A stretch of DNA of 63,571 nucleotides, the filler included, from Stramenopiles sp. TOSAG23-6 (Eukaryota): the NCBI GenBank assembly GCA_900128565.1. It is 29 parts of 29 records of this genome, joined end to end, with 100 filler letters (N's around TTAATTAATTAA, not from the genome) between each part and the next. Parts side by side here need not be neighbours in the genome. Positions count along the whole stretch, not along the records: positions 1 to 2,109 come from LT638297.1; positions 2,210 to 4,316 come from LT638298.1; positions 4,417 to 6,522 come from LT638299.1; positions 6,623 to 8,727 come from LT638300.1; positions 8,828 to 10,932 come from LT638301.1; positions 11,033 to 13,136 come from LT638302.1; positions 13,237 to 15,340 come from LT638303.1; positions 15,441 to 17,544 come from LT638304.1; 21 more parts are not named here. One strand, written 5' to 3'. Below the pieces are notes generated by a model. The model made no database searches and had not been told where the DNA came from. It saw only the letters and a program-made list of their open reading frames with translations. A program made the translations under genes and the position numbers. Shown piece by piece: positions 1 through 63,571 of the stretch; within the stretch, counting starts at the first letter, position 1; each line of letters begins with the position of its first letter.

Positions 1-181
1 GTAGGTTTTTTTAGTATGATTTTTTTTTTTTTTTTTTTTTAAACAAAAAAAAATTTTTTTTTTTTTTTTTGTTTTTTTTTTTTTTTTTTTTGAAACTAAA
101 AAAAATTTTTTTTTTTTTTTTTCATACGAAATTTCGTACCTAACAAACAAAAAAAAAAAAAAATATTTTTTCATACTATAT
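1..181 (+). mobile_element. Introner-like intron, GT...AT
   Basis: Starts GTAGGT, has core ATACGAAATTTCGTACCTAAC, ends AATATTTTTTCATACTATAT. The downstream exon is in frame with ORF 209. Confidence 0.65.
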
Positions 182-1945
182 GAAATTGTAAAGATTGAAT
201 TCCAAATAATGATATCAAATTTAATGGAACAAAAAAAACAGCAATTATCAACTATAAATGTACAAAAAAATTTGGCTTGTTTTTCACAATATAAAAATTG
301 TTTTATAGATTGTTCTCAAAAACAAAATGTGAAAATATATCTAAAGCAGGTTTGTCTGGATATATGCCACATCATCCCAAATCATTTGATGACGTCATTA
401 TTTATCAATACGAATAGTATACACCCTAATCATAAAACACAAACGAAAAACAATGAAATAAACCCTAACCCTACAACAGAAAATGGTCAATATCAAAATA
501 ATAAAATACATGAAACATCTTTTCCTAACCCTAACCCTAGCCGTAGTTCTAGTTACGTAGCAAATAAAGAAAAAAATGAAAAAAATGATAAAAATGAAAA
601 ACATGAAAAAAATGAAAAACATGAAAAAAAAGTTAAAATGCAAAGAAGACCATCTGTACTTGGAAATTTGGTAGATGTACATTTTCATTTCAAATTTATC
701 TTTTTTTCGTACGAAATTTCATAGCTAAACACAAAAAAAAAAAAAAAAAAAATTCATACAAAATTGTGTACCTAACCCTAACCAATTTTAAATTTTAAAT
801 TTTAAATTTGATATATTTTTTCAATAAACAGGTTGTCAGTGCACCACCTGTTGCTGTTATAGGCGCAGCTATAGATGCTGGTGTTGGTGTTGTCAACACT
901 GCTAGTGCAGTGTCTGGTAAATTGTGGAATGTAAAGAATATCTATTGATATCATTCTTTTTTTTTTTCAATTTTTTTTTTCAATTTTTTTTTTTTTCAAT
1001 TTTTTTTTTTTAAATTTTTTTTCAAATATAAAATATCACCCTCTTATAGTCCAACTATACCATATATACTATATCTACAATATAAAAATATAAATCTCAC
1101 AAAAAAAGAAATGAAATATTTTTACATACTATATGTCATTTCACAAAAAAATCGTGAAAAACAAAAAACTCCCGAACAAATCTCTGAATATCTCCGAATA
1201 CAAACACGAAAATCAGAAATTAAATTATGTACAGAAAATTTGGAAGAACATTTGGAAGAAAATTTTATTCCATGTGGATCTGAATTTATCGTACGAATTT
1301 TTATACCTGAAGATTTACGATCAAAACATGTATGTTTTTTTTTCTTGTATGATTTTTTTTTTTTTTTTGGTACGAAATTTCGTACCTAAACAAAAAAACA
1401 AAAAACAAAAAAATATTTTTTTTTCTTATGTATTTTGTTCATTTTTTGTTGTATGATTTTTTTTTTTTCCATAGAAAATTTCGTACCTAATGAATTTCTT
1501 TTTTTTAAATTATTTAAACAATGTAGGATTGGATTGGGTTATTTTCAAGTGAAACACGAAATAATGAAGAATTTCATTCTTATCGCAAAATGAGTTCAAA
1601 AAAACAAAAATTAACATCATTTGTCTGGTATAAAAAACATGCACCCAATTTTGCTGGTGTTTGGCAATTACGGTATTTTCATGTATGTGTTGATTATGAA
1701 TTTTTGAATTTTTTTTTTTTGAATTTTTTTTTCATACGAAATGTTGTACCTAACAAAAATTTTAATTTTTTTATACATATTTTTCAATGATACAGGGTAA
1801 AGATACCAACACACCACCACTAGCTGTTACAAACCTGCTTGTACAATTTGAAAGACGTAGATCCAACCCAAAGACTATAAAAGATAATCAAAGTCGATTT
1901 GGTATGAGAAAAGTTGTAGCAAAACTTACTAAGAATTTGTTATAG
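182..1945 (+). CDS. Multi-exon gene fragment with a C-terminal SKICH-like domain
   Basis: Exons 182-676, 832-930, 1135-1329, 1527-1682 and 1796-1945 join in frame. The spliced product contains RSKH|DWIGLF...APNFAGVWQLRYFH|GKD, resembling SKICH. TAG at 1943-1945. Confidence 0.55.
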
Positions 1946-2109
1946 ACGCTACAATAAATTTATTTTTCTAGTACCTGGACATGAACTTTTTATTTATTTT
2001 TTTTTTTACCAAAAAAAATTCAATTTTTTTTTTTTTTTTTTTTTTTTTCCAAAAAAAAATTTCTACCAAAAAATTTTTTTTTAATTTTTTTTTAAAAATT
2101 TTTTTAAAA

Positions 2110-2209
2110 NNNNNNNNNNNNNNNNNNNNNNNNNNNNNNNNNNNNNNNNNNNNTTAATTAATTAANNNNNNNNNNNNNNNNNNNNNNNNNNNNNNNNNNN
2201 NNNNNNNNN
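2110..2209. other. Artificial contig spacer (N-run, TTAATTAATTAA, N-run); first of about 30 in the window
   Basis: The same six-frame-stop linker flanked by Ns recurs every ~2 kb. Adjacent segments are unrelated contigs. Confidence 0.97.
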
Positions 2210-2266
2210 ATTTTGTACCTAATAAATTTTAGTTTTTTTTTTTTGAAATATTTTTTCACAATACGT

Positions 2267-3745
2267 GTGCCTTTTTATGCTGTGCCTCCTGTGTTGCTAT
2301 TATTAAATGCGTTTCCTGTTAGCGCTATTGGAAAATTAGACAGAAAGCTAGTATCATCTGAAAATGCAAGAAAATTACCCAAAATGATTTCGACAATGTC
2401 AGCGAATGAAAATTATGAAAATATTAAGGAAAATAATGAAAATAATGAAAATATTAAGGAAAATAATTATAATAATGATGATGGTGTTTGTGTATCCGAG
2501 GAAGATATTTTAAAGACTCCAATTGAACATCAATTGGCATCAATTTGTACGTTTTCCTATACAATTTCAAATTTATTTTTTTATTTTTCCTAGAAAATTT
2601 CGAATTTCAAATTTATTTTTATTTTTCCTAGAAAATTTCGTACCTAATGATTCTTTTTTCGACATATTATTTTTCACTATACAGGGGAAACATTATTAAG
2701 TTTGGATACGTCCAGTGTTGGAGCATTTGATTCTTTTTTCCTCGTTGGTGGTCATTCTTTACTCGCTGTTCGTTTATGTAGGTTTTTTTTTTTTTTTGAA
2801 TTTTTTTTTAAATTTTTTTTTATAGTTTATTTTGTACCTAACAAAAAACAATTTTTAATTTTTAAATATTTTTTTTTTTGTAGCAGCTAAAATAAAAGCA
2901 GAATTCTTTACTAAAAAAGACCCGGGTAATGAATCTTCTGTATGTTTTATGAAAAATCATTTGAAATTAAGTGACATTGTTCAAAATCCTGAATTGAGAC
3001 AAATGGCAAGTTTAATTGAAGAAAGATTAAAACTTCATAATGTAAATACAAAATCGAATACAAAATCAATACATTCTGAAACATCTAAAAAATTTAATTT
3101 TTCTATTGATATAGAAACTAAATTATCTGATGATATTTATCCTGCAGCAACACGAAAAACGGGATATTCACGAGTTCGTCCATTTCAACAAATTGAATCA
3201 AATAAGGTTCCAAATCGGATATTATTGACTGGAGCTACTGGTTTTCTCGGTGCTTTTCTATTATTAGAATTGTTATCAAATACGACAGCGACAATTTATT
3301 GTATTGTCCGTGCTAAAAATGATGATATTGCTTTCAAAAGAATAATTGATAATTTATCAAAGTATGACATGAATAATGATATTATTCTTTCAAGTATTGA
3401 AAACGATCGAATTATTGGAATCTCTGGTGATTTATCGCGTATGTTTTTGTATCATGAATTTTACTATTTATTCCTTACAAAAAATAGGTTTTTTTATTTG
3501 TGTAGTACAAAATTTCATACCTAACAAAAACAAAAACAAATTTCAATATTTTTTTTTTCCTTTATAGTAAATTTCATACCTAACAAAAACAAAAACAAAT
3601 TTCAATATTTTTTCATGATACATGTCCTTTGGTAGGATTATCCACTCGGGCGTTTCAAGAATTAGCAACAATTATTGATGTCATTATTCACAATGGTGCA
3701 GAAGTGAATTTAATAAAATCATATGAATCACTTAAATCTACAAAT
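2267..3745 (+). CDS. NRPS-like / Lys2-like enzyme fragment (adenylation C-terminus, carrier domain, thioester reductase)
   Basis: PFYAVP...GKLDRKL (end of A domain); LASIW...FFLVGGHSLLAVRL (carrier domain with phosphopantetheine Ser); ILLTGATGFLG, GDLSRPLVGLS and IIHNGAEVN (reductase). Introns 2547-2684, 2778-2883 and 3439-3623. Confidence 0.85.
3439..3623 (+). mobile_element. Introner-like intron, GT...AT, with internal tandem duplication
   Basis: Excising GTATGT...GATACAT gives GDLS-R-PLVGLS. The upstream AG leads to a stop, and the downstream AG deletes the conserved PLVG. Confidence 0.8.
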
Positions 3746-3907
3746 GTATGTTTTATTTTTTTTTTTTAACAAAAAAATCGAATTTTTTTTTCGTACGAAA
3801 TGTTGTACCTAACAATAAAATACATTTTTATAGTAATGAAAATGTCGAAAAAAAAGAAGAAGTCAATCATTTTATTGACGATGGAATTCAAGTTTCAGAT
3901 AATTCAT

Positions 3908-4028
3908 GTACATTTTCATCATTCATTTTGTTTTACGTAATTCGTGTTTTTTTTTTTTAAAAATTTTGTACCTAACAAAATATTTTGAAACATTTTCAAA
4001 AAAAAAAAAATATTTTTACACAATACAT
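3908..4028 (+). mobile_element. Introner-like intron, GT...AT, in a Ser/Asp-rich exon
   Basis: GTACAT...CACAATACAT joins DNS-S-SESSESS in frame. AT is repeated at both junctions. Confidence 0.7.
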
Positions 4029-4473
4029 CTTCTGAATCTTCTGAATCTTCTGAATCATCAAATTCTGATTCTGATTCAGATTCTGATGTTTCAATTTCCT
4101 CAGATTCGAGTGAAACGACATCTGATAGTTCTAGTAGTTCTAGTAGTGAATCATCAGACAATGAATATTTTGCTAATATCGACCTTGAAAAGTTAGTTGA
4201 ATATAAAATTTTACCCCCGGGGAAAAATGTATGTTTTATTTTTTTTTTTTTTTTTCATACGAAATATTGTACCTAACAAATTTAAGTTTTTTTTTTTGAA
4301 ATATTTTTCCAAAATANNNNNNNNNNNNNNNNNNNNNNNNNNNNNNNNNNNNNNNNNNNNTTAATTAATTAANNNNNNNNNNNNNNNNNNNNNNNNNNNN
4401 NNNNNNNNNNNNNNNNTACNAAAAAAAAATCGAACTTGAATTTTTTTTTTGAAAACATTGAAAAAAAACGTAC

Positions 4474-4984
4474 ATGCTATATTCTTTTTTCTTGTGGGTG
4501 TTTCTCGTAAAAATATAATAGATAATATGTATACTACAGCAGCAACACTTTGATATATTGCATTATTAAGTGATACTATTGTTAAAACTAGAGATCTAGA
4601 CCAAACATAATCAGACAGAAATAGACAAAAATTGAGAAGAATTGCAAAAGAGACACGTTGCTTACTAGGACAATATATTGTGTTTGTTGTTGTTCGGGTG
4701 TTTGTTATGTTGTTTGTTGTGTTGTTTGTTGTGTTGTTTGTTATGTTGTTTGTTGATGAATTGAAAATTGGTGCACACTTTGACCACTTTGAAACACACA
4801 AAGAATATAATATACGTATTGGAACAATAGGTAAAAACAGAAAATAACAGTGAATAATCCAAGTTATTGCGTACGGTTTTGGATAAGAAGTTTGTATATT
4901 CTGTACTAATTCACCAAGTGCAGCCCATGAAGACACTACAATCAGTAAACATATACTNCCATGAATAATTGAAGACACTTTCAT
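4474..4984 (-). CDS. EamA/SLC35F-like membrane transporter, 5' exon
   Basis: Multiple hydrophobic helices, YPKPYAITW and YILSIIFLRE. The exon ends at a family donor GTACGT. Confidence 0.65.
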
Positions 4985-5453
4985 TGTTGTATNTTNTTGT
5001 GTGTGATATCTTACAGTGCCTTTGAATATGAATGAATAATGAATGAACAGAGAGAGAGAGAGAGAGAGAGATTATNATTTCTCTCTGATATATTTTGAAA
5101 ACATCAAAAAAACACGGTATTCTTTTTTTTTTNTANTCTCTCTCACTCCACACAAAATAAATTGATAAATTGAAAATTTCAATATATTTTCAATCAGTTG
5201 ACTTGACGACGGATTAGTCAAAAGNAAGAAGAATTTCATGNAAATTAGTAAAAAACTAAGAGATTGATAAGGACACAGAACAATGTCATACAGTCAAATG
5301 ACAAAATAATTCAAAACTTTGAGTCGGAAATAAAAAAAATAAAAAAAAATAAACAAAACAATTTGAAATCTTTGTTGTTCATTCACGTTTTCAAAAAGTA
5401 TTCAAAAAGTATTCTTTTAAAGTATATATCATTTTTATAGTATGCCTGTTTTA

Positions 5454-5903
5454 TCAACCCAATGTATCATCATTATCAAACGCTAATGTACCGACTCCAA
5501 TAGATAAAAGTAACACAATGTTGCCGCCCATCCAGCCCCAGAATTCATAGGCTTCTGTGATCTCATCAGCATGATATAAGACTATTGGCATACCAAAAAG
5601 ACTTGAAAGAACTAATCCAGACATACAAAAACCAAACGCTTGTGTCAGTCTAACATTACACGCAACACACTCATTGTCAACACTGAGTAATAGATAGGGT
5701 AAAGCCATCATTAAATATATAAGAAAACTAAGCATTGGCCACCAATTTTTTGAAAATGCGCAGAGGAGAACCAAAATGCAAAGAGATAAACCAAANCCAA
5801 TTGAAAACACAATTATACCACAATTTTTTCTACGACCCTCTGCCATATTTCCACAACCACACTTATCACGACATCTAGATGCACACGTATCATCGTCATA
5901 CAT
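5454..5903 (-). CDS. VPS55: Vps55/LEPROT family 4-TM protein
   Basis: LVLLCAFSKNWWPML...SSLFGMPIVLYHA pattern; 149 aa, intronless. Confidence 0.75.
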   Translation of the reverse strand: MYDDDTCASRCRDKCGCGNMAEGRRKNCGIIVFSIXFGLSLCILVLLCAFSKNWWPMLSFLIYLMMALPYLLLSVDNECVACNVRLTQAFGFCMSGLVLSSLFGMPIVLYHADEITEAYEFWGWMGGNIVLLLSIGVGTLAFDNDDTLG

Positions 5904-6186
5904 TTTGCTACACCACTATTGGTTTCGTAATTTGATGAGATTTCAAGAAGAAGGGTGTTTGAAAAAAAGGAAAAAAAGAAAGAGTGATTTAGATTGTTGG
6001 AAATTTGGAATTTGGAAACACTTCACGATACACGAAATCATGAAAAAACATTTATTTTTTCATAGTAAATTTCGTACCTAACGTTTTTTCATTTTTCTAC
6101 TTTTTTTGGTGAAACAAAAATATGAGAATTGTAAACGCCATTTTTCAAAAGAATAATAATCGATGCAGATGAACTTTGGAGCATCC

Positions 6187-6260
6187 GCTTGATTAGCTCA
6201 GTCGGCTAGAGCGCACGACTGTTAATCGTGAGGTCATCGGTTCGATTCCGATATTGAGCG
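6187..6260 (+). tRNA. tRNA-Asn (GTT)
   Basis: Acceptor GCTTGAT/ATTGAGC, D-arm TAGCTCAGTCGG, anticodon arm CACGA-CTGTTAA-TCGTG, T-loop GGTTCGATTCC, followed by a T-run (Pol III terminator). Confidence 0.95.
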
Positions 6261-6675
6261 TTTCTTTTTCTTGTTGACGGCGTTAGTTACCCGGTAACAT
6301 GTTGAGTCTTTCGATCCGCTCTTGGTCGAATATATATTTTTTGACATATATTTTTTGACACAAAAATTTTTAACTCAAAAAAAAAACATATTTTACAAAA
6401 CAATAAATAATAATACTCATGAAAGTCACCTATGTGGTACATGATTTTGAGAGTACTATTGTACGCCGAATGCGCATATTGGAAGACATTGTGGATCCTT
6501 CATTAGACTATAGTTTATGTCGNNNNNNNNNNNNNNNNNNNNNNNNNNNNNNNNNNNNNNNNNNNNTTAATTAATTAANNNNNNNNNNNNNNNNNNNNNN
6601 NNNNNNNNNNNNNNNNNNNNNNTTAATTAATATCCCAAATCGGGCGTTTCTTATAATAAAATAAATTTTAGCCTT

Positions 6676-8727
6676 TCAAAACATTTCATCAGGATTCCTT
6701 CGCATAGATTGTGATGATTGTGCAAATGACGGAAATGTTCTCTGCCGTAGTTTATCTAATTCTTGCTTTAAGAATTCAGTTTCATCTTTTTGTGCTCGGG
6801 CTAAGTCCATAAGTTTGCGTCTATTAACGATACCTTTCATTTTTCGATTATTATTTTCACTAGATGTCGCTTTATTTTTATTGTTTGACTTAAACACGCG
6901 ATTTCGTGTTGTGAATGTCTGCATCATATCCTCGCCTTGCTTGATTAATCTTTCATTCTCATCCTTTTTCTTTTTTATCTGATTGTTTAGCTTCTTTTCC
7001 TCCGAAGATATTTTCCTTTTTTTCTTTTTTAGCATATTTTCCATGTGGAGTAATCTCTGCTTCCCAGTATCCATAGAAATTTTATTTTGGTCTACAACAG
7101 TCCCATGTCGAATATAATCTTGCATTTCTTTTGTCACGCGTAGCATATGTATATCTGTATAATGTGCTTCTAAATGTTTATCTCGTTCAGCGTTCCACTT
7201 TTCCTTCCAATTTAAAAGACTAAGTTCCTTACTAAATTCGCCAATATTTTCCATAATTTCTACTTTATCCATTGCTTTACTTTTTATGAATTTATTCAGA
7301 TCCTCTACTACATTACTTTGTAAAAGAATAGAATCACCTTCAATTTTATTTGATGTACTTATTCTTCCCTTATTTTTGTCTGAAATTTCGATTCTACCTT
7401 GAACTAGTTGACATATTATTGGTACATTTTTCATGTCCCTATCGCGTTTATTTCGTGTTGTTTCGACGATGGATTTGAACTCCTCAAGTTTATGATTTGT
7501 ATCTGTCTCTTCCTCGGATATCCGTTGAAGCTCAGCTTCACTTTCAGATAATGCAAACTGTGCATTCTTTAATTCCCACTCAGACAAAACTTTCTGGGAT
7601 GTCTCTTTCAGGGTGCAATGGCTTGAGTGCATCACGAAGAGTTATTGCAGATGTTTTCTTTTCACCTTGAAGACGTTTTTTGAAAAGAGAAATTAGAGAC
7701 TTCAAAGTATCATGATCAATTCCAGTTGTAGATGAGTCCTGTATAGAATGTTTAAATCCATATGCTAGTGCTTGATCTCGCTCTTTTGCTTGTGAAACAG
7801 CCGCCGATAATGCACTGGATTTACTTTTTACAATATTACGCTTATTTCTGATTTCAGTCAAATGCAACGTCTTCTTTTCAAGTCTACGATTAAGTTCCAA
7901 TAGTTTCATTTCTATTTCAGCTTTATCAGAAACATCTTTAGATAAAATACATCCATACAACTCTTCAGCTTTGACCAAAGCCAGTACCTCAAGTCGCTTT
8001 GCTTTGATTTTAGCGAGTTCTAAATCAAAATTTCGTGCAATTTCCAAAACTTCTCCTTTAAGTTTACGACACTCAAGACCAAGTGCCTTTTTATATCGTT
8101 CTTTCTCATGCTCAGCTTCTTTTACTCTCTGGTCGTATTTTTCTATCTCCTTTTTTTGTTCATCTGTCAGATCTTCTTCAGCAATTTCATCCATCCATGC
8201 TTCTCTTACAATCTGAACTTCCATGGCACTTAACGTTTTCTTCTTCTCTAATGTACCATTCATCATATCCATAAGTGCACGTGAACCTGCATCCATACCA
8301 CCTTCCTGCGCTTTCTTCAAAGCTTCTAAACGAGCTGCTTCATCTAATAATGCTTGCTGAGCTACAGTGATATATTTTTCAACTCCAACTTCAGAGACTT
8401 TTACACTTAGGACAGTTTCCTCTGGATTTTCTCCATCAACAGAGTAAGGGACAAAGTATTCATCATCTTGTTTCAATTCAGATAGAATTTCTTTAATTCG
8501 TGCATTCTTTGCAAGCATTTTTTCTTTTTCGGATTCCTTTTTCCCAGCTAAGACTGCAAATATGGCGTTGAAACCTTCTTTTTGTTGAACAACTAAGTGC
8601 TGTAACAGCAAAACTTGAAGTCGCTTCTGTCGATCAGTTCTAATCAGAGCAGGATTATAAAGTAAATCGCCCAGAGTTTCACCTGTGCTTTTATCAACAA
8701 TTAAAGCAGCTGATGCTGATGTAACGT
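6676..8727 (-). CDS. CFAP43: Cilia- and flagella-associated protein 43, C-terminal part (apparent frameshift near 7600)
   Basis: Long coiled coil with RALMDMMNGTLE and terminal LRQRTFPSF. Two overlapping ORFs (7580-8611 and 6676-7635). Confidence 0.75.
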
Positions 8728-8828
8728 NNNNNNNNNNNNNNNNNNNNNNNNNNNNNNNNNNNNNNNNNNNNTTAATTAATTAANNNNNNNNNNNNNNNNN
8801 NNNNNNNNNNNNNNNNNNNNNNNNNNNA

Positions 8829-10080
8829 TTTTGTCACTGTATTGTTGAGATTGTTAAAATTCCAGCTGAAATTATATCGACTATTATTATCAAGTATTGG
8901 CGATTCCTACAGCAGAATAATTTTAGTGATGTTGATAATGATGATGTGTTAGTATTCTTAACAAAATGTTTCGTGAATGCTTTGAAAGATAACGAAAACA
9001 AAAAAGAAACTTTTATATTTTCATCCACTTTATCATACAATATAGCAAGTATCTTAGAACTTCCTCATCGAATTTCAGATATATTTTTATCAAATGTCCT
9101 ACGACTATGGGACGATGATGAAAAACCTTCCTCATCTGAAGATAATTCTGTATTAAGAAAGGTTTTAAACATTATTGATAGATCAAATATGAAAAGCTGT
9201 AGAAAAAATAAAAGATTTTTTTCAGATAAAGGAACATTCAACCAGTGTATTTTGCAACAGCAATCCAATAAGCAATGGGGAGTACCAAGTTCAATTTTGA
9301 ACGAAATTCCAGCAGCATTATTATCAATTTGTACGGATATATCAACTTTTGTTGGTTGTGTTCATAGCTCTAAATTACTTGGAAATAACAATGAGAAATT
9401 TTTCAACTCTATAGATAATGTAGGTGTTGACATAAATATCGATGATGGAACACATTATATCGTGAATAAATTGCCAGATAAATGTATTCATTTTGTTCGC
9501 TCTGTAAATGAGTGTATAAAAATGCGTGAACAACTGAAATCAATCCTCTCAGAAAATCAGACTAAAGAAGATGAAAAAATATTGCTGTTTGGTGTTGATA
9601 CAGAGTGGGGTGATGAGAGTGGAGGATGTGCTCTTGTTCAACTAGCAACAAGCACTGATGTATGTGATTGACTTCTGTGGTGAAGAAAATGTAGATACAA
9701 TGATGCCATCAGAACATAATGCAAAACAATCCAAAATTCAATTTCTTAAATGGTTCTTTGGCAAAACAAATTTTGTGAAATTTGGTTTTTCTTTCAGGAA
9801 TGATATGACCCAATTGAACTTGATATGCCCTGGAATTAGCTCAATATCAAATTCTATCATAGATATACAATTATTGTGTAATGAATCTGGACACTCTTTA
9901 CCAGGTTTGTCTATGATTACTCAAAAATATCTTGGAAATATGATGGATAAAACAGAACAGTGTAGTGAGTGGTCACGTCGACCTTTGACTCAATCCCAAG
10001 TAAATTATGCATCACTTGACGCCTTGGTTCTATTGAAGTTAGTTACAGTAATGGTTGAAACCGGTATTGTTTTAGAATAA
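8829..10080 (+). CDS. DEDDy 3'-5' exonuclease (Mut-7/EXD3/WRN-like); frameshift near 9660
   Basis: GVDTEW (ExoI), ALVQLAT, FSFRND (ExoII) and SEWSRRPLTQSQVNYASLDA (ExoIII). Confidence 0.8.
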
Positions 10081-10189
10081 AGTTATTACGTTTCTAGAAT
10101 AATTAATTGTTTTATAGATTAAAACAATTACTCATCAATTATACGTTTAGTCAATTTCTCGCCATATTTTCTTTTAATAAGCGCAAGAT

Positions 10190-10932
10190 CTAGCAATTTT
10201 GGTCTAGTAGGTGGTTCTGGTGTTTTTTCATCGGCCAACGGTCGTTTGGGCNNNNNNNNNNNNNNNNNNNNNNNNNNNNNNNNNNNNNNCTCCTTAAAGC
10301 TCTTGATAACTTGACTCGATCCTTTGCCGCTTTATAATTTGGTGATTTTAGATATGTATTAACTACTTTATCCATTGTTTTATTCCACTTTTCATTATGG
10401 GGAAAAATATCAGAAGAAACACTTTTGGCTAAAGTATTCCCCTTCGTACTTTTTTTATTCCTTACTTGCATCTTTGCCGATGATTTGTCGCCTTTATTCA
10501 GGGGGTGAACCGCATTTACTATAGTATTAGTTTTTGGCTTCTTCGAATTTATGATCTTTTTCTTTTTCTTTAATTTATTCAGTTCCAATTGTTTTTCAAT
10601 ATTTTGAATGTCTTGATCTAATGAAGTGAGAGTAGATGCATCTTCATTTGAATCGTGTTTTAGGGCTTCACTATCAAAGTCATATCCACTGATTAACATA
10701 TGCATTTGGTCTTCCTCCTCTTTTGTTGGATGTCGGGCAGAGATGTCTATTACCGAATGAACATCCTCAGTGACTTCTGGTTTTGCTGATATCGACACAG
10801 TCACTGGTGGAGGTGGAGTCACAGATGGCGGTATACTTGATAGTGATTCTGTAGGTGCACTTGGTGCAGCGGAATTTGGTGTGTTGAAATTGCGCTTACG
10901 TCTAGCTAATGCCGTTGCCATTGGCGAGGATG
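10190..10932 (-). CDS. Hypothetical low-complexity protein fragment
   Basis: 243-aa open frame spanning an N gap; no recognisable domain. Confidence 0.45.
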
Positions 10933-11032
10933 NNNNNNNNNNNNNNNNNNNNNNNNNNNNNNNNNNNNNNNNNNNNTTAATTAATTAANNNNNNNNNNNN
11001 NNNNNNNNNNNNNNNNNNNNNNNNNNNNNNNN

Positions 11033-11185
11033 CCACTTGAAAGCTTCTTCTTTGTCTTCAGCAACACCATCACCATTTTCATAGCATTCACCAAGATGAT
11101 TTTGTGCATTGCTATTCCCTGCCTTTGCAGATTTAGTATACCGCTTGAAACGCTTGAAAGCTTGTTTTTTCTTTTTCGCGCCCAT
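11033..11185 (-). CDS. Sel1-like repeat protein, N-terminal fragment
   Basis: KSAKAGNSNAQNHLGECYENGDGVAEDKEEAFKW. Confidence 0.75.
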
Positions 11186-11416
11186 GCTGAAGCTTTATGG
11201 AATACTTTCTCTCAACTCTTTCTCTCTCACACACACACTCTCTCTCGTATCTCCAAATTCTCCAACTTTGCGTTTGATGTTTGATGTCGTTTGATGTTTG
11301 ATGGTCAAAAAAAAATGTCATTTTCAAAGTGGCCGATTTTGATTGTGTTGCAAAAGACAGGTGCTATATTTCATCCGCACGATTATTGTGTATTTAATCC
11401 CATATTATTTCTACAA

Positions 11417-12460
11417 ATGAGTAACTTTTTCAACATACTAAACTCTGATTGCTTAGGTGTGTTGATGCAATCCTATGATGTTCCAAGTCTTCTGAGTTTC
11501 CGAACAACCTCACGCACTAACAAATCCCACGTAGAGCTTTACTACACTCTAATCAAAATAAAATCGGAGGTAAAAGCGTTTTCTAAAGATGTTTCTTCTT
11601 TCCCAAAGGTTGACAATCTTCGAGCTTGGATGTATAGTTGCTCGGCAAAAAAACACCTGAAGGCTAAGATTCCAACGTTTCCCTTTGAAGCGCGTCCTGT
11701 GAATCAAGGCACATACAGAGTGAAATTTAACCAATACCATGATTATGATGCATTCATTACTAAAGATGATGATACATGGACGAATAAGGTTGATGCATTC
11801 CCAGATGATGATACATGGACGAATAAGGTTTTAGTTGCTGCTGCTGATTTTGGTGCAGCTAGACTTGTAAGCTTCACTATGTATACAGCTTACCGATGTT
11901 ATAATCAGCAATATGGACTCTATTATGTCTCAACCTTTGCATCTGAAAACTCTAAGCTAAAGTTCACACGACTTGCCACGTTCGGGTCCGGTAAATATCT
12001 CGGTGATGTTAGTGTAAATTCAAGTGGTTTAAAACACGTCTATGAACTTCTTCCAAAGACAATACAATCAGTGGTTGCTTCATTTCCAGGTAATGCTGCA
12101 AATCGAAATATATTTTTAGTTTCTACTCTCTGGAAGTCCCTAAATATGTGTACAAAATTACTCTCAATGAAATATATTACTCGTTTATATGATATTCGTT
12201 TGATACCAGATATCAAAGAGTTTCTTAGTATTGCACTTGCGACAAACAATACTAATGGACATATTAAGGAGGAGGTAGACGGTTTAGATGAACAAACTTT
12301 TGCAGGAATTCATTCAACTTTTATCCCTGACCCTCTTGAATACGTTGAAGGACCACGAATAGAAAACTCTGCGGTGAGGTTAAATTTTTTGGATAAAATT
12401 AGATTTATTGCTGAAAAAAAAAACTTTGTCCTATGTAATTCAAAACGTCGTAAATTGTAA
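11417..12460 (+). CDS. Hypothetical intronless protein with a possible F-box-like N-terminus
   Basis: Open frame (ORF track 11291-12460). FFNILNSDCLGVLMQSYDVPSLLSFRTTSR resembles an F-box. Internal duplication of DDDTWTNKV. Confidence 0.5.
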   Translation: MSNFFNILNSDCLGVLMQSYDVPSLLSFRTTSRTNKSHVELYYTLIKIKSEVKAFSKDVSSFPKVDNLRAWMYSCSAKKHLKAKIPTFPFEARPVNQGTYRVKFNQYHDYDAFITKDDDTWTNKVDAFPDDDTWTNKVLVAAADFGAARLVSFTMYTAYRCYNQQYGLYYVSTFASENSKLKFTRLATFGSGKYLGDVSVNSSGLKHVYELLPKTIQSVVASFPGNAANRNIFLVSTLWKSLNMCTKLLSMKYITRLYDIRLIPDIKEFLSIALATNNTNGHIKEEVDGLDEQTFAGIHSTFIPDPLEYVEGPRIENSAVRLNFLDKIRFIAEKKNFVLCNSKRRKL

Positions 12461-12745
12461 ACCTTCAAATAAGACTTTTTCAAACAAATCGAAAAAATCC
12501 AAATGTCAATCCAAATATTGATGTCGTCGTCGTGTAAACCAGGAGCAGATTTGTCCACGAGCAATATTTCAAAATTTGATTTTTTTTTTACGTCATATCC
12601 TACTATATATGATCTCATTCATTCTCATCTTGTAAAATATTTTAAAAAAATCAATATATAAATTTTTTTATCACAATTTCAAATTATTTTATTGTCTAAA
12701 AACATAAAAACTCAATACAAATAAAAAACATGATTAATTAATTAA

Positions 12746-13136
12746 TTAATTACCAAACCAGCCACCGAACCAACCTTCTTTTTCACTCGATGTTTCTTTC
12801 TTTTCAGCTGCATTTCGATTGGCTTGTTTCATCATAGTATATTCTTTAGCATCATCTTTATCCACTTCTTTTTGAGTTTGATGAATACTATCTACATAAG
12901 CACCATGACTGATATAGTTAAATGCTAAATCAAAGAGTAAAGGTTTGCATGGCACAGGTTCACATTTTGGAGGAACACTAGCAATCATAAATGGTGGTAA
13001 TGTTGAAATATCACCTCCATCATATTTATCCAAACGTTCTTCCAAATATTCAAGAGACAAATCTTCTTTGTTAGGTACAGAATTTGGTACGGATTCAGTA
13101 TCATTTTGTTGTTGTTCATTGTCTACCAAAGTTTTC
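12746..13136 (-). CDS. SRP68: Signal recognition particle subunit SRP68, C-terminus
   Basis: PPKCEPVPCKPLLFDLAFNYI and terminal GWFGGWFG. Confidence 0.8.
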
Positions 13137-13291
13137 NNNNNNNNNNNNNNNNNNNNNNNNNNNNNNNNNNNNNNNNNNNNTTAATTAATTAANNNNNNNN
13201 NNNNNNNNNNNNNNNNNNNNNNNNNNNNNNNNNNNNCATACGAAATTTCGTACCTAACGATTTTTTTTTGAAATATTTTTTCACAATACTT

Positions 13292-14224
13292 GTTTTGGAG
13301 GAATTTTGCTTTCTTTGATATCTGCTATAATTTTGTATGGCTTCTCTCTTGCCCCCGAATTGTACGTTGTCCACTTTAATTTCAAATTGATATTTTTTCG
13401 TACAAAATTTCGTACTTGACAATTTTTTTTGAAACGTCTTATCTTTTTGTACGCTTTTGTCCACTTTAATTTCATTTTTTTTGTTTTTTTTACTATGAAA
13501 ATTTTATACCTAACGATTTTTTTCAAATCAAAAAAAAATATTCTTTCACAATCTTTGTGTTCAACCAATAATATCAGAACTGTTGATTATTTTGAACAAA
13601 TGAGGTTGCTCCATTCGAATATGTTTGGAGTTTGTGAACATGGTCATTACATAATACAAATGTATGTTTGATATGAATTTCTAATTTGTTTTTTCCATAC
13701 GAAATTTCGTACCTAACGATTTTTTTACTAAAAAAATATTTTTTCATAAACCATATTTTTTGATTGTTTGCCACGATTGACACTTCTTCAATATGTTTTG
13801 ATTGACATTGCCACGGCAGTGGCAGGTGTTTTTGGTGACTTATTTCAATCAATGCTTAAAAGAGCTGCAGGTGTAAAGGATTCAGGAAAATGTACGTTTT
13901 CATTTTTTTTTTTCATACGAAATTTTGTACCTAAAATGTTTTTTTCATACGATTTCTTTTTTTAAATTTTTTATTATAAGAAACTCAACAAATTTCAAAC
14001 GTAAAACATATTTTTCACAATACTTTAATTCCTGGCCATGGAGGTCTTTTAGATCGTCTTGATTCTCTTTTACCCGCCGCTATTGTATTATATTCATGTA
14101 TGTTTTATTTTTTTTCAATTTTTTTCAAAAAAATTTTTTCAAAAAAATTTGTACCTAACAAATTTTCAAATTTTTTTTTGAAATATTTTTCCAAAATACA
14201 TGTATGATGTATGTAAAAACATAA
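13292..14224 (+). CDS. Phosphatidate cytidylyltransferase (CDP-diacylglycerol synthase), C-terminal exons
   Basis: The spliced product contains [33 protein letters not shown]. Introns 13362-13556, 13662-13754, 13892-14025 and 14098-14201. Confidence 0.9.
13362..13556 (+). mobile_element. Introner-like intron, GT...TT (two partial tandem units)
   Basis: gaa tt|GTACGT...CACAATCTTT|g tgt is in frame. TT is repeated at both junctions. Confidence 0.7.
13892..14025 (+). mobile_element. Introner-like intron, GT...TT, inside the cytidylyltransferase signature
   Basis: Only this excision (or its 2-nt shifted equivalent) gives [11 protein letters not shown]. The upstream AG gives TAA, and the downstream AG removes IPGHG. 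Confidence 0.88.
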
Positions 14225-14377
14225 AAACATACATAAACAATAGTATGAATTCATTTCATACATTACAAAAAAGTGCACAAATAGTTGCGGATGGAGAATT
14301 TGCAAGATCATGTATGTTTTATTTATTATATAAATACAAAAAGTTCGCATAATTTCATTCTTTTTATAATTTATTAT

Positions 14378-15287
14378 TTAAAATGGTACTGCTTGGTACA
14401 ATGTAGCAGCCCCTTTACGACAACGAGGACAAGTATCTGATAAAGAAACATCCTTTAACCAATCTCTTATTTCGAGTAATTCAGATGTATTGTGAAAAAA
14501 AAATTTAGTTAAAAAAATCGTTAGGTACGAAATTTCGTATGAAAACCAAAAAAAAAAATAAATTAGAAATTCATATCAAACGTACATCTTCCGAGACGAA
14601 TAATTTCATCACGTTGATATGATGCAGCCAATATAATACGAGATACAGCCCATTGAGCTGCTAGACGAACTGAAGCGTCCTGATGAAAGCGTACCACGAG
14701 CACTACTTGAAGCATAGCACGTGCCATGTATTTTGGAAAAATATAACAAAAAAAATAATAAAATTTGTTAGGTACAACATTTCGTACGAAACAAAAATCG
14801 ATTTTTTTGTTAAAAAAAAAAATAAAACATACATTCGGGCAGTTTGAGGCCCTCTACGGGAAAGTTCTACAAACGTGCTAACTGCTCGAAGTAAATTGCA
14901 AAGAACAAGGCTATCTGCACCAAGCAAATCGAGACGGGGCATTGTCAACGGTTGATCATGTCTTTTGGAAAAATATTTCACAAAAAAAAAATCGTTAGGT
15001 ACAAAATTTCGTACGAAAAAAAAATCGAATTTGAAAAAAAAAAAAAAACATACATATTTCTGTAACAGTGGAAAAAAAAATGAACCTGCAACATTTGCAA
15101 ATTGATTTGGTTTTGATATTTTTACTTTTCTTCTTCCTGAACCCCACCGTCGTGTCTTTTCATTTTTTTTTGATATTGTTTTTGATATGCTTTCTATTCT
15201 TTGTCTGTCATTCCCAATCGTACCCTCTGATGAAATGTCCACAGTATCTACGCTATCAACAGCACCCTCTGGTAACCAACATTGACC
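14378..15287 (-). CDS. TELO2: Telomere length regulation protein TEL2 homologue, C-terminal exons
   Basis: NQFANVAGSFFFPLLQKY|DQPL...DLLGADSLVL...TAR-M-ARAMLQVVLVVRFHQDASVR...S-ELLEIRDWLKDV resembles the TELO2 C-terminus. Introns 14958-15053, 14726-14832 and 14485-14585. Confidence 0.82.
14726..14832 (-). mobile_element. Introner-like intron, GT...AT
   Basis: cga at|GTATGT...CCAAAATACAT|g gca is in frame. The next two AGs are phase 1 while the donor is phase 2, so using them frameshifts. Confidence 0.88.
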
Positions 15288-15440
15288 ATGTATTTTGGAA
15301 AAATATTTCAAAAAAAAAAAAACTAAAATTTGTTAGGTACNNNNNNNNNNNNNNNNNNNNNNNNNNNNNNNNNNNNNNNNNNNNTTAATTAATTAANNNN
15401 NNNNNNNNNNNNNNNNNNNNNNNNNNNNNNNNNNNNNNNN

Positions 15441-16632
15441 AAGAAGGCTCCGAAGAAACGAAAGGCTAAAAAGCAAGTGGTTAGTATCAGTAGTGATGAT
15501 GAAGCATATGCTCCCGTTGATGAGTCCTCCTCCCCCACGAAAAAGAAATCCTCGAAAAAGTCAAAAAAGACAAAGACTTCTACGTCTTCATCATGTGCTC
15601 AGCCAAAGAAGAAATCTAAAAAAAGTTCAAAATCTACAAAAACAACAAAATCTATTAGTTCAAGTCAAACAATGGAATTACCCGACTTCGCGTCTGCTCC
15701 AGCTCCTTCGAAAAAAAAGTCTGGATATGCATTTTACAAAAGGTCTGGTGGCTCTGCTCCACCTCCAATGGCCGGCCAAAAGCCGAAACCGAAACCTAGA
15801 GATGGTTGTTTTGTCAAAGAAAATGGAAAGGGAATGTCATTTGTTATAACAGGTGTCCAAGAATCGTTAGAACGTGGAGCTGTAGAGGCTTTAATCAAAG
15901 CATGTGGTGGATTAGTCAAGTCAGGTGTAAGTGGAGTTACGGATTATCTCTTGGCAGGGGTGGTACTTGAAGATGGTCGACAAACATGTGAAAGCTCAAA
16001 GTATAGAAAGGCGAGTGGTAAGTTTGCTAAAACGTGTAAGATCATTTCAGAAACTGAATTGTTCAAATTAATTGATCCCAAATATGATCCTGAAGGCGCA
16101 GTGGAAGACGACTATGTTCCACCAGATCCAAATGCAATAAAAGATGAAAAGAAGAAAAACACACAACCAAAAAAGAAGCGAAAAACAAAAAAATCTACTA
16201 AGGAAAATGATTTTGAAAAGAATAACAAGAAAAGAAAAATTCCACAGCTTGTTGAAGACAATGAAGAAAATATGAAAAAAAAGAAAAAAAAAACACCACC
16301 AAAAAAGAAGCGAAAAACTCAAAACAAAAAGTCAACCAAAAAATTATCACAAGATGTCAGTATAGCAATGTATGTTTTATTTTTTTTTAAATTCGAATTT
16401 GTTTTCGTACGAAATATCGTACCTAACGATTTTCTTTTGAAATATTTTTCCAAAATACATAGGAGCTTTAAAAGATGCTCAGAAAAGTCTGTTTGCAACG
16501 CGACACAAGGAATTGATGCGCCTTACTGCAGTTGTTTTGGTGGGTATGTGCAAAGATATTGGAGCTAGTGTCGAGAAGGCAAAGAAATCTATTCTTTGTG
16601 ATAGAATTATCCACGCCGAAAATGATTTTTAA
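15441..16632 (+). CDS. BRCT-domain protein (RFC1-like BRCT) with a probable C-terminal SAP-like motif
   Basis: GMSFVITGVQESLERGAVEALIKACGG...VSGVTDYLLAG (BRCT). After intron 16370-16460: LMRLTAVVLVGMCKDIGASVEKAKKSILCDRI, TAA. Confidence 0.65.
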
Positions 16633-16777
16633 TAGATCCATAATCAAATTTGTGTTTTTTTGTACAAGAAAATCTTTTTCTTTCAATTGCAGAGAATTTC
16701 CAAATATAAATAAGCCTAAAAAATATTCTTTAAAGTTTATTCTAAAATAGTTGCATAGATATGTGTTTGGATAGCAA

Positions 16778-17493
16778 TTATTGAAACGCAGACTCATTGT
16801 TCCTTTTTTTCTCTTTTTCTTTTCGACGTTTTTTAATTTTTTTTAGGCGCTGTTGTTTTTCATGTTTCTTTTTCATAATATTATTAAATTTCATTTGTCC
16901 TTCAACAACGGCAAGATTTTTGGCAGCTCTAAGAGTATCTGGGTGAGATTCACCCCAGAGTTTCAGTCGTGCTGAAAATGCGTCTTGAAAATATTTCCTT
17001 GCTTCATCAAGTCTATTACTTTGAAAGCATGCATTTGCTAATTGCTCCATTGCCCCTACTGGATCATATGGATCTCGTACATCTAGACCATATAAATTTC
17101 CAATTTTGAGACATTTTGTAAATTCAGAGACAGCAGCATCCTTTTCATCTCTTAATAAATAAATATGCCCTAGGAGCTCTCTTTCCCTTGCCACATCGAC
17201 GCTATTTTCCCCAAGAATTTGAGTCGTCAAAAAAACTGCTTGAGAAGCTGAATCGCAAGCAAGATCAAATAAAGGTGGTTGCAAAGCAATTGCATTAATG
17301 GCGGTATTTCGTAGCACATTGACCAAATCTAAAATTGAACACTCATACACACCTCCACCATTAGTAGGACGCTTGGATAGTTTCCCTGATACATGTAATT
17401 TAGTAAGTATTCCCAACGCACGTTTAAAGTTTGATGCCGCATCCTCATATTCCTTGAGCAAATAATAGACTTTTCCTAAATTATTAAGAGAGG
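16778..17493 (-). CDS. TPR-repeat protein (kinesin light chain-like repeats), last exon
   Basis: SLNNLGKVYY...AASNFKRAL and LWGESHPDTLRAAKNLA. The exon follows a family acceptor ...AATACAT. Confidence 0.75.
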
Positions 17494-17644
17494 ATGTATT
17501 TTGGAAAAATATTTGAAAAAAAAATCGTTAGGTACAAAATTTCGNNNNNNNNNNNNNNNNNNNNNNNNNNNNNNNNNNNNNNNNNNNNTTAATTAATTAA
17601 NNNNNNNNNNNNNNNNNNNNNNNNNNNNNNNNNNNNNNNNNNNN

Positions 17645-18293
17645 TGTCAAAATTTTTGCAAATATTTTACAGGAAATGATTGACAATGGAATGAATCCTA
17701 GTTGGAAGATTTGGCATAAATATTCTTCAATACTAACTTATTCTGGTCGACTCAGTGAAGCTCGTGAAGTTCTTTCAGGTTATACAGACAGTGATATAAT
17801 GGGTATTGATGAAGAAGTAAATGATTCAAACAAGTTAGTTAGTACAACACCATCATCAATTTTACATCGGGATGAGCATATGTCATATGGAGATGCTTGT
17901 GTTCGTGTGGTAGAACAAGCAACTTNNNNNNNNNNNNNNNNNNNNNNNNNNNNNNNNNNNNNNNNNNNNNNNNNNNNNNNNNNNNNNNNNNNNNNNNNNN
18001 NNNNNNAAAAATTGAAGATTTTGATAAGTCTCGAATAGAACTTAATTTTCCTCTAATGGAAATGTACAAAATTATTGCTTACTCGAAACAATCTCCGCCT
18101 GAATGGGAAACTATTTTACATACTTGGGGAAATCTGTATCATTCAACAGCGGGCTCTGATCTATTAAAATTTATCGCTCACCAACCTAGTAAACGTGACC
18201 AGTTTAAAGAGCTTTTCATTTGTGGTGATGCTCGAAAAGATAATGATAATAATAATAAAGTACGAATATTACATACATGGAATTATGAATTGC
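17645..18293 (+). CDS. Possible PPR-like helical repeat protein fragment (gapped)
   Basis: LQEMIDNGMNPS...SGRLSEAREVL resembles a PPR motif. Large N gaps. Confidence 0.35.
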
Positions 18294-19451
18294 NNNNNNN
18301 NNNNNNNNNNNNNNNNNNNNNNNNNNNNNNNNNNNNNNNNNNNNNNNNNNNNNNNNNNNNNNNNNNNNNNNNNNNNNNNNNNNNNNNNNNNNNNNNNNNN
18401 NNNNNNNNNNNNNNNNNNNNNNNNNNNNNNNNNNNNNNNNNNNNNNNNNNNNNNNNNNNNNNNNNNNNNNNNNATAATCTAGGTTTGGATATTAAATCGA
18501 ATCGAAAGAACACTCAGAAAAGTGAGTTAAATTCACGTTCAATTGTGAACAGTGATACGTCTAGTCAATTTAGTAAAGTATCTTCAACACAAGCAGAGAA
18601 TTTATTGAATGCGAGAAAAGCCCTTGCAAATTTTGTGTTGAATGATTTTAGTTCAGCGGAATTTTTTAATGTAAACAATAGTTCAAGTATCAATATAAAT
18701 CCGCAAAACAATAGTTCAAGTATCAATATAAATCCACAAAACAAGAATCTTCTTATGGATGATATATCCTCACTTCGTTCTGAAGTGAACGATCTCCGCC
18801 ACCGTACATCAAAAATGAATCAACGAACAACATACTGAAAATCCATCGCCTTCTACTACTGTCTCGAGAATGACTACAAGACTGAGTAAGTTGGCTACAG
18901 TATTGAAGGAAAATGAAGAACGGAAGGGCAACGTTTCTGTCAGTATTAATGCAGATACCCCAAAGTCTAAGGAAGAAACAAAACAAGTATCAAAAGACTC
19001 GGGAAATGGACATCATGTGGACTTGTTAGAGAAGTTGAAAAAATGAATTTTCAGCTATTGTTAATAACTTTACCTAATGTTGTATAAAGTATAATTCAAT
19101 GTCTTTCAAAATCATTACTAAATTTACTAGATANNNNNNNNNNNNNNNNNNNNNNNNNNNNNNNNNNNNNNNNNNNNNNAAATCATTATTAAATTTACTA
19201 GATAAAATTTTTAATCAACTACCTACCCTTTTCTTCAAATGAACCAGAATCATCTACTACTACACGATGTACATCAGAGTCTTTGTCCCTATTGAATGTA
19301 GCAACACTCTCTAATGATATATTTTGTTCTGTCAAGTCTGAAGATTCTTTATCAGACATTGTACCATGAAATTTCTCTCGTTCCTCTTTTGTCATAACAT
19401 TCACTGGTGAAGAAAGATTACCACCAAAGAGTTCACTAAGTTGATCTACAC

Positions 19452-19748
19452 CTATTTCCTCTTGTAATAATGGGATCCAATCTTTTTACAATTTACGCAA
19501 TATAATATACCAAGACGTTCAGGGTAATGGTCACTGTCAATATCTGCCATTCTTCTAACAAATCTAATTGCTTTCTTTGTCCAAATACGTATGCTCCAAC
19601 CTTTTGCATCAATTACAAAACAAAACTTTTGTACAGGTCTCTCTAATTTTTCAGTCTGGGTTTTCAATATTGAACACAACTTTTCGTTCTGTGAAATATG
19701 CCATTTACCCAAACCTTCCACAGTTGCCCCTAATCCACATAAAGTGTC
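19452..19748 (-). CDS. CRAL-TRIO (Sec14-like) lipid-binding domain fragment
   Basis: FVIDAKGW...DSDHYPERLGILYCVN. Confidence 0.75.
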   Translation of the reverse strand, partial: DTLCGLGATVEGLGKWHISQNEKLCSILKTQTEKLERPVQKFCFVIDAKGWSIRIWTKKAIRFVRRMADIDSDHYPERLGILYCVNCKKIGSHYYKRK

Positions 19749-19848
19749 NNNNNNNNNNNNNNNNNNNNNNNNNNNNNNNNNNNNNNNNNNNNTTAATTAA
19801 TTAANNNNNNNNNNNNNNNNNNNNNNNNNNNNNNNNNNNNNNNNNNNN

Positions 19849-21079
19849 AATAATTTATTTTCCTTATACCAAATTCTGAAAAAAAAGTAGCCCCCTCCAA
19901 TCAAACCTATGCCCATGATACATAAAATGATTATCCGCATAACCTGCCCAAAAGTACCTGAAGTATTTGACTCAAAGATACTACTATTTAAATCTACATC
20001 AAATCCTGGAATTCCTGCAGCAATCCAAGACATATTCATCATTACAAAGAATGGACACAAATATAATATTATATACGAAGTTTTGTATGAAAGAAGACAT
20101 CTATTTGGAATGTAGTAACATGAATAACCTTCTATACGAGCAGGAAATGTTTTCATGGCGTCACTATCAATGATAGCAAATANNNNNNNNNNNNNNNNNN
20201 NNNNNNNNNNNNNNNNNNNNNNNNNNNNNNNNNNNNNNNNNNNNNNNNNNNNNNNNNNNNNNNNNNNNNNNNNNNNNNNNNNNNNTCAATGATATCAAAT
20301 ATTGTGTTGGTTGAGAAATAATAAATAATCATTGTGAATGGTATTAAAATACTAAAATTTCCTAAAGTATCCACTATATCTTTCTTAGAACTTCCACTAG
20401 GTGATTGTATCATATTTAAGTAAAAACAATTAAATATAACTGGTTGTACAACTAATAAAAATAATGGAACTTTCATTATATTTTCTGGTATAAGTATACT
20501 CAGTGAAAATAGAAGAAAGCTTAGTATAAGAAGAATCTTTTGATAAATAAAACCATAACATCTACTACTAGATACTGATTCAATCTTATATGACTTGTAA
20601 AAAGAATGCTTCATTGTTAATGATGTAACACCACCGTCTCCTTTGGTACCCTGAAAATATGGGACTGTTCCCACAAGACTAAGATTCGCACATCCACCAA
20701 AACGTGATATTTTCCCTGAATGTATAGCAGCACGACATATACGACTTTTCCCATGGTAGCCATCCATATTATTACCCCATACTTTCAAAGAGTCGTCAGG
20801 CCATGCACATCGACCAGGGCATTGAAACACCATTGAGCCGTCCTTAAAGGGTGTGCATTCATATCCATTTAGTCCACAAGAATCTTCGTCAGCCCACATC
20901 CAACTCCGACAAGATATTCGTACTGGATCTCCCAGTTTTGTTGAACCACCGTCACTGTACACCCACATCATACTAAATAGAACTACAAATGTGATACAAT
21001 AAAAAAATATAGTGTTAAGACCAACACTATTTCTTTTATAGTACGTTTTCAAGTATTGTGTCCATTTTTGATATTGCAA
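19849..21079 (-). CDS. LCCL-domain multi-pass membrane protein (gapped, frameshifted)
   Basis: CGLNGYECTPF...CPGRC...YHGKSRICRAAIHSG, followed by hydrophobic helices. Confidence 0.7.
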
Positions 21080-21322
21080 CTGGATGCCTTCCTAATCTCA
21101 ACACTTCAAAATCTCAGAATACAACAGATTATACAGAAGCTACCTGACTTATCTTTTGTTGAGAATCTCGAAAATCAAAAGATGGCCAAAAGGACCAAAA
21201 GATGACTGAGTTATAGTATTAAATTTTCGAAAAAAATTTACTAAATGTTTTTTTTTTATTCAACAAAAAAGTTGAAAAAGAATGAAAATAAATTGACAAA
21301 ATTTAATAACAAAAACTTTTTA

Positions 21323-21951
21323 TTACACTGGATAATTACCTGGATAAGGAGGACGGGTTGTATTCGGTGGCCAAGAGGGAGGCATTTGTAACGGAGCACC
21401 ACCATTATGTGGTGGTAGTGAATATCCTGTACGAATCATTTTATTTGGTGGTTGTTGCTGTAAATATCCAATAGAATCTGATGGATGTGGACGTCGGGTC
21501 CCTAGTGGAACATGATTCGTCCCAGTGACAGATCTTGCAATGTGCATAGAATTTTGCTGTCCACCTCCAGCTGCATTTTTCATTGGGCATTGTTGTATCC
21601 AATGCCCTTTGATGTTACAAATCTTGCAGGTATATGAATCAGGTGGTGGCCTGTGTTGAATATCTCCAATAGCTGAGTTACCTACTGTACCATTCAATGG
21701 ACAATTTTGTCGCCAATGACCAGGTTTCCCACAACCATGACAAATATAACCTGGTCCAGGGAGTCCATCAGTTGAAGTAGAATTACCAACAGCAGGACCA
21801 CTTGCGTCATTCATTGGACAGTTTTGTCGCCAATGACCAGGTTGTTTACACTGATGACAAATATAGCCTTCAGGAGGTATTCCTTGAGAAGGACAATCAG
21901 ATACATAATGTCCTGGAATATTACACTTCTTACAAATATAGCCCGAGGGTG
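21323..21951 (-). CDS. Protein with four CCHC zinc knuckles and a Pro-rich tail
   Basis: Four Y(I/T)CxxCxxxGHxxxxCP motifs in one frame. Confidence 0.8.
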
Positions 21952-22109
21952 NNNNNNNNNNNNNNNNNNNNNNNNNNNNNNNNNNNNNNNNNNNNTTAAT
22001 TAATTAANNNNNNNNNNNNNNNNNNNNNNNNNNNNNNNNNNNNNNNNNNNNTAGGTACAAAATTTCGTACGAAAAATAAATTCGAAATTGAAAAAAAAAT
22101 AAAACAAAC

Positions 22110-24079
22110 TGGTTTTTCGTACAGAACCTTCATAAGATGCTGCTTCATAGCTTTCACAATTAATAGAGGACGAATTGGTAGGTAAACTACAATATAACAC
22201 TCTATCGCAATATGAAGGTGTACGTTTCTCTACATAACTTTCAGATGTATTTTGAAAAAATATTTCAAAAAAATCGTTAGGTACAAAATTTCGTACGAAA
22301 ACAAATTCGAATTTGAAAAAAAAATAAAACATACATGGTCTTTGTGGTAGTTTATCTTGTTTACGTTTTTGAAGTTTAGCCTCAAGTGCCTGGAATGCAG
22401 CAAATGCAGCAGCTTCCATCGATGACCAGGCTGCAGCAAATGTATTGTGAAAACCTATTTGAAATTTGAAATTCGTTAGATACAAAAATTGGCACGAAAT
22501 TATTTTTATGAAATTCATCATATAAAAGCACAAGCAATTTCAGCTGCTATACCAGTTGCTATGCATGCACGACGTTCCGGTGAGGGCATTCCAGTCGCTT
22601 CATTACTTCTTCTAATGTCCTTACTTAATGCGCTTATATTCCGAAACGACATTGAGTCAGCTTGTTGGGCTCGAACTGCATGTGAAACTTCACCTCCCCC
22701 AAAATTTGGATTCTTTTCGTTCTTTTCGCTCTTTTTTCGTTTCAGTTTGAACGTTGGAGGAAAATTTATAGGTGATTCTTTAAACCCCTGTAAACAGTTA
22801 CCCGCGCGCATTTCTGACAAAAGTTCATCCGCTTCCATGAAACATGCCCAACTCCCTGAAGTTTTGCTAGACCCACCACATCGATCCACCATACTACGCA
22901 CTGCTGCTCTGTGAGCGACGTGAACGAAATGTGATCTTTCATCATGAGATGGCCAAGCCATAGCTTTTGAGTCAAAATCACTCATATTTACACTTTTTGA
23001 TATTACATCGCTATCTTCCTGTACCCCTCTGTAATTAGAAAATGATGGACATGCATTTTGGAAAAATATTTCAAAAAAATCTAAAAAAATATTTTGTTAG
23101 GTACAAAATTTCGTATGAAAAAAAAAATTCGATTTTTTTGTAAAAAAAAAAAAATAAAACATACATGGAGGAATGTAATCATTATTAGTGTCATTAACGG
23201 TAGATCCTTGTGAGAAACGTCTTTTTCTACTACAAAGTGACAGATCGATTCTGTAGTTCAGATCTCCAAAATAAAAAACATGTTCAAATTGAAACTGAAG
23301 TTGAATAATTTCGTCAATTTTTGAATTCGGTGTAATATCAGAAACTGTCGAAAGCAAAGGCCATTTTAATGTTGCAGCGACAGAATCTTTTAGCGTTGTA
23401 GCAACAGAATTGATAACCGTTCCAGCTGCTGAATTTGCCGCAGAAATCCAAGATCCATCATCTTTTTCATGATTCGAACTCGATTCATTACTATTATATG
23501 TATTTCTTCTAGATGAACTGTTCAATATATTTTGCAATTTATCTGAATTCGCGGGAGACTCTTTTTCATTTGGAATAGTAGTATTCATTGAAACTTCAAA
23601 GCTTCTTTTACTATGAGAAGAATGTGAAACTTTTCTTTTTTTTGCTCTTTTTTCGTGATATGTATTTTGGAAAAATATTTCAAAATTTACTATAAAAAAA
23701 ATATTTGTTAGGTACAAAATTTCATGTAAAAAACAATTCAATTTCAAATTTAAAAAAAAAAATAAAACATACATTTGCATCTATGAAAATGTAATAATTT
23801 CATAGCAGTGGTAAAAACTTCTTCTGTTTGTTTGTTTCTATCTTTGCATCTGCCTTCATGTGCAGCCAAGTGAACATTTATTAAACAAATCGATGGAAAA
23901 TGTATTTTTCGTGTGGTTCTTTTTATATTTTGTCTATTTTTTTTACTATTTGATATATCTTCTTCTTTTCTATTCTGTGCATAATTTTTATTATTTTTAG
24001 AGCAATTAAGAGGTTTCTGAGAACACAAATCATCTTCTGTTTCGTATACAGTTAATTCTCTAAATCGCAATGTAGCAAC
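22110..24079 (-). CDS. Inositol polyphosphate 5-phosphatase fragment
   Basis: INVHLAAHEG, VFYFGDLNYRI, FKESPINFPPTFK and RTPSYCDRVLY are joined in frame by introns 23660-23772, 23051-23164, 22440-22531 and 22245-22334, all ending in AT. Confidence 0.88.
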
Positions 24080-24251
24080 ATATAGTGTGAAAAATATTTT
24101 TTTTTTTTTTTTTAAAATTGTTAGGTACAAAATTTACTACGAAAAAAAAAAANNNNNNNNNNNNNNNNNNNNNNNNNNNNNNNNNNNNNNNNNNNNTTAA
24201 TTAATTAANNNNNNNNNNNNNNNNNNNNNNNNNNNNNNNNNNNNNNNNNNN

Positions 24252-24856
24252 NGATTGAATCTGCAGCTATTGCTGGTTTTCCAATGGCTATTGCATATTG
24301 TACATATAAGGGTTGGAATGGTTATAAAATGGATAATGAAAAAGCTTTTGAGATGTGTATGGATAATAGTGATTATAGTTATGCTCAATATTATATTGGT
24401 CGTTGGTATCACCGCATAAATTACCGTGGTGACCGGAATCACCCATTTCATCTCAGCTGGCACCCCAGCCAACTTTATTATGGTAATGTTGGTGCTAAAG
24501 ACGAAAAAGAAGTTGATAAAGACGAAAAAGAAGCTTTCAAGTGGTATACAAAATCTGCCAATTTAGGTAATAGTATGGGACAATATAGAGTTGGTTATTG
24601 TTATTATTTTGGTTATGGTGTTGATATAAATCAATTCGAAGCTTTCAAGTGGTATATGAAATCAGCTCTTTTAGGCTATAGTGAAGGACAATGTAAGGTT
24701 GGTGATTGCTATTATTATGGTTATGGTGTTGGTTATGGTGAGTGGGAAGACGTAGAAGAAGGTTTCAGGTGGTGGAATAAATCTGCTAAAGTGGGTAATA
24801 AGAATGCAAAAGAAGTATTGTCATTCATGAAAAAAACAAATGAAGATTGGATTTGA
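24252..24856 (+). CDS. Sel1-like repeat protein
   Basis: Repeated AFKWYxKSAxxG...GQYRVGYCYYFGYGV. Confidence 0.85.
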
Positions 24857-24973
24857 ATAAAATTTATATCTTTCAAAAAAATAAATTATTATGTCATATC
24901 AAAAATTTTTATAAATTTTTAACGAATTTCAAATTAATTATCATCTATATATACTAAAATTATCATCTATACT

Positions 24974-25047
24974 AAAATATGCGTTAAGATCAAACTAGAC
25001 CTTGTGAAGTAAAATATGCGTTAAGATCAAACTAGACCTTGTGAAGT
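24974..25047 (+). repeat. 37-bp direct tandem duplication
   Basis: AAAATATGCGTTAAGATCAAACTAGACCTTGTGAAGT occurs twice. Confidence 0.85.
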
Positions 25048-26452
25048 GAGTACATACGATTAAGAACCAGATTTCGTTTTTTCTTCATAAAGGCAGTGAA
25101 GAAACCATCAAAAAAGAAAAGCAAAGAAAGGAAATGGTTGGGTAATAAACTTTGTGAAGATGAGTCAGAATTTCCCCTGAGAACGTCCGTGGTAGTTGTC
25201 CTGAATGCAATACTCCATTTGTATCATCATTTTTGTCATTATATTTGTACATTTTGGTATTATTTTCATTAGGGTCAGGACTGTAACTAGTGCCAGAAAG
25301 ACTGTTGGAGAATAACTCATCGCATGTTCGTTTTGACTCTTGATATTGATGTTGAAGTCTATTCACTGCTACAATGGTATTATAAGCCAAATGCCAAAGT
25401 TGTAAACTTTTATTGTGATGACTCTCTGACTTGGTATCAAGCCACGCTGTTGATGATGTACGCTTAAGCATTATAAGTGTTTAACTGACTTGTGTTTACT
25501 GACTAATGAAACACAGTTTTATGATGTAACTATGCGTAAAGTCTATACAATCTATACAATCTCTAATAGAGCATATAGGGTGCTATATGTTTCACAGTTT
25601 ATCCTTCACAAATCTTAATTTAGTGAGTGAATGCCAAGGAGAATCAAATTTCAACAAAATATTGTAATAACGTTCTTTTTACTAGCTTACGTAGGACTAC
25701 TACACTTGAGTTTGTGTTTTTGTGAAAAAGTATTTCGTCCGTTATTTAAAATAACGGTTAACTTTAGCAGCCAATTAGTTAAGTAGAATAATATGTAAGA
25801 ACAGGTCTGTGCAGGATGAGATCGATCGAGATCAGATCGATCGAATACCGTTACACTTGGACTTGAGCTAATTAGTAACTCTTGTTGTTTGTCTTGTTTA
25901 TTACAATCTCTGTTGAAACAAACAACGAGATCCCAATCAATAACAGCGCATATTATTATTGATTGTACGCAGATTAAAATAAACCACATATAAGAGCATA
26001 GTAATATTTTATTATATTAATATATTACAAAAGAGAAAGAATAAGACTATATAATCTATACACGAAATATCAATCATATACCGCCTATACGATAAGTACT
26101 GAATATAAAGTCTAACTCAATTGATTGTGTTATAGCACATACCATTTAAAAACAACAACAAGTAAACGTGAAGAAATATGCCAATTGCTCAAACAAAAGC
26201 AAATCCTCTTGGAATGGCTGTTGTTGCAGTAAAGGACACAAGAGATGAACAATCAAATGTAACTGCACCAACTGATGAAAACTCTAAAGAAGCAGAACAT
26301 CATCATCCTCTGCTACAATTTGAGAAGCAGTTACCGTCACTTGAAACACCAANNNNNNNNNNNNNNNNNNNNNNNNNNNNNNNNNNNNNNNNNNNNTTAA
26401 TTAATTAANNNNNNNNNNNNNNNNNNNNNNNNNNNNNNNNNNNNNNNNNNNN

Positions 26453-27357
26453 AGGTTCTTCTAAAACTGGATTAACTTTTAGTCAACAAGTACCATCAAA
26501 TGCTTTTGATCCTGCAGCTTCTAAATGGGTAAATAATATGGGGCAAACTCCTTATCTTCACTTAGTTGTTTCTTCTAGCAGGAGACGTCGATTGGCTGAA
26601 AAGATTGCGTCTAATACAGCAGTCCAAATTCGTATTGCAGCTGGTACAGTCACAGCTCCGCCTTCAGGAATGACTGAAGATAATAAGGGATTTACTTTCT
26701 CTGTATCAGGATCTTCGACACAATTACCGACTCCGATGGTCACAAAAACACCAGCAATTCCTGGTGTCTCCTCGAGTTCTATTAAAGTACAACTTACACT
26801 CCCGGGCTTCAGAGGAAACAAACAGTTTCTTGAAATAAAATCTCCATCAAAGTTCAGTTCTTTGGAAAAAAGCGAATGGATTCCGGATCAAGAAAAAATG
26901 ATGTTGGAAGCAAATACAGAAGTTGCAGCTGGTGATGTCATAAAGGTCGATATTCCAACGTCGAATCGCATTATGAGTCCTATTGAAGGTATTACAAAAG
27001 ATGATAAAAAATTTAAAATTAGTGTAATTCGCAAAATAAAGCCTGATATTCCAGAGGATTCCATTGGAACGGTACATGAAATTAAGGCGACAAGNNNNNN
27101 NNNNNNNNNNNNNNNNNNNNNNNNNNNNNNNNNNNNNNNNNNAACCTTTGGCGGTGCGTCATCCAGTGAATGGGCCGACATCACTGTTACCTTTCAGTTT
27201 AATACTATTCTTTCTTCTGGGGATCGAGTGCTTGTTAAATTACCAGGCTTTACTGGTTCTAAAACCTCATTCAATTCTCTCAATAATAACAAATTTAGCG
27301 CATCGAATAGTAGTTTTAGCGATATCAGTGGTGTATTAACACTTTTCGTCTCTAGTG
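26453..27357 (+). CDS. Large extracellular beta-rich repeat protein fragment
   Basis: Open frame with repeated xxLPGFxG segments; gapped. Confidence 0.5.
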
Positions 27358-27728
27358 NNNNNNNNNNNNNNNNNNNNNNNNNNNNNNNNNNNNNNNNNNN
27401 NNNNNNNNNNNNNNNNNNNNNNNNNNNNNNNNNNNNNNNNNNNNNNNNNNNNNNNNNNNNNNNNNNNNNNNNNNNNNNNNNNNNNNNNNNNNNNNNNNNN
27501 NNNNNNNNNNNNNNNNNNNNNNNNNNNNNNNNNNNNNNNNNNNNNNNNNNNNNNNNNNNNNNNNNNNCCTTAATAAAAATATTGAAAGTAATGTTGCTGA
27601 CATCGACCTTACATTCAGATTTTCTGAGGAGCTGAGACCTCTTGACAATATCATTGTTAAGCTTCCTGGATTTGATAGTGATAAAAAAAAACGCCACAAA
27701 ATTTGGATATATGGATTACGTAAAAAAT

Positions 27729-28497
27729 TCATGATGAAAACATATATGTACCACCTGCCGCAGTGCATTTCGGTTCTGATGTTTGTGCTTCCTTCGAGCA
27801 AGACGGCTGTAAATCTTCCAAAACAAAAGTTGATTTATTTTCACACGACCCTTCTACTGTAGATCGTTCTTTAATAGGTACATCAAGGTTATATTTACAT
27901 GCTCTTACGTCTTCAGTTGAACTATCGACAACGGATGCAGTTGCAGTGATTGTTTTGTAAAAATGATTATACGCCAATGAATATTCTGTATCCTTCCCCT
28001 TGAAGTTCAATGCAAATTCCTTTGATGCAGCGTTCGGTGAAGTAGCAGAAACAGATACATCTTGAAGTACAATATCGACAGTATATTTCAAACTAACATT
28101 TACAGAGAGTGACTTTGACTTGATTGGAATTTTTGCCTGAGAATCGGAATCCGCAAGTTCAAATTGTAAAGTATGATTTCCAATCCATCCTAATGTTTTT
28201 CCTACCGTGTTTAACTTGATAGAAATGACCGCTTTCTCTTTTTCTCTAGCAGTAAGAACGCCCGACTTAGTACCACTAATCACCATCCAACTTGGTAAAG
28301 GTGTTGAAGTATCAAGTTTCCAAGTAATTGAATAATCTCCTGGATTAGATAATGTAATTATAGATGTCTCTTCGGCAGTGGATTCTACAGAGGTTACAAG
28401 ATTTGATGGAGTCGATTTAGCATAACCACCAGAAATAAGATGGCCACAATCTGCATCAGTCCAACCAGCCTCACATGTACAAACATAAGTCGGACTA
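27729..28497 (-). CDS. EGF-like plus Ig-like surface protein fragment
   Basis: CSPTYVCTCEAGWTDADCG follows a family acceptor ...CACAATATAT and continues into ORF 27729-28286. Confidence 0.6.
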
Positions 28498-28732
28498 CAT
28501 ATATTGTGAAAAAATATTTTTTTTTGTAAAATTTGTTAGGTACGAAATTTNNNNNNNNNNNNNNNNNNNNNNNNNNNNNNNNNNNNNNNNNNNNTTAATT
28601 AATTAANNNNNNNNNNNNNNNNNNNNNNNNNNNNNNNNNNNNNNNNNNNNTGGAAAAATATTTGAAAAAAAATTCGTTAGGTACAAAATTTCGTACGAAA
28701 AAAAATCGAACTTGAAAAAAAAAAAAACATAC

Positions 28733-29991
28733 ATCATTAACAGGAGACATTAAAGGTGGCATTAAAATTTTCATCAATAGATTCATAATGGCATCTAACC
28801 CAGGGATCATCCCCCCCATCATGTTTTGGTGGAAATATGAAAAATTTAAAATATATTACGTACAATACTTGAGAAAAAACAAATGATTTGAAATTAAAAA
28901 AAACTAAAACATGTATCGTACCCGTCACGGACTTGTGATTTTGTTTGTATAAAAGCTGTTTCATGATGTGCTCGTAATACTCGAGCATGCTCTGGATCTA
29001 AATCTCCCTCTCTAAGTCCACAATATTCGGGAAGTGGTGGCACGATGTTACTCCATCCAGACGCTATATTAGGATATCTGGCAAGTGTCCCTAATTTTGC
29101 TGTACCACCCCAATCATTGTGAACTACAGTGATGAGTTGAGGGAAAGGAGAGCCAGGCAGGAATGTATGAATATCACTTTGTGGTAATAATGCGTATTTA
29201 GGTATACTACGACCATTTACATCCTGCAGTTGTCCTAATGGCCAAAGATTTTGTTCAAACTCTGAAAGAAATTCAATTTTGCAATGAGGCATTAACTTTC
29301 GAATTTTTGACATTGAAACTGCTTTGTGTTTTGTAATACTATTTGATAAGAATGGATTTATATGAAGTGTACCATCATCATCTTGTACCTGTAATAAAAG
29401 GACTGCCGAAAAAGTCTTATCAAGATCCTTCCTGTCATTTGATGATATTCCAAGTAAACTATTGTGTGCCAATAAAGAATGAAGTATGTCACTTTCTTCA
29501 TACGTTTGTGGCAATGAACTGAAGTGCCAATGTAAAGGTAAACCAGGTTTTCCACTAAAATCTGTCACATGCGGATTGTTTGAAAGTAATTCATGTGAAG
29601 GGAAAATATTTACTTTGCTACCGTTGCACTTTAAACGAGTTAGTCCATTTAGGTGTGGATTTTCATTGAGTGTTTTGGCGGATGAACTATGCACAGGAGA
29701 CCTAATTGGAAGTGGACTTATATGATATTCCTCGTCTTTAAACCTTTCAAGGAAGACTGCTCGATCAAATTTAACTTGAACGACCATACCCAAGCATGAA
29801 AATTGATGTTGTTCGCCTCGCACGACTTTTAACCGCACAAATTCATATGCAGAGTCTACAACAGCCGGATTTCCACAATTTTTAGCTGTTTGAGTTCCTT
29901 CATTTAACCTTGGCTTACTTTTCAAAGCGACGCAATTGACAATTTTTCTAGAGGTTATTAACAATAAAACAATGGCACAAAGATTAATCAT
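28733..29991 (-). CDS. Hypothetical secreted protein, 5' exons
   Basis: 365-aa ORF with a signal-peptide-like N-terminus, then a degenerate intron and a short exon ending at GTATGT. Confidence 0.5.
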
Positions 29992-30248
29992 ATATGCTCA
30001 AATGATTTTGAATATCCCTTTTCTAGTGAAGTTGAATAAGGTGTGCGTGTTTTAAAATTTAATATATAGCTGCTCGTAAGTCATGTGAACACAGAGAGAC
30101 ACAGGAGAGTCGACACAGGAACAGGAGCGTTTTCATCATTTTTTTTTTTTTCAATCAAATCAAAATCAATCAATCAAATTCAAATTCTAAAATTGATTCA
30201 AAATACAAATTATAGTCGTACAGAATATTAAGTAGCGAATATAATATT

Positions 30249-30747
30249 ATGTCTGTTCTAGGATATATTGCAGCAACAACTGCACCTATTCTCTGTGCAC
30301 TTGGTATTACTGTATGGGATATTTCATGGAAAGGACACCCATATGTACTTAATGCCTTCAAATGTAGTCAAGGAACTTTGATGTTTGTCATAGTTGTCAT
30401 TATCCATGCCGGTATCACAGCTTCATGGCCACAGCAAGACAATATTGTTTATCTGTACCTTTGTATATCTTCAACAATTGGCATAATTTTAGGTGATAAT
30501 GCGTGGCTCATGGCTCTTGAATACCTCGGTACACGAAGGCTAATTATGGTTGACGTTGTTAAACCGTTTATTGCGTCAATATTCGGGTCTTTAATTTTAG
30601 GAGAGCGTGTAACAGTTGGAATTATTCTAGGTATTAGCATTACCATGCTAGGTGTTCTAATAGTTGCTCTTGAAAGTTCACCACAAAATCCGAATAATAT
30701 TCCACCACCAGTGTCACAACCACCAACACTGTCACCGCCACCAGCAC
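30249..30747 (+). CDS. EamA/DMT family transporter fragment
   Basis: SSTIGIILGDNAWLMALEYLG...PFIASIFGSLILGE. Confidence 0.8.
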
Positions 30748-30879
30748 NNNNNNNNNNNNNNNNNNNNNNNNNNNNNNNNNNNNNNNNNNNNTTAATTAAT
30801 TAANNNNNNNNNNNNNNNNNNNNNNNNNNNNNNNNNNNNNNNNNNNNAAATATATATATAATTCAAATAATCAAAAATA

Positions 30880-31658
30880 CATGTGTTTTTTCCACACATT
30901 TTTTCTAATTTTTGTGATAATTCATGATAACGTTGTTTTTGTTGTTCAAGAGAATCTTTGCTATATATGGAACATAACTGTTCATCTGAAGCTTGAATTG
31001 TTTCAATGGAAGAATCATTCGCAAAAGACATTTTTGTTGATGACGTCATAGTTGTTGATGACGTCATAGTTGTTGATAGGTTTGCGTTAATTTCTGTCGT
31101 TTCAACTTCAACTTTAGCTTTTGATGCATTTGAAGAAATATTTGATGAAAGTTTTGAATTTTCATCTTGTGCAGTTTCATACGCTTCCTGAAACAAACTT
31201 TTATTCGTCTCATTTTTAAACCGAATCGCATAGGTAAAATCTTTAGATTCACCATCAGCAAAATCACGTGCATTAAATGATAACGTCCTGTCAGAAGTTT
31301 CATTTGGCATCAATGAAGAATACTGATTGATGATATGGTTAAGAATAACTTTCATGGTTTTTTCTTGTCTCATTAATAACCTATTCTTTTTTGATTGTTT
31401 ATGACGTAATACTTTGACGTTACCCGTGCCACGTTCACGCCAAAATGACGTTCGTGTTTCACCTCCGTACACGTCTTCCTTTACAAAAATAAATAATTTA
31501 CACCGTATAGTAAATACAACATCTTCATCTTCCTCACCTGACTTGATGACTACGTCTTTGAGTTTACTTTTGTCAAAATCAGGTAACTTTAACTTGGACG
31601 AATCAACGTGGTCTTCACCTTCTCCACCTGCACCTGTGAATATTGATGCCATGATCAA
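30880..31658 (-). CDS. RanBP1 (Ran-binding) domain protein with a C-terminal extension
   Basis: KSGEEDEDVVFTIRCKLF...WRERGTGNVKVLRHK...RLLMRQEKTMKVILNH...YAIRF. Confidence 0.85.
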
Positions 31659-32285
31659 AGCAAATATTCAAACTTCTTTACTCTTGAAAATAAACACTTC
31701 TTTGTAGATATAGAAATCTCACTCACAATATAACCCCGTTGATGAAAGTTAAATGACTTTTGTAAGATAAAGTTTTGATCTGCTTGATGAAAAAATATTG
31801 AAATATCTGAAATAACAGTATTATAAAATCAGCGCAGGACTTTAGCGCAGTTTTTGACTGTCGTCGGCCAAAAAAAAAAATTTTTTTGATGTTTATTCAC
31901 TATAGTCTCTTCTCTCTCTGACTCCAAAAAAAAATGGTACATGATTTTGTACTTAAGCTATATAGGCTAATAAGGGTAACCCGGTAACGGAGATCTTTTT
32001 CTTTTGCTCTCCGCGCAAAAATCGATTTAACGGTTAAAACAAAATTTTAGAATTTGTGTGTAGATATAATAAATACTACGAGAGTCCTTTCTACATTTTC
32101 TAGCTACGTAGTTCACTTATTGTATTGAGTACGGTATTGTTTTTTATATTCTAGATATAGTATACGTAGTACTACTCTGATCAACTCTGTAGTGACACAA
32201 ATTCTCTTTGCTTATCAAATTGATTTGCTATAAAACAAGAAAGCATTAAAAGCATCCTCATTCTCTCTGTACAAAATAAATTAGA

Positions 32286-32943
32286 ATGTCGTTTTCTCCA
32301 AAGTCAACACAATTAACAACACCGAAACGTCTAAAGCGTCAAAGAAGGAAACGAATATCACAAGGAAAGCCTACTGGGATAGACACCATTGGTTCAAAGA
32401 AGAAACAAAATACGAGAATGATGCGTAGTAAGAGTTCAAAGAAGAAACAAAATACGAGAATGATGCGTAGTAAGAAAAGGATAGCACCAGTAGTACAAGA
32501 AGAAAACAGAGTCACAGTACATGAAGAAGACAGAGACGTAGCGTTTGTCAATGTAAAGCAGACTTGGAAAAAAAATGATTTACGTGTGCGTACACAAAAA
32601 ACACCGAAAGATTTATATCGAAGAAGAAGGCACCGTTTTGAATCAAAAACTTCAAATGTTACTCATCATCTGAAAAACACTAGACATGATGATTATAATG
32701 AAAAATATCATCTGAAAAACACTAGACATGATGATTATAATGAAAAATATCATCTAAAAAACACTAGACATGATGATTATAATGAAAAATATAGTAGAAG
32801 AAAAAGATATAATGAAAGTAAACGACCAACAAAAACGATTTCACCTATTTTAGAGAAACGACGACACAGAATTAGTGTTAATCAACAGAATAGTCAAAAT
32901 AATACTTTACGTAATAGTCAAAATAATACTTTACGTAATAGTC
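32286..32943 (+). CDS. Basic low-complexity protein with tandem repeats
   Basis: Open frame containing HLKNTRHDDYNEKY x3, SKKKQNTRMMRSK x2 and NSQNNTLR x2. Confidence 0.5.
32667..32792 (+). repeat. 42-bp coding tandem repeat x3
   Basis: CATCT(G/A)AAAAACACTAGACATGATGATTATAATGAAAAATAT. Confidence 0.9.
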
Positions 32944-33109
32944 NNNNNNNNNNNNNNNNNNNNNNNNNNNNNNNNNNNNNNNNNNNNTTAATTAATTAAN
33001 NNNNNNNNNNNNNNNNNNNNNNNNNNNNNNNNNNNNNNNNNNNAATCGTTAGGTACAAAATTACCTACAAAAAAAATTACGTAAAAAAAAAAAAAAAAAA
33101 AAATCCATA

Positions 33110-33960
33110 CATAATGAAAAGATACACGATGTTGTTTTGCTTTACCATTTGAATCACTCCAATTTGATCTGTCTAAAACATTCAAAGGTGGACTCCATTT
33201 TTTTGTCATCGTATTATACCTTTCATTTTCATATATTTCATCTGTTACAATACTCAACTGCATTGCTGATAAATGACAAGAATGTTTATATTTTGATTTT
33301 TCACTTGGTATCGCATATACTAAACCTAATCGAGTGAAATCACATGTATTGTGAAAAAAAATTTAAATTTTTTTTTTAATCGTTAGGTACGAAATTTCGT
33401 ACGAAATCTTTTAAAAAAAAAAAATCATTTTTTCAAAAAAAACGTACGTAACCAAAATTGACTAAATAATTTCAAATTACGTGAATTACCTAAATTCACA
33501 GAATTTTGCATTGAAATAACGAGTGGACTTTGTCGTTGATGTCTTGAATCGGAAGAATCATATAATTTTAAGAGTGTTGGTTCTTCAGACGATTCACCAA
33601 TTGCTATAGGTTCCCATGGGCTCCAATGAAACCCTAATGTTTTAATGGAAATACAACTGTTTTTTGAAGAAATATTTCAAAAAAAAAAAAAAAATTAGTT
33701 TCAAATGTGTTATACTACATTTTTTTTTTTTTTTTTAAAAAAAATTTGAAAATTCGTTAGGTACGAAATTTCGTATGAAAACCAAAAAAAAAAAAATTAA
33801 ATTAGAAAAATAAAACCTACACTCCATGACGTATCGCAAATCGATGAACAGATGTTTGACCTCCAGGGGCCAATGATCCACTAAATGTTGATTGATGAAA
33901 TTGTAAATGATGTTTTTTATTATACTCAAGCTGTTGTTGTTGTTGTTGATGTTTTTTGGA
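33110..33960 (-). CDS. VPS13-like fragment followed by a DysF-like motif
   Basis: LKLFSQFWL-R-DFTRLGLVY across intron 33344-33447 (GT...AT), then EIYENERY...W...DRSNWSD. Confidence 0.45.
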
Positions 33961-34052
33961 CAAATATTTCAAAATTTTTCTATAAAAAAAAAATTGTTAG
34001 GTACAAAATTTTTTTTTTCGTAAAAAAAAAAAAAAAAATGAAGAAAATTTTA

Positions 34053-34091
<39 letters not shown>

Positions 34092-34101
34092 TGGGAAAAA
34101 A

Positions 34102-34135
<34 letters not shown>

Positions 34136-34196
34136 TTTTTTGGTTAAAATTTTTTTTTTTTTTTACGAAAAAAAAAAAAAAATTGTTAGGTACAAA

Positions 34197-34235
<39 letters not shown>

Positions 34236-34316
34236 TTTTTTAGGGACAAAATTTTTTTCAAAAAAAAAAAAAAAAAAAAAATCGATTTTTTTGTAAAAAA
34301 AAAAATAAAATATACA

Positions 34317-34513
34317 TAATTTTTCGTGCTTTCCATCTGTAAATTCCAACAATTACGGACAAGACTAACAAAACAATAATTGAAAAAATAATTAATCCTA
34401 TCTTGATGTTCTCTTCTGATTCACAATCATAACACACTCCCCAATGTATATACATATCTGGAAAAAACACTTTGTTACCAAGCTTACAGAGATGACACAA
34501 TGTATTGTGAAAA

Positions 34514-34553
<40 letters not shown>

Positions 34554-35139
34554 AAATTTTTGAAACAAAAATTTTTTTTTTTTCGAAAAATTTTTTATTT
34601 TTTTTTTTGTAATTCATGATGCAAACGTACATGGCCCCTCATAGTTTTCATGACACATTGTCCATACGTTTACCATATTTTTTATTTGTTTTTCATCTTC
34701 CATCAGTGTTTCTTTAACGGTAGGGTTTTTGTCTCTTTCTTCCATTACATTTTGAACATTTTGAACATTTTGTTTGTGGGTGGGTTCTTTAGGGTTAGGG
34801 TTGGGTTCTAATAATTTCCTAGATGGATTAGGGTTAGGATTTTGTAGATTCTGTGTGAGATTACACCCCAAGCCACGATTTTCTAATGTTTGACACCTAA
34901 TTAATGATAAAACTTGTATTGGTTCTGTGGGAGATGTACTTGATATTTCTTTATCAAATTCAATATATGGTTTTCTATTTAGACTGTCATCAAGTAAAGA
35001 CTTTCGTATAGATTCTAATTGCCAATGTTCGGAATCGATTTGCATATGAATTAATTCTGTTCTTTCATTTTCACATAATGCACCCTCTGGACATCGTATA
35101 CATCGAACACCCAAATTAAGGGAGTTGTATTCATCATTG
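34317..35139 (-). CDS. Cys-rich membrane protein fragment
   Basis: CIRCPEGALC...CHENYEGP-L-CHLC across intron 34500-34630 (GT...AT), then a TM helix. Confidence 0.55.
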
Positions 35140-35239
35140 NNNNNNNNNNNNNNNNNNNNNNNNNNNNNNNNNNNNNNNNNNNNTTAATTAATTAANNNNN
35201 NNNNNNNNNNNNNNNNNNNNNNNNNNNNNNNNNNNNNNN

Positions 35240-37334
35240 ATTCATCTTCAATATCTTCATCATCATAAACAATAAACTGTTTATTATCACGGAGCACTAC
35301 AAGACCCGATTTCCATCGACCATCAACCTTGGCTTGAACACGTCTATCATTCCAGAATTCAGTGGTCGTTTCGTCAATGTTTGTCATTGTAGAAGTAGCT
35401 TTATTTTCGGTATCTTCATTCATTTCAACTGCATCAGTCACATCTTCGTTCATCTCAACTGCATCAGTCACATCTTCATTCATTTCAGCATCGCACATCG
35501 ATTCAAGTTGAATTTTTACAAGGCGTTCAACTAATTCACTTTTTTTCCCACTTGAATCTGCATCAACTTCTTCAAGTTTAGATCTCAAGCTAGATACTTT
35601 TTCTTTCAAAAGTAATGCACGAATTTCAAGTACTACTGTACTATCAGGTAGTTCCACTGATTCATCTTCAATATCTTCATCATCATAAACAATAAACTGT
35701 TTATTATCACGGAGTACTACAAGACCCGATTTCCATCGACCATCAACCTTAGCTTGAACACGTCTATCATTCCAGAATTCAGTGGTCGTTTCGTCAACAT
35801 TTATCTTTTGTATCGTATTCTTATTACTAGCGACTAACGCAGCAACTTCTTCAATTACATGAAATTCTTCTAAAATATCAGATGCAATCGAATCAATTTT
35901 AATTCCTGTATCATTAGCGACATTTTCAAATAATGTGAAAAATATTTCAAATATTTTAAATTTGTTAGGTATATTCTTTGTAGGAAAGAAAAAAAAAAAG
36001 TAAAAATGTAAAAAAACAACATACAATCATCATTTTCAAATTTTCATGAGTCCCAATGGCTTTATCTATCGCAAATTCTCTCTGAGTCATATTGATATCC
36101 TCATCATCATCATCGACACAATTTGTATATTTTTCATTATTCAATTGTTTCTTTTCTTGTATTTCCAATCTGAGTGGTGTTTGCATTCGACGTCGAACAT
36201 CAGCTAGGGCGATTTGTAAATCACCAGAAGTGAGAGTAGCATCATTAATGTCATGGATTCTTTCTTCATATTTTTGAGCATTTTCAATGGCACATCGTAA
36301 AGGTGTTTGCATACGATGATATTTAGTCGTTTCTTCAAGTTTTGATTTCAATACAACTTCAGCAACACGTGCATTATGTATTGCGTCGCGCATTGGAGTT
36401 GCCATTTTATAACGAATTATTTTCATTGGTGTTTCGCCTTTTAAAGGTGTTTCTTGTTGTTCCTGTTGTTCGTCTAATGCTTCATTGAGTTCTTCATGAG
36501 CAACTCGTGCACTTTCAATAGCTACACGCAGAGGTGTTTGCATACGACGACGTTTTGCAACATCAATAGTAACTTGAAGATCATCAGTAATTGAATGCTT
36601 TACAATGTTTTGAATCCGTGATTCTATCGCAGTACGCAGAGGTGTTGCCAAGCGACGAGCTTTCTCTGTATTCGTTTCCAAAGTTATTTTTTTAGAAACA
36701 AGAGAATTTTCATTCTTAATGTTGGCTTCAACAATGGCTGAATTTAACACAACATTGGCTTTAAATGCATCAACGATGGCAGTACGTAACGGTGTGGCCA
36801 TTCTCTTTCGCAATTCTTCACTACTTAATTGTGGTGATTCTGAATGAGTATTCATAATGTGTTGTTCAATTTCAGATCGCAATGGAGTCGCCATTTTTTT
36901 ACGTTTATTTTTTTGTTGAGGTGTTTTTGTATTAATATTGTATTGCTCAATTTCAGATTTTAGTGGAGTTGCCATTTTCTTTCGTAATTCCATAAGAGTC
37001 TCATGTAATTCCACCTTAGTTTCTGATGCTTCATGCATAATGACGTCATTATTTACAACTGTTGATTCCGAACCAATTAAAGGACCGATCCAAGACATTG
37101 CATAATCACGAGCATTTGCCATTGCGGACTGAATAGGTGTCGCTGTTCTTTTTCTCTTTTCGCTGCTTTTGAATTCCGATGGGAGAATTTCTTTATTATT
37201 ACTATTTTTTTTTTCAATCGCTTTACGTAGAGGTGTTGCCATACGTCTTCTTTTTTGTTCTTGTTCAATAGCAACATCTAAGATATCTTCAGCAACACGT
37301 GCATTATGTATTGCNTCACGCATTGGAGTTGCCA
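35240..37334 (-). CDS. Repeat protein with many RRMATPLR motifs, a SAP-like motif and duplicated Tudor-like units
   Basis: ORFs 35965-37323 and 35184-36026 are joined in frame by intron 35928-36024 (GT...TT). Confidence 0.65.
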
Positions 37335-38471
37335 NNNNNNNNNNNNNNNNNNNNNNNNNNNNNNNNNNNNNNNNNNNNTTAATTAATTAANNNNNNNNNN
37401 NNNNNNNNNNNNNNNNNNNNNNNNNNNNNNNNNNTACNAAAAAAAAATCGAACTTGAATTTTTTTTTTGAAAACATTGAAAAAAAACGTACATGCTATAT
37501 TCTTTTTTCTTGTGGGTGTTTCTCGTAAAAATATAATAGATAATATGTATACTACAGCAGCAACACTTTGATATATTGCATTATTAAGTGATACTATTGT
37601 TAAAACTAGAGATCTAGACCAAACATAATCAGACAGAAATAGACAAAAATTGAGAAGAATTGCAAAAGAGACACGTTGCTTACTAGGACAATATATTGTG
37701 TTTGTTGTTGTTCGGGTGTTTGTTATGTTGTTTGTTGTGTTGTTTGTTGTGTTGTTTGTTATGTTGTTTGTTGATGAATTGAAAATTGGTGCACACTTTG
37801 ACCACTTTGAAACACACAAAGAATATAATATACGTATTGGAACAATAGGTAAAAACAGAAAATAACAGTGAATAATCCAAGTTATTGCGTACGGTTTTGG
37901 ATAAGAAGTTTGTATATTCTGTACTAATTCACCAAGTGCAGCCCATGAAGACACTACAATCAGTAAACATATACTNCCATGAATAATTGAAGACACTTTC
38001 ATTGTTGTATNTTNTTGTGTGTGATATCTTACAGTGCCTTTGAATATGAATGAATAATGAATGAACAGAGAGAGAGAGAGAGAGAGAGATTATNATTTCT
38101 CTCTGATATATTTTGAAAACATCAAAAAAACACGGTATTCTTTTTTTTTTNTACTCTCTCTCACTCCACACAAAATAAATTGATAAATTGAAAATTTCAA
38201 TATATTTTCAATCAGTTGACTTGACGACGGATTAGTCAAAAGNAAGAAGAATTTCATGAAAATTAGTAAAAAACTAAGAGATTGATAAGGACACAGAACA
38301 ATGTCATACAGTCAAATGACAAAATAATTCAAAACTTTGAGTCGGAAATAAAAAAAATAAAAAAAAATAAACAAAACAATTTGAAATCTTTGTTGTTCAT
38401 TCACGTTTTCAAAAAGTATTCAAAAAGTATTCTTTTAAAGTATATATCATTTTTATAGTATGCCTGTTTTA

Positions 38472-51258: not shown

Positions 51259-52411
51259 AACATTTGAACTAGTGATTCCAGCTTCTCTAATCGCAGAATC
51301 TGCATAATTTTCACTTAATGTTGGTAAGCAATCCTCATTGTATACTTCTATATGAGATGCAATGGCTCGTGCATATATCTTGAAAAAATATTTTTATAAA
51401 TTTTTGTTAGGTACAAAATTTCGTATGAAAAAAAATATTCAAAAAAAAAACTTTTAATTTTGAAAACGTACATCTGCAGCAGTTTCTGTTGCAGATTGAT
51501 ATTCTGCAGTCTTTGCAACTGACATTTGCTTTATCCATGTATTTTGGAAAAATATTTCAAAAAAAATCTAAAAAAATTCGTTAGGTACAAAATTTCGTAT
51601 GAAACCAAAAAAAAAAATTCATACCAAAAAAAAAATAAAACATACATGGACAAGATATAAGATTAGTATCTATAATAGATGTCAATGTTCTAACATCATT
51701 CAATTCAAATAAACTACTAAATAGTTGTATAGTTGCAATTGATATTTCATTTGAAGTTGAATTAACTCTATGAATCAAAATTTCACGAAAATTTTGATGT
51801 GTATTTTGTTGTGTTGTAGACAAAATATCATTCGTACAATTTTGTTTTGTATCTCGAAGTGTATCAAACTCTTTTGTGGTTTTGATATCTACATTTTTAC
51901 TAGAACATTTTGTAGTTTTCGAATTTTCTGATATTGTGCCCATTAAAAGTTCAACTATAATTTCCAGTAATGGAGATAATTCATTTGAAGCATGTATTTT
52001 GGAAAAATATTTAAAATTAAATTGTTAGGTACAAAATTACGTACGAAAAAAAAATTCGATTTTTTTTTTTCGGTAAAAAAAAAAAATAAAAACATACATT
52101 TTTTTCACTAATAAGTTCGATAGTATTTTGAATATAAGTTGTAGCTGCAGCAGCGGAGCTTTCATTTGAAGATAAAATTGTAGGACTCACAACAGCATGT
52201 AAGAAATATTTCTTGATTAGAAATATTAAATTATCGAATAAATCAGAATTTGATTCACGAACATCAGTTGCATTAGGGTTAGGGTTTAACATTTTATTCT
52301 TTACAAAATAATTGTCATTTCTATTTCCATTCTTAAGTAATGAAAGCACGAGATTACAATACCAAATTCGTTCTTGAAATCTTTGTATTGCAGCATTTGC
52401 ATGATTTTCAT
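51259..52411 (-). CDS. FHIP/FAM160-like (RAI16-like) protein fragment
   Basis: FLHAVVSPTILSSNE...TTYI and FREILIHRV...ISIATIQLFSSLF. In-frame GT...AT introns at 51992-52097, 51537-51645 and 51373-51471. Confidence 0.55.
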
Positions 52412-52824
52412 TTGATCCATATATTTGTTGAAAATATGATTATTTTTACTAAAAAAAAAATATTAGGTATGAAATTGTCTATGAAAAATAAAAAAATAAA
52501 AAAAACATCCATTTTGAAACAAAGAAATGATGAAATTTTGTGTAAAAAAAAAAATTGAAATTCATGATGAAAATGTATCGAATAAAAACTCAAAAAAAAA
52601 AAATGTTTTTTTTTTGTTAGGTACAAAATTTTCAAAAAAAAAAAAAATAAATTCGAAATNNNNNNNNNNNNNNNNNNNNNNNNNNNNNNNNNNNNNNNNN
52701 NNNTTAATTAATTAANNNNNNNNNNNNNNNNNNNNNNNNNNNNNNNNNNNNNNNNNNNNTTAGGTACAAAATTTCGTACGAAAAAAAAAAATCGATTTTT
52801 TTGTTAAAAAAAAAAAAAACATAC

Positions 52825-53337
52825 ATTACCTTTCAAAATCGAACACATTTCTGTAATTTTTTGTTTAGATTTAAGAGTGTATCCTCTACATTCTGGTTTA
52901 ATTGATGTATACAGGCTTTCAGTACCTAGTAATATCATATGATATGGTAAATTATCACAATCATTTGGAATAAAACGAAGTCGACTTCCATTTTTACGAT
53001 TATATTCTTTATTACTTATTTGATGCTGTTGTTTTTTATGAGCAATAAATTGAACCATTTTGTCTCTCATTAATAACTCAGTCATATTTTCATCACATGC
53101 TTCTTCGAATGCTCTTTGTTTTTGTTCAGCTGTTTGAGCTGTTTTAAATCGAACAAATGCAGAATTTTGTATAGTTTGTTGTTGTTTTTTGAGTTTTTGA
53201 TGTTCCTCTTTCGTTGCATCAGTCCAACAACCTACGTCATCACAATACCATGTTACACCGTCTAATGAAGTGTTCATGGCGTGTATTGTATCGTCCAAAA
53301 TAAGGAAATAAAGTATAGGAAGAACGTTTTTGAACAT
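52825..53337 (-). CDS. Hypothetical protein, 5' exon (second copy ends at 55521)
   Basis: ORF with a hydrophobic N-terminus, ending at donor GTATGT. Confidence 0.5.
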
Positions 53338-53830
53338 TAGTGTTATTTGTATTATTTTGTTGTTGTATATGATAATGTATGAGAGGGGGAGGAGTGATTT
53401 TGAAAGTATGGTGTGGAGGAGAAGGGGGAGAGAAAGAAACTCTGTATTTCAAAAAAAAAATGTTTCGGAGGTTTTTTATTCTCAAATTCAAAGCATAAAA
53501 AAGTCCCGATATATACGCGGTGATGACGGTTAATTTTTTCGGCGGTTATATAATTGTTGCTTTTTCTCCATGTGTTTGGCTTGTAAAACGTCGTGTGGTG
53601 CAAAATACTAAGTACTAGCTTGTATTACAACAACTTACTTTATTACTACGGCCTTTGGTCTTTGGTCTTTGGTTGGTCATATTATATCGATCTCCTGAAA
53701 CGACGACAAACGAACAACGAAATTAAACGAAATTAAAATTATTTAGGTACAATATCCCGATATATTTTGTGATTGTCATTTATAACATAATAAACGTAAG
53801 TTCAGTGAAGTTCAGGGAATATTTCCAAAA

Positions 53831-54529
53831 ATGGAGAATGACTACAAAACATTGCCCGATGAGGAAGAAGCGCTACTTTTGAAAGGAGAAGATGAAGCAG
53901 ATGAAGTAGAAGATAAAGAGTCAAAGAAAAAGTGTTTCATGAGTTCTACCTGCCTCATTTCGTTGATAGTTTTGTGTGTCGTTTTATTGACAGTAATCGT
54001 AACATTCATTATAATTCATAAACAGAAGAAAAAACGTAAAGAGCGTATGTTATTGCAAAGAGAACCTTTAATTGCATTGTATGATAGTACAAATGGAGAT
54101 GGTTGGGAAATAAGTGAAGATTGGAAAACAAAAAAAGATATTTGTAAATGGTACGGAGTTACGTGTACTACTAATGGAAGTGTTATTACATTGGATTTGA
54201 AAAACAACAAACTATCTGGTGAAATACCAAAAGAAATTGGTCAACTAACAAATCTCAAAGATTTGTGTTTGATTTACAACAAACTATCTGGTTCAATTCC
54301 AAAAGAAATTGGTCAACTAACAAAGCTAGAATATTTGTACTTGGGTGAGAACGAACTATCTCGTTCAATTCCAACAGAAATTGGTCAACTATCACAACTC
54401 GCCCAATTGTTGTTGCAAAACAACCAACTATCCGGTCGAGTACCAAAGGAAATTGGTCAACTCACAAATCTCGAACAATTGGACTTGTACAACAACAAAC
54501 TATCTGGTCCAATTCCTAGAAAACGGTGA
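53831..54529 (+). CDS. Membrane-anchored leucine-rich-repeat protein, variant A
   Basis: Acidic N-terminus, TM helix, LRRNT (LYDSTNGDGW...CKWYGVTC) and 24-aa LxxLxLxxNxLSGxIPxEIGx repeats. Confidence 0.9.
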   Translation: MENDYKTLPDEEEALLLKGEDEADEVEDKESKKKCFMSSTCLISLIVLCVVLLTVIVTFIIIHKQKKKRKERMLLQREPLIALYDSTNGDGWEISEDWKTKKDICKWYGVTCTTNGSVITLDLKNNKLSGEIPKEIGQLTNLKDLCLIYNKLSGSIPKEIGQLTKLEYLYLGENELSRSIPTEIGQLSQLAQLLLQNNQLSGRVPKEIGQLTNLEQLDLYNNKLSGPIPRKR

Positions 54530-54943
54530 ACAACCACGTTTTTTGGCGACATTAATAAATTTGTTGGAAACATACTTATAGTAACTATATATGATTGCTA
54601 TACAAATATGTTTTTCCCATTACACAAAAACCAAAGCTCTATCATAATATTCTATCAGTATTCCACCATGCAATTCAAATATTCAAAAATAAAAAGACTT
54701 ACAAAAACATAGTTTTATAGTATCATTTATTATTTATCACCAAATATAAATTGTTGTAATAATGGTATTATTTGAAGACGACATTTATTTTGGAAAAATA
54801 TTTCAAAAAAAAAATCTAAAAAAAATTGTTAGGTACAAAATTTNNNNNNNNNNNNNNNNNNNNNNNNNNNNNNNNNNNNNNNNNNNNTTAATTAATTAAN
54901 NNNNNNNNNNNNNNNNNNNNNNNNNNNNNNNNNNNNNNNNNNN

Positions 54944-57026
54944 TTAGGTACAAAATTTCGTACGAAAAAAAAAAATCGATTTTTTTGTTAAAAAAAAAAA
55001 AAACATACATTACCTTTCAAAATCGAACACATTTCTGTAATTTTTTGTTTAGATTTAAGAGTGTATCCTCTACATTCTGGTTTAATTGATGTATACAGGC
55101 TTTCAGTACCTAGTAATATCATATGATATGGTAAATTATCACAATCATTTGGAATAAAACGAAGTCGACTTCCATTTTTACGATTATATTCTTTATTACT
55201 TATTTGATGCTGTTGTTTTTTATGAGCAATAAATTGAACCATTTTGTCTCTCATTAATAACTCAGTCATATTTTCATCACATGCTTCTTCGAATGCTCTT
55301 TGTTTTTGTTCAGCTGTTTGAGCTGTTTTAAATCGAACAAATGCAGAATTTTGTATAGTTTGTTGTTGTTTTTTGAGTTTTTGATGTTCCTCTTTCGTTG
55401 CATCAGTCCAACAACCTACGTCATCACAATACCATGTTACACCGTCTAATGAAGTGTTCATGGCGTGTATTGTATCGTCCAAAATAAGGAAATAAAGTAT
55501 AGGAAGAACGTTTTTGAACATTAGTGTTATTTGTATTATTTTGTTGTTGTATATGATAATGTATGAGAGGGGGAGGAGTGATTTTGAAAGTATGGTGTGG
55601 AGGAGAAGGGGGAGAGAAAGAAACTCTGTATTTCAAAAAAAAAATGTTTCGGAGGTTTTTTATTCTCAAATTCAAAGCATAAAAAAGTCCCGATATATAC
55701 GCGGTGATGACGGTTAATTTTTTCGGCGGTTATATAATTGTTGCTTTTTCTCCATGTGTTTGGCTTGTAAAACGTCGTGTGGTGCAAAATACTAAGTACT
55801 AGCTTGTATTACAACAACTTACTTTATTACTACGGCCTTTGGTCTTTGGTCTTTGGTTGGTCATATTATATCGATCTCCTGAAACGACGACAAACGAACA
55901 ACGAAATTAAACGAAATTAAAATTATTTAGGTACAATATCCCGATATATTTTGTGATTGTCATTTATAACATAATAAACGTAAGTTCAGTGAAGTTCAGG
56001 GAATATTTCCAAAAATGGAGAATGACTACAAAACATTGCCCGATGAGGAAGAAGCGCTACTTTTGAAAGGAGAAGATGAAGCAGATGAAGTAGAAGATAA
56101 AGAGTCAAAGAAAAAGTGTTTCATGAGTTCTACCTGCCTCATTTCGTTGATAGTTTTGTGTGTCGTTTTATTGACAGTAATCGTAACATTCATTATAATT
56201 CATAAACAGAAGAAAAAACGTAAAGAGCGTATGTTATTGCAAAGAGAACCTTTAATTGCATTGTATGATAGTACAAATGGAGATGGTTGGGAAATAAGTG
56301 AAGATTGGAAAACAAAAAAAGATATTTGTAAATGGTACGGAGTTACGTGTACTACTAATGGAAGTGTTATTAAATTGGAATTGAGAAACAACCTATCTGG
56401 TGAAATACCAAAGGAAATTGGTCAACTAACAAATCTCAAAGATTTGTGGTTGGATAACAACAAACTATCTGGTAAAATACCAGAAGAAATTGGTCAACTA
56501 ACAAATCTCGAACTTTTGACCTTGTCTAATAACAAACTAACTGGTCCAATTCCAAAAGAAATTGGTCAACTAACAAGTCTCGAAGCATTGTTCTTGTACG
56601 ATAACAACCTATCTGGTCCAATACCAAAGGAAATTGGTCAACTCACAAATCTCGAACAATTGGACTTGCACAACAACAACCTATCTGGTCCAATTCCTAG
56701 AAAACGGTGAACAACCACTTTTTTTGGCGACATTAATAATTTTGTTGGAAACATACTTATAGTTAGTATATATATGATTGCTATACAAATATGTTTTTCC
56801 CATTACACAAAAACCAAAGCTCTATCATAATATTCTATCAGTATTCCACCATGCAATTCAAATATTCAAAAATAAAAAGACTTACAAAAACATAGTTTTA
56901 TAGTATCATTTATTATTTATCACCAAATATAAATTGTTGTAATAATGGTATTATTTGAAGACGACATTTATTTTGGAAAAATATTTCAAAAAAAAAATCT
57001 AAAAAAAATTGTTAGGTACAAAATTT
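54944..57026. repeat. Second version of contig 52760-54843
   Basis: Offset of 2184; identical up to the first LRR and nearly identical after the stop codon. Confidence 0.93.
56015..56710 (+). CDS. Membrane-anchored leucine-rich-repeat protein, variant B
   Basis: Same architecture and identical N-terminal half as variant A, with divergent LRRs. Confidence 0.9.
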   Translation: MENDYKTLPDEEEALLLKGEDEADEVEDKESKKKCFMSSTCLISLIVLCVVLLTVIVTFIIIHKQKKKRKERMLLQREPLIALYDSTNGDGWEISEDWKTKKDICKWYGVTCTTNGSVIKLELRNNLSGEIPKEIGQLTNLKDLWLDNNKLSGKIPEEIGQLTNLELLTLSNNKLTGPIPKEIGQLTSLEALFLYDNNLSGPIPKEIGQLTNLEQLDLHNNNLSGPIPRKR

Positions 57027-57439
57027 NNNNNNNNNNNNNNNNNNNNNNNNNNNNNNNNNNNNNNNNNNNNTTAATTAATTAANNNNNNNNNNNNNNNNNN
57101 NNNNNNNNNNNNNNNNNNNNNNNNNNGAAATTCAAGAAATCTGCCATGTGTTGATTGGTTGCTAAATTCGAATCGTTCAACAATAAAGCCAATCAGCCCT
57201 CCTCGGAGAAAAACTTCATTAAAGTTTTGTGATAGTATTTGGTGAGGAATTTATTTGCATCAAATGTACTATCATACTTTTTGAATAAGTATAATTCATG
57301 TCAATAATGGACTATTCTATAATAATGCATCACATCTATCAATATTTTTGATAGATAATATTATATAATAGAGGCTAAAATACAAAAATAAAAATACAAT
57401 TGTTGACCAATTTATTTCATGAAATGAATCATTTATTTA

Positions 57440-58868
57440 TCATACAATTAAGTATTGCAAGATGCCATCGTACCATTGCTTCTGCACACCTTTAACAATA
57501 TTTTTGCCAGTGCGTGTACAAGCACCAGTGTCAATCTTTCTATGGTAAAATTGTTGCATGTTCGTACGAGCCCACTTTGGACCAATATTAGGGGGAGAGC
57601 CAATGCTGACCCTTTCCCCAAAGTCAATTTGGTTTACGTGAAGACATTGCGATATTATACACTCAAGAAAATCAACTTGTTTGACAGAGTCTGTATCTCG
57701 CTGCACGTGCATGTTAGATCCCAGTTTAGTTCTTAATTGTTCTATGCTCATAAACGAAGACAAATGCCATCCAGCATTCGCGATACTCGTGGGCCAAATG
57801 TACGGTCTGTGATTATCACGCATTTCATCAACGCACCATTTTCTATCAAGAAAAAAACCATTACAATCCAATTCTAACTGATGCCGACGCGCCACTTTGG
57901 CTCGTCTCCATTGAGGTCGTCTCTTTTCTCGACATCCAAAGTCATACATGTAGGGTATAGTGTGTAGCTCAACAGGTGTCCTGTAACCTGTACAAGAGCG
58001 AAGCATGTGAATCACGTATTGTGTAAAAATATGTCAAAGTTAAACTTGAAATTAGTTAGGTACAAATCATAGTAAAAGAATAATTTTGAAATTTAAAAGT
58101 GGACAACACGTACACATCTGCTCGTGGAATTTCATCTAAGCCTCCTAAAATAATAAGGTCATCCGGGGCGGCATTTTTTAAACCTTGAAGTTTGGCTGAC
58201 TTTTGATTGTTTGCATTTATTTTGGCTTTCTGTTCCGATAGCTTTTTATAGTGGTTGGCCGACTTTGTGAGCGAGATGTCAGTGTCTACCACTATGTGGA
58301 TGATTTTGTGCAGAAACTTCGCGAACCGCTCCTTGTTTTCGGAAAAGTGGAGCGGTTTTGGCTTTCCCGAAAATGTCACTGGGCTCTCTACGATAATAAA
58401 GTGGTCGACAACAGAATCAAGCTCATGCAGTCGAACATCCAGCATGTCAAGCTCAAAGTTAAGATTGACAAGATCCCAAACCTTGGGATGTTGGAAATTA
58501 TTGGATTGTTTATACCCTGATTCTACTCTTTGCCAGCCATGCGTTTCGCACGACACAATTTTACTGGAATCAGTGGAAGTCTCCGGTATGTGGTGGTCAA
58601 AAATGACTGGCGAATACGTAAACAAAAATAGAAATAATACAATCACAATAATGGCGACGAAACCAAAAGCAAATTGACTATTATTTAGTCTCTTCCGCAT
58701 TCCGGGCCCCTTACACTTCTTCATCCCTCGACGAGTTCGGCTACACGTTGTGCGATAGAGGGGTAGTCGTATGTTCTTGGTGGAAAGGTTTGCCACGGCA
58801 GCAGCTCCCATCTGTTTTGTTTTGGTTATAATTTTTTGTAATGGCCCGGATATTTTCCTTTTAAACAT
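57440..58868 (-). CDS. Glycosyltransferase family 17 (MGAT3-like), one intron
   Basis: ELDMLDVRLHELDSVVDHFIIVESPVTFSGKPKPL, LDEIP and AGWHLSSF; intron 58014-58113. Confidence 0.88.
58014..58113 (-). mobile_element. Introner-like intron, GT...GT
   Basis: gat gt|GTACGT...CACAATACGT|g att gives DEIPRAD-V-IHMLRSC in frame. GT is repeated at both junctions. Confidence 0.85.
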
Positions 58869-59401
58869 GATTCTTGATTTAGAAGAAATTAAAACACGTC
58901 GTAGATTATGATATAATATCTAATAATTGAATCGCTCTATTGTCATGTTATAGAAATCTAAATGATCGAAGGCAACTCTAAAAGATCTTGATGGTTGTTT
59001 TTATTCAAGCATGCAAATTGATTGACACCAAGGTTATAGAATTCTATAACCTTGTTGACACGAAATAAGTAATCTAACGTACCGTACGTTGAATTGTGGC
59101 TGAGAATGATCGAATGATGATTGACTCTCTTCTTCCATCCCCCTTCAATATAACAATTTTGATCTCTCGATCTCTTGATCAGATCATGGAGTTAGGTGAG
59201 CCTCGGAGNNNNNNNNNNNNNNNNNNNNNNNNNNNNNNNNNNNNNNNNNNNNTTAATTAATTAANNNNNNNNNNNNNNNNNNNNNNNNNNNNNNNNNNNN
59301 NNNNNNNNTTTTTTTAAAAAAAAATCGAATTTATTTTTTTATATAATTTTTTACCTAACAAATTCTAGTTTTTTTTTTTGAAATATTTTTCCAAAATACA
59401 T

Positions 59402-61390
59402 ACATCACAAATATCGAGTGCAACGCAGCCCACACAGCCGTGTATTTCATTTTCTCCGATATGTTCATCTAATTTTAAAATTGTCATTGGAAGTTTGAAA
59501 TTTATTGCAAATTTTTCTTCTCGACTGTTTTGTCGGGTTCAGTCGAATTGTCGTACTTCCTATGGTCAACGAACAGATGACGAAATATTATTACAACAAA
59601 TATTGGCTGTATTAACAACCGCGACAAAAATTACTCCATCATTCGAACATCCTGAGTATTCAAGGTATATAGACGCACTGACTGTATCGCTGTTTAATTC
59701 TTTGCAACTTTTTCGGACATATTTCTGCATAGAAAGAATAAATGATTCGAGGAGCAATCGAAAGTCAGATGTAGTCGATTCTGTCACAGCAAAGATAAAA
59801 TATATCAATACACTATTAAGTGATATGTTTCATTTAAGTATAGAGATATTGGATCATATAATTTACCCTCATTGTTGTTTTTATAATTCACCAAATAACT
59901 CTAATGATGAATGTACATTTCAAGAGAAACATTTGAGGTTATTTTACCTGGCGACAACTGATTTATATTGTAAATTACCTTGTAATACAACCAAAACTAT
60001 AAAATATATAGGACAAAATGAGTACAAAGATATTTTTCAACATTCTGACCTGATAGTAACAAAGCACAAAAACTTTTCTGAACAACAAAAAAACTGGTGA
60101 TGCGGATCCTTTCACAGGGAACAAATTTTGTTCCAAGGTCGTTTCTATGGGAATTTTGAATTTATTGGTGACCAATAGTAATCAAATGAAGGAAAACATC
60201 GATGCAAAATTATGTATCTCCTTATTTATACATATCTGTCGCCGTGTTGATATAATTCAATCGAATAAAGATTGTTTAGAATGGAGTAAATATGTACGTT
60301 TTCATTTTTTTTTCGCCTATTTTTTTTCGTAAGAAATTTTGTACCTAATAACAAAAATCTTGTAATATTTTTTCATAATACATGCCAAGGTTTTACCAGG
60401 TGTTTCACTTTTCCAATTACTTGACGTTGTCAAAGATTCTGTGAAAGATAATTACGCTGTTGGTGTATTAAATATTACAATTAGACTCATCGAAATGCTA
60501 CTATTTGATATTCAAAGTAAATTAATATTAGATACTGTTACAAACGTTTTCAACTCTTTTTTTGAAAGTAGGTACGCAGATACTCGGATGAACGAAATTT
60601 CATCAGAAACTTTTGTTAGTTTACTATACATTTGTAGCAAATGTAATGAAAACATTACAGTAAAAGTAAAACAGACATTGAATAGGTGTGCAAAATATTT
60701 TGACCCAATGATAATTCTTAAATTATTGAAGCAAAATGTATCTAAAAGAAGAAAAGACGAAAATGCCTCAGATTTCTGTATAATCTCCTTTCTTGCTCAA
60801 TTATCAGAAGAATTGTGTTCACTGTATTTACGATGTTCGATACATGCGCTGAAAAACATAGAAATTATCCATATTTTATCAAATAATTTTATTACAAAAG
60901 TAATTGTTATATGTAGTCAAAATTCCACATTCGTTTGTAGTGGCCAAAATCTAGCAAATAACCCTAACCCTAACCCAAATCTAGCAAACAATGGAAAAAA
61001 TACTTCTAAAACAGATGAACTCATTAATATGTGCGTAGAGCTTACACAATCTTTATTTTCGGAGGCATTTTCATTAACAAATATCACAAAGAATACACCT
61101 GAGAGTTTTATTATAGATAGCCAAAGTTTGCCAAAATCTATTCAAAATAGAAACCCTAACCCTAATAACTTCAATCATAGAAATGATGTGATACGAGTCG
61201 TAACAGTTTTGTCACAACTTGTTTCAGTTTTACAAAATATTCAAATACAAAACACGAATAATGATTATGCAATATCGAATGTATGCCAAAGTGTATTTAA
61301 TATTTTTCATAAAATAATTGATCCATTTTTGATGTATTTGCAAAATGAATCAATTGAAGAAAATGACACAACTGCTGCAAAAATGGCTAC
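59402..61390 (+). CDS. Hypothetical helical (HEAT-like) protein fragment; homopolymer frameshift near 60090; intron 60294-60383
   Basis: Long ORFs joined by a family intron. Confidence 0.5.
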
Positions 61391-61543
61391 NNNNNNNNNN
61401 NNNNNNNNNNNNNNNNNNNNNNNNNNNNNNNNNNTTAATTAATTAANNNNNNNNNNNNNNNNNNNNNNNNNNNNNNNNNNNNNNNNNNNNTACGAAATTT
61501 TGTACCTAACGATTTTTTTTTTGAAATATTTTTCCAAAATACA

Positions 61544-61988
61544 TCCAAGTGCTGCAAAATGGACTAAAAGTAAAGCTTGTCGAATTGCCATGAAGAAGTA
61601 TAATAAAGGTGCCATTTCAGACCGCCGTGCTCGCATAGCAAAGCATAGTAAAAGAACAACAAGAATCAAATCTTTGCAAGAAATGAAGGTTTCAAATACA
61701 AATAATACAAGTAATAATAATTTAGTATTGAATTTACCTCGAGCTCGAAATAGTGCGGGGAAACTAACAGTTAAAAATTTACGAAATAGACCTCAAACTG
61801 CATCACGAACTAGAAAAAATAAAGACAGTTCCCGGCACCCTACCACTTTTAATTCTAGTATTGGAGTTACGCAAACTCGCCCAAAAACAGCCACAATCAT
61901 TCGCAATGGCCCATACGCTAGAACTCGTAAAACAGCTATAAAAAGTCCAAAACGATCTTCTAAAAATGCCGTTAAAAAGAAAATATAA
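61544..61988 (+). CDS. Last exon of a basic hypothetical protein
   Basis: Follows acceptor CCAAAATACAT; contains RPQTA/RPKTA motifs; ends at TAA. Confidence 0.45.
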
Positions 61989-62179
61989 ACAAAAACTGAA
62001 TAAGGAAAGTAATACTTTTATAATTTTGAAAACAAATAAAAGTTTTCATAATTTTTAAAATTATTTGAATCGTGGTTATGGTTTAGTCTCCTTTTCACCC
62101 TTTCCAGATGTTGAATCAGTTGTTTTCTTTGCAACAACATCATCTTTTTTAGTCTCCTTTTCACCCTTTCCAGAAACTG

Positions 62180-63571
62180 CAAGCAAGATGTGCGTTTGTC
62201 ACTTTCAATGATGTACGAGATTACAGACGTGCTCTCACAATTTTTCCTACTTTGTGGACTGAGTGGTTGATTCAGCCATATAAATTACGTATTAAAAATG
62301 CTCATTCTATTCGAGAACGTTTTTATGTGCAAAAGACAACGGATCCGTCGAATTATATTTGGGATAACACCGGGATGAGCAAAACAGCTAGATGTTTACG
62401 TTCCTGTGTAAGTATTTTGGTGACTTTGATTGTTATAATTCTGTCGTGTGGTCTAATTTAGATCAAGCTGGAAGACCACCACCAAACGACCAGGGGTATA
62501 ATATATATACATACTTCCAGACCGATTATGAGAAAGCAAGGACAGGCTCAATTGCTTGTGTTTGTGAAAATATTATTGCAATGAATGGAGGAACTATTGG
62601 TGGTGGATATAGTCATGCGAAAGACTATGATTTTCGTAAAGATCAAATGGTTACTACAGCGATAACTGATAAATATGGACCAAGTGGTACTTCTCCTAAT
62701 CCTGGACTTATTAAAACATTCCAAGATGATTCGGCCGCGGGGAATAAAAAATGGACATTGTGTGATGATTGGATTAACACACAAATTAAATTACAAGTAT
62801 TTACGAGTTTATCGGTTGTGGGGGTTCTATTTGTTAATGTATTTTTGACTGTCGTGGTAGCGTATACAGTAATTTTCGAAAGGCATGTTTCAGTTACTAA
62901 TGCCACAGAAAGTAAATTCTATAAAGTACTGGCAACTACGTTTCTAAATACGGTATTAATTTTAATACTCGTAAATATGAATCTATCATACTTTAAAATT
63001 AATTTTACACGCTTACCAATATTCGCTGGTCTTTACGACGACTTTGTTCCAGGATGGTACTTTGAAGTGGGTGTTGGTCTTATTGTTATCATACTTTTTA
63101 ATATCTTAACAATCCCAGGACAATTTATGGCGATGTACGCATATAAATGGTTCCTAATTGTGCATGATAGAAAATATCAAATCCATCCTTGGACAAGTTT
63201 TGTTGGTATTGTGAGTCGCTGGTGTTTTACATGTGGGTGTAAACGAATACGCTGTTGTCGAAGCATAAAAGAAAAGATGGGGGAGTATGAAAAAGGTTGG
63301 CAAAGAAAAAGAATTTATAAAACGTCGACAAGATCGCAGCATGAGCTAGAATCATTGTTTATAGGCCTTGATTTCCCCCTGGCAGACAGGTATGCTCAAC
63401 TTTTGAATGTTGTATATGCAACAATTCTATTTTCCGCTGGTTTACCAATATTGATTCCTATCGGGTTTTTCACCATATTGGTTATGTTTTACACAGATAA
63501 ATTTGGATTTGCTCATTTTTATCGAACCCCACCGAAGTATGATGGCACCTTGGTCAATGCGGCAACTACAC
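62180..63571 (+). CDS. OSCA/TMEM63/anoctamin-like membrane channel fragment (frame break near 62460)
   Basis: CAFVTF and DPSNYIWDN, then a long open frame with GLYDDFVPGWYFEVG, DFPLADRYAQLL, FSAGLPILIP and YRTPPKYD. Confidence 0.7.

What the first reader, a model, noticed from the sequence alone, without database searches (positions are those of the whole stretch)
1..61543. Genome-wide introner-like intron family whose 3' splice sites are mostly not AG (GT-AT, GT-TT, GT-GT)
Seen: dozens of related inserts, mostly 90-200 nt, interrupt unrelated genes. Their structure is GTAYGT, poly(T), TTCGTACGAAATTTTGTACCTAAC, an A/T spacer, then AATATTTTTCCAAAATAC-NN. Where a host gene is recognisable they are in sense orientation. 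In TELO2, CDP-DAG synthase, the 5-phosphatase, FAD synthetase, GT17 and the Lys2-like reductase, frame and motifs are restored by excision to NN = AT, TT or GT. In the cases checked, neighbouring AGs give frameshifts, stops or motif loss. Known: introners (Micromonas, Aureococcus) normally use AG acceptors, while non-canonical TE-derived introns are known in Fritillaria, Amoebophrya and euglenids with different end rules. Inference: this lineage splices a canonical GT donor to an AG-independent acceptor, implying a modified spliceosome or an unknown excision route. I do not recognise it as a described family.
Basis: partly seen in the sequence, partly recalled or inferred. Interest (0 to 1): 0.95.

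Follow-up and report, generated by a model that had tools for sequence, protein, structure and literature searches.

The report
Transposon-born introns that end in AT
An uncultured, AT-rich marine flagellate carries a very abundant family of ~100-base mobile elements that sit inside genes as introns, and most must be cut out at an AT rather than the near-universal AG because their last two bases are a copy of the insertion site.

Summary
The repeat family is real: 42 complete and 26 partial copies lie in about 60 kb, which is 29 glued ~2.1-kb contigs. All 42 complete copies start with GT. They end in AT (29), AG (9), TT (3) or GT (1).

Removing each copy exactly to that end keeps the reading frame in 27 of 31 clear cases. 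It restores Pfam profile continuity across three non-AG junctions. All 42 copies lie in sense orientation.

The ends are also short inverted repeats. This is a MITE-like element with a 2-bp target-site duplication, and the duplicate supplies the 3' splice site.

One contig of a probable DNA run lacks one copy precisely, which suggests insertion polymorphism. Direct RNA evidence for splicing is weak.

The closest parallels are published: Fritillaria MITE-derived introns, Amoebophrya introners and Physarum U12 introners. I rate this a new variant of a known kind. The host lineage is unresolved.

The parts
677..831 (+). complete element, exon flank AT, GTACAT..AG
1330..1526 (+). complete, tandem double element, flank AT, GTATGT..AG
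1683..1795 (+). complete, flank AT, GTATGT..AG
2547..2684 (+). complete, flank TT, GTACGT..AG, in PP-binding part of the Lys2-like gene
2778..2883 (+). complete, flank AT, GTAGGT..AG
3439..3623 (+). complete (core duplicated), flank GC, GTATGT..AT; NAD_binding_4 profile 71|73 abuts across it
3746..3825 (+). complete, flank AT, GTATGT..AT
3908..4028 (+). complete, flank AT, GTACAT..AT
13362..13556 (+). complete, flank TT, GTACGT..TT (flank repeats at the end)
13662..13754 (+). complete, flank AT, GTATGT..AT; no AG from branch motif to +60
13892..14025 (+). complete, flank AT, GTACGT..TT; CTP_transf_1 profile 235|237 abuts
14098..14201 (+). complete, flank AT, GTATGT..AT
14485..14585 (-). complete, flank AT, GTACGT..AT
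14726..14832 (-). complete, flank AT, GTATGT..AT; retained in unspliced contigs of X1 and X8; the X7 RNA contig stops at its exon edge
14958..15053 (-). complete, flank AT, GTATGT..AT; precisely absent from a 351-nt contig of run X1 and, by inference, from a 172-nt contig of RNA run X7
16370..16460 (+). complete, flank AT, GTATGT..AT
22245..22334 (-). complete, flank AT, GTATGT..AT (phosphatase-like gene)
22440..22531 (-). complete, diverged, flank TT, GTGCTT..AT
23051..23164 (-). complete, flank AT, GTATGT..AT
23660..23772 (-). complete, flank AT, GTATGT..AT
33344..33447 (-). complete, flank AC, GTACGT..AT
33657..33820 (-). complete, flank GT, GTAGGT..AG
35928..36024 (-). complete, flank TT, GTATGT..TT (flank repeats at the end)
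39784..39895 (-). complete, flank AT, GTATGT..AT
40702..40826 (-). complete, flank AT, GTACGT..AT; holds CCCTAA repeats
40962..41130 (-). complete, flank AT, GTATGT..AT
41288..41410 (-). complete, flank AT, GTATGT..AT
41542..41714 (-). complete double element at a contig end, flank AC, GTACGT..AT
41825..41929 (+). complete, at a contig start, flank AT, GTATGT..AT (kinase gene)
42015..42171 (+). complete, flank AT, GTAATT..AG; Pkinase profile 161|163 abuts
42504..42606 (-). complete, flank AT, GTACAT..AT; telomere-like repeats inside; no AG from branch motif to +60
42701..42815 (-). complete, flank AT, GTACGT..AT
43186..43317 (-). complete, flank AT, GTATGT..AG
43544..43678 (-). complete, flank AT, GTTTGT..AT
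48796..48899 (-). complete, flank AG, GTATGT..AG (flank repeats at the end; canonical by insertion site)
50174..50266 (+). complete, flank AT, GTATGT..AT (PAPS_reduct-like gene)
51130..51258 (-). complete, flank TT, GTATGT..AT; 3' end is a perfect 11-nt inverted copy of the 5' end
51373..51471 (-). complete, flank AT, GTACGT..AT
51537..51645 (-). complete, flank AT, GTATGT..AT
51992..52097 (-). complete, flank AT, GTATGT..AT; weak RAI16-like profile 288|290 on its two sides
58014..58113 (-). complete, flank GT, GTACGT..GT; GT17 profile 187|190 abuts; homolog P0009 colinear; relative P0008 keeps it
60294..60383 (+). complete, flank AT, GTACGT..AT
2210..2265 (+). 3' part cut by contig start (ends ATAC+GT)
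4229..4316 (+). copy cut by contig end
13237..13291 (+). 3' part cut by contig start (ends ATAC+TT)
15288..15340 (-). 3' part cut by contig end
17494..17544 (-). 3' part cut by contig end
22052..22106 (-). 5' part cut by contig start
24084..24152 (-). 3' part cut by contig end
28501..28550 (-). 3' part cut by contig end
28651..28732 (-). 5' part and core cut by contig start
33044..33092 (-). 5' part cut by contig start
40310..40388 (-). 5' part and core cut by an N gap
43822..43909 (-). 3' part cut by contig end
50422..50473 (+). 5' part cut by contig end; not joined to 50574-50630, which belongs to another contig
50574..50630 (+). 3' part cut by contig start, before an IFT122 exon
52760..52824 (-). 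5' part cut by contig start (duplicate contig pair)
54785..54843 (-). 3' part cut by contig end
54944..55008 (-). 5' part cut by contig start (duplicate of 52760-52824)
56968..57026 (-). 3' part cut by contig end (duplicate of 54785-54843)
59315..59400 (+). copy cut by contig start
61491..61543 (+). 3' part cut by contig start
109..176 (+). partial or degenerate copy, not catalogued
6050..6093 (+). core-only fragment upstream of tRNA-Asn (duplicate at 39068-39111)
33950..34035 (-). degenerate copy in a low-complexity A/T region (another hit at 34167-34200)
52610..52651 (-). weak partial hit near a contig end

Best explanation
These are introners: copies of a miniature, non-autonomous DNA transposon about 100 nt long. 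Each has short terminal inverted repeats (GTATGTTTT ... AAAA(C)ATAC) and a 2-bp target-site duplication, usually AT.

The element brings a strong 5' splice site (GTATGT or GTACGT), T-runs and a CTAAC branch motif about 42 nt from its end. It brings no AG. The intron ends after the second copy of the duplicated target, so removal from GT through that copy restores the original coding sequence exactly.

Because the preferred target is AT, most copies are GT..AT introns. Insertions at AG, GT or TT give GT..AG, GT..GT and GT..TT. Some AT ends may later have mutated to AG.

Shown here: the family, its anatomy, the register of excision, the sense-only orientation, the duplication pattern, and one precise empty site.

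Inferred: removal happens on RNA by a U2-type spliceosome whose second step or 3'-site recognition tolerates U (or UU, GU) in place of AG. The family is also inferred to be recently or currently mobile.
For: Family and copy number.
- Motif counts: 37 against 0 expected, and 39 against 1.1 expected.
- 73 HMM hits in about 60 kb. 20 of 58 contig ends fall inside a copy.
- In runs X1, X7 and X8, depth over element parts is thousands of times the exon depth. The tool warns this is no copy number.

Intron nature.
- GT starts 42 of 42 copies.
- Excision is frame-consistent in 27 of 31 clear cases, P about 9e-10. Sense ORFs are longer at 42 of 42 copies.
- Retention would break the ORF in 38 of 42 copies: 28 frameshifts and 10 in-frame stops.
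- Intron phases are mixed: 14, 18 and 10.
- Pfam profile positions abut across three non-AG junctions and one AG junction.
- A 50%-identical homolog (P0009) is colinear over the GT17 junction.

Transposon nature.
- The exon's last 2 nt equal the intron's last 2 nt in 28 of 42 copies (permutation p 0.0018).
- That count includes 4 non-AT matches: TT/TT twice, AG/AG and GT/GT (p 0.0004).
- GTAT/ATAC ends are inverted repeats. Copy 51130-51258 has a perfect 11-nt inverted repeat.

Empty site. X1 contig record 7 (351 nt, 0 mismatches) joins 15053 to 14956 and keeps a single AT. The same contig runs 26 nt into the next element. X1's whole depth in the purely exonic bins (6.53) equals the depth of that contig.

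Second assembly. A metagenome contig (L003) has one full copy, CAT|GTATGT..ATACAT|GG, in frame. A relative 95% identical in protein (P0008) keeps the GT17 intron at the same site.

Possible drift towards AG. AG-ending copies fit the family HMM less well, median 25.2 against 37.1 bits, one-sided p 0.046.
Against: No spliced transcript was seen directly for any non-AG copy.
- The only joint found (element 14958-15053) occurs in a run guessed to be DNA as well as in an RNA run. It may reflect an allele without the insertion rather than splicing.
- The X7 joint itself is inferred from bin-depth arithmetic and is not listed by the tool.
- RNA runs X8 and X10 hold unspliced copies.

The flank equals the intron end in only 28 of 42 copies. 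6 of the 9 AG-ending copies have an AT flank. The duplication reading therefore needs later mutation or imperfect duplication.

For the 24 AT/AT copies the boundaries are formally ambiguous between GT..AT and AT..AC.

21 of 33 non-AG copies have some in-frame, stop-free AG nearby. This alternative was excluded only where homology was available.

4 of 31 clear cases failed the frame test. All four lie next to short exons or other elements.

The HMM used was built mostly from AT-ending copies, so it is biased. No transposase and no spliceosome component could be examined.
Confidence: 0.6

Rival explanations
1. The same elements are removed by a minor (U12-type) or U12-like spliceosome. That machinery is known to accept non-AG ends, and in Physarum its introns were multiplied by a transposon with inverted repeats and a 2-bp duplication.
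For: [quoted passage not shown] Physarum U12 introns carry inverted repeats flanked by a TA repeat (bioRxiv 10.1101/2020.10.12.336362, passages).

The family's 5' consensus GTATGTTT differs from Physarum's U12-like GTATCTTT at one position. The conserved 3' block TTTTTCCAAAATAC has a TTCC..A-rich look near the 3' end. That last resemblance is my own reading and was not tested.
Against: 0 of 42 copies have the TATCC or TATCT 5' motif. Position +5 is G in 37 of 42.

The clear branch-like motif CTAAC lies a median 42 nt from the end. That is far beyond the 10-13 nt typical of U12 introns, a figure I recall and partly saw quoted.

No minor snRNA lies in the window at Rfam gathering scores. This says little for 60 kb.
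Confidence: 0.1
2. The true boundaries lie two bases to the left. Most copies are then AT..AC introns (|ATGTATGT ... ATAC|), a pair of ends that the spliceosome is known to handle.
For: In 24 of 42 copies the flank and the end are both AT, so GT..AT and AT..AC give the same mRNA. AC precedes the last two bases in most copies: intron -4 is A in 35 of 42 and intron -3 is C in 30 of 42. That an A at the first base pairs functionally with a C at the last is recalled knowledge, from no call.
Against: GT is invariant (42 of 42), while the preceding dinucleotide is AT in only 31 of 42.

The 9 AG-ending copies are frame-consistent only in the GT..AG register, which is the same register as the AT ends.

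Copy 48796-48899 (AG|GTATGT..TTCAG|) would become AG..TC. Copies with GC, AC, TT or GT flanks would get ends with no precedent.
Confidence: 0.1
3. The elements are removed from RNA without the spliceosome, like the nonconventional introns of euglenids. In that case base-pairing of the inverted ends would define the cut sites.
For: The ends are inverted repeats. Together with the palindromic AT flank they can form up to about 9 bp across both cut sites. Predicted end-to-end pairing is higher than with a shuffled 3' block, 2.9 against 1.9 expected pairs, p 0.018, n = 40. Euglenid introns show TSD-like repeats and TIR pairing (PMC11282704, passages).
Against: The family keeps a textbook 5' splice site, a CTAAC branch motif and T-tracts. 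Euglenid nonconventional introns lack these (PMC6221363 abstract; PMC11282704 passages).

Pairing is weak or absent in many copies: 16 of 40 have under 0.6 expected pairs. GTACGT copies show no compensating change at the 3' end.
Confidence: 0.1
4. The inserts are cut out of DNA (IES-like programmed elimination or transposase excision), not out of RNA.
For: A contig of a run guessed to be DNA lacks element 14958-15053 precisely.
Against: Sense orientation in 42 of 42 copies is not expected for DNA excision. The same X1 contig keeps the neighbouring element. The intact splice signals would have no role. Exons are open under the standard code, and nothing points to a ciliate-like germline/soma split. 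An empty allele of a young insertion explains the contig more simply.
Confidence: 0.05

Closest known systems
Non-canonical, MITE-derived introns of the tunicates Fritillaria borealis and F. pellucida (Henriet et al. 2019, seen only through citations; PMC13326754 sections 4 and 21; review PMC11282704 passages)
   Same: Both are transposon-derived with inverted-repeat ends. In both, a short exonic repeat before the 5' site recurs as the last intron bases and forms the 3' splice site. 3'AT is the commonest end there (44% and 34%), with a U-rich tract. Removal there is by the U2-type spliceosome.
   Different: There the 5' ends are mostly not GT (AG/AC and AG/AT classes) and the repeat is a YAY triplet. 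Here GT is invariant, the 5' site and branch motif are yeast-like and strong, and the repeat is 2 nt. The host here does not look like a tunicate: it has a plant-type LRR receptor-like gene, and its IFT122 is no closer to animals than to green algae. The U2AF duplication described there could not be looked for.
Introners of Micromonas, Aureococcus, Chrysochromulina, dinoflagellates and others (Gozashti et al. 2022, PMC9860276 passages)
   Same: Both are high-copy, short, DNA-transposon-like elements that create introns on insertion. TSDs or TIRs are present. One splice site is carried by the element and the other is recruited from the TSD. The mRNA length is unchanged.
   Different: Described families use GY..AG ends. 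Here 33 of 42 copies do not end in AG. That survey started from annotated introns, so it could not have found such a family. Its supplementary tables were not readable here.
Introner elements among non-canonical introns of Amoebophrya (PMC7789003, abstract and passages)
   Same: It is also a marine protist. Its repeated introns have inverted repeats and 3-5-nt direct repeats that overlap the exon/intron borders. The ends are non-GT-AG, and borders are ambiguous because of the repeats.
   Different: There is no dominant dinucleotide pair there and no conserved 5' site. Inverted repeats are 8-20 nt and form hairpins. Here there is one coherent family with GT, a branch motif and a fixed register.
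Transposon-derived U12-type introns of Physarum polycephalum (bioRxiv 10.1101/2020.10.12.336362, passages)
   Same: Both show inverted-repeat ends plus a 2-bp direct repeat, mass creation of introns, tolerance of non-AG ends including GT-AT, and splicing that restores the reading frame.
   Different: There the 5' motif is U12-type (RTATCYTT) and the branch motif lies 10-12 nt from the end. Here the 5' site is GTATGT and CTAAC lies about 42 nt from the end.
Nonconventional introns of euglenids and non-canonical introns of hemistasiid and eupelagonemid diplonemids (PMC6221363, PMC12621601, passages)
   Same: Both have non-GT-AG ends, paired or inverted ends, TSD-like repeats and a suspected MITE origin. 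Some of those reports come from uncultured marine flagellates.
   Different: Those introns lack a U1-complementary 5' site and a pyrimidine tract, and the diplonemid ends are G/C-rich. Here the signals are spliceosomal and A/T-rich. No similarity evidence places this host in Euglenozoa.

Membership tests
Introner (transposon-derived spliceosomal intron family) | Many near-identical introns in unrelated genes | tested here: met
   42 complete and 26 partial copies in 29 unrelated contigs; HMM and motif counts
Introner (transposon-derived spliceosomal intron family) | Sense orientation, and removal restores the ORF without changing mRNA length | tested here: met
   Sense in 42 of 42; frame-consistent in 27 of 31; profile continuity at 4 junctions
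Introner (transposon-derived spliceosomal intron family) | Transposon hallmarks (TSD and/or TIR), with presence/absence polymorphism | tested here: met
   Flank equals end in 28 of 42 (p 0.0018); GTAT/ATAC ends; an 11-nt perfect TIR in one copy; one precise empty site in run X1
Introner (transposon-derived spliceosomal intron family) | GY..AG splice sites | tested here: not met
   GT starts 42 of 42, but AG ends only 9 of 42
Introner (transposon-derived spliceosomal intron family) | Shown to be spliced from RNA | tested here: inconclusive
   One joint seen in an RNA run and in a probable DNA run; unspliced copies in RNA runs
U12-type (minor) intron | 5' motif RTATCCTT | tested here: not met
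   0 of 42; donors are GTATGT 23, GTACGT 11, other 8
U12-type (minor) intron | TTCCTTRAC branch motif about 10-20 nt from the 3' end | tested here: not met
   The last CTAAC-like motif lies a median 42 nt from the end, and 36 of 42 lie at 32-53 nt
U12-type (minor) intron | Minor snRNAs and ZRSR2 present in the genome | not testable with these tools
   No whole genome is held; none found in the 60-kb window
Euglenid-type nonconventional intron | No conserved GT/AG and no U1-complementary 5' end | tested here: not met
   GT in 42 of 42, with GTAYGT in 34 of 42
Euglenid-type nonconventional intron | Stable pairing that brings both ends together | tested here: inconclusive
   2.9 against 1.9 expected end-to-end pairs, p 0.018; absent in many copies
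Fritillaria-type non-canonical MITE intron | The exonic repeat before the 5' site recurs as the last intron bases and forms the 3' site | tested here: met
   compared with PMC11282704 and PMC13326754 passages
Fritillaria-type non-canonical MITE intron | Mostly non-GT 5' ends (AG/AC, AG/AT) | tested here: not met
   GT in 42 of 42
Ciliate-type IES (DNA elimination) | No strand preference relative to the host gene | tested here: not met
   42 of 42 copies are in sense orientation
Ciliate-type IES (DNA elimination) | DNA molecules without the insert in the same organism | tested here: inconclusive
   One X1 contig lacks one element but keeps its neighbour; the run's kind is only guessed as DNA

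The most novel reading that the evidence does not exclude
An uncultured marine flagellate of unplaced lineage has had essentially all of its introns created by one still-mobile MITE family. Its major (U2-type) spliceosome routinely completes the second step at AU, UU or GU instead of AG. It would choose the 3' site by the element's fixed 3' motif or register rather than by the AG dinucleotide. That would make it an independent, protist counterpart of the Fritillaria case, but with a canonical GT donor.
Probability: 0.4. Interest if true: 0.8.

Novelty: new variant of a known kind. Interest (0 to 1): 0.62.

Why it matters
If transcripts confirm the junctions, this is a clean natural experiment on why introns end in AG. 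One young and uniform family has a perfect 5' site and branch site, and its 3' dinucleotide is set by the insertion target (AT, TT, GT or AG). That lets 3'-site rules be read from sequence and expression alone.

It would add an independent lineage to the few in which transposon invasion goes with relaxed splice-site rules: Fritillaria, Amoebophrya, Physarum and euglenozoans.

It also shows how standard gene finders and introner surveys, which assume GY-AG, would miss most genes and introns of such organisms. A family this frequent, with 20 of 58 contig ends falling inside a copy, also explains the shattered assembly.

Tried and rejected
- Whole-genome access: none is held. No snRNA, U2AF or transposase search was possible.
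Only one 2.1-kb contig could be laid, so 8 elements of one contig were examined and no others.
- In one search parts of the contig had no cover in the RNA runs, for example 13805-13875. PolyA run X10 gave only element-derived fragments. Neither says anything about expression.
- JGI metagenomes: the exact 24-nt core had 0 matches. A 19-nt degenerate core gave 4 loci, of which only L003 is a true copy. L001, L002 and L004 match the core by chance.
- Earlier findings of the scan: nothing for this genome or sequence. A word search returned two unrelated Ostreococcus notes.
- Host lineage was not resolved. The Atlas lists animal phyla (Platyhelminthes, Arthropoda, Rotifera) as the commonest taxa of the nearest Cfap43 clusters. 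The best Cfap43 relative is an unnamed protein at 58% identity. IFT122 is 50-56% identical to proteins of green algae, molluscs and chytrids alike, and its weakest PDB match is 8f5o, which I recall to be a kinetoplastid structure.
- The apparent frame break in the Cfap43 gene (7583-7641) is not an intron.
- The two duplicate contig pairs show no element presence/absence difference.
- The paper on single-cell diplonemid genomes is not held. I know its intron claims only through citing papers.
- Supplementary files, for example Fig. S1 of PMC13326754 and Table 6 of PMC9860276, were not read. They could list a GT/AT class or a similar family.
- None describes this family.

Full report
WHAT THE WINDOW IS. 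The 63,571 bases are not one locus. They are 29 contigs of 2,109 down to 2,081 nt, sorted by length and glued with N44-TTAATTAATTAA-N44 linkers. G+C is 19-36%. Two contig pairs are near-duplicates, at 98.7% and 97.3% identity. No whole genome is held. Anything that spans a linker is therefore an artefact. This includes the apparent intron made of 50422-50473 and 50574-50630: the left contig carries a PAPS_reduct-like gene and the right one an IFT122 exon.

The core motif matches 37 times at up to 3 mismatches against 0 expected, and the 3' motif 39 times against 1.1 expected. I catalogued 42 complete copies. An HMM built from 34 of them (those of 140 nt or less) finds 73 hits. Of these, 47 lie in the catalogue and 26 outside it, and 19 of the 26 are cut by a contig end or N gap. 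Twenty of 58 contig ends lie inside a copy. The repeat is evidently what broke the assembly.

The copies are 80-197 nt long, median 110.5. All 42 begin with GT: GTATGT 23, GTACGT 11, other 8. The 34-copy consensus is GTATGTTTTaTTTTTTTTT ... TTTCgTACGAAATTTTGTACCTAAC ... gAAATATTTTTcCAaAATACAT. The last CTAAC-like motif lies a median 42 nt from the end, and 36 of 42 lie at 32-53 nt.

WHERE THE COPIES ARE CUT. The last two bases are AT in 29 copies, AG in 9, TT in 3 and GT in 1.
- In the 31 copies where the longest open frame on each side is unambiguous, excision from GT through those two bases joins the two frames in 27 (P about 9e-10 against 1/3). The four failures lie next to very short exons or neighbouring elements.
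- Retention would frameshift 28 host ORFs and put a stop into 10 more. Only 4 of 42 copies would read through.
- Intron phases are mixed at 14, 18 and 10, so the elements are not translated inserts.

Homology gives single-residue resolution at four junctions.
- CTP_transf_1 profile 193-235 | split codon | 237-258 across 13892-14025, which ends in TT.
- Glyco_transf_17 71-187 | 190-225 across 58014-58113, which ends in GT. A 50%-identical homolog, P0009, runs colinearly through ...IPR-x-x-V-I....
- NAD_binding_4 1-71 | split codon | 73 onward across 3439-3623, which ends in AT with a GC flank.
- Pkinase 135-161 | 163 across the AG-ending 42015-42171.

Nearby AGs cannot rescue 12 of the 33 non-AG copies. 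In the other 21 an in-frame, stop-free AG exists in principle. Where homology is available, such an AG would delete conserved residues, for example the PGHGG block or eleven colinear GT17 residues.

ORIENTATION. At 42 of 42 copies the open frames that abut the element are longer on the element's own strand than on the opposite strand. The copies lie on both window strands, 17 plus and 25 minus. This is therefore a property of the host genes and not of the assembly.

The two exon bases before GT are AT in 31 of 42 copies. They equal the last two intron bases in 28 of 42 (permutation p 0.0018). The informative cases are the non-AT ones: TT/TT twice, AG/AG once and GT/GT once, which makes 4 matches with p 0.0004.

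The ends GTAT...ATAC are reverse complements. With the palindromic AT flank they read ATGTAT...ATACAT. Copy 51130-51258 ends in a perfect 11-nt inverted copy of its start. This is the anatomy of a miniature inverted-repeat element with a 2-bp target-site duplication. The intron is the element plus one copy of the duplication, so its removal restores the pre-insertion sequence.

Six of the nine AG-ending copies have an AT flank and read ...ACAG where the others read ...ACAT. AG-ending copies also fit the family model less well (25.2 against 37.1 bits, one-sided p 0.046, with a model biased towards AT copies). That is weak support for older copies drifting to a canonical AG.

READS. Eleven coded runs hold parts of 13237-23236: seawater metagenomes, three small runs of 'organism A', and four metatranscriptomes. 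Only one contig could be laid.
- X1 is a seawater metagenome whose kind is guessed as DNA. Its contig record 7 (351 nt, depth 6.53, no mismatch) covers 15250-15053 and continues directly at 14956-14807. It therefore lacks element 14958-15053 exactly, keeps a single AT, and runs 26 nt into the next element.
- In the purely exonic bins, X1's total depth equals that contig's depth.
- In RNA run X7, record 16 (172 nt, depth 4.4) is listed on 14833-14956. The bin depth of 1.79 at 15083-15153 equals 18 x 4.4/71 + 24 x 2/71. That places its other 48 nt on 15053-15100 and gives the same joint. This is my inference and is not a listed joint.
- That contig stops exactly at the exon edge of element 14726-14832, whereas X1 reads on into that element. 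This fits a branch between spliced and unspliced forms in RNA, but the contig end is one base off the exact expectation and the depth is low.
- X8 and X1 also hold the unspliced stretch 14563-14786, and polyA run X10 holds unspliced copies from other loci.
- Across copies in these runs, family similarity runs through the flanking AT at both ends (loose ends at 14834, 14485 and 15288).

My reading is that the X1 contig is most simply an allele without a young insertion. The reads show precise absence but do not prove splicing.

OTHER GENOMES. One metagenome contig (L003, 3.2 kb, 35% G+C) carries one full copy, CAT|GTATGT...CACAATACAT|GG, in frame in an ORF. A Logan-derived protein (P0008) that is 95% identical to the GT17 gene product reads through the same intron at the same site. 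The family therefore exists beyond this assembly.

MECHANISM. The best-supported reading has the element supplying a U1/U6-type 5' site, a CTAAC branch site and U-tracts, while the 3' cut falls after the duplicated target. Strand dependence and intact spliceosomal signals argue for removal from RNA by the major spliceosome, with a second step that accepts U at the last position: 33 of 42 copies end in T and 9 in G.

End-to-end pairing could help place the 3' site. It is only modestly above control (2.9 against 1.9 expected pairs, p 0.018, n = 40), is absent in many copies, and shows no compensatory change.

The rivals are a U12-like route, a shifted AT..AC register, a euglenid-like non-spliceosomal route, and DNA-level excision. 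Each is weighed in its own section, and none is excluded by direct data.

COMPARISON WITH PRINT.
- Described introners use GY-AG and often recruit one site from the TSD (PMC9860276, passages).
- In Fritillaria borealis and F. pellucida, MITE-derived introns have a short repeat before the 5' site that recurs at the 3' end and forms the 3' site. 3'AT is the commonest end, and divergent U2AF paralogs bind such ends (PMC13326754, sections 4 and 21; PMC11282704, passages).
- Amoebophrya has non-canonical introner elements with direct and inverted repeats (PMC7789003, passages).
- Physarum has transposon-derived U12 introns that include GT-AT (bioRxiv 10.1101/2020.10.12.336362, passages).
- Euglenids and some diplonemids have non-canonical introns with paired ends (PMC6221363, PMC12621601, passages).

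The present family combines an invariant canonical donor and branch site with a TSD-defined, mostly AT end. I found this combination in none of these texts or in searches. Supplements and the 2016 single-cell diplonemid paper could not be read.

THE HOST is a flagellated eukaryote with Cfap43, IFT122, an LCCL-domain gene, GT17 and a plant-type LRR receptor-like gene. Its lineage is unresolved.

VERDICT. The feature is a new variant of a known kind. It is interesting mainly because it is so uniform, and because it can be tested with data that already exist in public RNA runs.

Noticed in passing
whole window; linkers at e.g. 2110-2209, 4317-4416, 50474-50573: The window is 29 contigs of about 2.1 kb, sorted by falling length and glued with N44-TTAATTAATTAA-N44. 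Neighbouring genes are therefore not linked, and features that cross a linker are artefacts.
   Followed up: yes
4417-6522 vs 37435-39527; 52760-54843 vs 54944-57026: Two contig pairs are 98.7% and 97.3% identical over their full length. They may be alleles, paralogs or a co-assembly of several cells. They show no difference in element content.
   Followed up: yes
40702-40826, 42504-42606, 753-800; L003 about 2250-2340: Telomere-like CCCTAA/TTAGGG repeats sit inside several elements and downstream of the gene in L003. The CTAAC branch motif overlaps the CCCTAA unit.
   Followed up: no
7583-7641 (-): The Cfap43 gene has two overlapping ORFs in different frames and no intron-like sequence between them. 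The relative P0001 aligns on both sides with a 13-residue gap. This is probably a one-base assembly error or a real frameshift. The contig has no element at all.
   Followed up: partly
6186-6261 and 39204-39279 (+): tRNA-Asn(GTT) genes lie on the duplicate contigs, each about 100 nt downstream of a core-only fragment of the element.
   Followed up: no
1330-1526, 3439-3623, 41542-41714: Double elements with two cores in tandem are each removed as one intron. They suggest insertion of one copy into another, or tandem duplication.
   Followed up: no
53786-54529 and 55970-56710 (+): A receptor-like gene carries a plant-type LRR N-terminal cap (..W..C.WYGVTC..) followed by LRRs. It argues against an animal host.
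   Followed up: no
46204-48285 (+), 35965-37314 (-), 60384-61388 (+): Three long ORFs (694, 449 and 335 aa as scanned) have no Pfam match. They were not examined further. None looked like a transposase in Pfam.
   Followed up: partly
14958-15053, 22245-22334, 41288-41410, 41825-41929: Four copies have a length divisible by three and are stop-free in the host frame. If retained, they would add 30-41 mostly Phe-rich residues rather than break the protein.
   Followed up: no

What the first reader, a model, noticed from the sequence alone, without database searches (positions are those of the whole stretch)
160..60383. Ruler-like acceptor: the 3' splice site lies 15 nt after a conserved ATAT motif, whatever the terminal dinucleotide
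Seen: counting from (A/C/T)ATAT to the inferred intron end gives 15 nt at 181 (AT), 831 (AG), 1134 (AT), 1795 (AG), 2266 (GT), 3623 (AT), 4028 (AT), 13556 (TT), 13754 (AT), 16460 (AT), 42171 (AG), 48796 (AG), 50266 (AT), 58014 (GT) and 60383 (AT). It gives 14 nt at 14025, 35928 and 41929. The sequence between varies (CCAAAATAC, CACAATAC, CATGATAC, GCAACATTC), and the CCTAAC-to-end distance is variable. Inference: the acceptor is specified by distance from ATAT-TTTT, analogous to the constrained branch-to-3'ss spacing of U12-type or Trichomonas/Giardia introns, rather than by AG scanning.
Basis: partly seen in the sequence, partly recalled or inferred. Interest (0 to 1): 0.85.

Follow-up and report, generated by a model that had tools for sequence, protein, structure and literature searches.

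The report
Transposon-born introns with non-AG ends
The genes of this AT-rich marine microbe are full of copies of one mobile-element-derived intron whose last two letters copy the two letters just before it, so most copies end in AT instead of the usual AG, and the fixed 15-letter spacing is just the element's conserved tail.

Summary
All 18 listed sites carry ATAT 15 nt (or 14 nt) before the inferred intron end; three lie on the minus strand. I catalogued 58 such ends. The spacing is 15 nt in 40, 14 in 7, 16 in 1, 17 in 1, and 9 have no ATAT. They end in AT 43, AG 8, TT 5 and GT 2 times.

Junctions are supported by reading frames (34 of 39 complete introns), by stop-free ORFs after removing 3-4 introns per gene, by residue-exact Pfam continuity at four junctions, and by one metagenome contig that lacks a 96-nt intron exactly.

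The ruler reading is not supported. Copies with a changed T-run or no ATAT mostly stay in frame when cut 2 nt after the element's terminal ..ATAC.

The introns are one very abundant, introner-like (MITE-like) family: GTAYGT, a palindrome plus TACCTAAC, a T-tract, and short terminal inverted repeats (GTATG...CATAC). The last two intron letters repeat the last two exon letters (27 of 39; GT/GT, TT/TT and AG/AG covary). This fits a 2-bp target-site duplication in a C-AT-G-like target.

So the acceptor does look AG-independent, but it is placed by the element end plus the duplication. No spliced RNA was seen.

The parts
677..831 (+). complete family intron, GT..AG, 5' flank AT, ATAT+15
   Evidence: in frame
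1330..1526 (+). complete intron (two tandem cores), GT..AG, flank AT, no ATAT near the end
1683..1795 (+). complete intron, GT..AG, flank AT, ATAT+15
2547..2684 (+). complete intron, GT..AG, flank TT, ATAT+17
   Evidence: downstream exon matches PP-binding
2778..2883 (+). complete intron, GTAGGT..AG, flank AT, ATAT+14
3439..3623 (+). complete intron, GT..AT, 5' flank GC (no repeat; GT follows the intron), ATAT+15
   Evidence: NAD_binding_4 profile 71|72|73 across the junction
3908..4028 (+). complete intron, GT..AT, flank AT
13362..13556 (+). complete intron, GT..TT with 5' flank TT (covarying repeat)
13662..13754 (+). complete intron, GT..AT, flank AT
13892..14025 (+). complete intron, GT..TT, flank AT, ATAT+14
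   Evidence: CTP_transf_1 profile 235|236|237 across the junction
14098..14201 (+). complete intron near the gene's end, GT..AT, flank AT; frame not testable
14485..14585 (-). complete intron, GT..AT, flank AT, ATAT lost (ATTT)
14726..14832 (-). complete intron, GT..AT, flank AT
   Evidence: RNA-run contig runs 42 nt into it (record 25)
14958..15053 (-). complete intron, GT..AT, flank AT; exactly absent from one metagenome contig
   Evidence: table 8 record 12 (14807-14956 joined to 15053-15250, no other letters)
16370..16460 (+). complete intron, GT..AT, flank AT
22245..22334 (-). complete intron, GT..AT, flank AT
22440..22531 (-). complete, degenerate copy, GTGCTT..AT, flank TT, no ATAT
23051..23164 (-). 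complete intron, GT..AT, flank AT
23660..23772 (-). complete intron, GT..AT, flank AT
33344..33447 (-). complete intron, GT..AT, flank AC, no ATAT
33949..34315 (-). long complete intron (several cores), GTATAT..AT, flank AT
34500..34630 (-). complete intron, GT..AT, flank AT, ATAT+14
35928..36024 (-). complete intron, GT..TT with flank TT (covarying), ATAT+14
39784..39895 (-). complete intron, GT..AT, flank AT
40702..40826 (-). complete intron, GT..AT, flank AT; holds a (CCCTAA)2 stretch
40962..41130 (-). complete intron, GT..AT, flank AT
41288..41410 (-). complete intron, GT..AT (..AAAAAAAAT), flank AT
42015..42171 (+). complete intron, GTAATT..AG, flank AT
   Evidence: Pkinase profile 161|162|163 across the junction
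42701..42815 (-). complete intron, GT..AT, flank AT, ATAT+16; frame unresolved
42946..43078 (-). complete intron, GT..AT, flank AT, ATAT+14; frame unresolved
43186..43317 (-). complete intron, GT..AG, flank AT, ATAT lost (ATAC)
48796..48899 (-). complete intron, GT..AG with flank AG (covarying)
50174..50266 (+). complete intron, GT..AT, flank AT
51130..51258 (-). complete intron whose 3' end (AAAACATAC+AT) is a perfect 9-nt inverted copy of its 5' end; flank TT; frame unresolved
51373..51471 (-). complete intron, GT..AT, flank AT
51537..51645 (-). complete intron, GT..AT, flank AT
51992..52097 (-). complete intron, GT..AT, flank AT
58014..58113 (-). complete intron, GT..GT with flank GT (covarying)
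   Evidence: Glyco_transf_17 profile 189|190 across the junction
60294..60383 (+). complete intron, GT..AT, flank AT
1..181 (+). intron whose upstream exon is off the window, ..AT
1111..1134 (+). family 3' end, ..AT; 5' part not identified
2210..2266 (+). 3' part of an intron cut by a contig end, ..GT
13237..13291 (+). 3' part of an intron cut by a contig end, ..TT
15288..15340 (-). 3' part cut by a contig end, ..AT
17494..17544 (-). 3' part cut by a contig end, ..AT
24080..24152 (-). 3' part cut by a contig end, ..AT, ATAT+14
28499..28550 (-). 3' part cut by a contig end, ..AT
41821..41929 (+). intron at a contig start (only ATAT of the upstream exon is left), ..AT, ATAT+14
41542..41720 (-). 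intron with two cores, ..AT, no ATAT; 5' end not fixed
42504..42606 (-). intron GTACAT..AAAT, flank AT; read by eye, not in the frame test
43544..43678 (-). intron GTTTGT..ACAT, flank AT, ATAT lost; read by eye, not in the frame test
43820..43911 (-). 3' part cut by a contig end, ..AT
45758..45859 (+). 3' part after an N gap, ..TT
50574..50630 (+). 3' part cut by a contig end, ..AT
52419..52510 (-). degenerate copy, ..AT; 5' end unclear
54783..54843 (-). 3' part cut by a contig end, ..AT (same sequence again at 56966-57026)
59309..59401 (+). 3' part cut by a contig end, ..AT
61491..61544 (+). 3' part cut by a contig end, ..AT

Best explanation
The introns are copies of one very abundant, non-autonomous mobile element of the introner (MITE-like) kind. 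The element brings its own donor (GTAYGT), a 16-nt palindrome followed by a branch-like TACCTAAC, a T-rich tract, and a conserved 3' terminal block (ATATTTTTCCAAAATAC or ATATTTTTTCACAATAC). The end of that block, ..CATAC or ..ATAC, is an inverted copy of the start, GTATG... Insertion duplicates two bases of the target, usually the AT of a C-AT-G-like site. The piece removed from the transcript is the element plus one copy of that duplication. So the intron starts at the element's GT and ends 2 nt after the element's last base, and its last two letters are whatever the target was: AT in most cases, also TT, GT or AG. The constant 15 nt from ATAT to the end is 13 conserved element bases plus the 2-nt duplication. 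It is not a measuring device. Shown: the family, its signals, the direct repeat, the frame-exact junctions, and one intron-less contig. Inferred: DNA transposition as the way it spreads; removal by a spliceosome that accepts a non-AG acceptor at that position; and the idea that AG-ending copies with an AT 5' flank arose by a T-to-G change of the last base. Where the repeat is perfect, the same mRNA results if both cuts lie 2 nt upstream, which for AT repeats would make an AT..AC intron. Sequence alone cannot tell which bonds are cut.
For: Family and abundance: about 58 copies in 59,968 non-N bases, alignable end to end. At least a dozen contig ends fall inside the core. 12,512 of 119,919 contigs of run X1 and 2,990 of 22,991 of X4 lay on the one 2.1-kb stretch, with summed depth in intron bins 10^3-10^4 times that of exon bins (the tool warns that this is not a copy number). 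Signals: 39 of 39 complete introns start with GT, and 33 of 39 with GTAYGT. The core plus TACCTAAC matches at 20 or more of 26 positions in 32 of 39. All 39 are in the sense orientation of the flanking frames. Inverted ends: GTATGTTTT...AAAACATAC is a perfect 9-nt pair at 51130-51258; GTAT..ATAC is found in the main subfamily. Direct repeat: the last 2 nt of exon 1 equal the last 2 nt of the intron in 27 of 39 (20,000 permutations: mean 21.4, p = 0.002). Of 9 introns with a non-AT 5' flank, 4 carry the same non-AT letters at the intron end (TT, TT, AG, GT). Target: position -3 is C in 16 of 39, -2 is A in 32, -1 is T in 36, and +1 is G in 23 of 39, against about 16% C or G overall. Junctions: frames (34 of 39), multi-intron frames, Pfam continuity at four junctions. 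Empty site: X3 record 12 lacks 96 nt exactly, keeps one AT, has no other differences in 348 nt, and still holds the first 26 nt of the neighbouring intron. Other X3 contigs keep introns. A further copy with an AT/AT repeat, no ATAT and an in-frame junction lies in an unrelated metagenome contig, L014. Architecture known elsewhere: introners that carry the 5' site and co-opt the 3' site from the duplication (10.1101/2022.06.06.494994, passages and the Fig. 2 legend read).
Against: No spliced RNA was seen. The one RNA run (X7) gave a contig running 42 nt into intron 14726-14832 and one stopping at 15053. The kind of run X3 is only guessed ('DNA?'), so record 12 could be a partly spliced transcript rather than an empty allele. 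The repeat is imperfect in 12 of 39, and the covariation rests on 4 introns. Because AT dominates both positions, an intrinsic AT at the intron end plus a preference for exon ends in AT would give most matches by themselves. Five of 39 introns are not best in frame at the catalogued end. Of these, 14201 is at a gene end. 51537 has a short exon but sits inside the 293-codon frame. 42946 and 42701 flank one 130-nt exon; a single base error there would reconcile both, but this is untested. After 51130 the frame stops 11 codons on. The inverted ends are short (3-4 bp) in the CACAATAC subfamily. AG-ending copies are not more diverged in the core than AT-ending ones (Mann-Whitney p = 0.70), so 'older copies become canonical' is not supported. 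No autonomous element or transposase was found or could be looked for, because no genome is held.
Confidence: 0.7

Rival explanations
1. One reading: the splicing machinery binds ATAT-TTTT and cuts a fixed 15 nt downstream, whatever the letters there.
For: 40 of 49 ends that have an ATAT within range are at exactly 15 nt, including diverged copies (831, 1795, 13556, 42171, 48796, 58014). At 42946 (14 nt) a cut at ATAT+15 would fit the frame entering the next exon.
Against: 5 of 7 complete introns with spacing 14, 16 or 17 are in frame at the element end +2 (or at their AG) and would be out of frame at +15. 14025 is fixed at +14 by Pfam continuity. 5 of 6 complete introns without any ATAT are still in frame at the homologous end. 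51130-51258 has no ATAT and no T-run near its end. The spacing lies inside a conserved repeat block that shows ordinary indels.
Confidence: 0.07
2. Structure-guided, possibly non-spliceosomal excision, as proposed for euglenid or hemistasiid nonconventional introns and for Amoebophrya introner elements. Pairing of the inverted ends (G1 with the C at -3) brings the two junctions together, and the cuts fall at fixed offsets from the helix.
For: Inverted ends plus a direct repeat over the boundary is the layout described for Amoebophrya (PMC7789003, passages read) and for nonconventional introns (PMC12621601, sections 3 and 5 and passages). In 4 of 12 folded introns the minimum-energy structure closes with GUAU:AUAC and leaves a 2-nt 3' overhang.
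Against: Fold energies are ordinary (z from -0.02 to -2.2; 6 of 12 show no end pairing). The end helix is only 3-4 bp in the CACAATAC subfamily. Strongly conserved GTAYGT and TACCTAAC are spliceosomal signals, which nonconventional introns are said to lack (PMC6221363 abstract).
Confidence: 0.12
3. Both cuts lie 2 nt upstream of where they are drawn. The intron is then the duplicated AT plus the element (AT..AC), i.e. a U2-type AT-AC intron whose first and last bases pair in the known A-C way, and the varying 'terminal dinucleotide' is an artefact of where the boundary is drawn.
For: For the 23 AT/AT introns among the 27 with a perfect repeat, the mRNA is identical under either reading. Most elements end in ..AC. 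That A1-C(-1) termini work in the major spliceosome is recalled knowledge (Parker and Siliciano 1993; not read here).
Against: Under this reading the first dinucleotide would vary (AT, GT, TT, AG), and many copies would end in AT or AA. At 2684 this reading loses the conserved Trp of the carrier-domain motif, and at 3623 it gives Cys where relatives have a basic residue (both motifs recalled, weak). The invariant GTAYGT fits a cut before G.
Confidence: 0.08
4. The elements are removed from DNA (ciliate-IES-like) rather than from RNA, and the window shows a germline-like form.
For: Short AT-rich elements sit in coding DNA, bounded by a 2-nt direct repeat with inverted ends. One contig lacks an element exactly.
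Against: The organism's own runs assemble with the elements in place. The contig that lacks intron 14958-15053 still holds the start of the neighbouring intron. Frames are open under the standard code. Spliceosomal signals are conserved.
Confidence: 0.03

Closest known systems
[quoted passage not shown] Chrysochromulina sp. (10.1101/2022.06.06.494994, passages and Fig. 2 legend; PMC12130899, passages)
   Same: A high-copy, near-identical intron family within genes, in sense orientation. It has terminal inverted repeats and a target-site duplication. The donor is element-borne and the acceptor is made from the duplication, so splicing restores the pre-insertion mRNA.
   Different: There the duplication supplies a canonical AG. 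Here the duplication is 2 bp, mostly AT, so 50 of 58 acceptors are non-AG. The 2025 survey says it discarded mainly non-canonical families that it could not verify from transcripts, so a family like this one would not have been kept.
Amoebophrya introner elements (PMC7789003, passages)
   Same: A marine protist with repeated introns that have inverted repeats at both ends and a short direct repeat overlapping the boundaries. Termini are non-canonical, and a MITE-like origin has been discussed.
   Different: Amoebophrya: 3-5 nt repeats, 8-20 nt inverted repeats, no conserved terminal dinucleotides at either end, and U1 not found. Here: a 2-nt repeat, 3-9 nt inverted ends, an invariant GT / GTAYGT donor and a yeast-like branch motif.
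Nonconventional introns of euglenids and hemistasiid/eupelagonemid diplonemids (PMC12621601, sections 3 and 5 and passages; PMC6221363, abstract and passages; Gawryluk et al. 2016 not held)
   Same: Non-GT-AG borders, short direct repeats at the borders, pairing of intron ends proposed, and a MITE origin proposed.
   Different: Those lack U1-complementary donors and, in hemistasiids, have G/C-rich ends. Here the donor is canonical, the sequence is AT-rich and folding is unremarkable.
Fritillaria borealis non-canonical introns (PMC13326754, abstract and passages)
   Same: Genome-wide use of non-AG acceptors by what is thought to be a U2-type spliceosome.
   Different: In Fritillaria both ends are non-canonical, and divergent U2AF paralogues recognise the 3' ends. 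Nothing is known about U2AF here.
U12-type (AT-AC) introns and the fused branch/acceptor motif of Trichomonas and Giardia (consensus sequences recalled, from no call)
   Same: The idea that the acceptor is set by position relative to an upstream signal. For AT repeats, an AT..AC reading is possible.
   Different: There is no /RTATCCTT donor. The branch-like motif lies at a variable distance, about 40-65 nt and up to about 100 nt, from the end, instead of a fixed short distance. There is no ACTAACACACAG-type motif.

Membership tests
Introner (transposon-derived intron family) | Many near-identical copies that are introns of unrelated genes | tested here: met
   58 ends in about 60 kb across genes of different Pfam families. 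About 10% of the contigs of X1 and 13% of X4 match the laid stretch.
Introner (transposon-derived intron family) | Target-site duplication: locus-specific match between the 5' and 3' boundary | tested here: met
   27 of 39 match (p = 0.002 by permutation). 4 of 9 non-AT flanks covary. The number of covarying cases is small.
Introner (transposon-derived intron family) | Terminal inverted repeats | tested here: met
   GTATG...CATAC. Perfect 9 nt at 51130-51258; only 3-4 nt in the CACAATAC subfamily.
Introner (transposon-derived intron family) | Presence/absence of a copy between individuals | tested here: inconclusive
   One contig of X3 lacks intron 14958-15053 exactly, but the kind of that run is only guessed to be DNA.
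Introner (transposon-derived intron family) | Canonical GY-AG splice sites, as in the families described so far | tested here: not met
   The donor GT is present in 39 of 39, but the acceptor is non-AG in 50 of 58.
Introner (transposon-derived intron family) | Removal from RNA at the annotated borders | not testable with these tools
   There is only one RNA run with a small share, and it showed no spliced contig. Support comes from coding continuity only.
U12-type introns | Donor /RTATCCTT, and branch TCCTTAAC 10-20 nt from the acceptor (recalled) | tested here: not met
   The donor is GTAYGT in 33 of 39. TACCTAAC lies about 40-65 nt and up to about 100 nt from the end.
Trichomonas/Giardia-type introns | Branch site fused to the acceptor at a fixed short distance, ending in AG (recalled) | tested here: not met
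   The branch-motif-to-end distance is variable, and 50 of 58 ends are non-AG.
Euglenozoan nonconventional introns | No conserved GT / no U1-type donor | tested here: not met
   GT in 39 of 39, GTAYGT in 33 of 39.
Euglenozoan nonconventional introns | Stable pairing that brings the two ends together | tested here: inconclusive
   4 of 12 minimum-energy folds close with GUAU:AUAC. 2 of 12 pair the ends in another register and 6 of 12 not at all. z-scores range from -0.02 to -2.2.
Amoebophrya introner elements | Direct repeat of 3-5 nt over the boundary plus an inverted repeat of 8-20 nt | tested here: inconclusive
   The layout is the same but shorter: a 2-nt repeat (3 nt where the next exon starts with G) and 3-9 nt inverted ends.
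Ciliate-type internal eliminated sequences | Removed from somatic DNA, so the element-free form dominates DNA | tested here: inconclusive
   The assembled DNA keeps the elements. The one element-free contig keeps the neighbouring element.

The most novel reading that the evidence does not exclude
In this organism the second step of splicing does not read AG at all. An otherwise yeast-like intron (GTAYGT, CTAAC branch motif) is cut at a position fixed by the inserted element's end: 2 nt past the base that mirrors the donor G, where the 3' junction CAT|G copies the 5' junction CAT|G. Any 2-bp target duplication is then accepted as the intron's end. That would make every insertion of this element scarless at once, and it would explain about one such intron per kb of assembled sequence. 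It would be a natural, genome-wide GT..AT intron system that links ordinary introners to the non-canonical intron floods of Fritillaria, Amoebophrya and hemistasiid diplonemids.
Probability: 0.4. Interest if true: 0.85.

Novelty: new variant of a known kind. Interest (0 to 1): 0.6.

Why it matters
Introners are the best-supported source of bursts of intron gain. Every family accepted so far yields canonical GY-AG introns, and mainly non-canonical families that could not be checked against transcripts were dropped from the large 2025 survey (PMC12130899, passage read). Separately, a few lineages have genomes flooded with non-canonical introns whose origin and removal are not understood. This family sits between the two. 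It keeps a textbook donor and branch motif, yet its acceptor is whatever 2-bp duplication the insertion made. If RNA confirms this, it shows how a transposon can create non-AG introns directly. It would also give a simple system (one family, a fixed geometry, natural variants with TT, GT, AG and AT ends and with 14-17-nt spacings) for asking how a spliceosome finds an acceptor without AG. For genome annotation, GT-AG-based gene finders would fail on most genes of this organism.

Tried and rejected
- Whole-genome search: no genome is held.
- Earlier findings of this scan: nothing on this genome or on similar sequence; the word hits were unrelated Ostreococcus and tRNA reports.
- RNA evidence: the single sequencing-run run gave one RNA run (X7, share 0.07). 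Laid on 13237-15340, it showed no spliced joint. Parts without cover say nothing.
Only one contig could therefore be laid.
- More copies from public collections: metagenome contigs gave 0 hits with a 22-mer. With an 18-mer it gave 17 loci, of which only L002 (probably chimeric) and L014 hold the family. Genome contigs gave one chance hit in a Bacteroidales MAG.
- Same-species spliced proteins, or relatives that might name the taxon: the search for homologous proteins found nothing for two exons at near lengths. The protein atlas gave only the GT17 family. The taxon therefore stays unknown; I did not try to identify the sample or study.
- 'AG-ending copies are older': rejected on core identity (p = 0.70).
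- Length bias of introns: from the lengths listed I counted 12, 13 and 14 introns with length mod 3 = 0, 1 and 2, so there is no bias.
- Pfam continuity gave nothing for 13556, 13754 and 48796, and no upstream match for 2684.
- Rfam on the window: only two tRNA hits and no snRNA.
- Papers: Gawryluk et al. 2016 is not held. I could not see whether its single-cell diplonemid introns resemble these. No supplements were consulted. Searches found no paper that describes GT..AT introners.

Full report
**What the window is.** The 63,571 bases are not one locus. They are a chain of contigs of about 2.1 kb joined by N44-TTAATTAATTAA-N44 linkers. The sequence is AT-rich, with 19-36% G+C per 2 kb. It encodes ordinary eukaryotic proteins: an NRPS-like reductase, phosphatidate cytidylyltransferase, a protein kinase, a family-17 glycosyltransferase, an inositol-phosphatase-type domain, and LCCL, TPR and EamA domains. 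The stretch 50574-60500 is held by three small runs labelled with one organism, by seawater or marine metagenomes, and in small part by one metatranscriptome. No whole genome is held. I did not try to name the organism.

**The observation.** All 18 listed coordinates check out. 35928, 48796 and 58014 are on the minus strand. I extended the list by scanning for the 3' motif and for the branch-like TACCTAA, and catalogued 58 ends: 39 complete introns and 19 others. ATAT-to-end is 15 nt in 40, 14 in 7, 16 in 1 and 17 in 1, and 9 have no ATAT in range. The last two letters are AT 43, AG 8, TT 5 and GT 2. The copies are homologous over their whole length. Their parts, in order, are:
- GTAYGT followed by T-rich sequence;
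- a perfect 16-nt palindrome, GTACGAAATTTCGTAC (often ..TTTTGTAC), running into CCTAAC;
- a T-rich spacer of variable length;
- a conserved terminal block, GAAATATTTTTCCAAAATAC or AAATATTTTTTCACAATAC, and then two more letters.

**Are the inferred ends true junctions?** Four lines of evidence bear on this.
- With the donor fixed at GT, the catalogued 3' end gives the longest joint open frame in 34 of 39 complete introns, against about one third expected by chance.
- Removing several introns at once gives stop-free frames:
  - 538 codons for four introns in the phosphatase gene;
  - 265 codons for three introns;
  - 199 codons for three introns;
  - 127 codons for three introns;
  - four junctions lie inside one 293-codon frame.
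- Pfam profile positions continue without a gap or overlap across four junctions:
  - CTP_transf_1 235 | split codon 236 | 237 at 14025 (GT..TT, the 14-nt case);
  - NAD_binding_4 71 | 72 | 73 at 3623 (GT..AT);
  - Glyco_transf_17 189 | 190 at 58014 (GT..GT);
  - Pkinase 161 | 162 | 163 at 42171 (GT..AG).
- One contig of run X3 joins 14956 to 15053 with no other difference over 348 nt. It therefore lacks the 96-nt intron exactly and keeps a single AT (table 8, record 12).

Against this, there is no spliced RNA. The RNA run's contigs run into an intron or stop at its edge.

Five introns are not best in frame at the catalogued end:
- 14201 lies at a gene's end.
- 51537 has a short downstream exon, but it is inside the 293-codon frame.
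- 42946 and 42701 flank the same 130-nt exon. One base error there would reconcile both, but this is untested.
- After 51130 the frame stops 11 codons on.

**Why the last two letters vary.** The last two letters of the upstream exon equal the last two letters of the intron in 27 of 39 complete introns (permutation mean 21.4, p = 0.002). AT dominates both positions, so the informative cases are the non-AT ones. Of nine introns with a non-AT 5' flank, four carry the same letters at the intron end: TT at 13556 and 35928, AG at 48796, and GT at 58014. These are direct repeats, not inverted ones. The flanks show a C-AT-G-like target: position -3 is C in 16 of 39, position +1 is G in 23 of 39, against about 16% C or G overall. 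The element's ends mirror each other. GTATG...CATAC is the general form, and there is a perfect 9-nt pair at 51130-51258. Six of the eight AG-ending introns have an AT 5' flank. That is most simply a T-to-G change of the last intron base. However, AG-ending copies are not more diverged in the core (p = 0.70), so I make no claim about their age.

**Abundance and mobility.**
- About one in ten contigs of the organism's own runs matches the single 2.1-kb stretch that was laid: 12,512 of 119,919 for X1 and 2,990 of 22,991 for X4.
- Summed depth in intron bins is 10^3-10^4 times that of exon bins. The tool warns that this is not a copy number.
- At least a dozen contig ends fall inside the core, which explains the fragmented assembly.
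- Phases and lengths look random: the phases listed are about evenly split, and length mod 3 is 12/13/14, counted.
- All 39 complete copies are in the sense orientation.
- One more copy, with an AT/AT repeat, no ATAT and an in-frame junction, lies in an unrelated metagenome contig, L014.

**The ruler.** The constant 15 nt is real, but it is 13 bases of a conserved terminal block plus the 2-nt repeat.
- When the T-run has lost or gained a base, the junction stays with the end of the block and not with ATAT: 5 of 7 complete off-15 introns are in frame there, and 14025 is proven by Pfam.
- When ATAT itself has mutated, 5 of 6 are still in frame at the homologous end.
- 51130-51258 has neither ATAT nor a T-run near its end.
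- Within the block I counted 94 substitutions and at most 24 indel events in 58 copies (the indel count is inflated by the alignment), so length is not specially protected.
- The branch-like motif is at a variable distance, so the U12 and Trichomonas analogies do not hold.

**How it most likely works.** Shown: a mobile-element-like intron family that brings a canonical donor and a branch motif, and whose removed segment is the element plus one copy of a 2-nt boundary repeat. Inferred: spread by cut-and-paste DNA transposition with a 2-bp duplication, and removal by a spliceosome that accepts YAT, YTT or YGT as well as YAG at that place. What positions the second-step cut is unknown. Candidates are:
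- the terminal block itself;
- weak pairing of GUAU with AUAC, which leaves the repeat as a 2-nt overhang (seen in 4 of 12 folds, with ordinary energies);
- the likeness of the 3' junction (CAT|G) to the 5' junction (CAT|G).

For AT repeats the same mRNA would result from an AT..AC intron shifted 2 nt upstream. The invariant GTAYGT and two weak protein arguments favour the cut before G.

**Comparison with what is known.** Introners that carry their donor and take the acceptor from the duplication are described, but with AG (preprint 10.1101/2022.06.06.494994, passages). The 2025 survey dropped mainly non-canonical families that it could not verify from transcripts (PMC12130899, passage). Amoebophrya introner elements share the layout of direct repeat plus inverted repeat, but they lack any conserved terminal dinucleotides (PMC7789003, passages). 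Euglenid and hemistasiid nonconventional introns lack a U1-type donor (PMC12621601, sections 3 and 5; PMC6221363, abstract and passages). Fritillaria uses divergent U2AF for non-AG ends (PMC13326754, abstract). My four literature searches found no paper on GT..AT introners. The 2016 single-cell diplonemid paper could not be read, and no supplements were seen. I rate this a new variant of a known kind, with the caveat that RNA proof is missing.

Noticed in passing
window 461-473, 527-539, 34790-34802(-), 40805-40817(-), 42562-42574(-), 43391-43403(-), 45146-45158, 45221-45233, 49559-49571(-), 52274-52286(-), 60960-60978, 61152-61164 and others: There are short telomere-like (CCCTAA)2 stretches: 17 matches to AACCCTAACCCTA with up to 1 mismatch, against 0.01 expected. 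In the cases I looked at, the C-rich strand lies on the sense strand of the local gene, both in exons (read as Asn-Pro-Asn-Pro) and in introns. L014 also holds such stretches. This may be a second kind of small insertion.
   Followed up: partly
window 4417-6522 vs 37435-39527; 52760-54843 vs 54944-57026: Pairs of contigs in the chain are near-duplicates, with the same ORFs and the same tRNA. The second pair differs in its LRR region. They may be alleles, paralogues or assembly redundancy.
   Followed up: no
window 6187-6260 and 39205-39278 (+): A tRNA gene (Rfam RF00005, 68 bits) is present in both duplicate contigs. A family-like core (TACCTAACG) lies about 100 nt upstream, at 6075 and 39093, apparently outside a long coding frame.
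   Followed up: no
window 14703-15332 (-), 15393-16568 (+), 22518-23780 (-): The intron family is stop-free in one frame (for example ..MYVLFFF..VRNFVPN..KYFSKIH..), so stop-to-stop ORFs read straight through several introns. Intron lengths show no multiple-of-3 bias.
   Followed up: partly
window 14834 -> 15285-15288 (joints in read-laying table 5): Many contigs of X1, X3 and X4 join an element's 3' end almost directly to another element's 5' end. Several window introns hold two cores (1330-1526, 3439-3623, 13362-13556, 41542-41720, 42015-42171). This suggests tandem or nested insertions, perhaps because an element's own ..CAT|G end re-creates the preferred target.
   Followed up: no
contig ends, e.g. 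2210, 13237, 15340, 17544, 28550, 43911, 50574, 54843, 61491: Many contigs begin or end inside the intron core (..CGTACGAAATTTTGTACCTAAC..). The repeat family is what breaks the assembly into pieces of about 2 kb.
   Followed up: partly
L014 (3221 nt) 400-540: The related metagenome contig also has an apparently ordinary GT..AG intron (gtacgtca...gtacctaatg...ttcacag) with the same branch-like motif. The GTACCTAA motif may therefore be the lineage's general branch signal and not only an element feature.
   Followed up: no

What the first reader, a model, noticed from the sequence alone, without database searches (positions are those of the whole stretch)
931..60383. The intron's last two bases copy the upstream exon's last two bases, like a 2-bp target-site duplication used as the acceptor
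Seen: AT/AT at 931-1134, 3908-4028, 13662-13754, 14098-14201, all three TELO2 introns, 16370-16460, three 5-phosphatase introns, 34500-34630, 50174-50266, three FHIP-like introns and 60294-60383. TT/TT at 13362-13556 and 35928-36024, GT/GT at 58014-58113, and AG/AG at 48796-48899. Exceptions exist (3439, 13892, 22440, 33344). Inference: the mobile unit is GTA...TAC inserted with a 2-bp duplication (mostly AT), and splicing removes the element plus one copy, so insertion leaves no scar. Caveat: the repeat makes GT...AT indistinguishable in mRNA from a 2-nt-shifted AT...AC intron.
Basis: partly seen in the sequence, partly recalled or inferred. Interest (0 to 1): 0.78.

Follow-up and report, generated by a model that had tools for sequence, protein, structure and literature searches.

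The report
Repeated introns flanked by two-base copies
The genes of this AT-rich marine microbe are interrupted by copies of one roughly 100-base repeated intron that mostly ends in AT instead of the usual AG, and whose last two bases usually repeat the last two bases of the preceding exon, as if a small mobile element had duplicated its two-base target when it inserted.

Summary
I curated 44 complete introns. In 32 of them the intron's last two bases equal the upstream exon's last two: AT/AT 28, TT/TT 2, GT/GT 1, AG/AG 1. Shuffling intron ends among introns gives 25.3 matches on average (p=3e-4). Non-AT matches number 4 against 0.55 expected (p=3e-4), and non-AT/non-AG matches 3 against 0.39 (p=2e-3). 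The repeat is exactly 2 nt long.

All these introns belong to one introner-like family, GTAYGT...CGTACGAAATTTYGTACCTAAC...ATAC+NN, found in unrelated genes and always in sense orientation.

Pfam profile continuity fixes three informative junctions to the codon. One homologue reads GDLSRP, which favours the GT..AT register over the shifted one.

The target-duplication reading is plausible but not proven:
- AT is its own reverse complement, so most cases cannot separate a direct from an inverted repeat.
- Only 3-4 cases are informative, and 12 of 44 mismatch.
- The inverted ends are only 4-6 nt long.
- In three introns the reading frame does not fit the assumed end.
- No clean RNA junction was listed.

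The kind is known: introners whose target duplication supplies a splice site. What is unusual is the 2-nt AT repeat, which gives mostly GT-AT introns. I rate it a new variant of a known kind, interest about 0.6.

The parts
931..1134 (+). intron, GTAAAG..ACTATAT, exon end AT / intron end AT
   Evidence: frames consistent on both sides
1330..1526 (+). intron with two tandem copies of the unit, AT/AG (mismatch)
1683..1795 (+). intron, AT/AG (mismatch), ..GATACAG
2547..2684 (+). intron, TT/AG (mismatch)
2778..2883 (+). intron, GTAGGT.., AT/AG (mismatch)
3439..3623 (+). intron, GC/AT (mismatch); fixes the register as GT..AT
   Evidence: Pfam NAD_binding_4 profile runs 71 | split codon | 73 across the junction; homologue P0001 reads GDLSRP
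3746..3825 (+). intron, AT/AT; an AG 8 nt downstream is out of frame and gives a stop
3908..4028 (+). intron, AT/AT
13362..13556 (+). intron, TT/TT (informative match), ..CACAATCTTT
   Evidence: in a ~93%-alike X1 contig the exon end is AT (13360 T>A) with the intron end unchanged
13662..13754 (+). intron, AT/AT, ..AAACCAT
13892..14025 (+). intron, AT/TT (mismatch), ..CACAATACTT
   Evidence: Pfam CTP_transf_1 profile runs 235 | split codon | 237 across the junction
14098..14201 (+). intron, AT/AT; the last exon is short, so the frame cannot be checked
14485..14585 (-). intron, AT/AT
14726..14832 (-). intron, AT/AT
14958..15053 (-). intron, AT/AT; the exact joined form is seen in a public run
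   Evidence: X1 record 4 (351 nt, 0 differences) joins 15053|14956 and runs 26 nt into the next intron (table 8)
16370..16460 (+). intron, AT/AT
22245..22334 (-). intron, AT/AT
22440..22531 (-). intron with degenerate donor GTGCTT, TT/AT (mismatch); in frame, donor inferred
23051..23164 (-). intron, AT/AT, ..AATGCAT
23660..23772 (-). intron, AT/AT
33344..33447 (-). intron, AC/AT (mismatch)
33657..33820 (-). intron, GTAGGT..AACAG, GT/AG (mismatch); the frame chain with the next intron upstream is inconsistent at one of the two
33949..34315 (-). long compound intron, AT/AT by consensus; frame not verifiable
34500..34630 (-). intron, AT/AT
35928..36024 (-). intron, TT/TT (informative match), ..CACATTATTT
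39784..39895 (-). intron, AT/AT
40702..40826 (-). intron, AT/AT; holds a CCCTAA repeat
40962..41130 (-). intron, AT/AT, ..GATATAT
41288..41410 (-). intron, AT/AT, ..AAAAAAT
41542..41714 (-). intron, AC/AT (mismatch); the upstream exon is cut by the contig end
41825..41929 (+). intron, AT/AT; only 4 nt of the upstream exon are held
42504..42606 (-). intron, GTACAT..CGAAAT, AT/AT
42701..42815 (-). intron whose frame does not fit ..TACAT|; it fits ..TAC| (-2) or +1
42948..43078 (-). intron, AT/AT, ..CACAATAT
43186..43317 (-). intron ending ..AATAAAG by consensus; the frame fits -2 or +1 instead
43544..43678 (-). intron, donor GTTTGT, AT/AT
48796..48899 (-). intron, AG/AG; skips a TAG 13 nt after CTAA
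50174..50266 (+). intron, AT/AT
51130..51258 (-). intron, TT exon end; the frame fits ..CATAC| (-2) or +1, not ..ACAT|
51373..51471 (-). intron, AT/AT, ..GATATAT
51537..51645 (-). intron, AT/AT
51992..52097 (-). intron, AT/AT
58014..58113 (-). intron, GT/GT (informative match), ..CACAATACGT
   Evidence: Pfam Glyco_transf_17 profile runs 187-188 | split codon | 190 across the junction
60294..60383 (+). intron, AT/AT

Best explanation
The window is a chain of unrelated ~2.1-kb contigs from an AT-rich marine protist. Its introns are copies of one introner-like family of about 90-130 nt.

Each copy carries, in order:
- its own 5' splice site, GTAYGT;
- a T-rich arm;
- a conserved palindromic core followed by a branch-like motif, CGTACGAAATTTYGTAC-CTAAC;
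- a second T-rich arm;
- a 3' end ...TTTCCAAAATAC or ...TTTTCACAATAC.

The most likely origin (inferred) is insertion at the DNA level into a 2-nt target, usually AT within roughly C|AT|G, which was duplicated. This gives XY-GTA...TAC-XY.

Splicing runs from the G of GTA to 2 nt past TAC. That removes the unit plus one copy of XY and restores the original reading frame. This is shown by reading frame for 35 of 44 introns, by Pfam profile continuity for three junctions, and by one exactly joined contig.

Because the target is mostly AT, about three quarters of the introns are GT-AT, with a 3' consensus Y-A-T in place of Y-A-G. Rarer targets give GT-TT and GT-GT, and an AG target or a later T>G change gives ordinary GT-AG. 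Mismatched pairs would be older copies in which the exon end or the intron end has since changed.
For: One family in unrelated genes:
- The core GTACCTAA occurs 64 times in 59,968 non-N bases, and the copies align end to end.
- Subfamily A has median pairwise identity 0.81 (maximum 0.93). Subfamily B has 0.59.
- 30 of 56 contig ends lie within 130 nt of an element motif.
- Summed depth over the intron parts is hundreds to thousands of times that over most exon parts in all runs laid, and some exon parts have no cover (table 2).
- A copy with AT|GTATGT...CACAATACAT| sits in an unrelated metagenome contig.

Direct repeat:
- 32 of 44 introns match. Shuffle p-values are 3e-4 for all matches, 3e-4 for non-AT matches and 2e-3 for non-AT/non-AG matches.
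- Three of the four introns that end in TT or GT have the same exon end.
- The repeat is exactly 2 nt, with no covariation at -3.
- The flanks are enriched symmetrically: C at -3 in 18 of 41 and G at +1 in 24 of 41, against 17-18% background.

Boundaries:
- Frames and exon-length chains support them.
- Pfam profile continuity holds at 3439, 13892 and 58113.
- P0001 reads GDLSRP.
- X1 record 4 joins 15053|14956 with no differences.

Orientation: all 44 copies, and by eye the 12 truncated copies at contig ends that I checked against their flanking ORFs, lie in the sense of that ORF. Removal therefore depends on orientation, which means it happens at the RNA level.

The mechanism class is in print. 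Micromonas introners have a 3-nt target duplication that supplies one splice site (PMC11282704, passages read). Amoebophrya introners have 3-5-nt direct repeats plus inverted repeats (PMC7789003, passages read).
Against: - AT is palindromic, so 28 of the 32 matches fit an inverted repeat ATGTA..TACAT equally well.
- Only TT/TT (2), GT/GT (1) and, weakly, AG/AG (1) are informative.
- 12 of 44 mismatch, including GC/AT, which needs two changes.
- The inverted ends GTAT..ATAC are only 4 nt (6 with the AT) and overlap the 5' splice signal.
- The -3 C/A and +1 G preferences also resemble the ordinary MAG|G exon consensus.
- A ~93%-alike relative has AT, not TT, at the exon end of intron 13362-13556, with the intron end unchanged (table 3).
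- No copy was seen outside a gene or in antisense, which a DNA transposon might be expected to leave. The one intergenic piece, near 6050-6085, is a core fragment only.
- No autonomous element could be sought.
- Three introns (42815, 43317, 51258) are out of frame with the assumed end.
- Run X1 is only guessed to be DNA, so the joined contig may be a partly spliced transcript.
- No RNA junction was listed for any mismatch case.
Confidence: 0.55

Rival explanations
1. There is no duplication. The terminal AT belongs to the intron as its 3' splice signal (Y-A-T in place of Y-A-G), and the exon-end AT is a separate preference of the splicing machinery or of the insertion site (M-A-T|G in place of M-A-G|G). 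The family spread through RNA, by reverse splicing followed by reverse transcription, or by some other route that leaves no duplication. The TT/TT and GT/GT pairs are coincidence.
For: - Position -2 (A in 40 of 44), -1 (T 37, G 7) and -3 (pyrimidine in 41 of 44) are as well kept as a splice signal would be, while the 'TAC' before them varies (TAT, TGC, GAC, AAA, ACC).
- Exon -3 is C or A in 32 of 44, as in the ordinary MAG consensus.
- All copies are sense-oriented and inside genes.
- 12 of 44 pairs mismatch.
- The relative in X1 has AT/TT at 13362.
Against: - Three of the four introns ending in TT or GT have the same exon end, against 0.39 such matches expected (p=2e-3).
- Two independent G-to-T shifts of preference, one at the exon end and one at the intron end, are less economical than one duplicated target.
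Confidence: 0.2
2. The repeat is microhomology, not a staggered-cut duplication. A DNA or cDNA copy of the intron was captured at a break, and its last two bases paired with the target. Variant copies ending in TT or GT would then land behind TT or GT.
For: - The same odd ends recur..ATACTT at 13892-14025 and in the 5'-truncated copy ending near 13291..ATACGT at 58014-58113 and in the 5'-truncated copy near 2217-2255. This could mark sub-lineages that carry their own end.
- The covariation statistics fit this model as well.
Against: - The repeat length is fixed at 2 nt with no excess match at -3, whereas microhomology usually varies in length.
- 13892 itself ends in TT behind an AT exon end.
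Confidence: 0.1
3. The true register is shifted by 2 nt. The introns run from the two bases before GTA to ...TAC|, giving AT-AC introns for most copies, so the '3' AT' is exon sequence.
For: - For the 32 matched introns the mRNA is identical under either register.
- Three introns (42815, 51258, 43317) fit the frame only if the 3' cut lies 2 nt earlier, right after TAC or TAA, or 1 nt later.
Against: - Under this register the first two bases vary (AT 33, TT 5, AC 2, GT 2, GC 1, AG 1). The last two bases also vary: -4 is A in 37 and -3 is C in 31 of 44. Under GT..AT the ends are GT in 44 of 44 by construction and A at -2 in 40 of 44.
- GTAYGT is a textbook U2-type 5' site only if the cut is before the G.
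- At 3439 the homologue reads R (GDLSRP), not C.
- The seven AG-ended copies are ordinary GT-AG only in the unshifted register.
Confidence: 0.07
4. The units are removed from DNA, as programmed elimination of internal sequences bounded by a 2-nt repeat, in the manner of ciliates, rather than from RNA.
For: A contig in run X1 (kind guessed as DNA) lacks intron 14958-15053 exactly while keeping the start of the next intron.
Against: - Every copy is in the sense orientation of its gene (44 of 44, and by eye the 12 truncated copies I checked).
- Every copy carries GTAYGT, and 32 of the 35 frame-supported ones carry a CTAA branch-like motif with T tracts.
- Long ORFs are open under the standard code.
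- The same run also holds intron-containing contigs at like depth (records 1 and 3).
Confidence: 0.03

Closest known systems
Introner elements of Micromonas pusilla and Aureococcus (Huff et al. 2016, as described in PMC11282704, passages read)
   Same: - Hundreds to thousands of alike short introns in unrelated genes.
- A short flanking direct repeat next to short inverted ends.
- One splice site is brought by the element and the other lies in the duplicated target, so that excision is scarless.
   Different: - Here the repeat is 2 nt, not 3 or more.
- The duplicated copy supplies the 3' end and is mostly AT, so the introns are GT-AT rather than canonical.
- The inverted ends are only 4-6 nt.
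- Transposon origin is not shown here.
Non-canonical introners of Amoebophrya (PMC7789003, passages read) and of the tunicate Fritillaria borealis (as described in PMC11282704)
   Same: - Repeated introns with direct repeats across the exon/intron borders.
- Non-GT-AG ends that the host splices.
- Fritillaria has AG-AT and AG-AC introns linked to a TAC motif.
   Different: - Those have many border combinations, 8-20-nt inverted repeats and hairpins.
- Amoebophrya lacks a detectable U1 snRNA.
- Here the 5' site is a perfect GTAYGT, a CTAAC branch-like motif is present, and only the last base departs from YAG.
Nonconventional introns of euglenids and marine diplonemids (PMC6221363 and PMC12621601, passages read; the original single-cell diplonemid paper is not held)
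   Same: - Short direct repeats at the borders.
- A suggested MITE origin.
- Ends that can pair.
   Different: - Those lack conserved borders and U1 complementarity and rely on stable end pairing.
- Here the borders are conserved, and end pairing appears in the minimum-energy fold of only 15 of 35 copies.
Introner-like elements of fungi (named in PMC11282704; details recalled)
   Same: A family of alike, spliceosomal-type introns multiplying within genes, sense-oriented.
   Different: As I recall, those are canonical GT-AG and have no flanking duplication.

Membership tests
Introners (transposon-derived intron families) | Many alike introns in unrelated genes of one genome | tested here: met
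   - 44 complete and more than 15 truncated copies lie on ~29 unrelated contigs.
- Subfamily A has median identity 0.81.
Introners (transposon-derived intron families) | Target-site duplication flanking the element | tested here: inconclusive
   - A 2-nt direct repeat is significant after shuffling (p=3e-4 to 2e-3) and has a fixed length.
- Only 3-4 cases are non-palindromic and 12 of 44 mismatch.
- No unambiguous empty site was seen.
Introners (transposon-derived intron families) | Terminal inverted repeats next to the duplication | tested here: inconclusive
   - The ends are GTAT..ATAC, 4 nt, or 6 with the AT (consensus).
- This is too short and overlaps the 5' splice site.
Introners (transposon-derived intron families) | One splice site in the element, the other in or at the duplicated target | tested here: met
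   - The 5' GT is the first base pair of the unit.
- The 3' cut lies after the repeated dinucleotide (frames, Pfam continuity, joined contig).
Introners (transposon-derived intron families) | Presence/absence differences between individuals or relatives | tested here: inconclusive
   One X1 contig lacks intron 14958-15053, but the kind of run is only guessed to be DNA.
Introners (transposon-derived intron families) | Autonomous partner encoding a transposase with the same ends | not testable with these tools
   - No genome is held.
- Scans of public collections gave one related locus, one chance hit and nothing in viral contigs.
U12-type (minor spliceosome) AT-AC introns | 5' site ATATCCTT or GTATCCTT, and branch site TCCTTAAC 10-20 nt from the 3' end (consensus recalled) | tested here: not met
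   - The 5' end is GTAYGTTT.
- The CTAAC motif lies a median of 40 nt (range 13-91) from the 3' end.
Euglenozoan nonconventional introns | No conserved borders, no U1-complementary 5' end, and stable pairing of the intron ends | tested here: not met
   - 5' GTA in 42 of 44.
- 3' A at -2 in 40 of 44.
- End pairing appears in 15 of 35 minimum-energy folds, with weak energies.
Ciliate-type internal eliminated sequences | DNA-level excision between 2-nt repeats, independent of gene orientation | tested here: not met
   All copies are in sense orientation and carry splice signals.

The most novel reading that the evidence does not exclude
In this uncultured marine protist the ordinary spliceosome routinely uses a non-AG 3' splice site. 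About three quarters of its introns would be GT-AT (Y-A-T|). The site would be set by its place 2 nt beyond the element's ...ATAC, not by the dinucleotide itself, since AT, TT, GT and AG all serve. It would be used even where a TAG lies 13-18 nt after the branch-like motif. On this reading, a mobile intron family with an AT target duplication has re-tuned, or exploits a re-tuned, 3' splice-site recognition across the whole genome.
Probability: 0.45. Interest if true: 0.8.

Novelty: new variant of a known kind. Interest (0 to 1): 0.6.

Why it matters
Introners are the best documented source of new introns. Those surveys largely start from annotated introns and were cautious with families whose splice sites are unfamiliar: GT, GC, GA and AT are listed as known 5' sites, and AG and AC as known 3' sites (PMC12130899, methods passage read).

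A family whose duplicated 2-nt target makes the 3' end AT would be missed by such filters. It would also show how far 3' splice-site recognition can bend to tolerate a mobile element.

My searches of the held library found no paper combining 'GT-AT' with 'introner'. They found only scattered single GT-AT introns (7 papers held a term, 6 were listed, listing seen only).

If the 2-nt duplication is real, it also narrows the kind of enzyme to look for. As I recall, few eukaryotic cut-and-paste superfamilies make 2-bp duplications.

Tried and rejected
- **Whole genome:** none is held, so no genome-wide census and no transposase search were possible.
- **Reads across several contigs:** Its tables are dominated by the repeat, and 332 joints and 13,373 pieces were not shown. 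No RNA junction for a mismatch intron was listed. Parts without cover say nothing.
- **RNA runs X7 and X8:** they gave only hints. One 172-nt contig fits 14833-14956 and then runs on for 48 letters. Other contigs stop at exon/intron borders, as graph branches between two forms would.
- **Earlier findings of this scan:** nothing by place or by sequence.
- **Public collections with the core motif:** one related metagenome locus (L001, AT/AT); one hit in a Bacteroidales MAG that is a chance match in bacterial coding DNA; none in viral contigs.
- **Protein look-ups for transcript-derived fragments across junctions 3439 and 13892:** one distant homologue, P0001, and no candidates. All three searches were length-limited, so this does not show absence.
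- **Rfam scan of the window:** only two tRNAs and no snRNA.
- **Protein atlas look-up for a taxonomic lead:** only generic eukaryotic RanBP1 clusters.
- **Idea that the intron ends at the internal TAG after the branch motif:** rejected because it breaks the frame chains.
- **Idea of a longer duplication (ATG or CATG):** rejected because there is no covariation at -3, and the +1 G is only a preference.
- **A mariner-like TA duplication in another register:** considered and dropped. The TA pairs sit in inverted, not direct, positions.
- **Supplements of the papers:** not opened. The supplementary tables of PMC12130899 may list families that bear on novelty.

Full report
**What the window is.** N runs recur every ~2.2 kb as N44-TTAATTAATTAA-N44, and the pieces between them shrink from 2107 to 2082 bases. 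The window is therefore about 29 unrelated small contigs, sorted by length and joined by linkers. Genes do not run across linkers, and no whole genome is held. GC is about 0.3. Pfam finds ordinary eukaryotic domains: NAD_binding_4, 3'-5' exonuclease, TPR, LCCL, CCHC zinc knuckles, a 5-phosphatase-type fold, Sel1, EamA, RanBP1, HpcH, LRR, glycosyltransferase 17, Cfap43 coiled coil, and a weak RAI16-like match below Pfam's cutoff. Public runs that hold the DNA are seawater metagenomes and metatranscriptomes, plus small runs of an unnamed organism. I did not identify the organism.

**The introns are one repeated family.** Lining up every ACCTAA site shows the same ~100-nt unit in gene after gene. 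In subfamily A it reads (AT)|GTATGTTTTATTTTTTT...AAATCGAATTTTTTTTTCGTACGAAATTTTGTACCTAACAA-T-rich-GAAATATTTTTCCAAAATACAT|. In subfamily B it reads GTACGTTT...TTTTCACAATAC+NN|.
- Subfamily A copies have median pairwise identity 0.81 (maximum 0.93). Subfamily B copies have 0.59.
- The core GTACCTAA occurs 64 times in 59,968 non-N bases, and 30 of 56 contig ends lie within 130 nt of an element motif. The repeat evidently breaks the assembly.
- In every run laid, summed depth over intron parts is hundreds to thousands of times that over most exon parts (table 2). This is a sum over all organisms in the sample, so it is only a rough sign of copy number.
- One related copy, again AT|GTATGT...CACAATACAT|, lies in a metagenome contig.
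- All copies lie in the sense of the flanking reading frame.

**Checking the observation.** I delimited 44 complete introns. For each, the donor is the GT of GTAYGT (a few are GTAGGT, GTTTGT, GTAAAG, GTACAT, GTATAT or GTGCTT). The 3' end is the position aligned to the family's ...ATAC+2.
- Open frames on both sides, and the arithmetic of exon lengths between successive introns, support these boundaries for 35 introns.
- Six cannot be checked.
- In three (42701-42815, 43186-43317, 51130-51258) the frame fits a 3' end 2 nt earlier or 1 nt later.
- The assembly has at least one 1-nt frame break in a conserved domain near 9660, so these three may be assembly errors. I cannot tell.

Three informative junctions are fixed to the codon by Pfam profile coordinates of the separate exons:
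- CTP_transf_1: 235 | split codon | 237 at 13892-14025.
- NAD_binding_4: 71 | split codon | 73 at 3439-3623.
- Glyco_transf_17: 188 | split codon | 190 at 58014-58113.

One intron is confirmed at nucleotide level. A 351-nt contig of run X1, with no differences from the window, joins 15053 to 14956. That is exactly the product of removing 14958-15053 (table 8).

**The pair table (exon end / intron end)** is as follows.

| Pair | Count |
|---|---|
| AT/AT | 28 |
| AT/AG | 4 |
| TT/TT | 2 |
| TT/AT | 2 |
| AC/AT | 2 |
| TT/AG | 1 |
| GC/AT | 1 |
| AT/TT | 1 |
| GT/AG | 1 |
| AG/AG | 1 |
| GT/GT | 1 |

So 32 of 44 match. In 200,000 shuffles of intron ends among introns the mean is 25.3 matches (p=3e-4). 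Matches other than AT/AT number 4 against 0.55 (p=3e-4). Matches other than AT/AT and AG/AG number 3 against 0.39 (p=2e-3). With the 35 frame-supported introns alone the p-values are 8e-5, 9e-5 and 7e-4. In one search, on the 42 introns then not marked frame-inconsistent, other 2-nt windows around the 3' end match the exon end in only 2-6, against 31 at the claimed place. The repeat does not extend: among the 31 introns with a 2-nt match (of the 41 not marked X), position -3 agrees in 12, against 11.2 expected (p=0.44).

**Which register.** For matched pairs, GT..AT and a 2-nt-shifted AT..AC intron give the same mRNA. Four things favour GT..NN.
1. The terminal bases are far better kept in that register: A at -2 in 40 of 44, T (37) or G (7) at -1, and a pyrimidine at -3 in 41 of 44. 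In the shifted register both ends vary.
2. GTAYGT is a standard U2-type 5' site only if the cut is before the G.
3. The seven AG-ended copies end at the same aligned position and are ordinary GT-AG only in this register.
4. At 3439 the two registers predict GDLS-R-P or GDLS-C-P, and the only homologue found reads GDLSRPHLGLS.

This is one homologue, not RNA. The caveat is reduced but not removed.

**What the 3' end looks like.** The consensus is Y-A-T|, that is, YAG with the last base changed. The site is positional. AT, TT, GT and AG all occur 2 nt after ...ATAC. The distance from the CTAAC motif varies from 13 to 91 nt, with a median of 40. Of the 32 frame-supported introns that have a CTAA motif, 11 hold an unused AG between that motif and the end, and 6 of these are TAGs 13-18 nt after it. 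At 3746-3825 the AT end is in frame, while an AG 8 nt further on would give a stop. Folding gives only weak structures. The ends AUGUAU/AUACAU pair in 15 of 35 minimum-energy folds, and a small hairpin over CGUACGAAAUUUUGUAC recurs just before CUAAC. None of this resembles U12-type introns or the border-less, structure-dependent introns of euglenozoans.

**How it most likely arose and works.** The economical reading is an introner. A short mobile unit GTA...TAC inserted into a 2-nt target, usually AT within roughly C|AT|G. Exon -3 is C in 18 of 41 and next-exon +1 is G in 24 of 41, against 17-18% background. That is a symmetric, palindromic preference. The target was duplicated. The unit brings the 5' splice site, the branch region and the T tracts. 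The 3' cut falls after the second target copy, so the unit plus one copy is removed and the gene is restored.

Shown here:
- the family itself;
- the boundaries;
- the 2-nt repeat and its fixed length;
- scarless removal for one intron.

Inferred:
- DNA-level insertion;
- the staggered cut;
- that mismatches are later changes, for example T>G making ..ACAG, or exon-end T>C, which would be synonymous at 41714.

All odd cases sit in the older subfamily B, and subfamily A is uniformly AT at the exon end. That fits decay with age, but it also fits a rival without duplication.

**Weaknesses.**
- AT is its own reverse complement, so the 28 AT/AT cases equally fit an inverted repeat ATGTA..TACAT.
- The inverted ends are short.
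- The -3 and +1 preferences mimic the usual MAG|G exon consensus.
- No copy was seen outside genes or in antisense.
- A ~93%-alike contig in X1 covering 13267-13718 has AT at the exon end (13360 T>A) where the window has TT, with the intron's ..CTTT end unchanged (table 3). One of the two TT/TT pairs is therefore not kept in a relative. One later substitution in that relative would explain this.
- X1 is only guessed to be DNA. Its joined contig, which keeps 26 nt of the next intron, is either an intron-less allele or a partly spliced transcript.

**Rivals.**
1. No duplication. AT would be the family's own 3' signal and the exon AT a separate preference, with spread through RNA. This is hard to square with three of four odd ends matching.
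2. Microhomology capture. This is disfavoured by the fixed length of 2 nt.
3. The shifted AT-AC register. The four points above speak against it.
4. DNA-level elimination. This is disfavoured by strict sense orientation and the presence of splice signals.

I put the duplication reading at 0.55.

**Comparison with what is known.** Transposon-derived introns that use a target duplication as one splice site are established in Micromonas (3-nt duplication) and other algae. Non-canonical repeated introns with direct and inverted repeats are known in Amoebophrya and Fritillaria (PMC11282704 and PMC7789003, passages read). Large surveys start from annotated introns and checked or discarded families with unfamiliar splice sites (PMC12130899, passages read).

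In the held library no paper combines 'GT-AT' with 'introner'. The phrases 'GT-AT intron(s)', 'GU-AU introns' and 'GT-AT splice' occur in 7 papers, of which 6 were listed; by their titles they concern single cases (listing only). The original report on marine diplonemid single-cell genomes is not held. Citing papers describe its introns as Euglena-like and without conserved borders, which is unlike these.

**Verdict.** The thing is a new variant of a known kind: an introner-like family with a 2-nt, mostly AT, flanking repeat that yields mostly GT-AT introns. Interest is about 0.6. It would be higher if RNA data confirm genome-wide use of a non-AG 3' site.

Noticed in passing
whole window; linkers e.g. 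2110-2209, 4317-4416: The window is not one locus. It is about 29 contigs of 2082-2107 bases, sorted by falling length and joined by N44-TTAATTAATTAA-N44. Gene models must not cross linkers.
   Followed up: yes
463-473, 529-539, 45148-45158, 45223-45233, 60962-60972, 61154-61164 (+); 34790-34800, 43391-43401, 43742-43752, 52274-52284 (-); in introns 40805-40815, 42562-42572: There are 14 telomere-like (CCCTAA)n runs of 11 nt or more, against about 0.008 expected from base composition. Those inside genes have CCCTAA on the sense strand and are read in frame as NPNPN. This looks like a second kind of short insertion in coding sequence.
   Followed up: partly
about 9646-9671 (+): Two overlapping ORFs split a 3'-5' exonuclease domain by a 1-nt frame change at ..ACTGATGTATGTG... 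This is either an assembly indel or a real frameshift. It shows that frame breaks exist in this assembly.
   Followed up: partly
42701-42815, 43186-43317, 51130-51258 (-): Three introns fit the reading frame only if the 3' cut lies right after ..TAC or ..TAA (2 nt earlier) or 1 nt later. They may be GT-AC or GT-AA introns, or assembly errors.
   Followed up: partly
e.g. 23051-23164, 23660-23772, 39784-39895, 41288-41410, 48796-48899, 51537-51645 (-): An apparently unused TAG lies 13-18 nt after the CTAAC branch-like motif in 6 of 32 introns. Either CTAAC is not the branch used, or AG is not read as a 3' site there.
   Followed up: partly
6186-6261 and 39204-39279 (+): tRNA-Asn(GTT) genes. A core-only fragment of the intron unit lies about 100 nt upstream, at 6050-6085. 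Contig 4417-6522 and contig 37435-39527 are near copies; contigs 52760-54843 and 54944-57026 are about 80% alike by position.
   Followed up: partly
1330-1526, 3439-3623, 33949-34315, 41542-41714: These are compound introns with two or three copies of the core. In 1330-1526 two whole units abut as ..CTTAT|GTATTT.., sharing an AT between them. 3439-3623 has a 59-nt internal tandem duplication.
   Followed up: no
11285-12457 (+), 28897-29997 (-), 27732-28535 (-): Long ORFs of 268-391 aa have no Pfam match at E<=0.001. They were not examined further.
   Followed up: no
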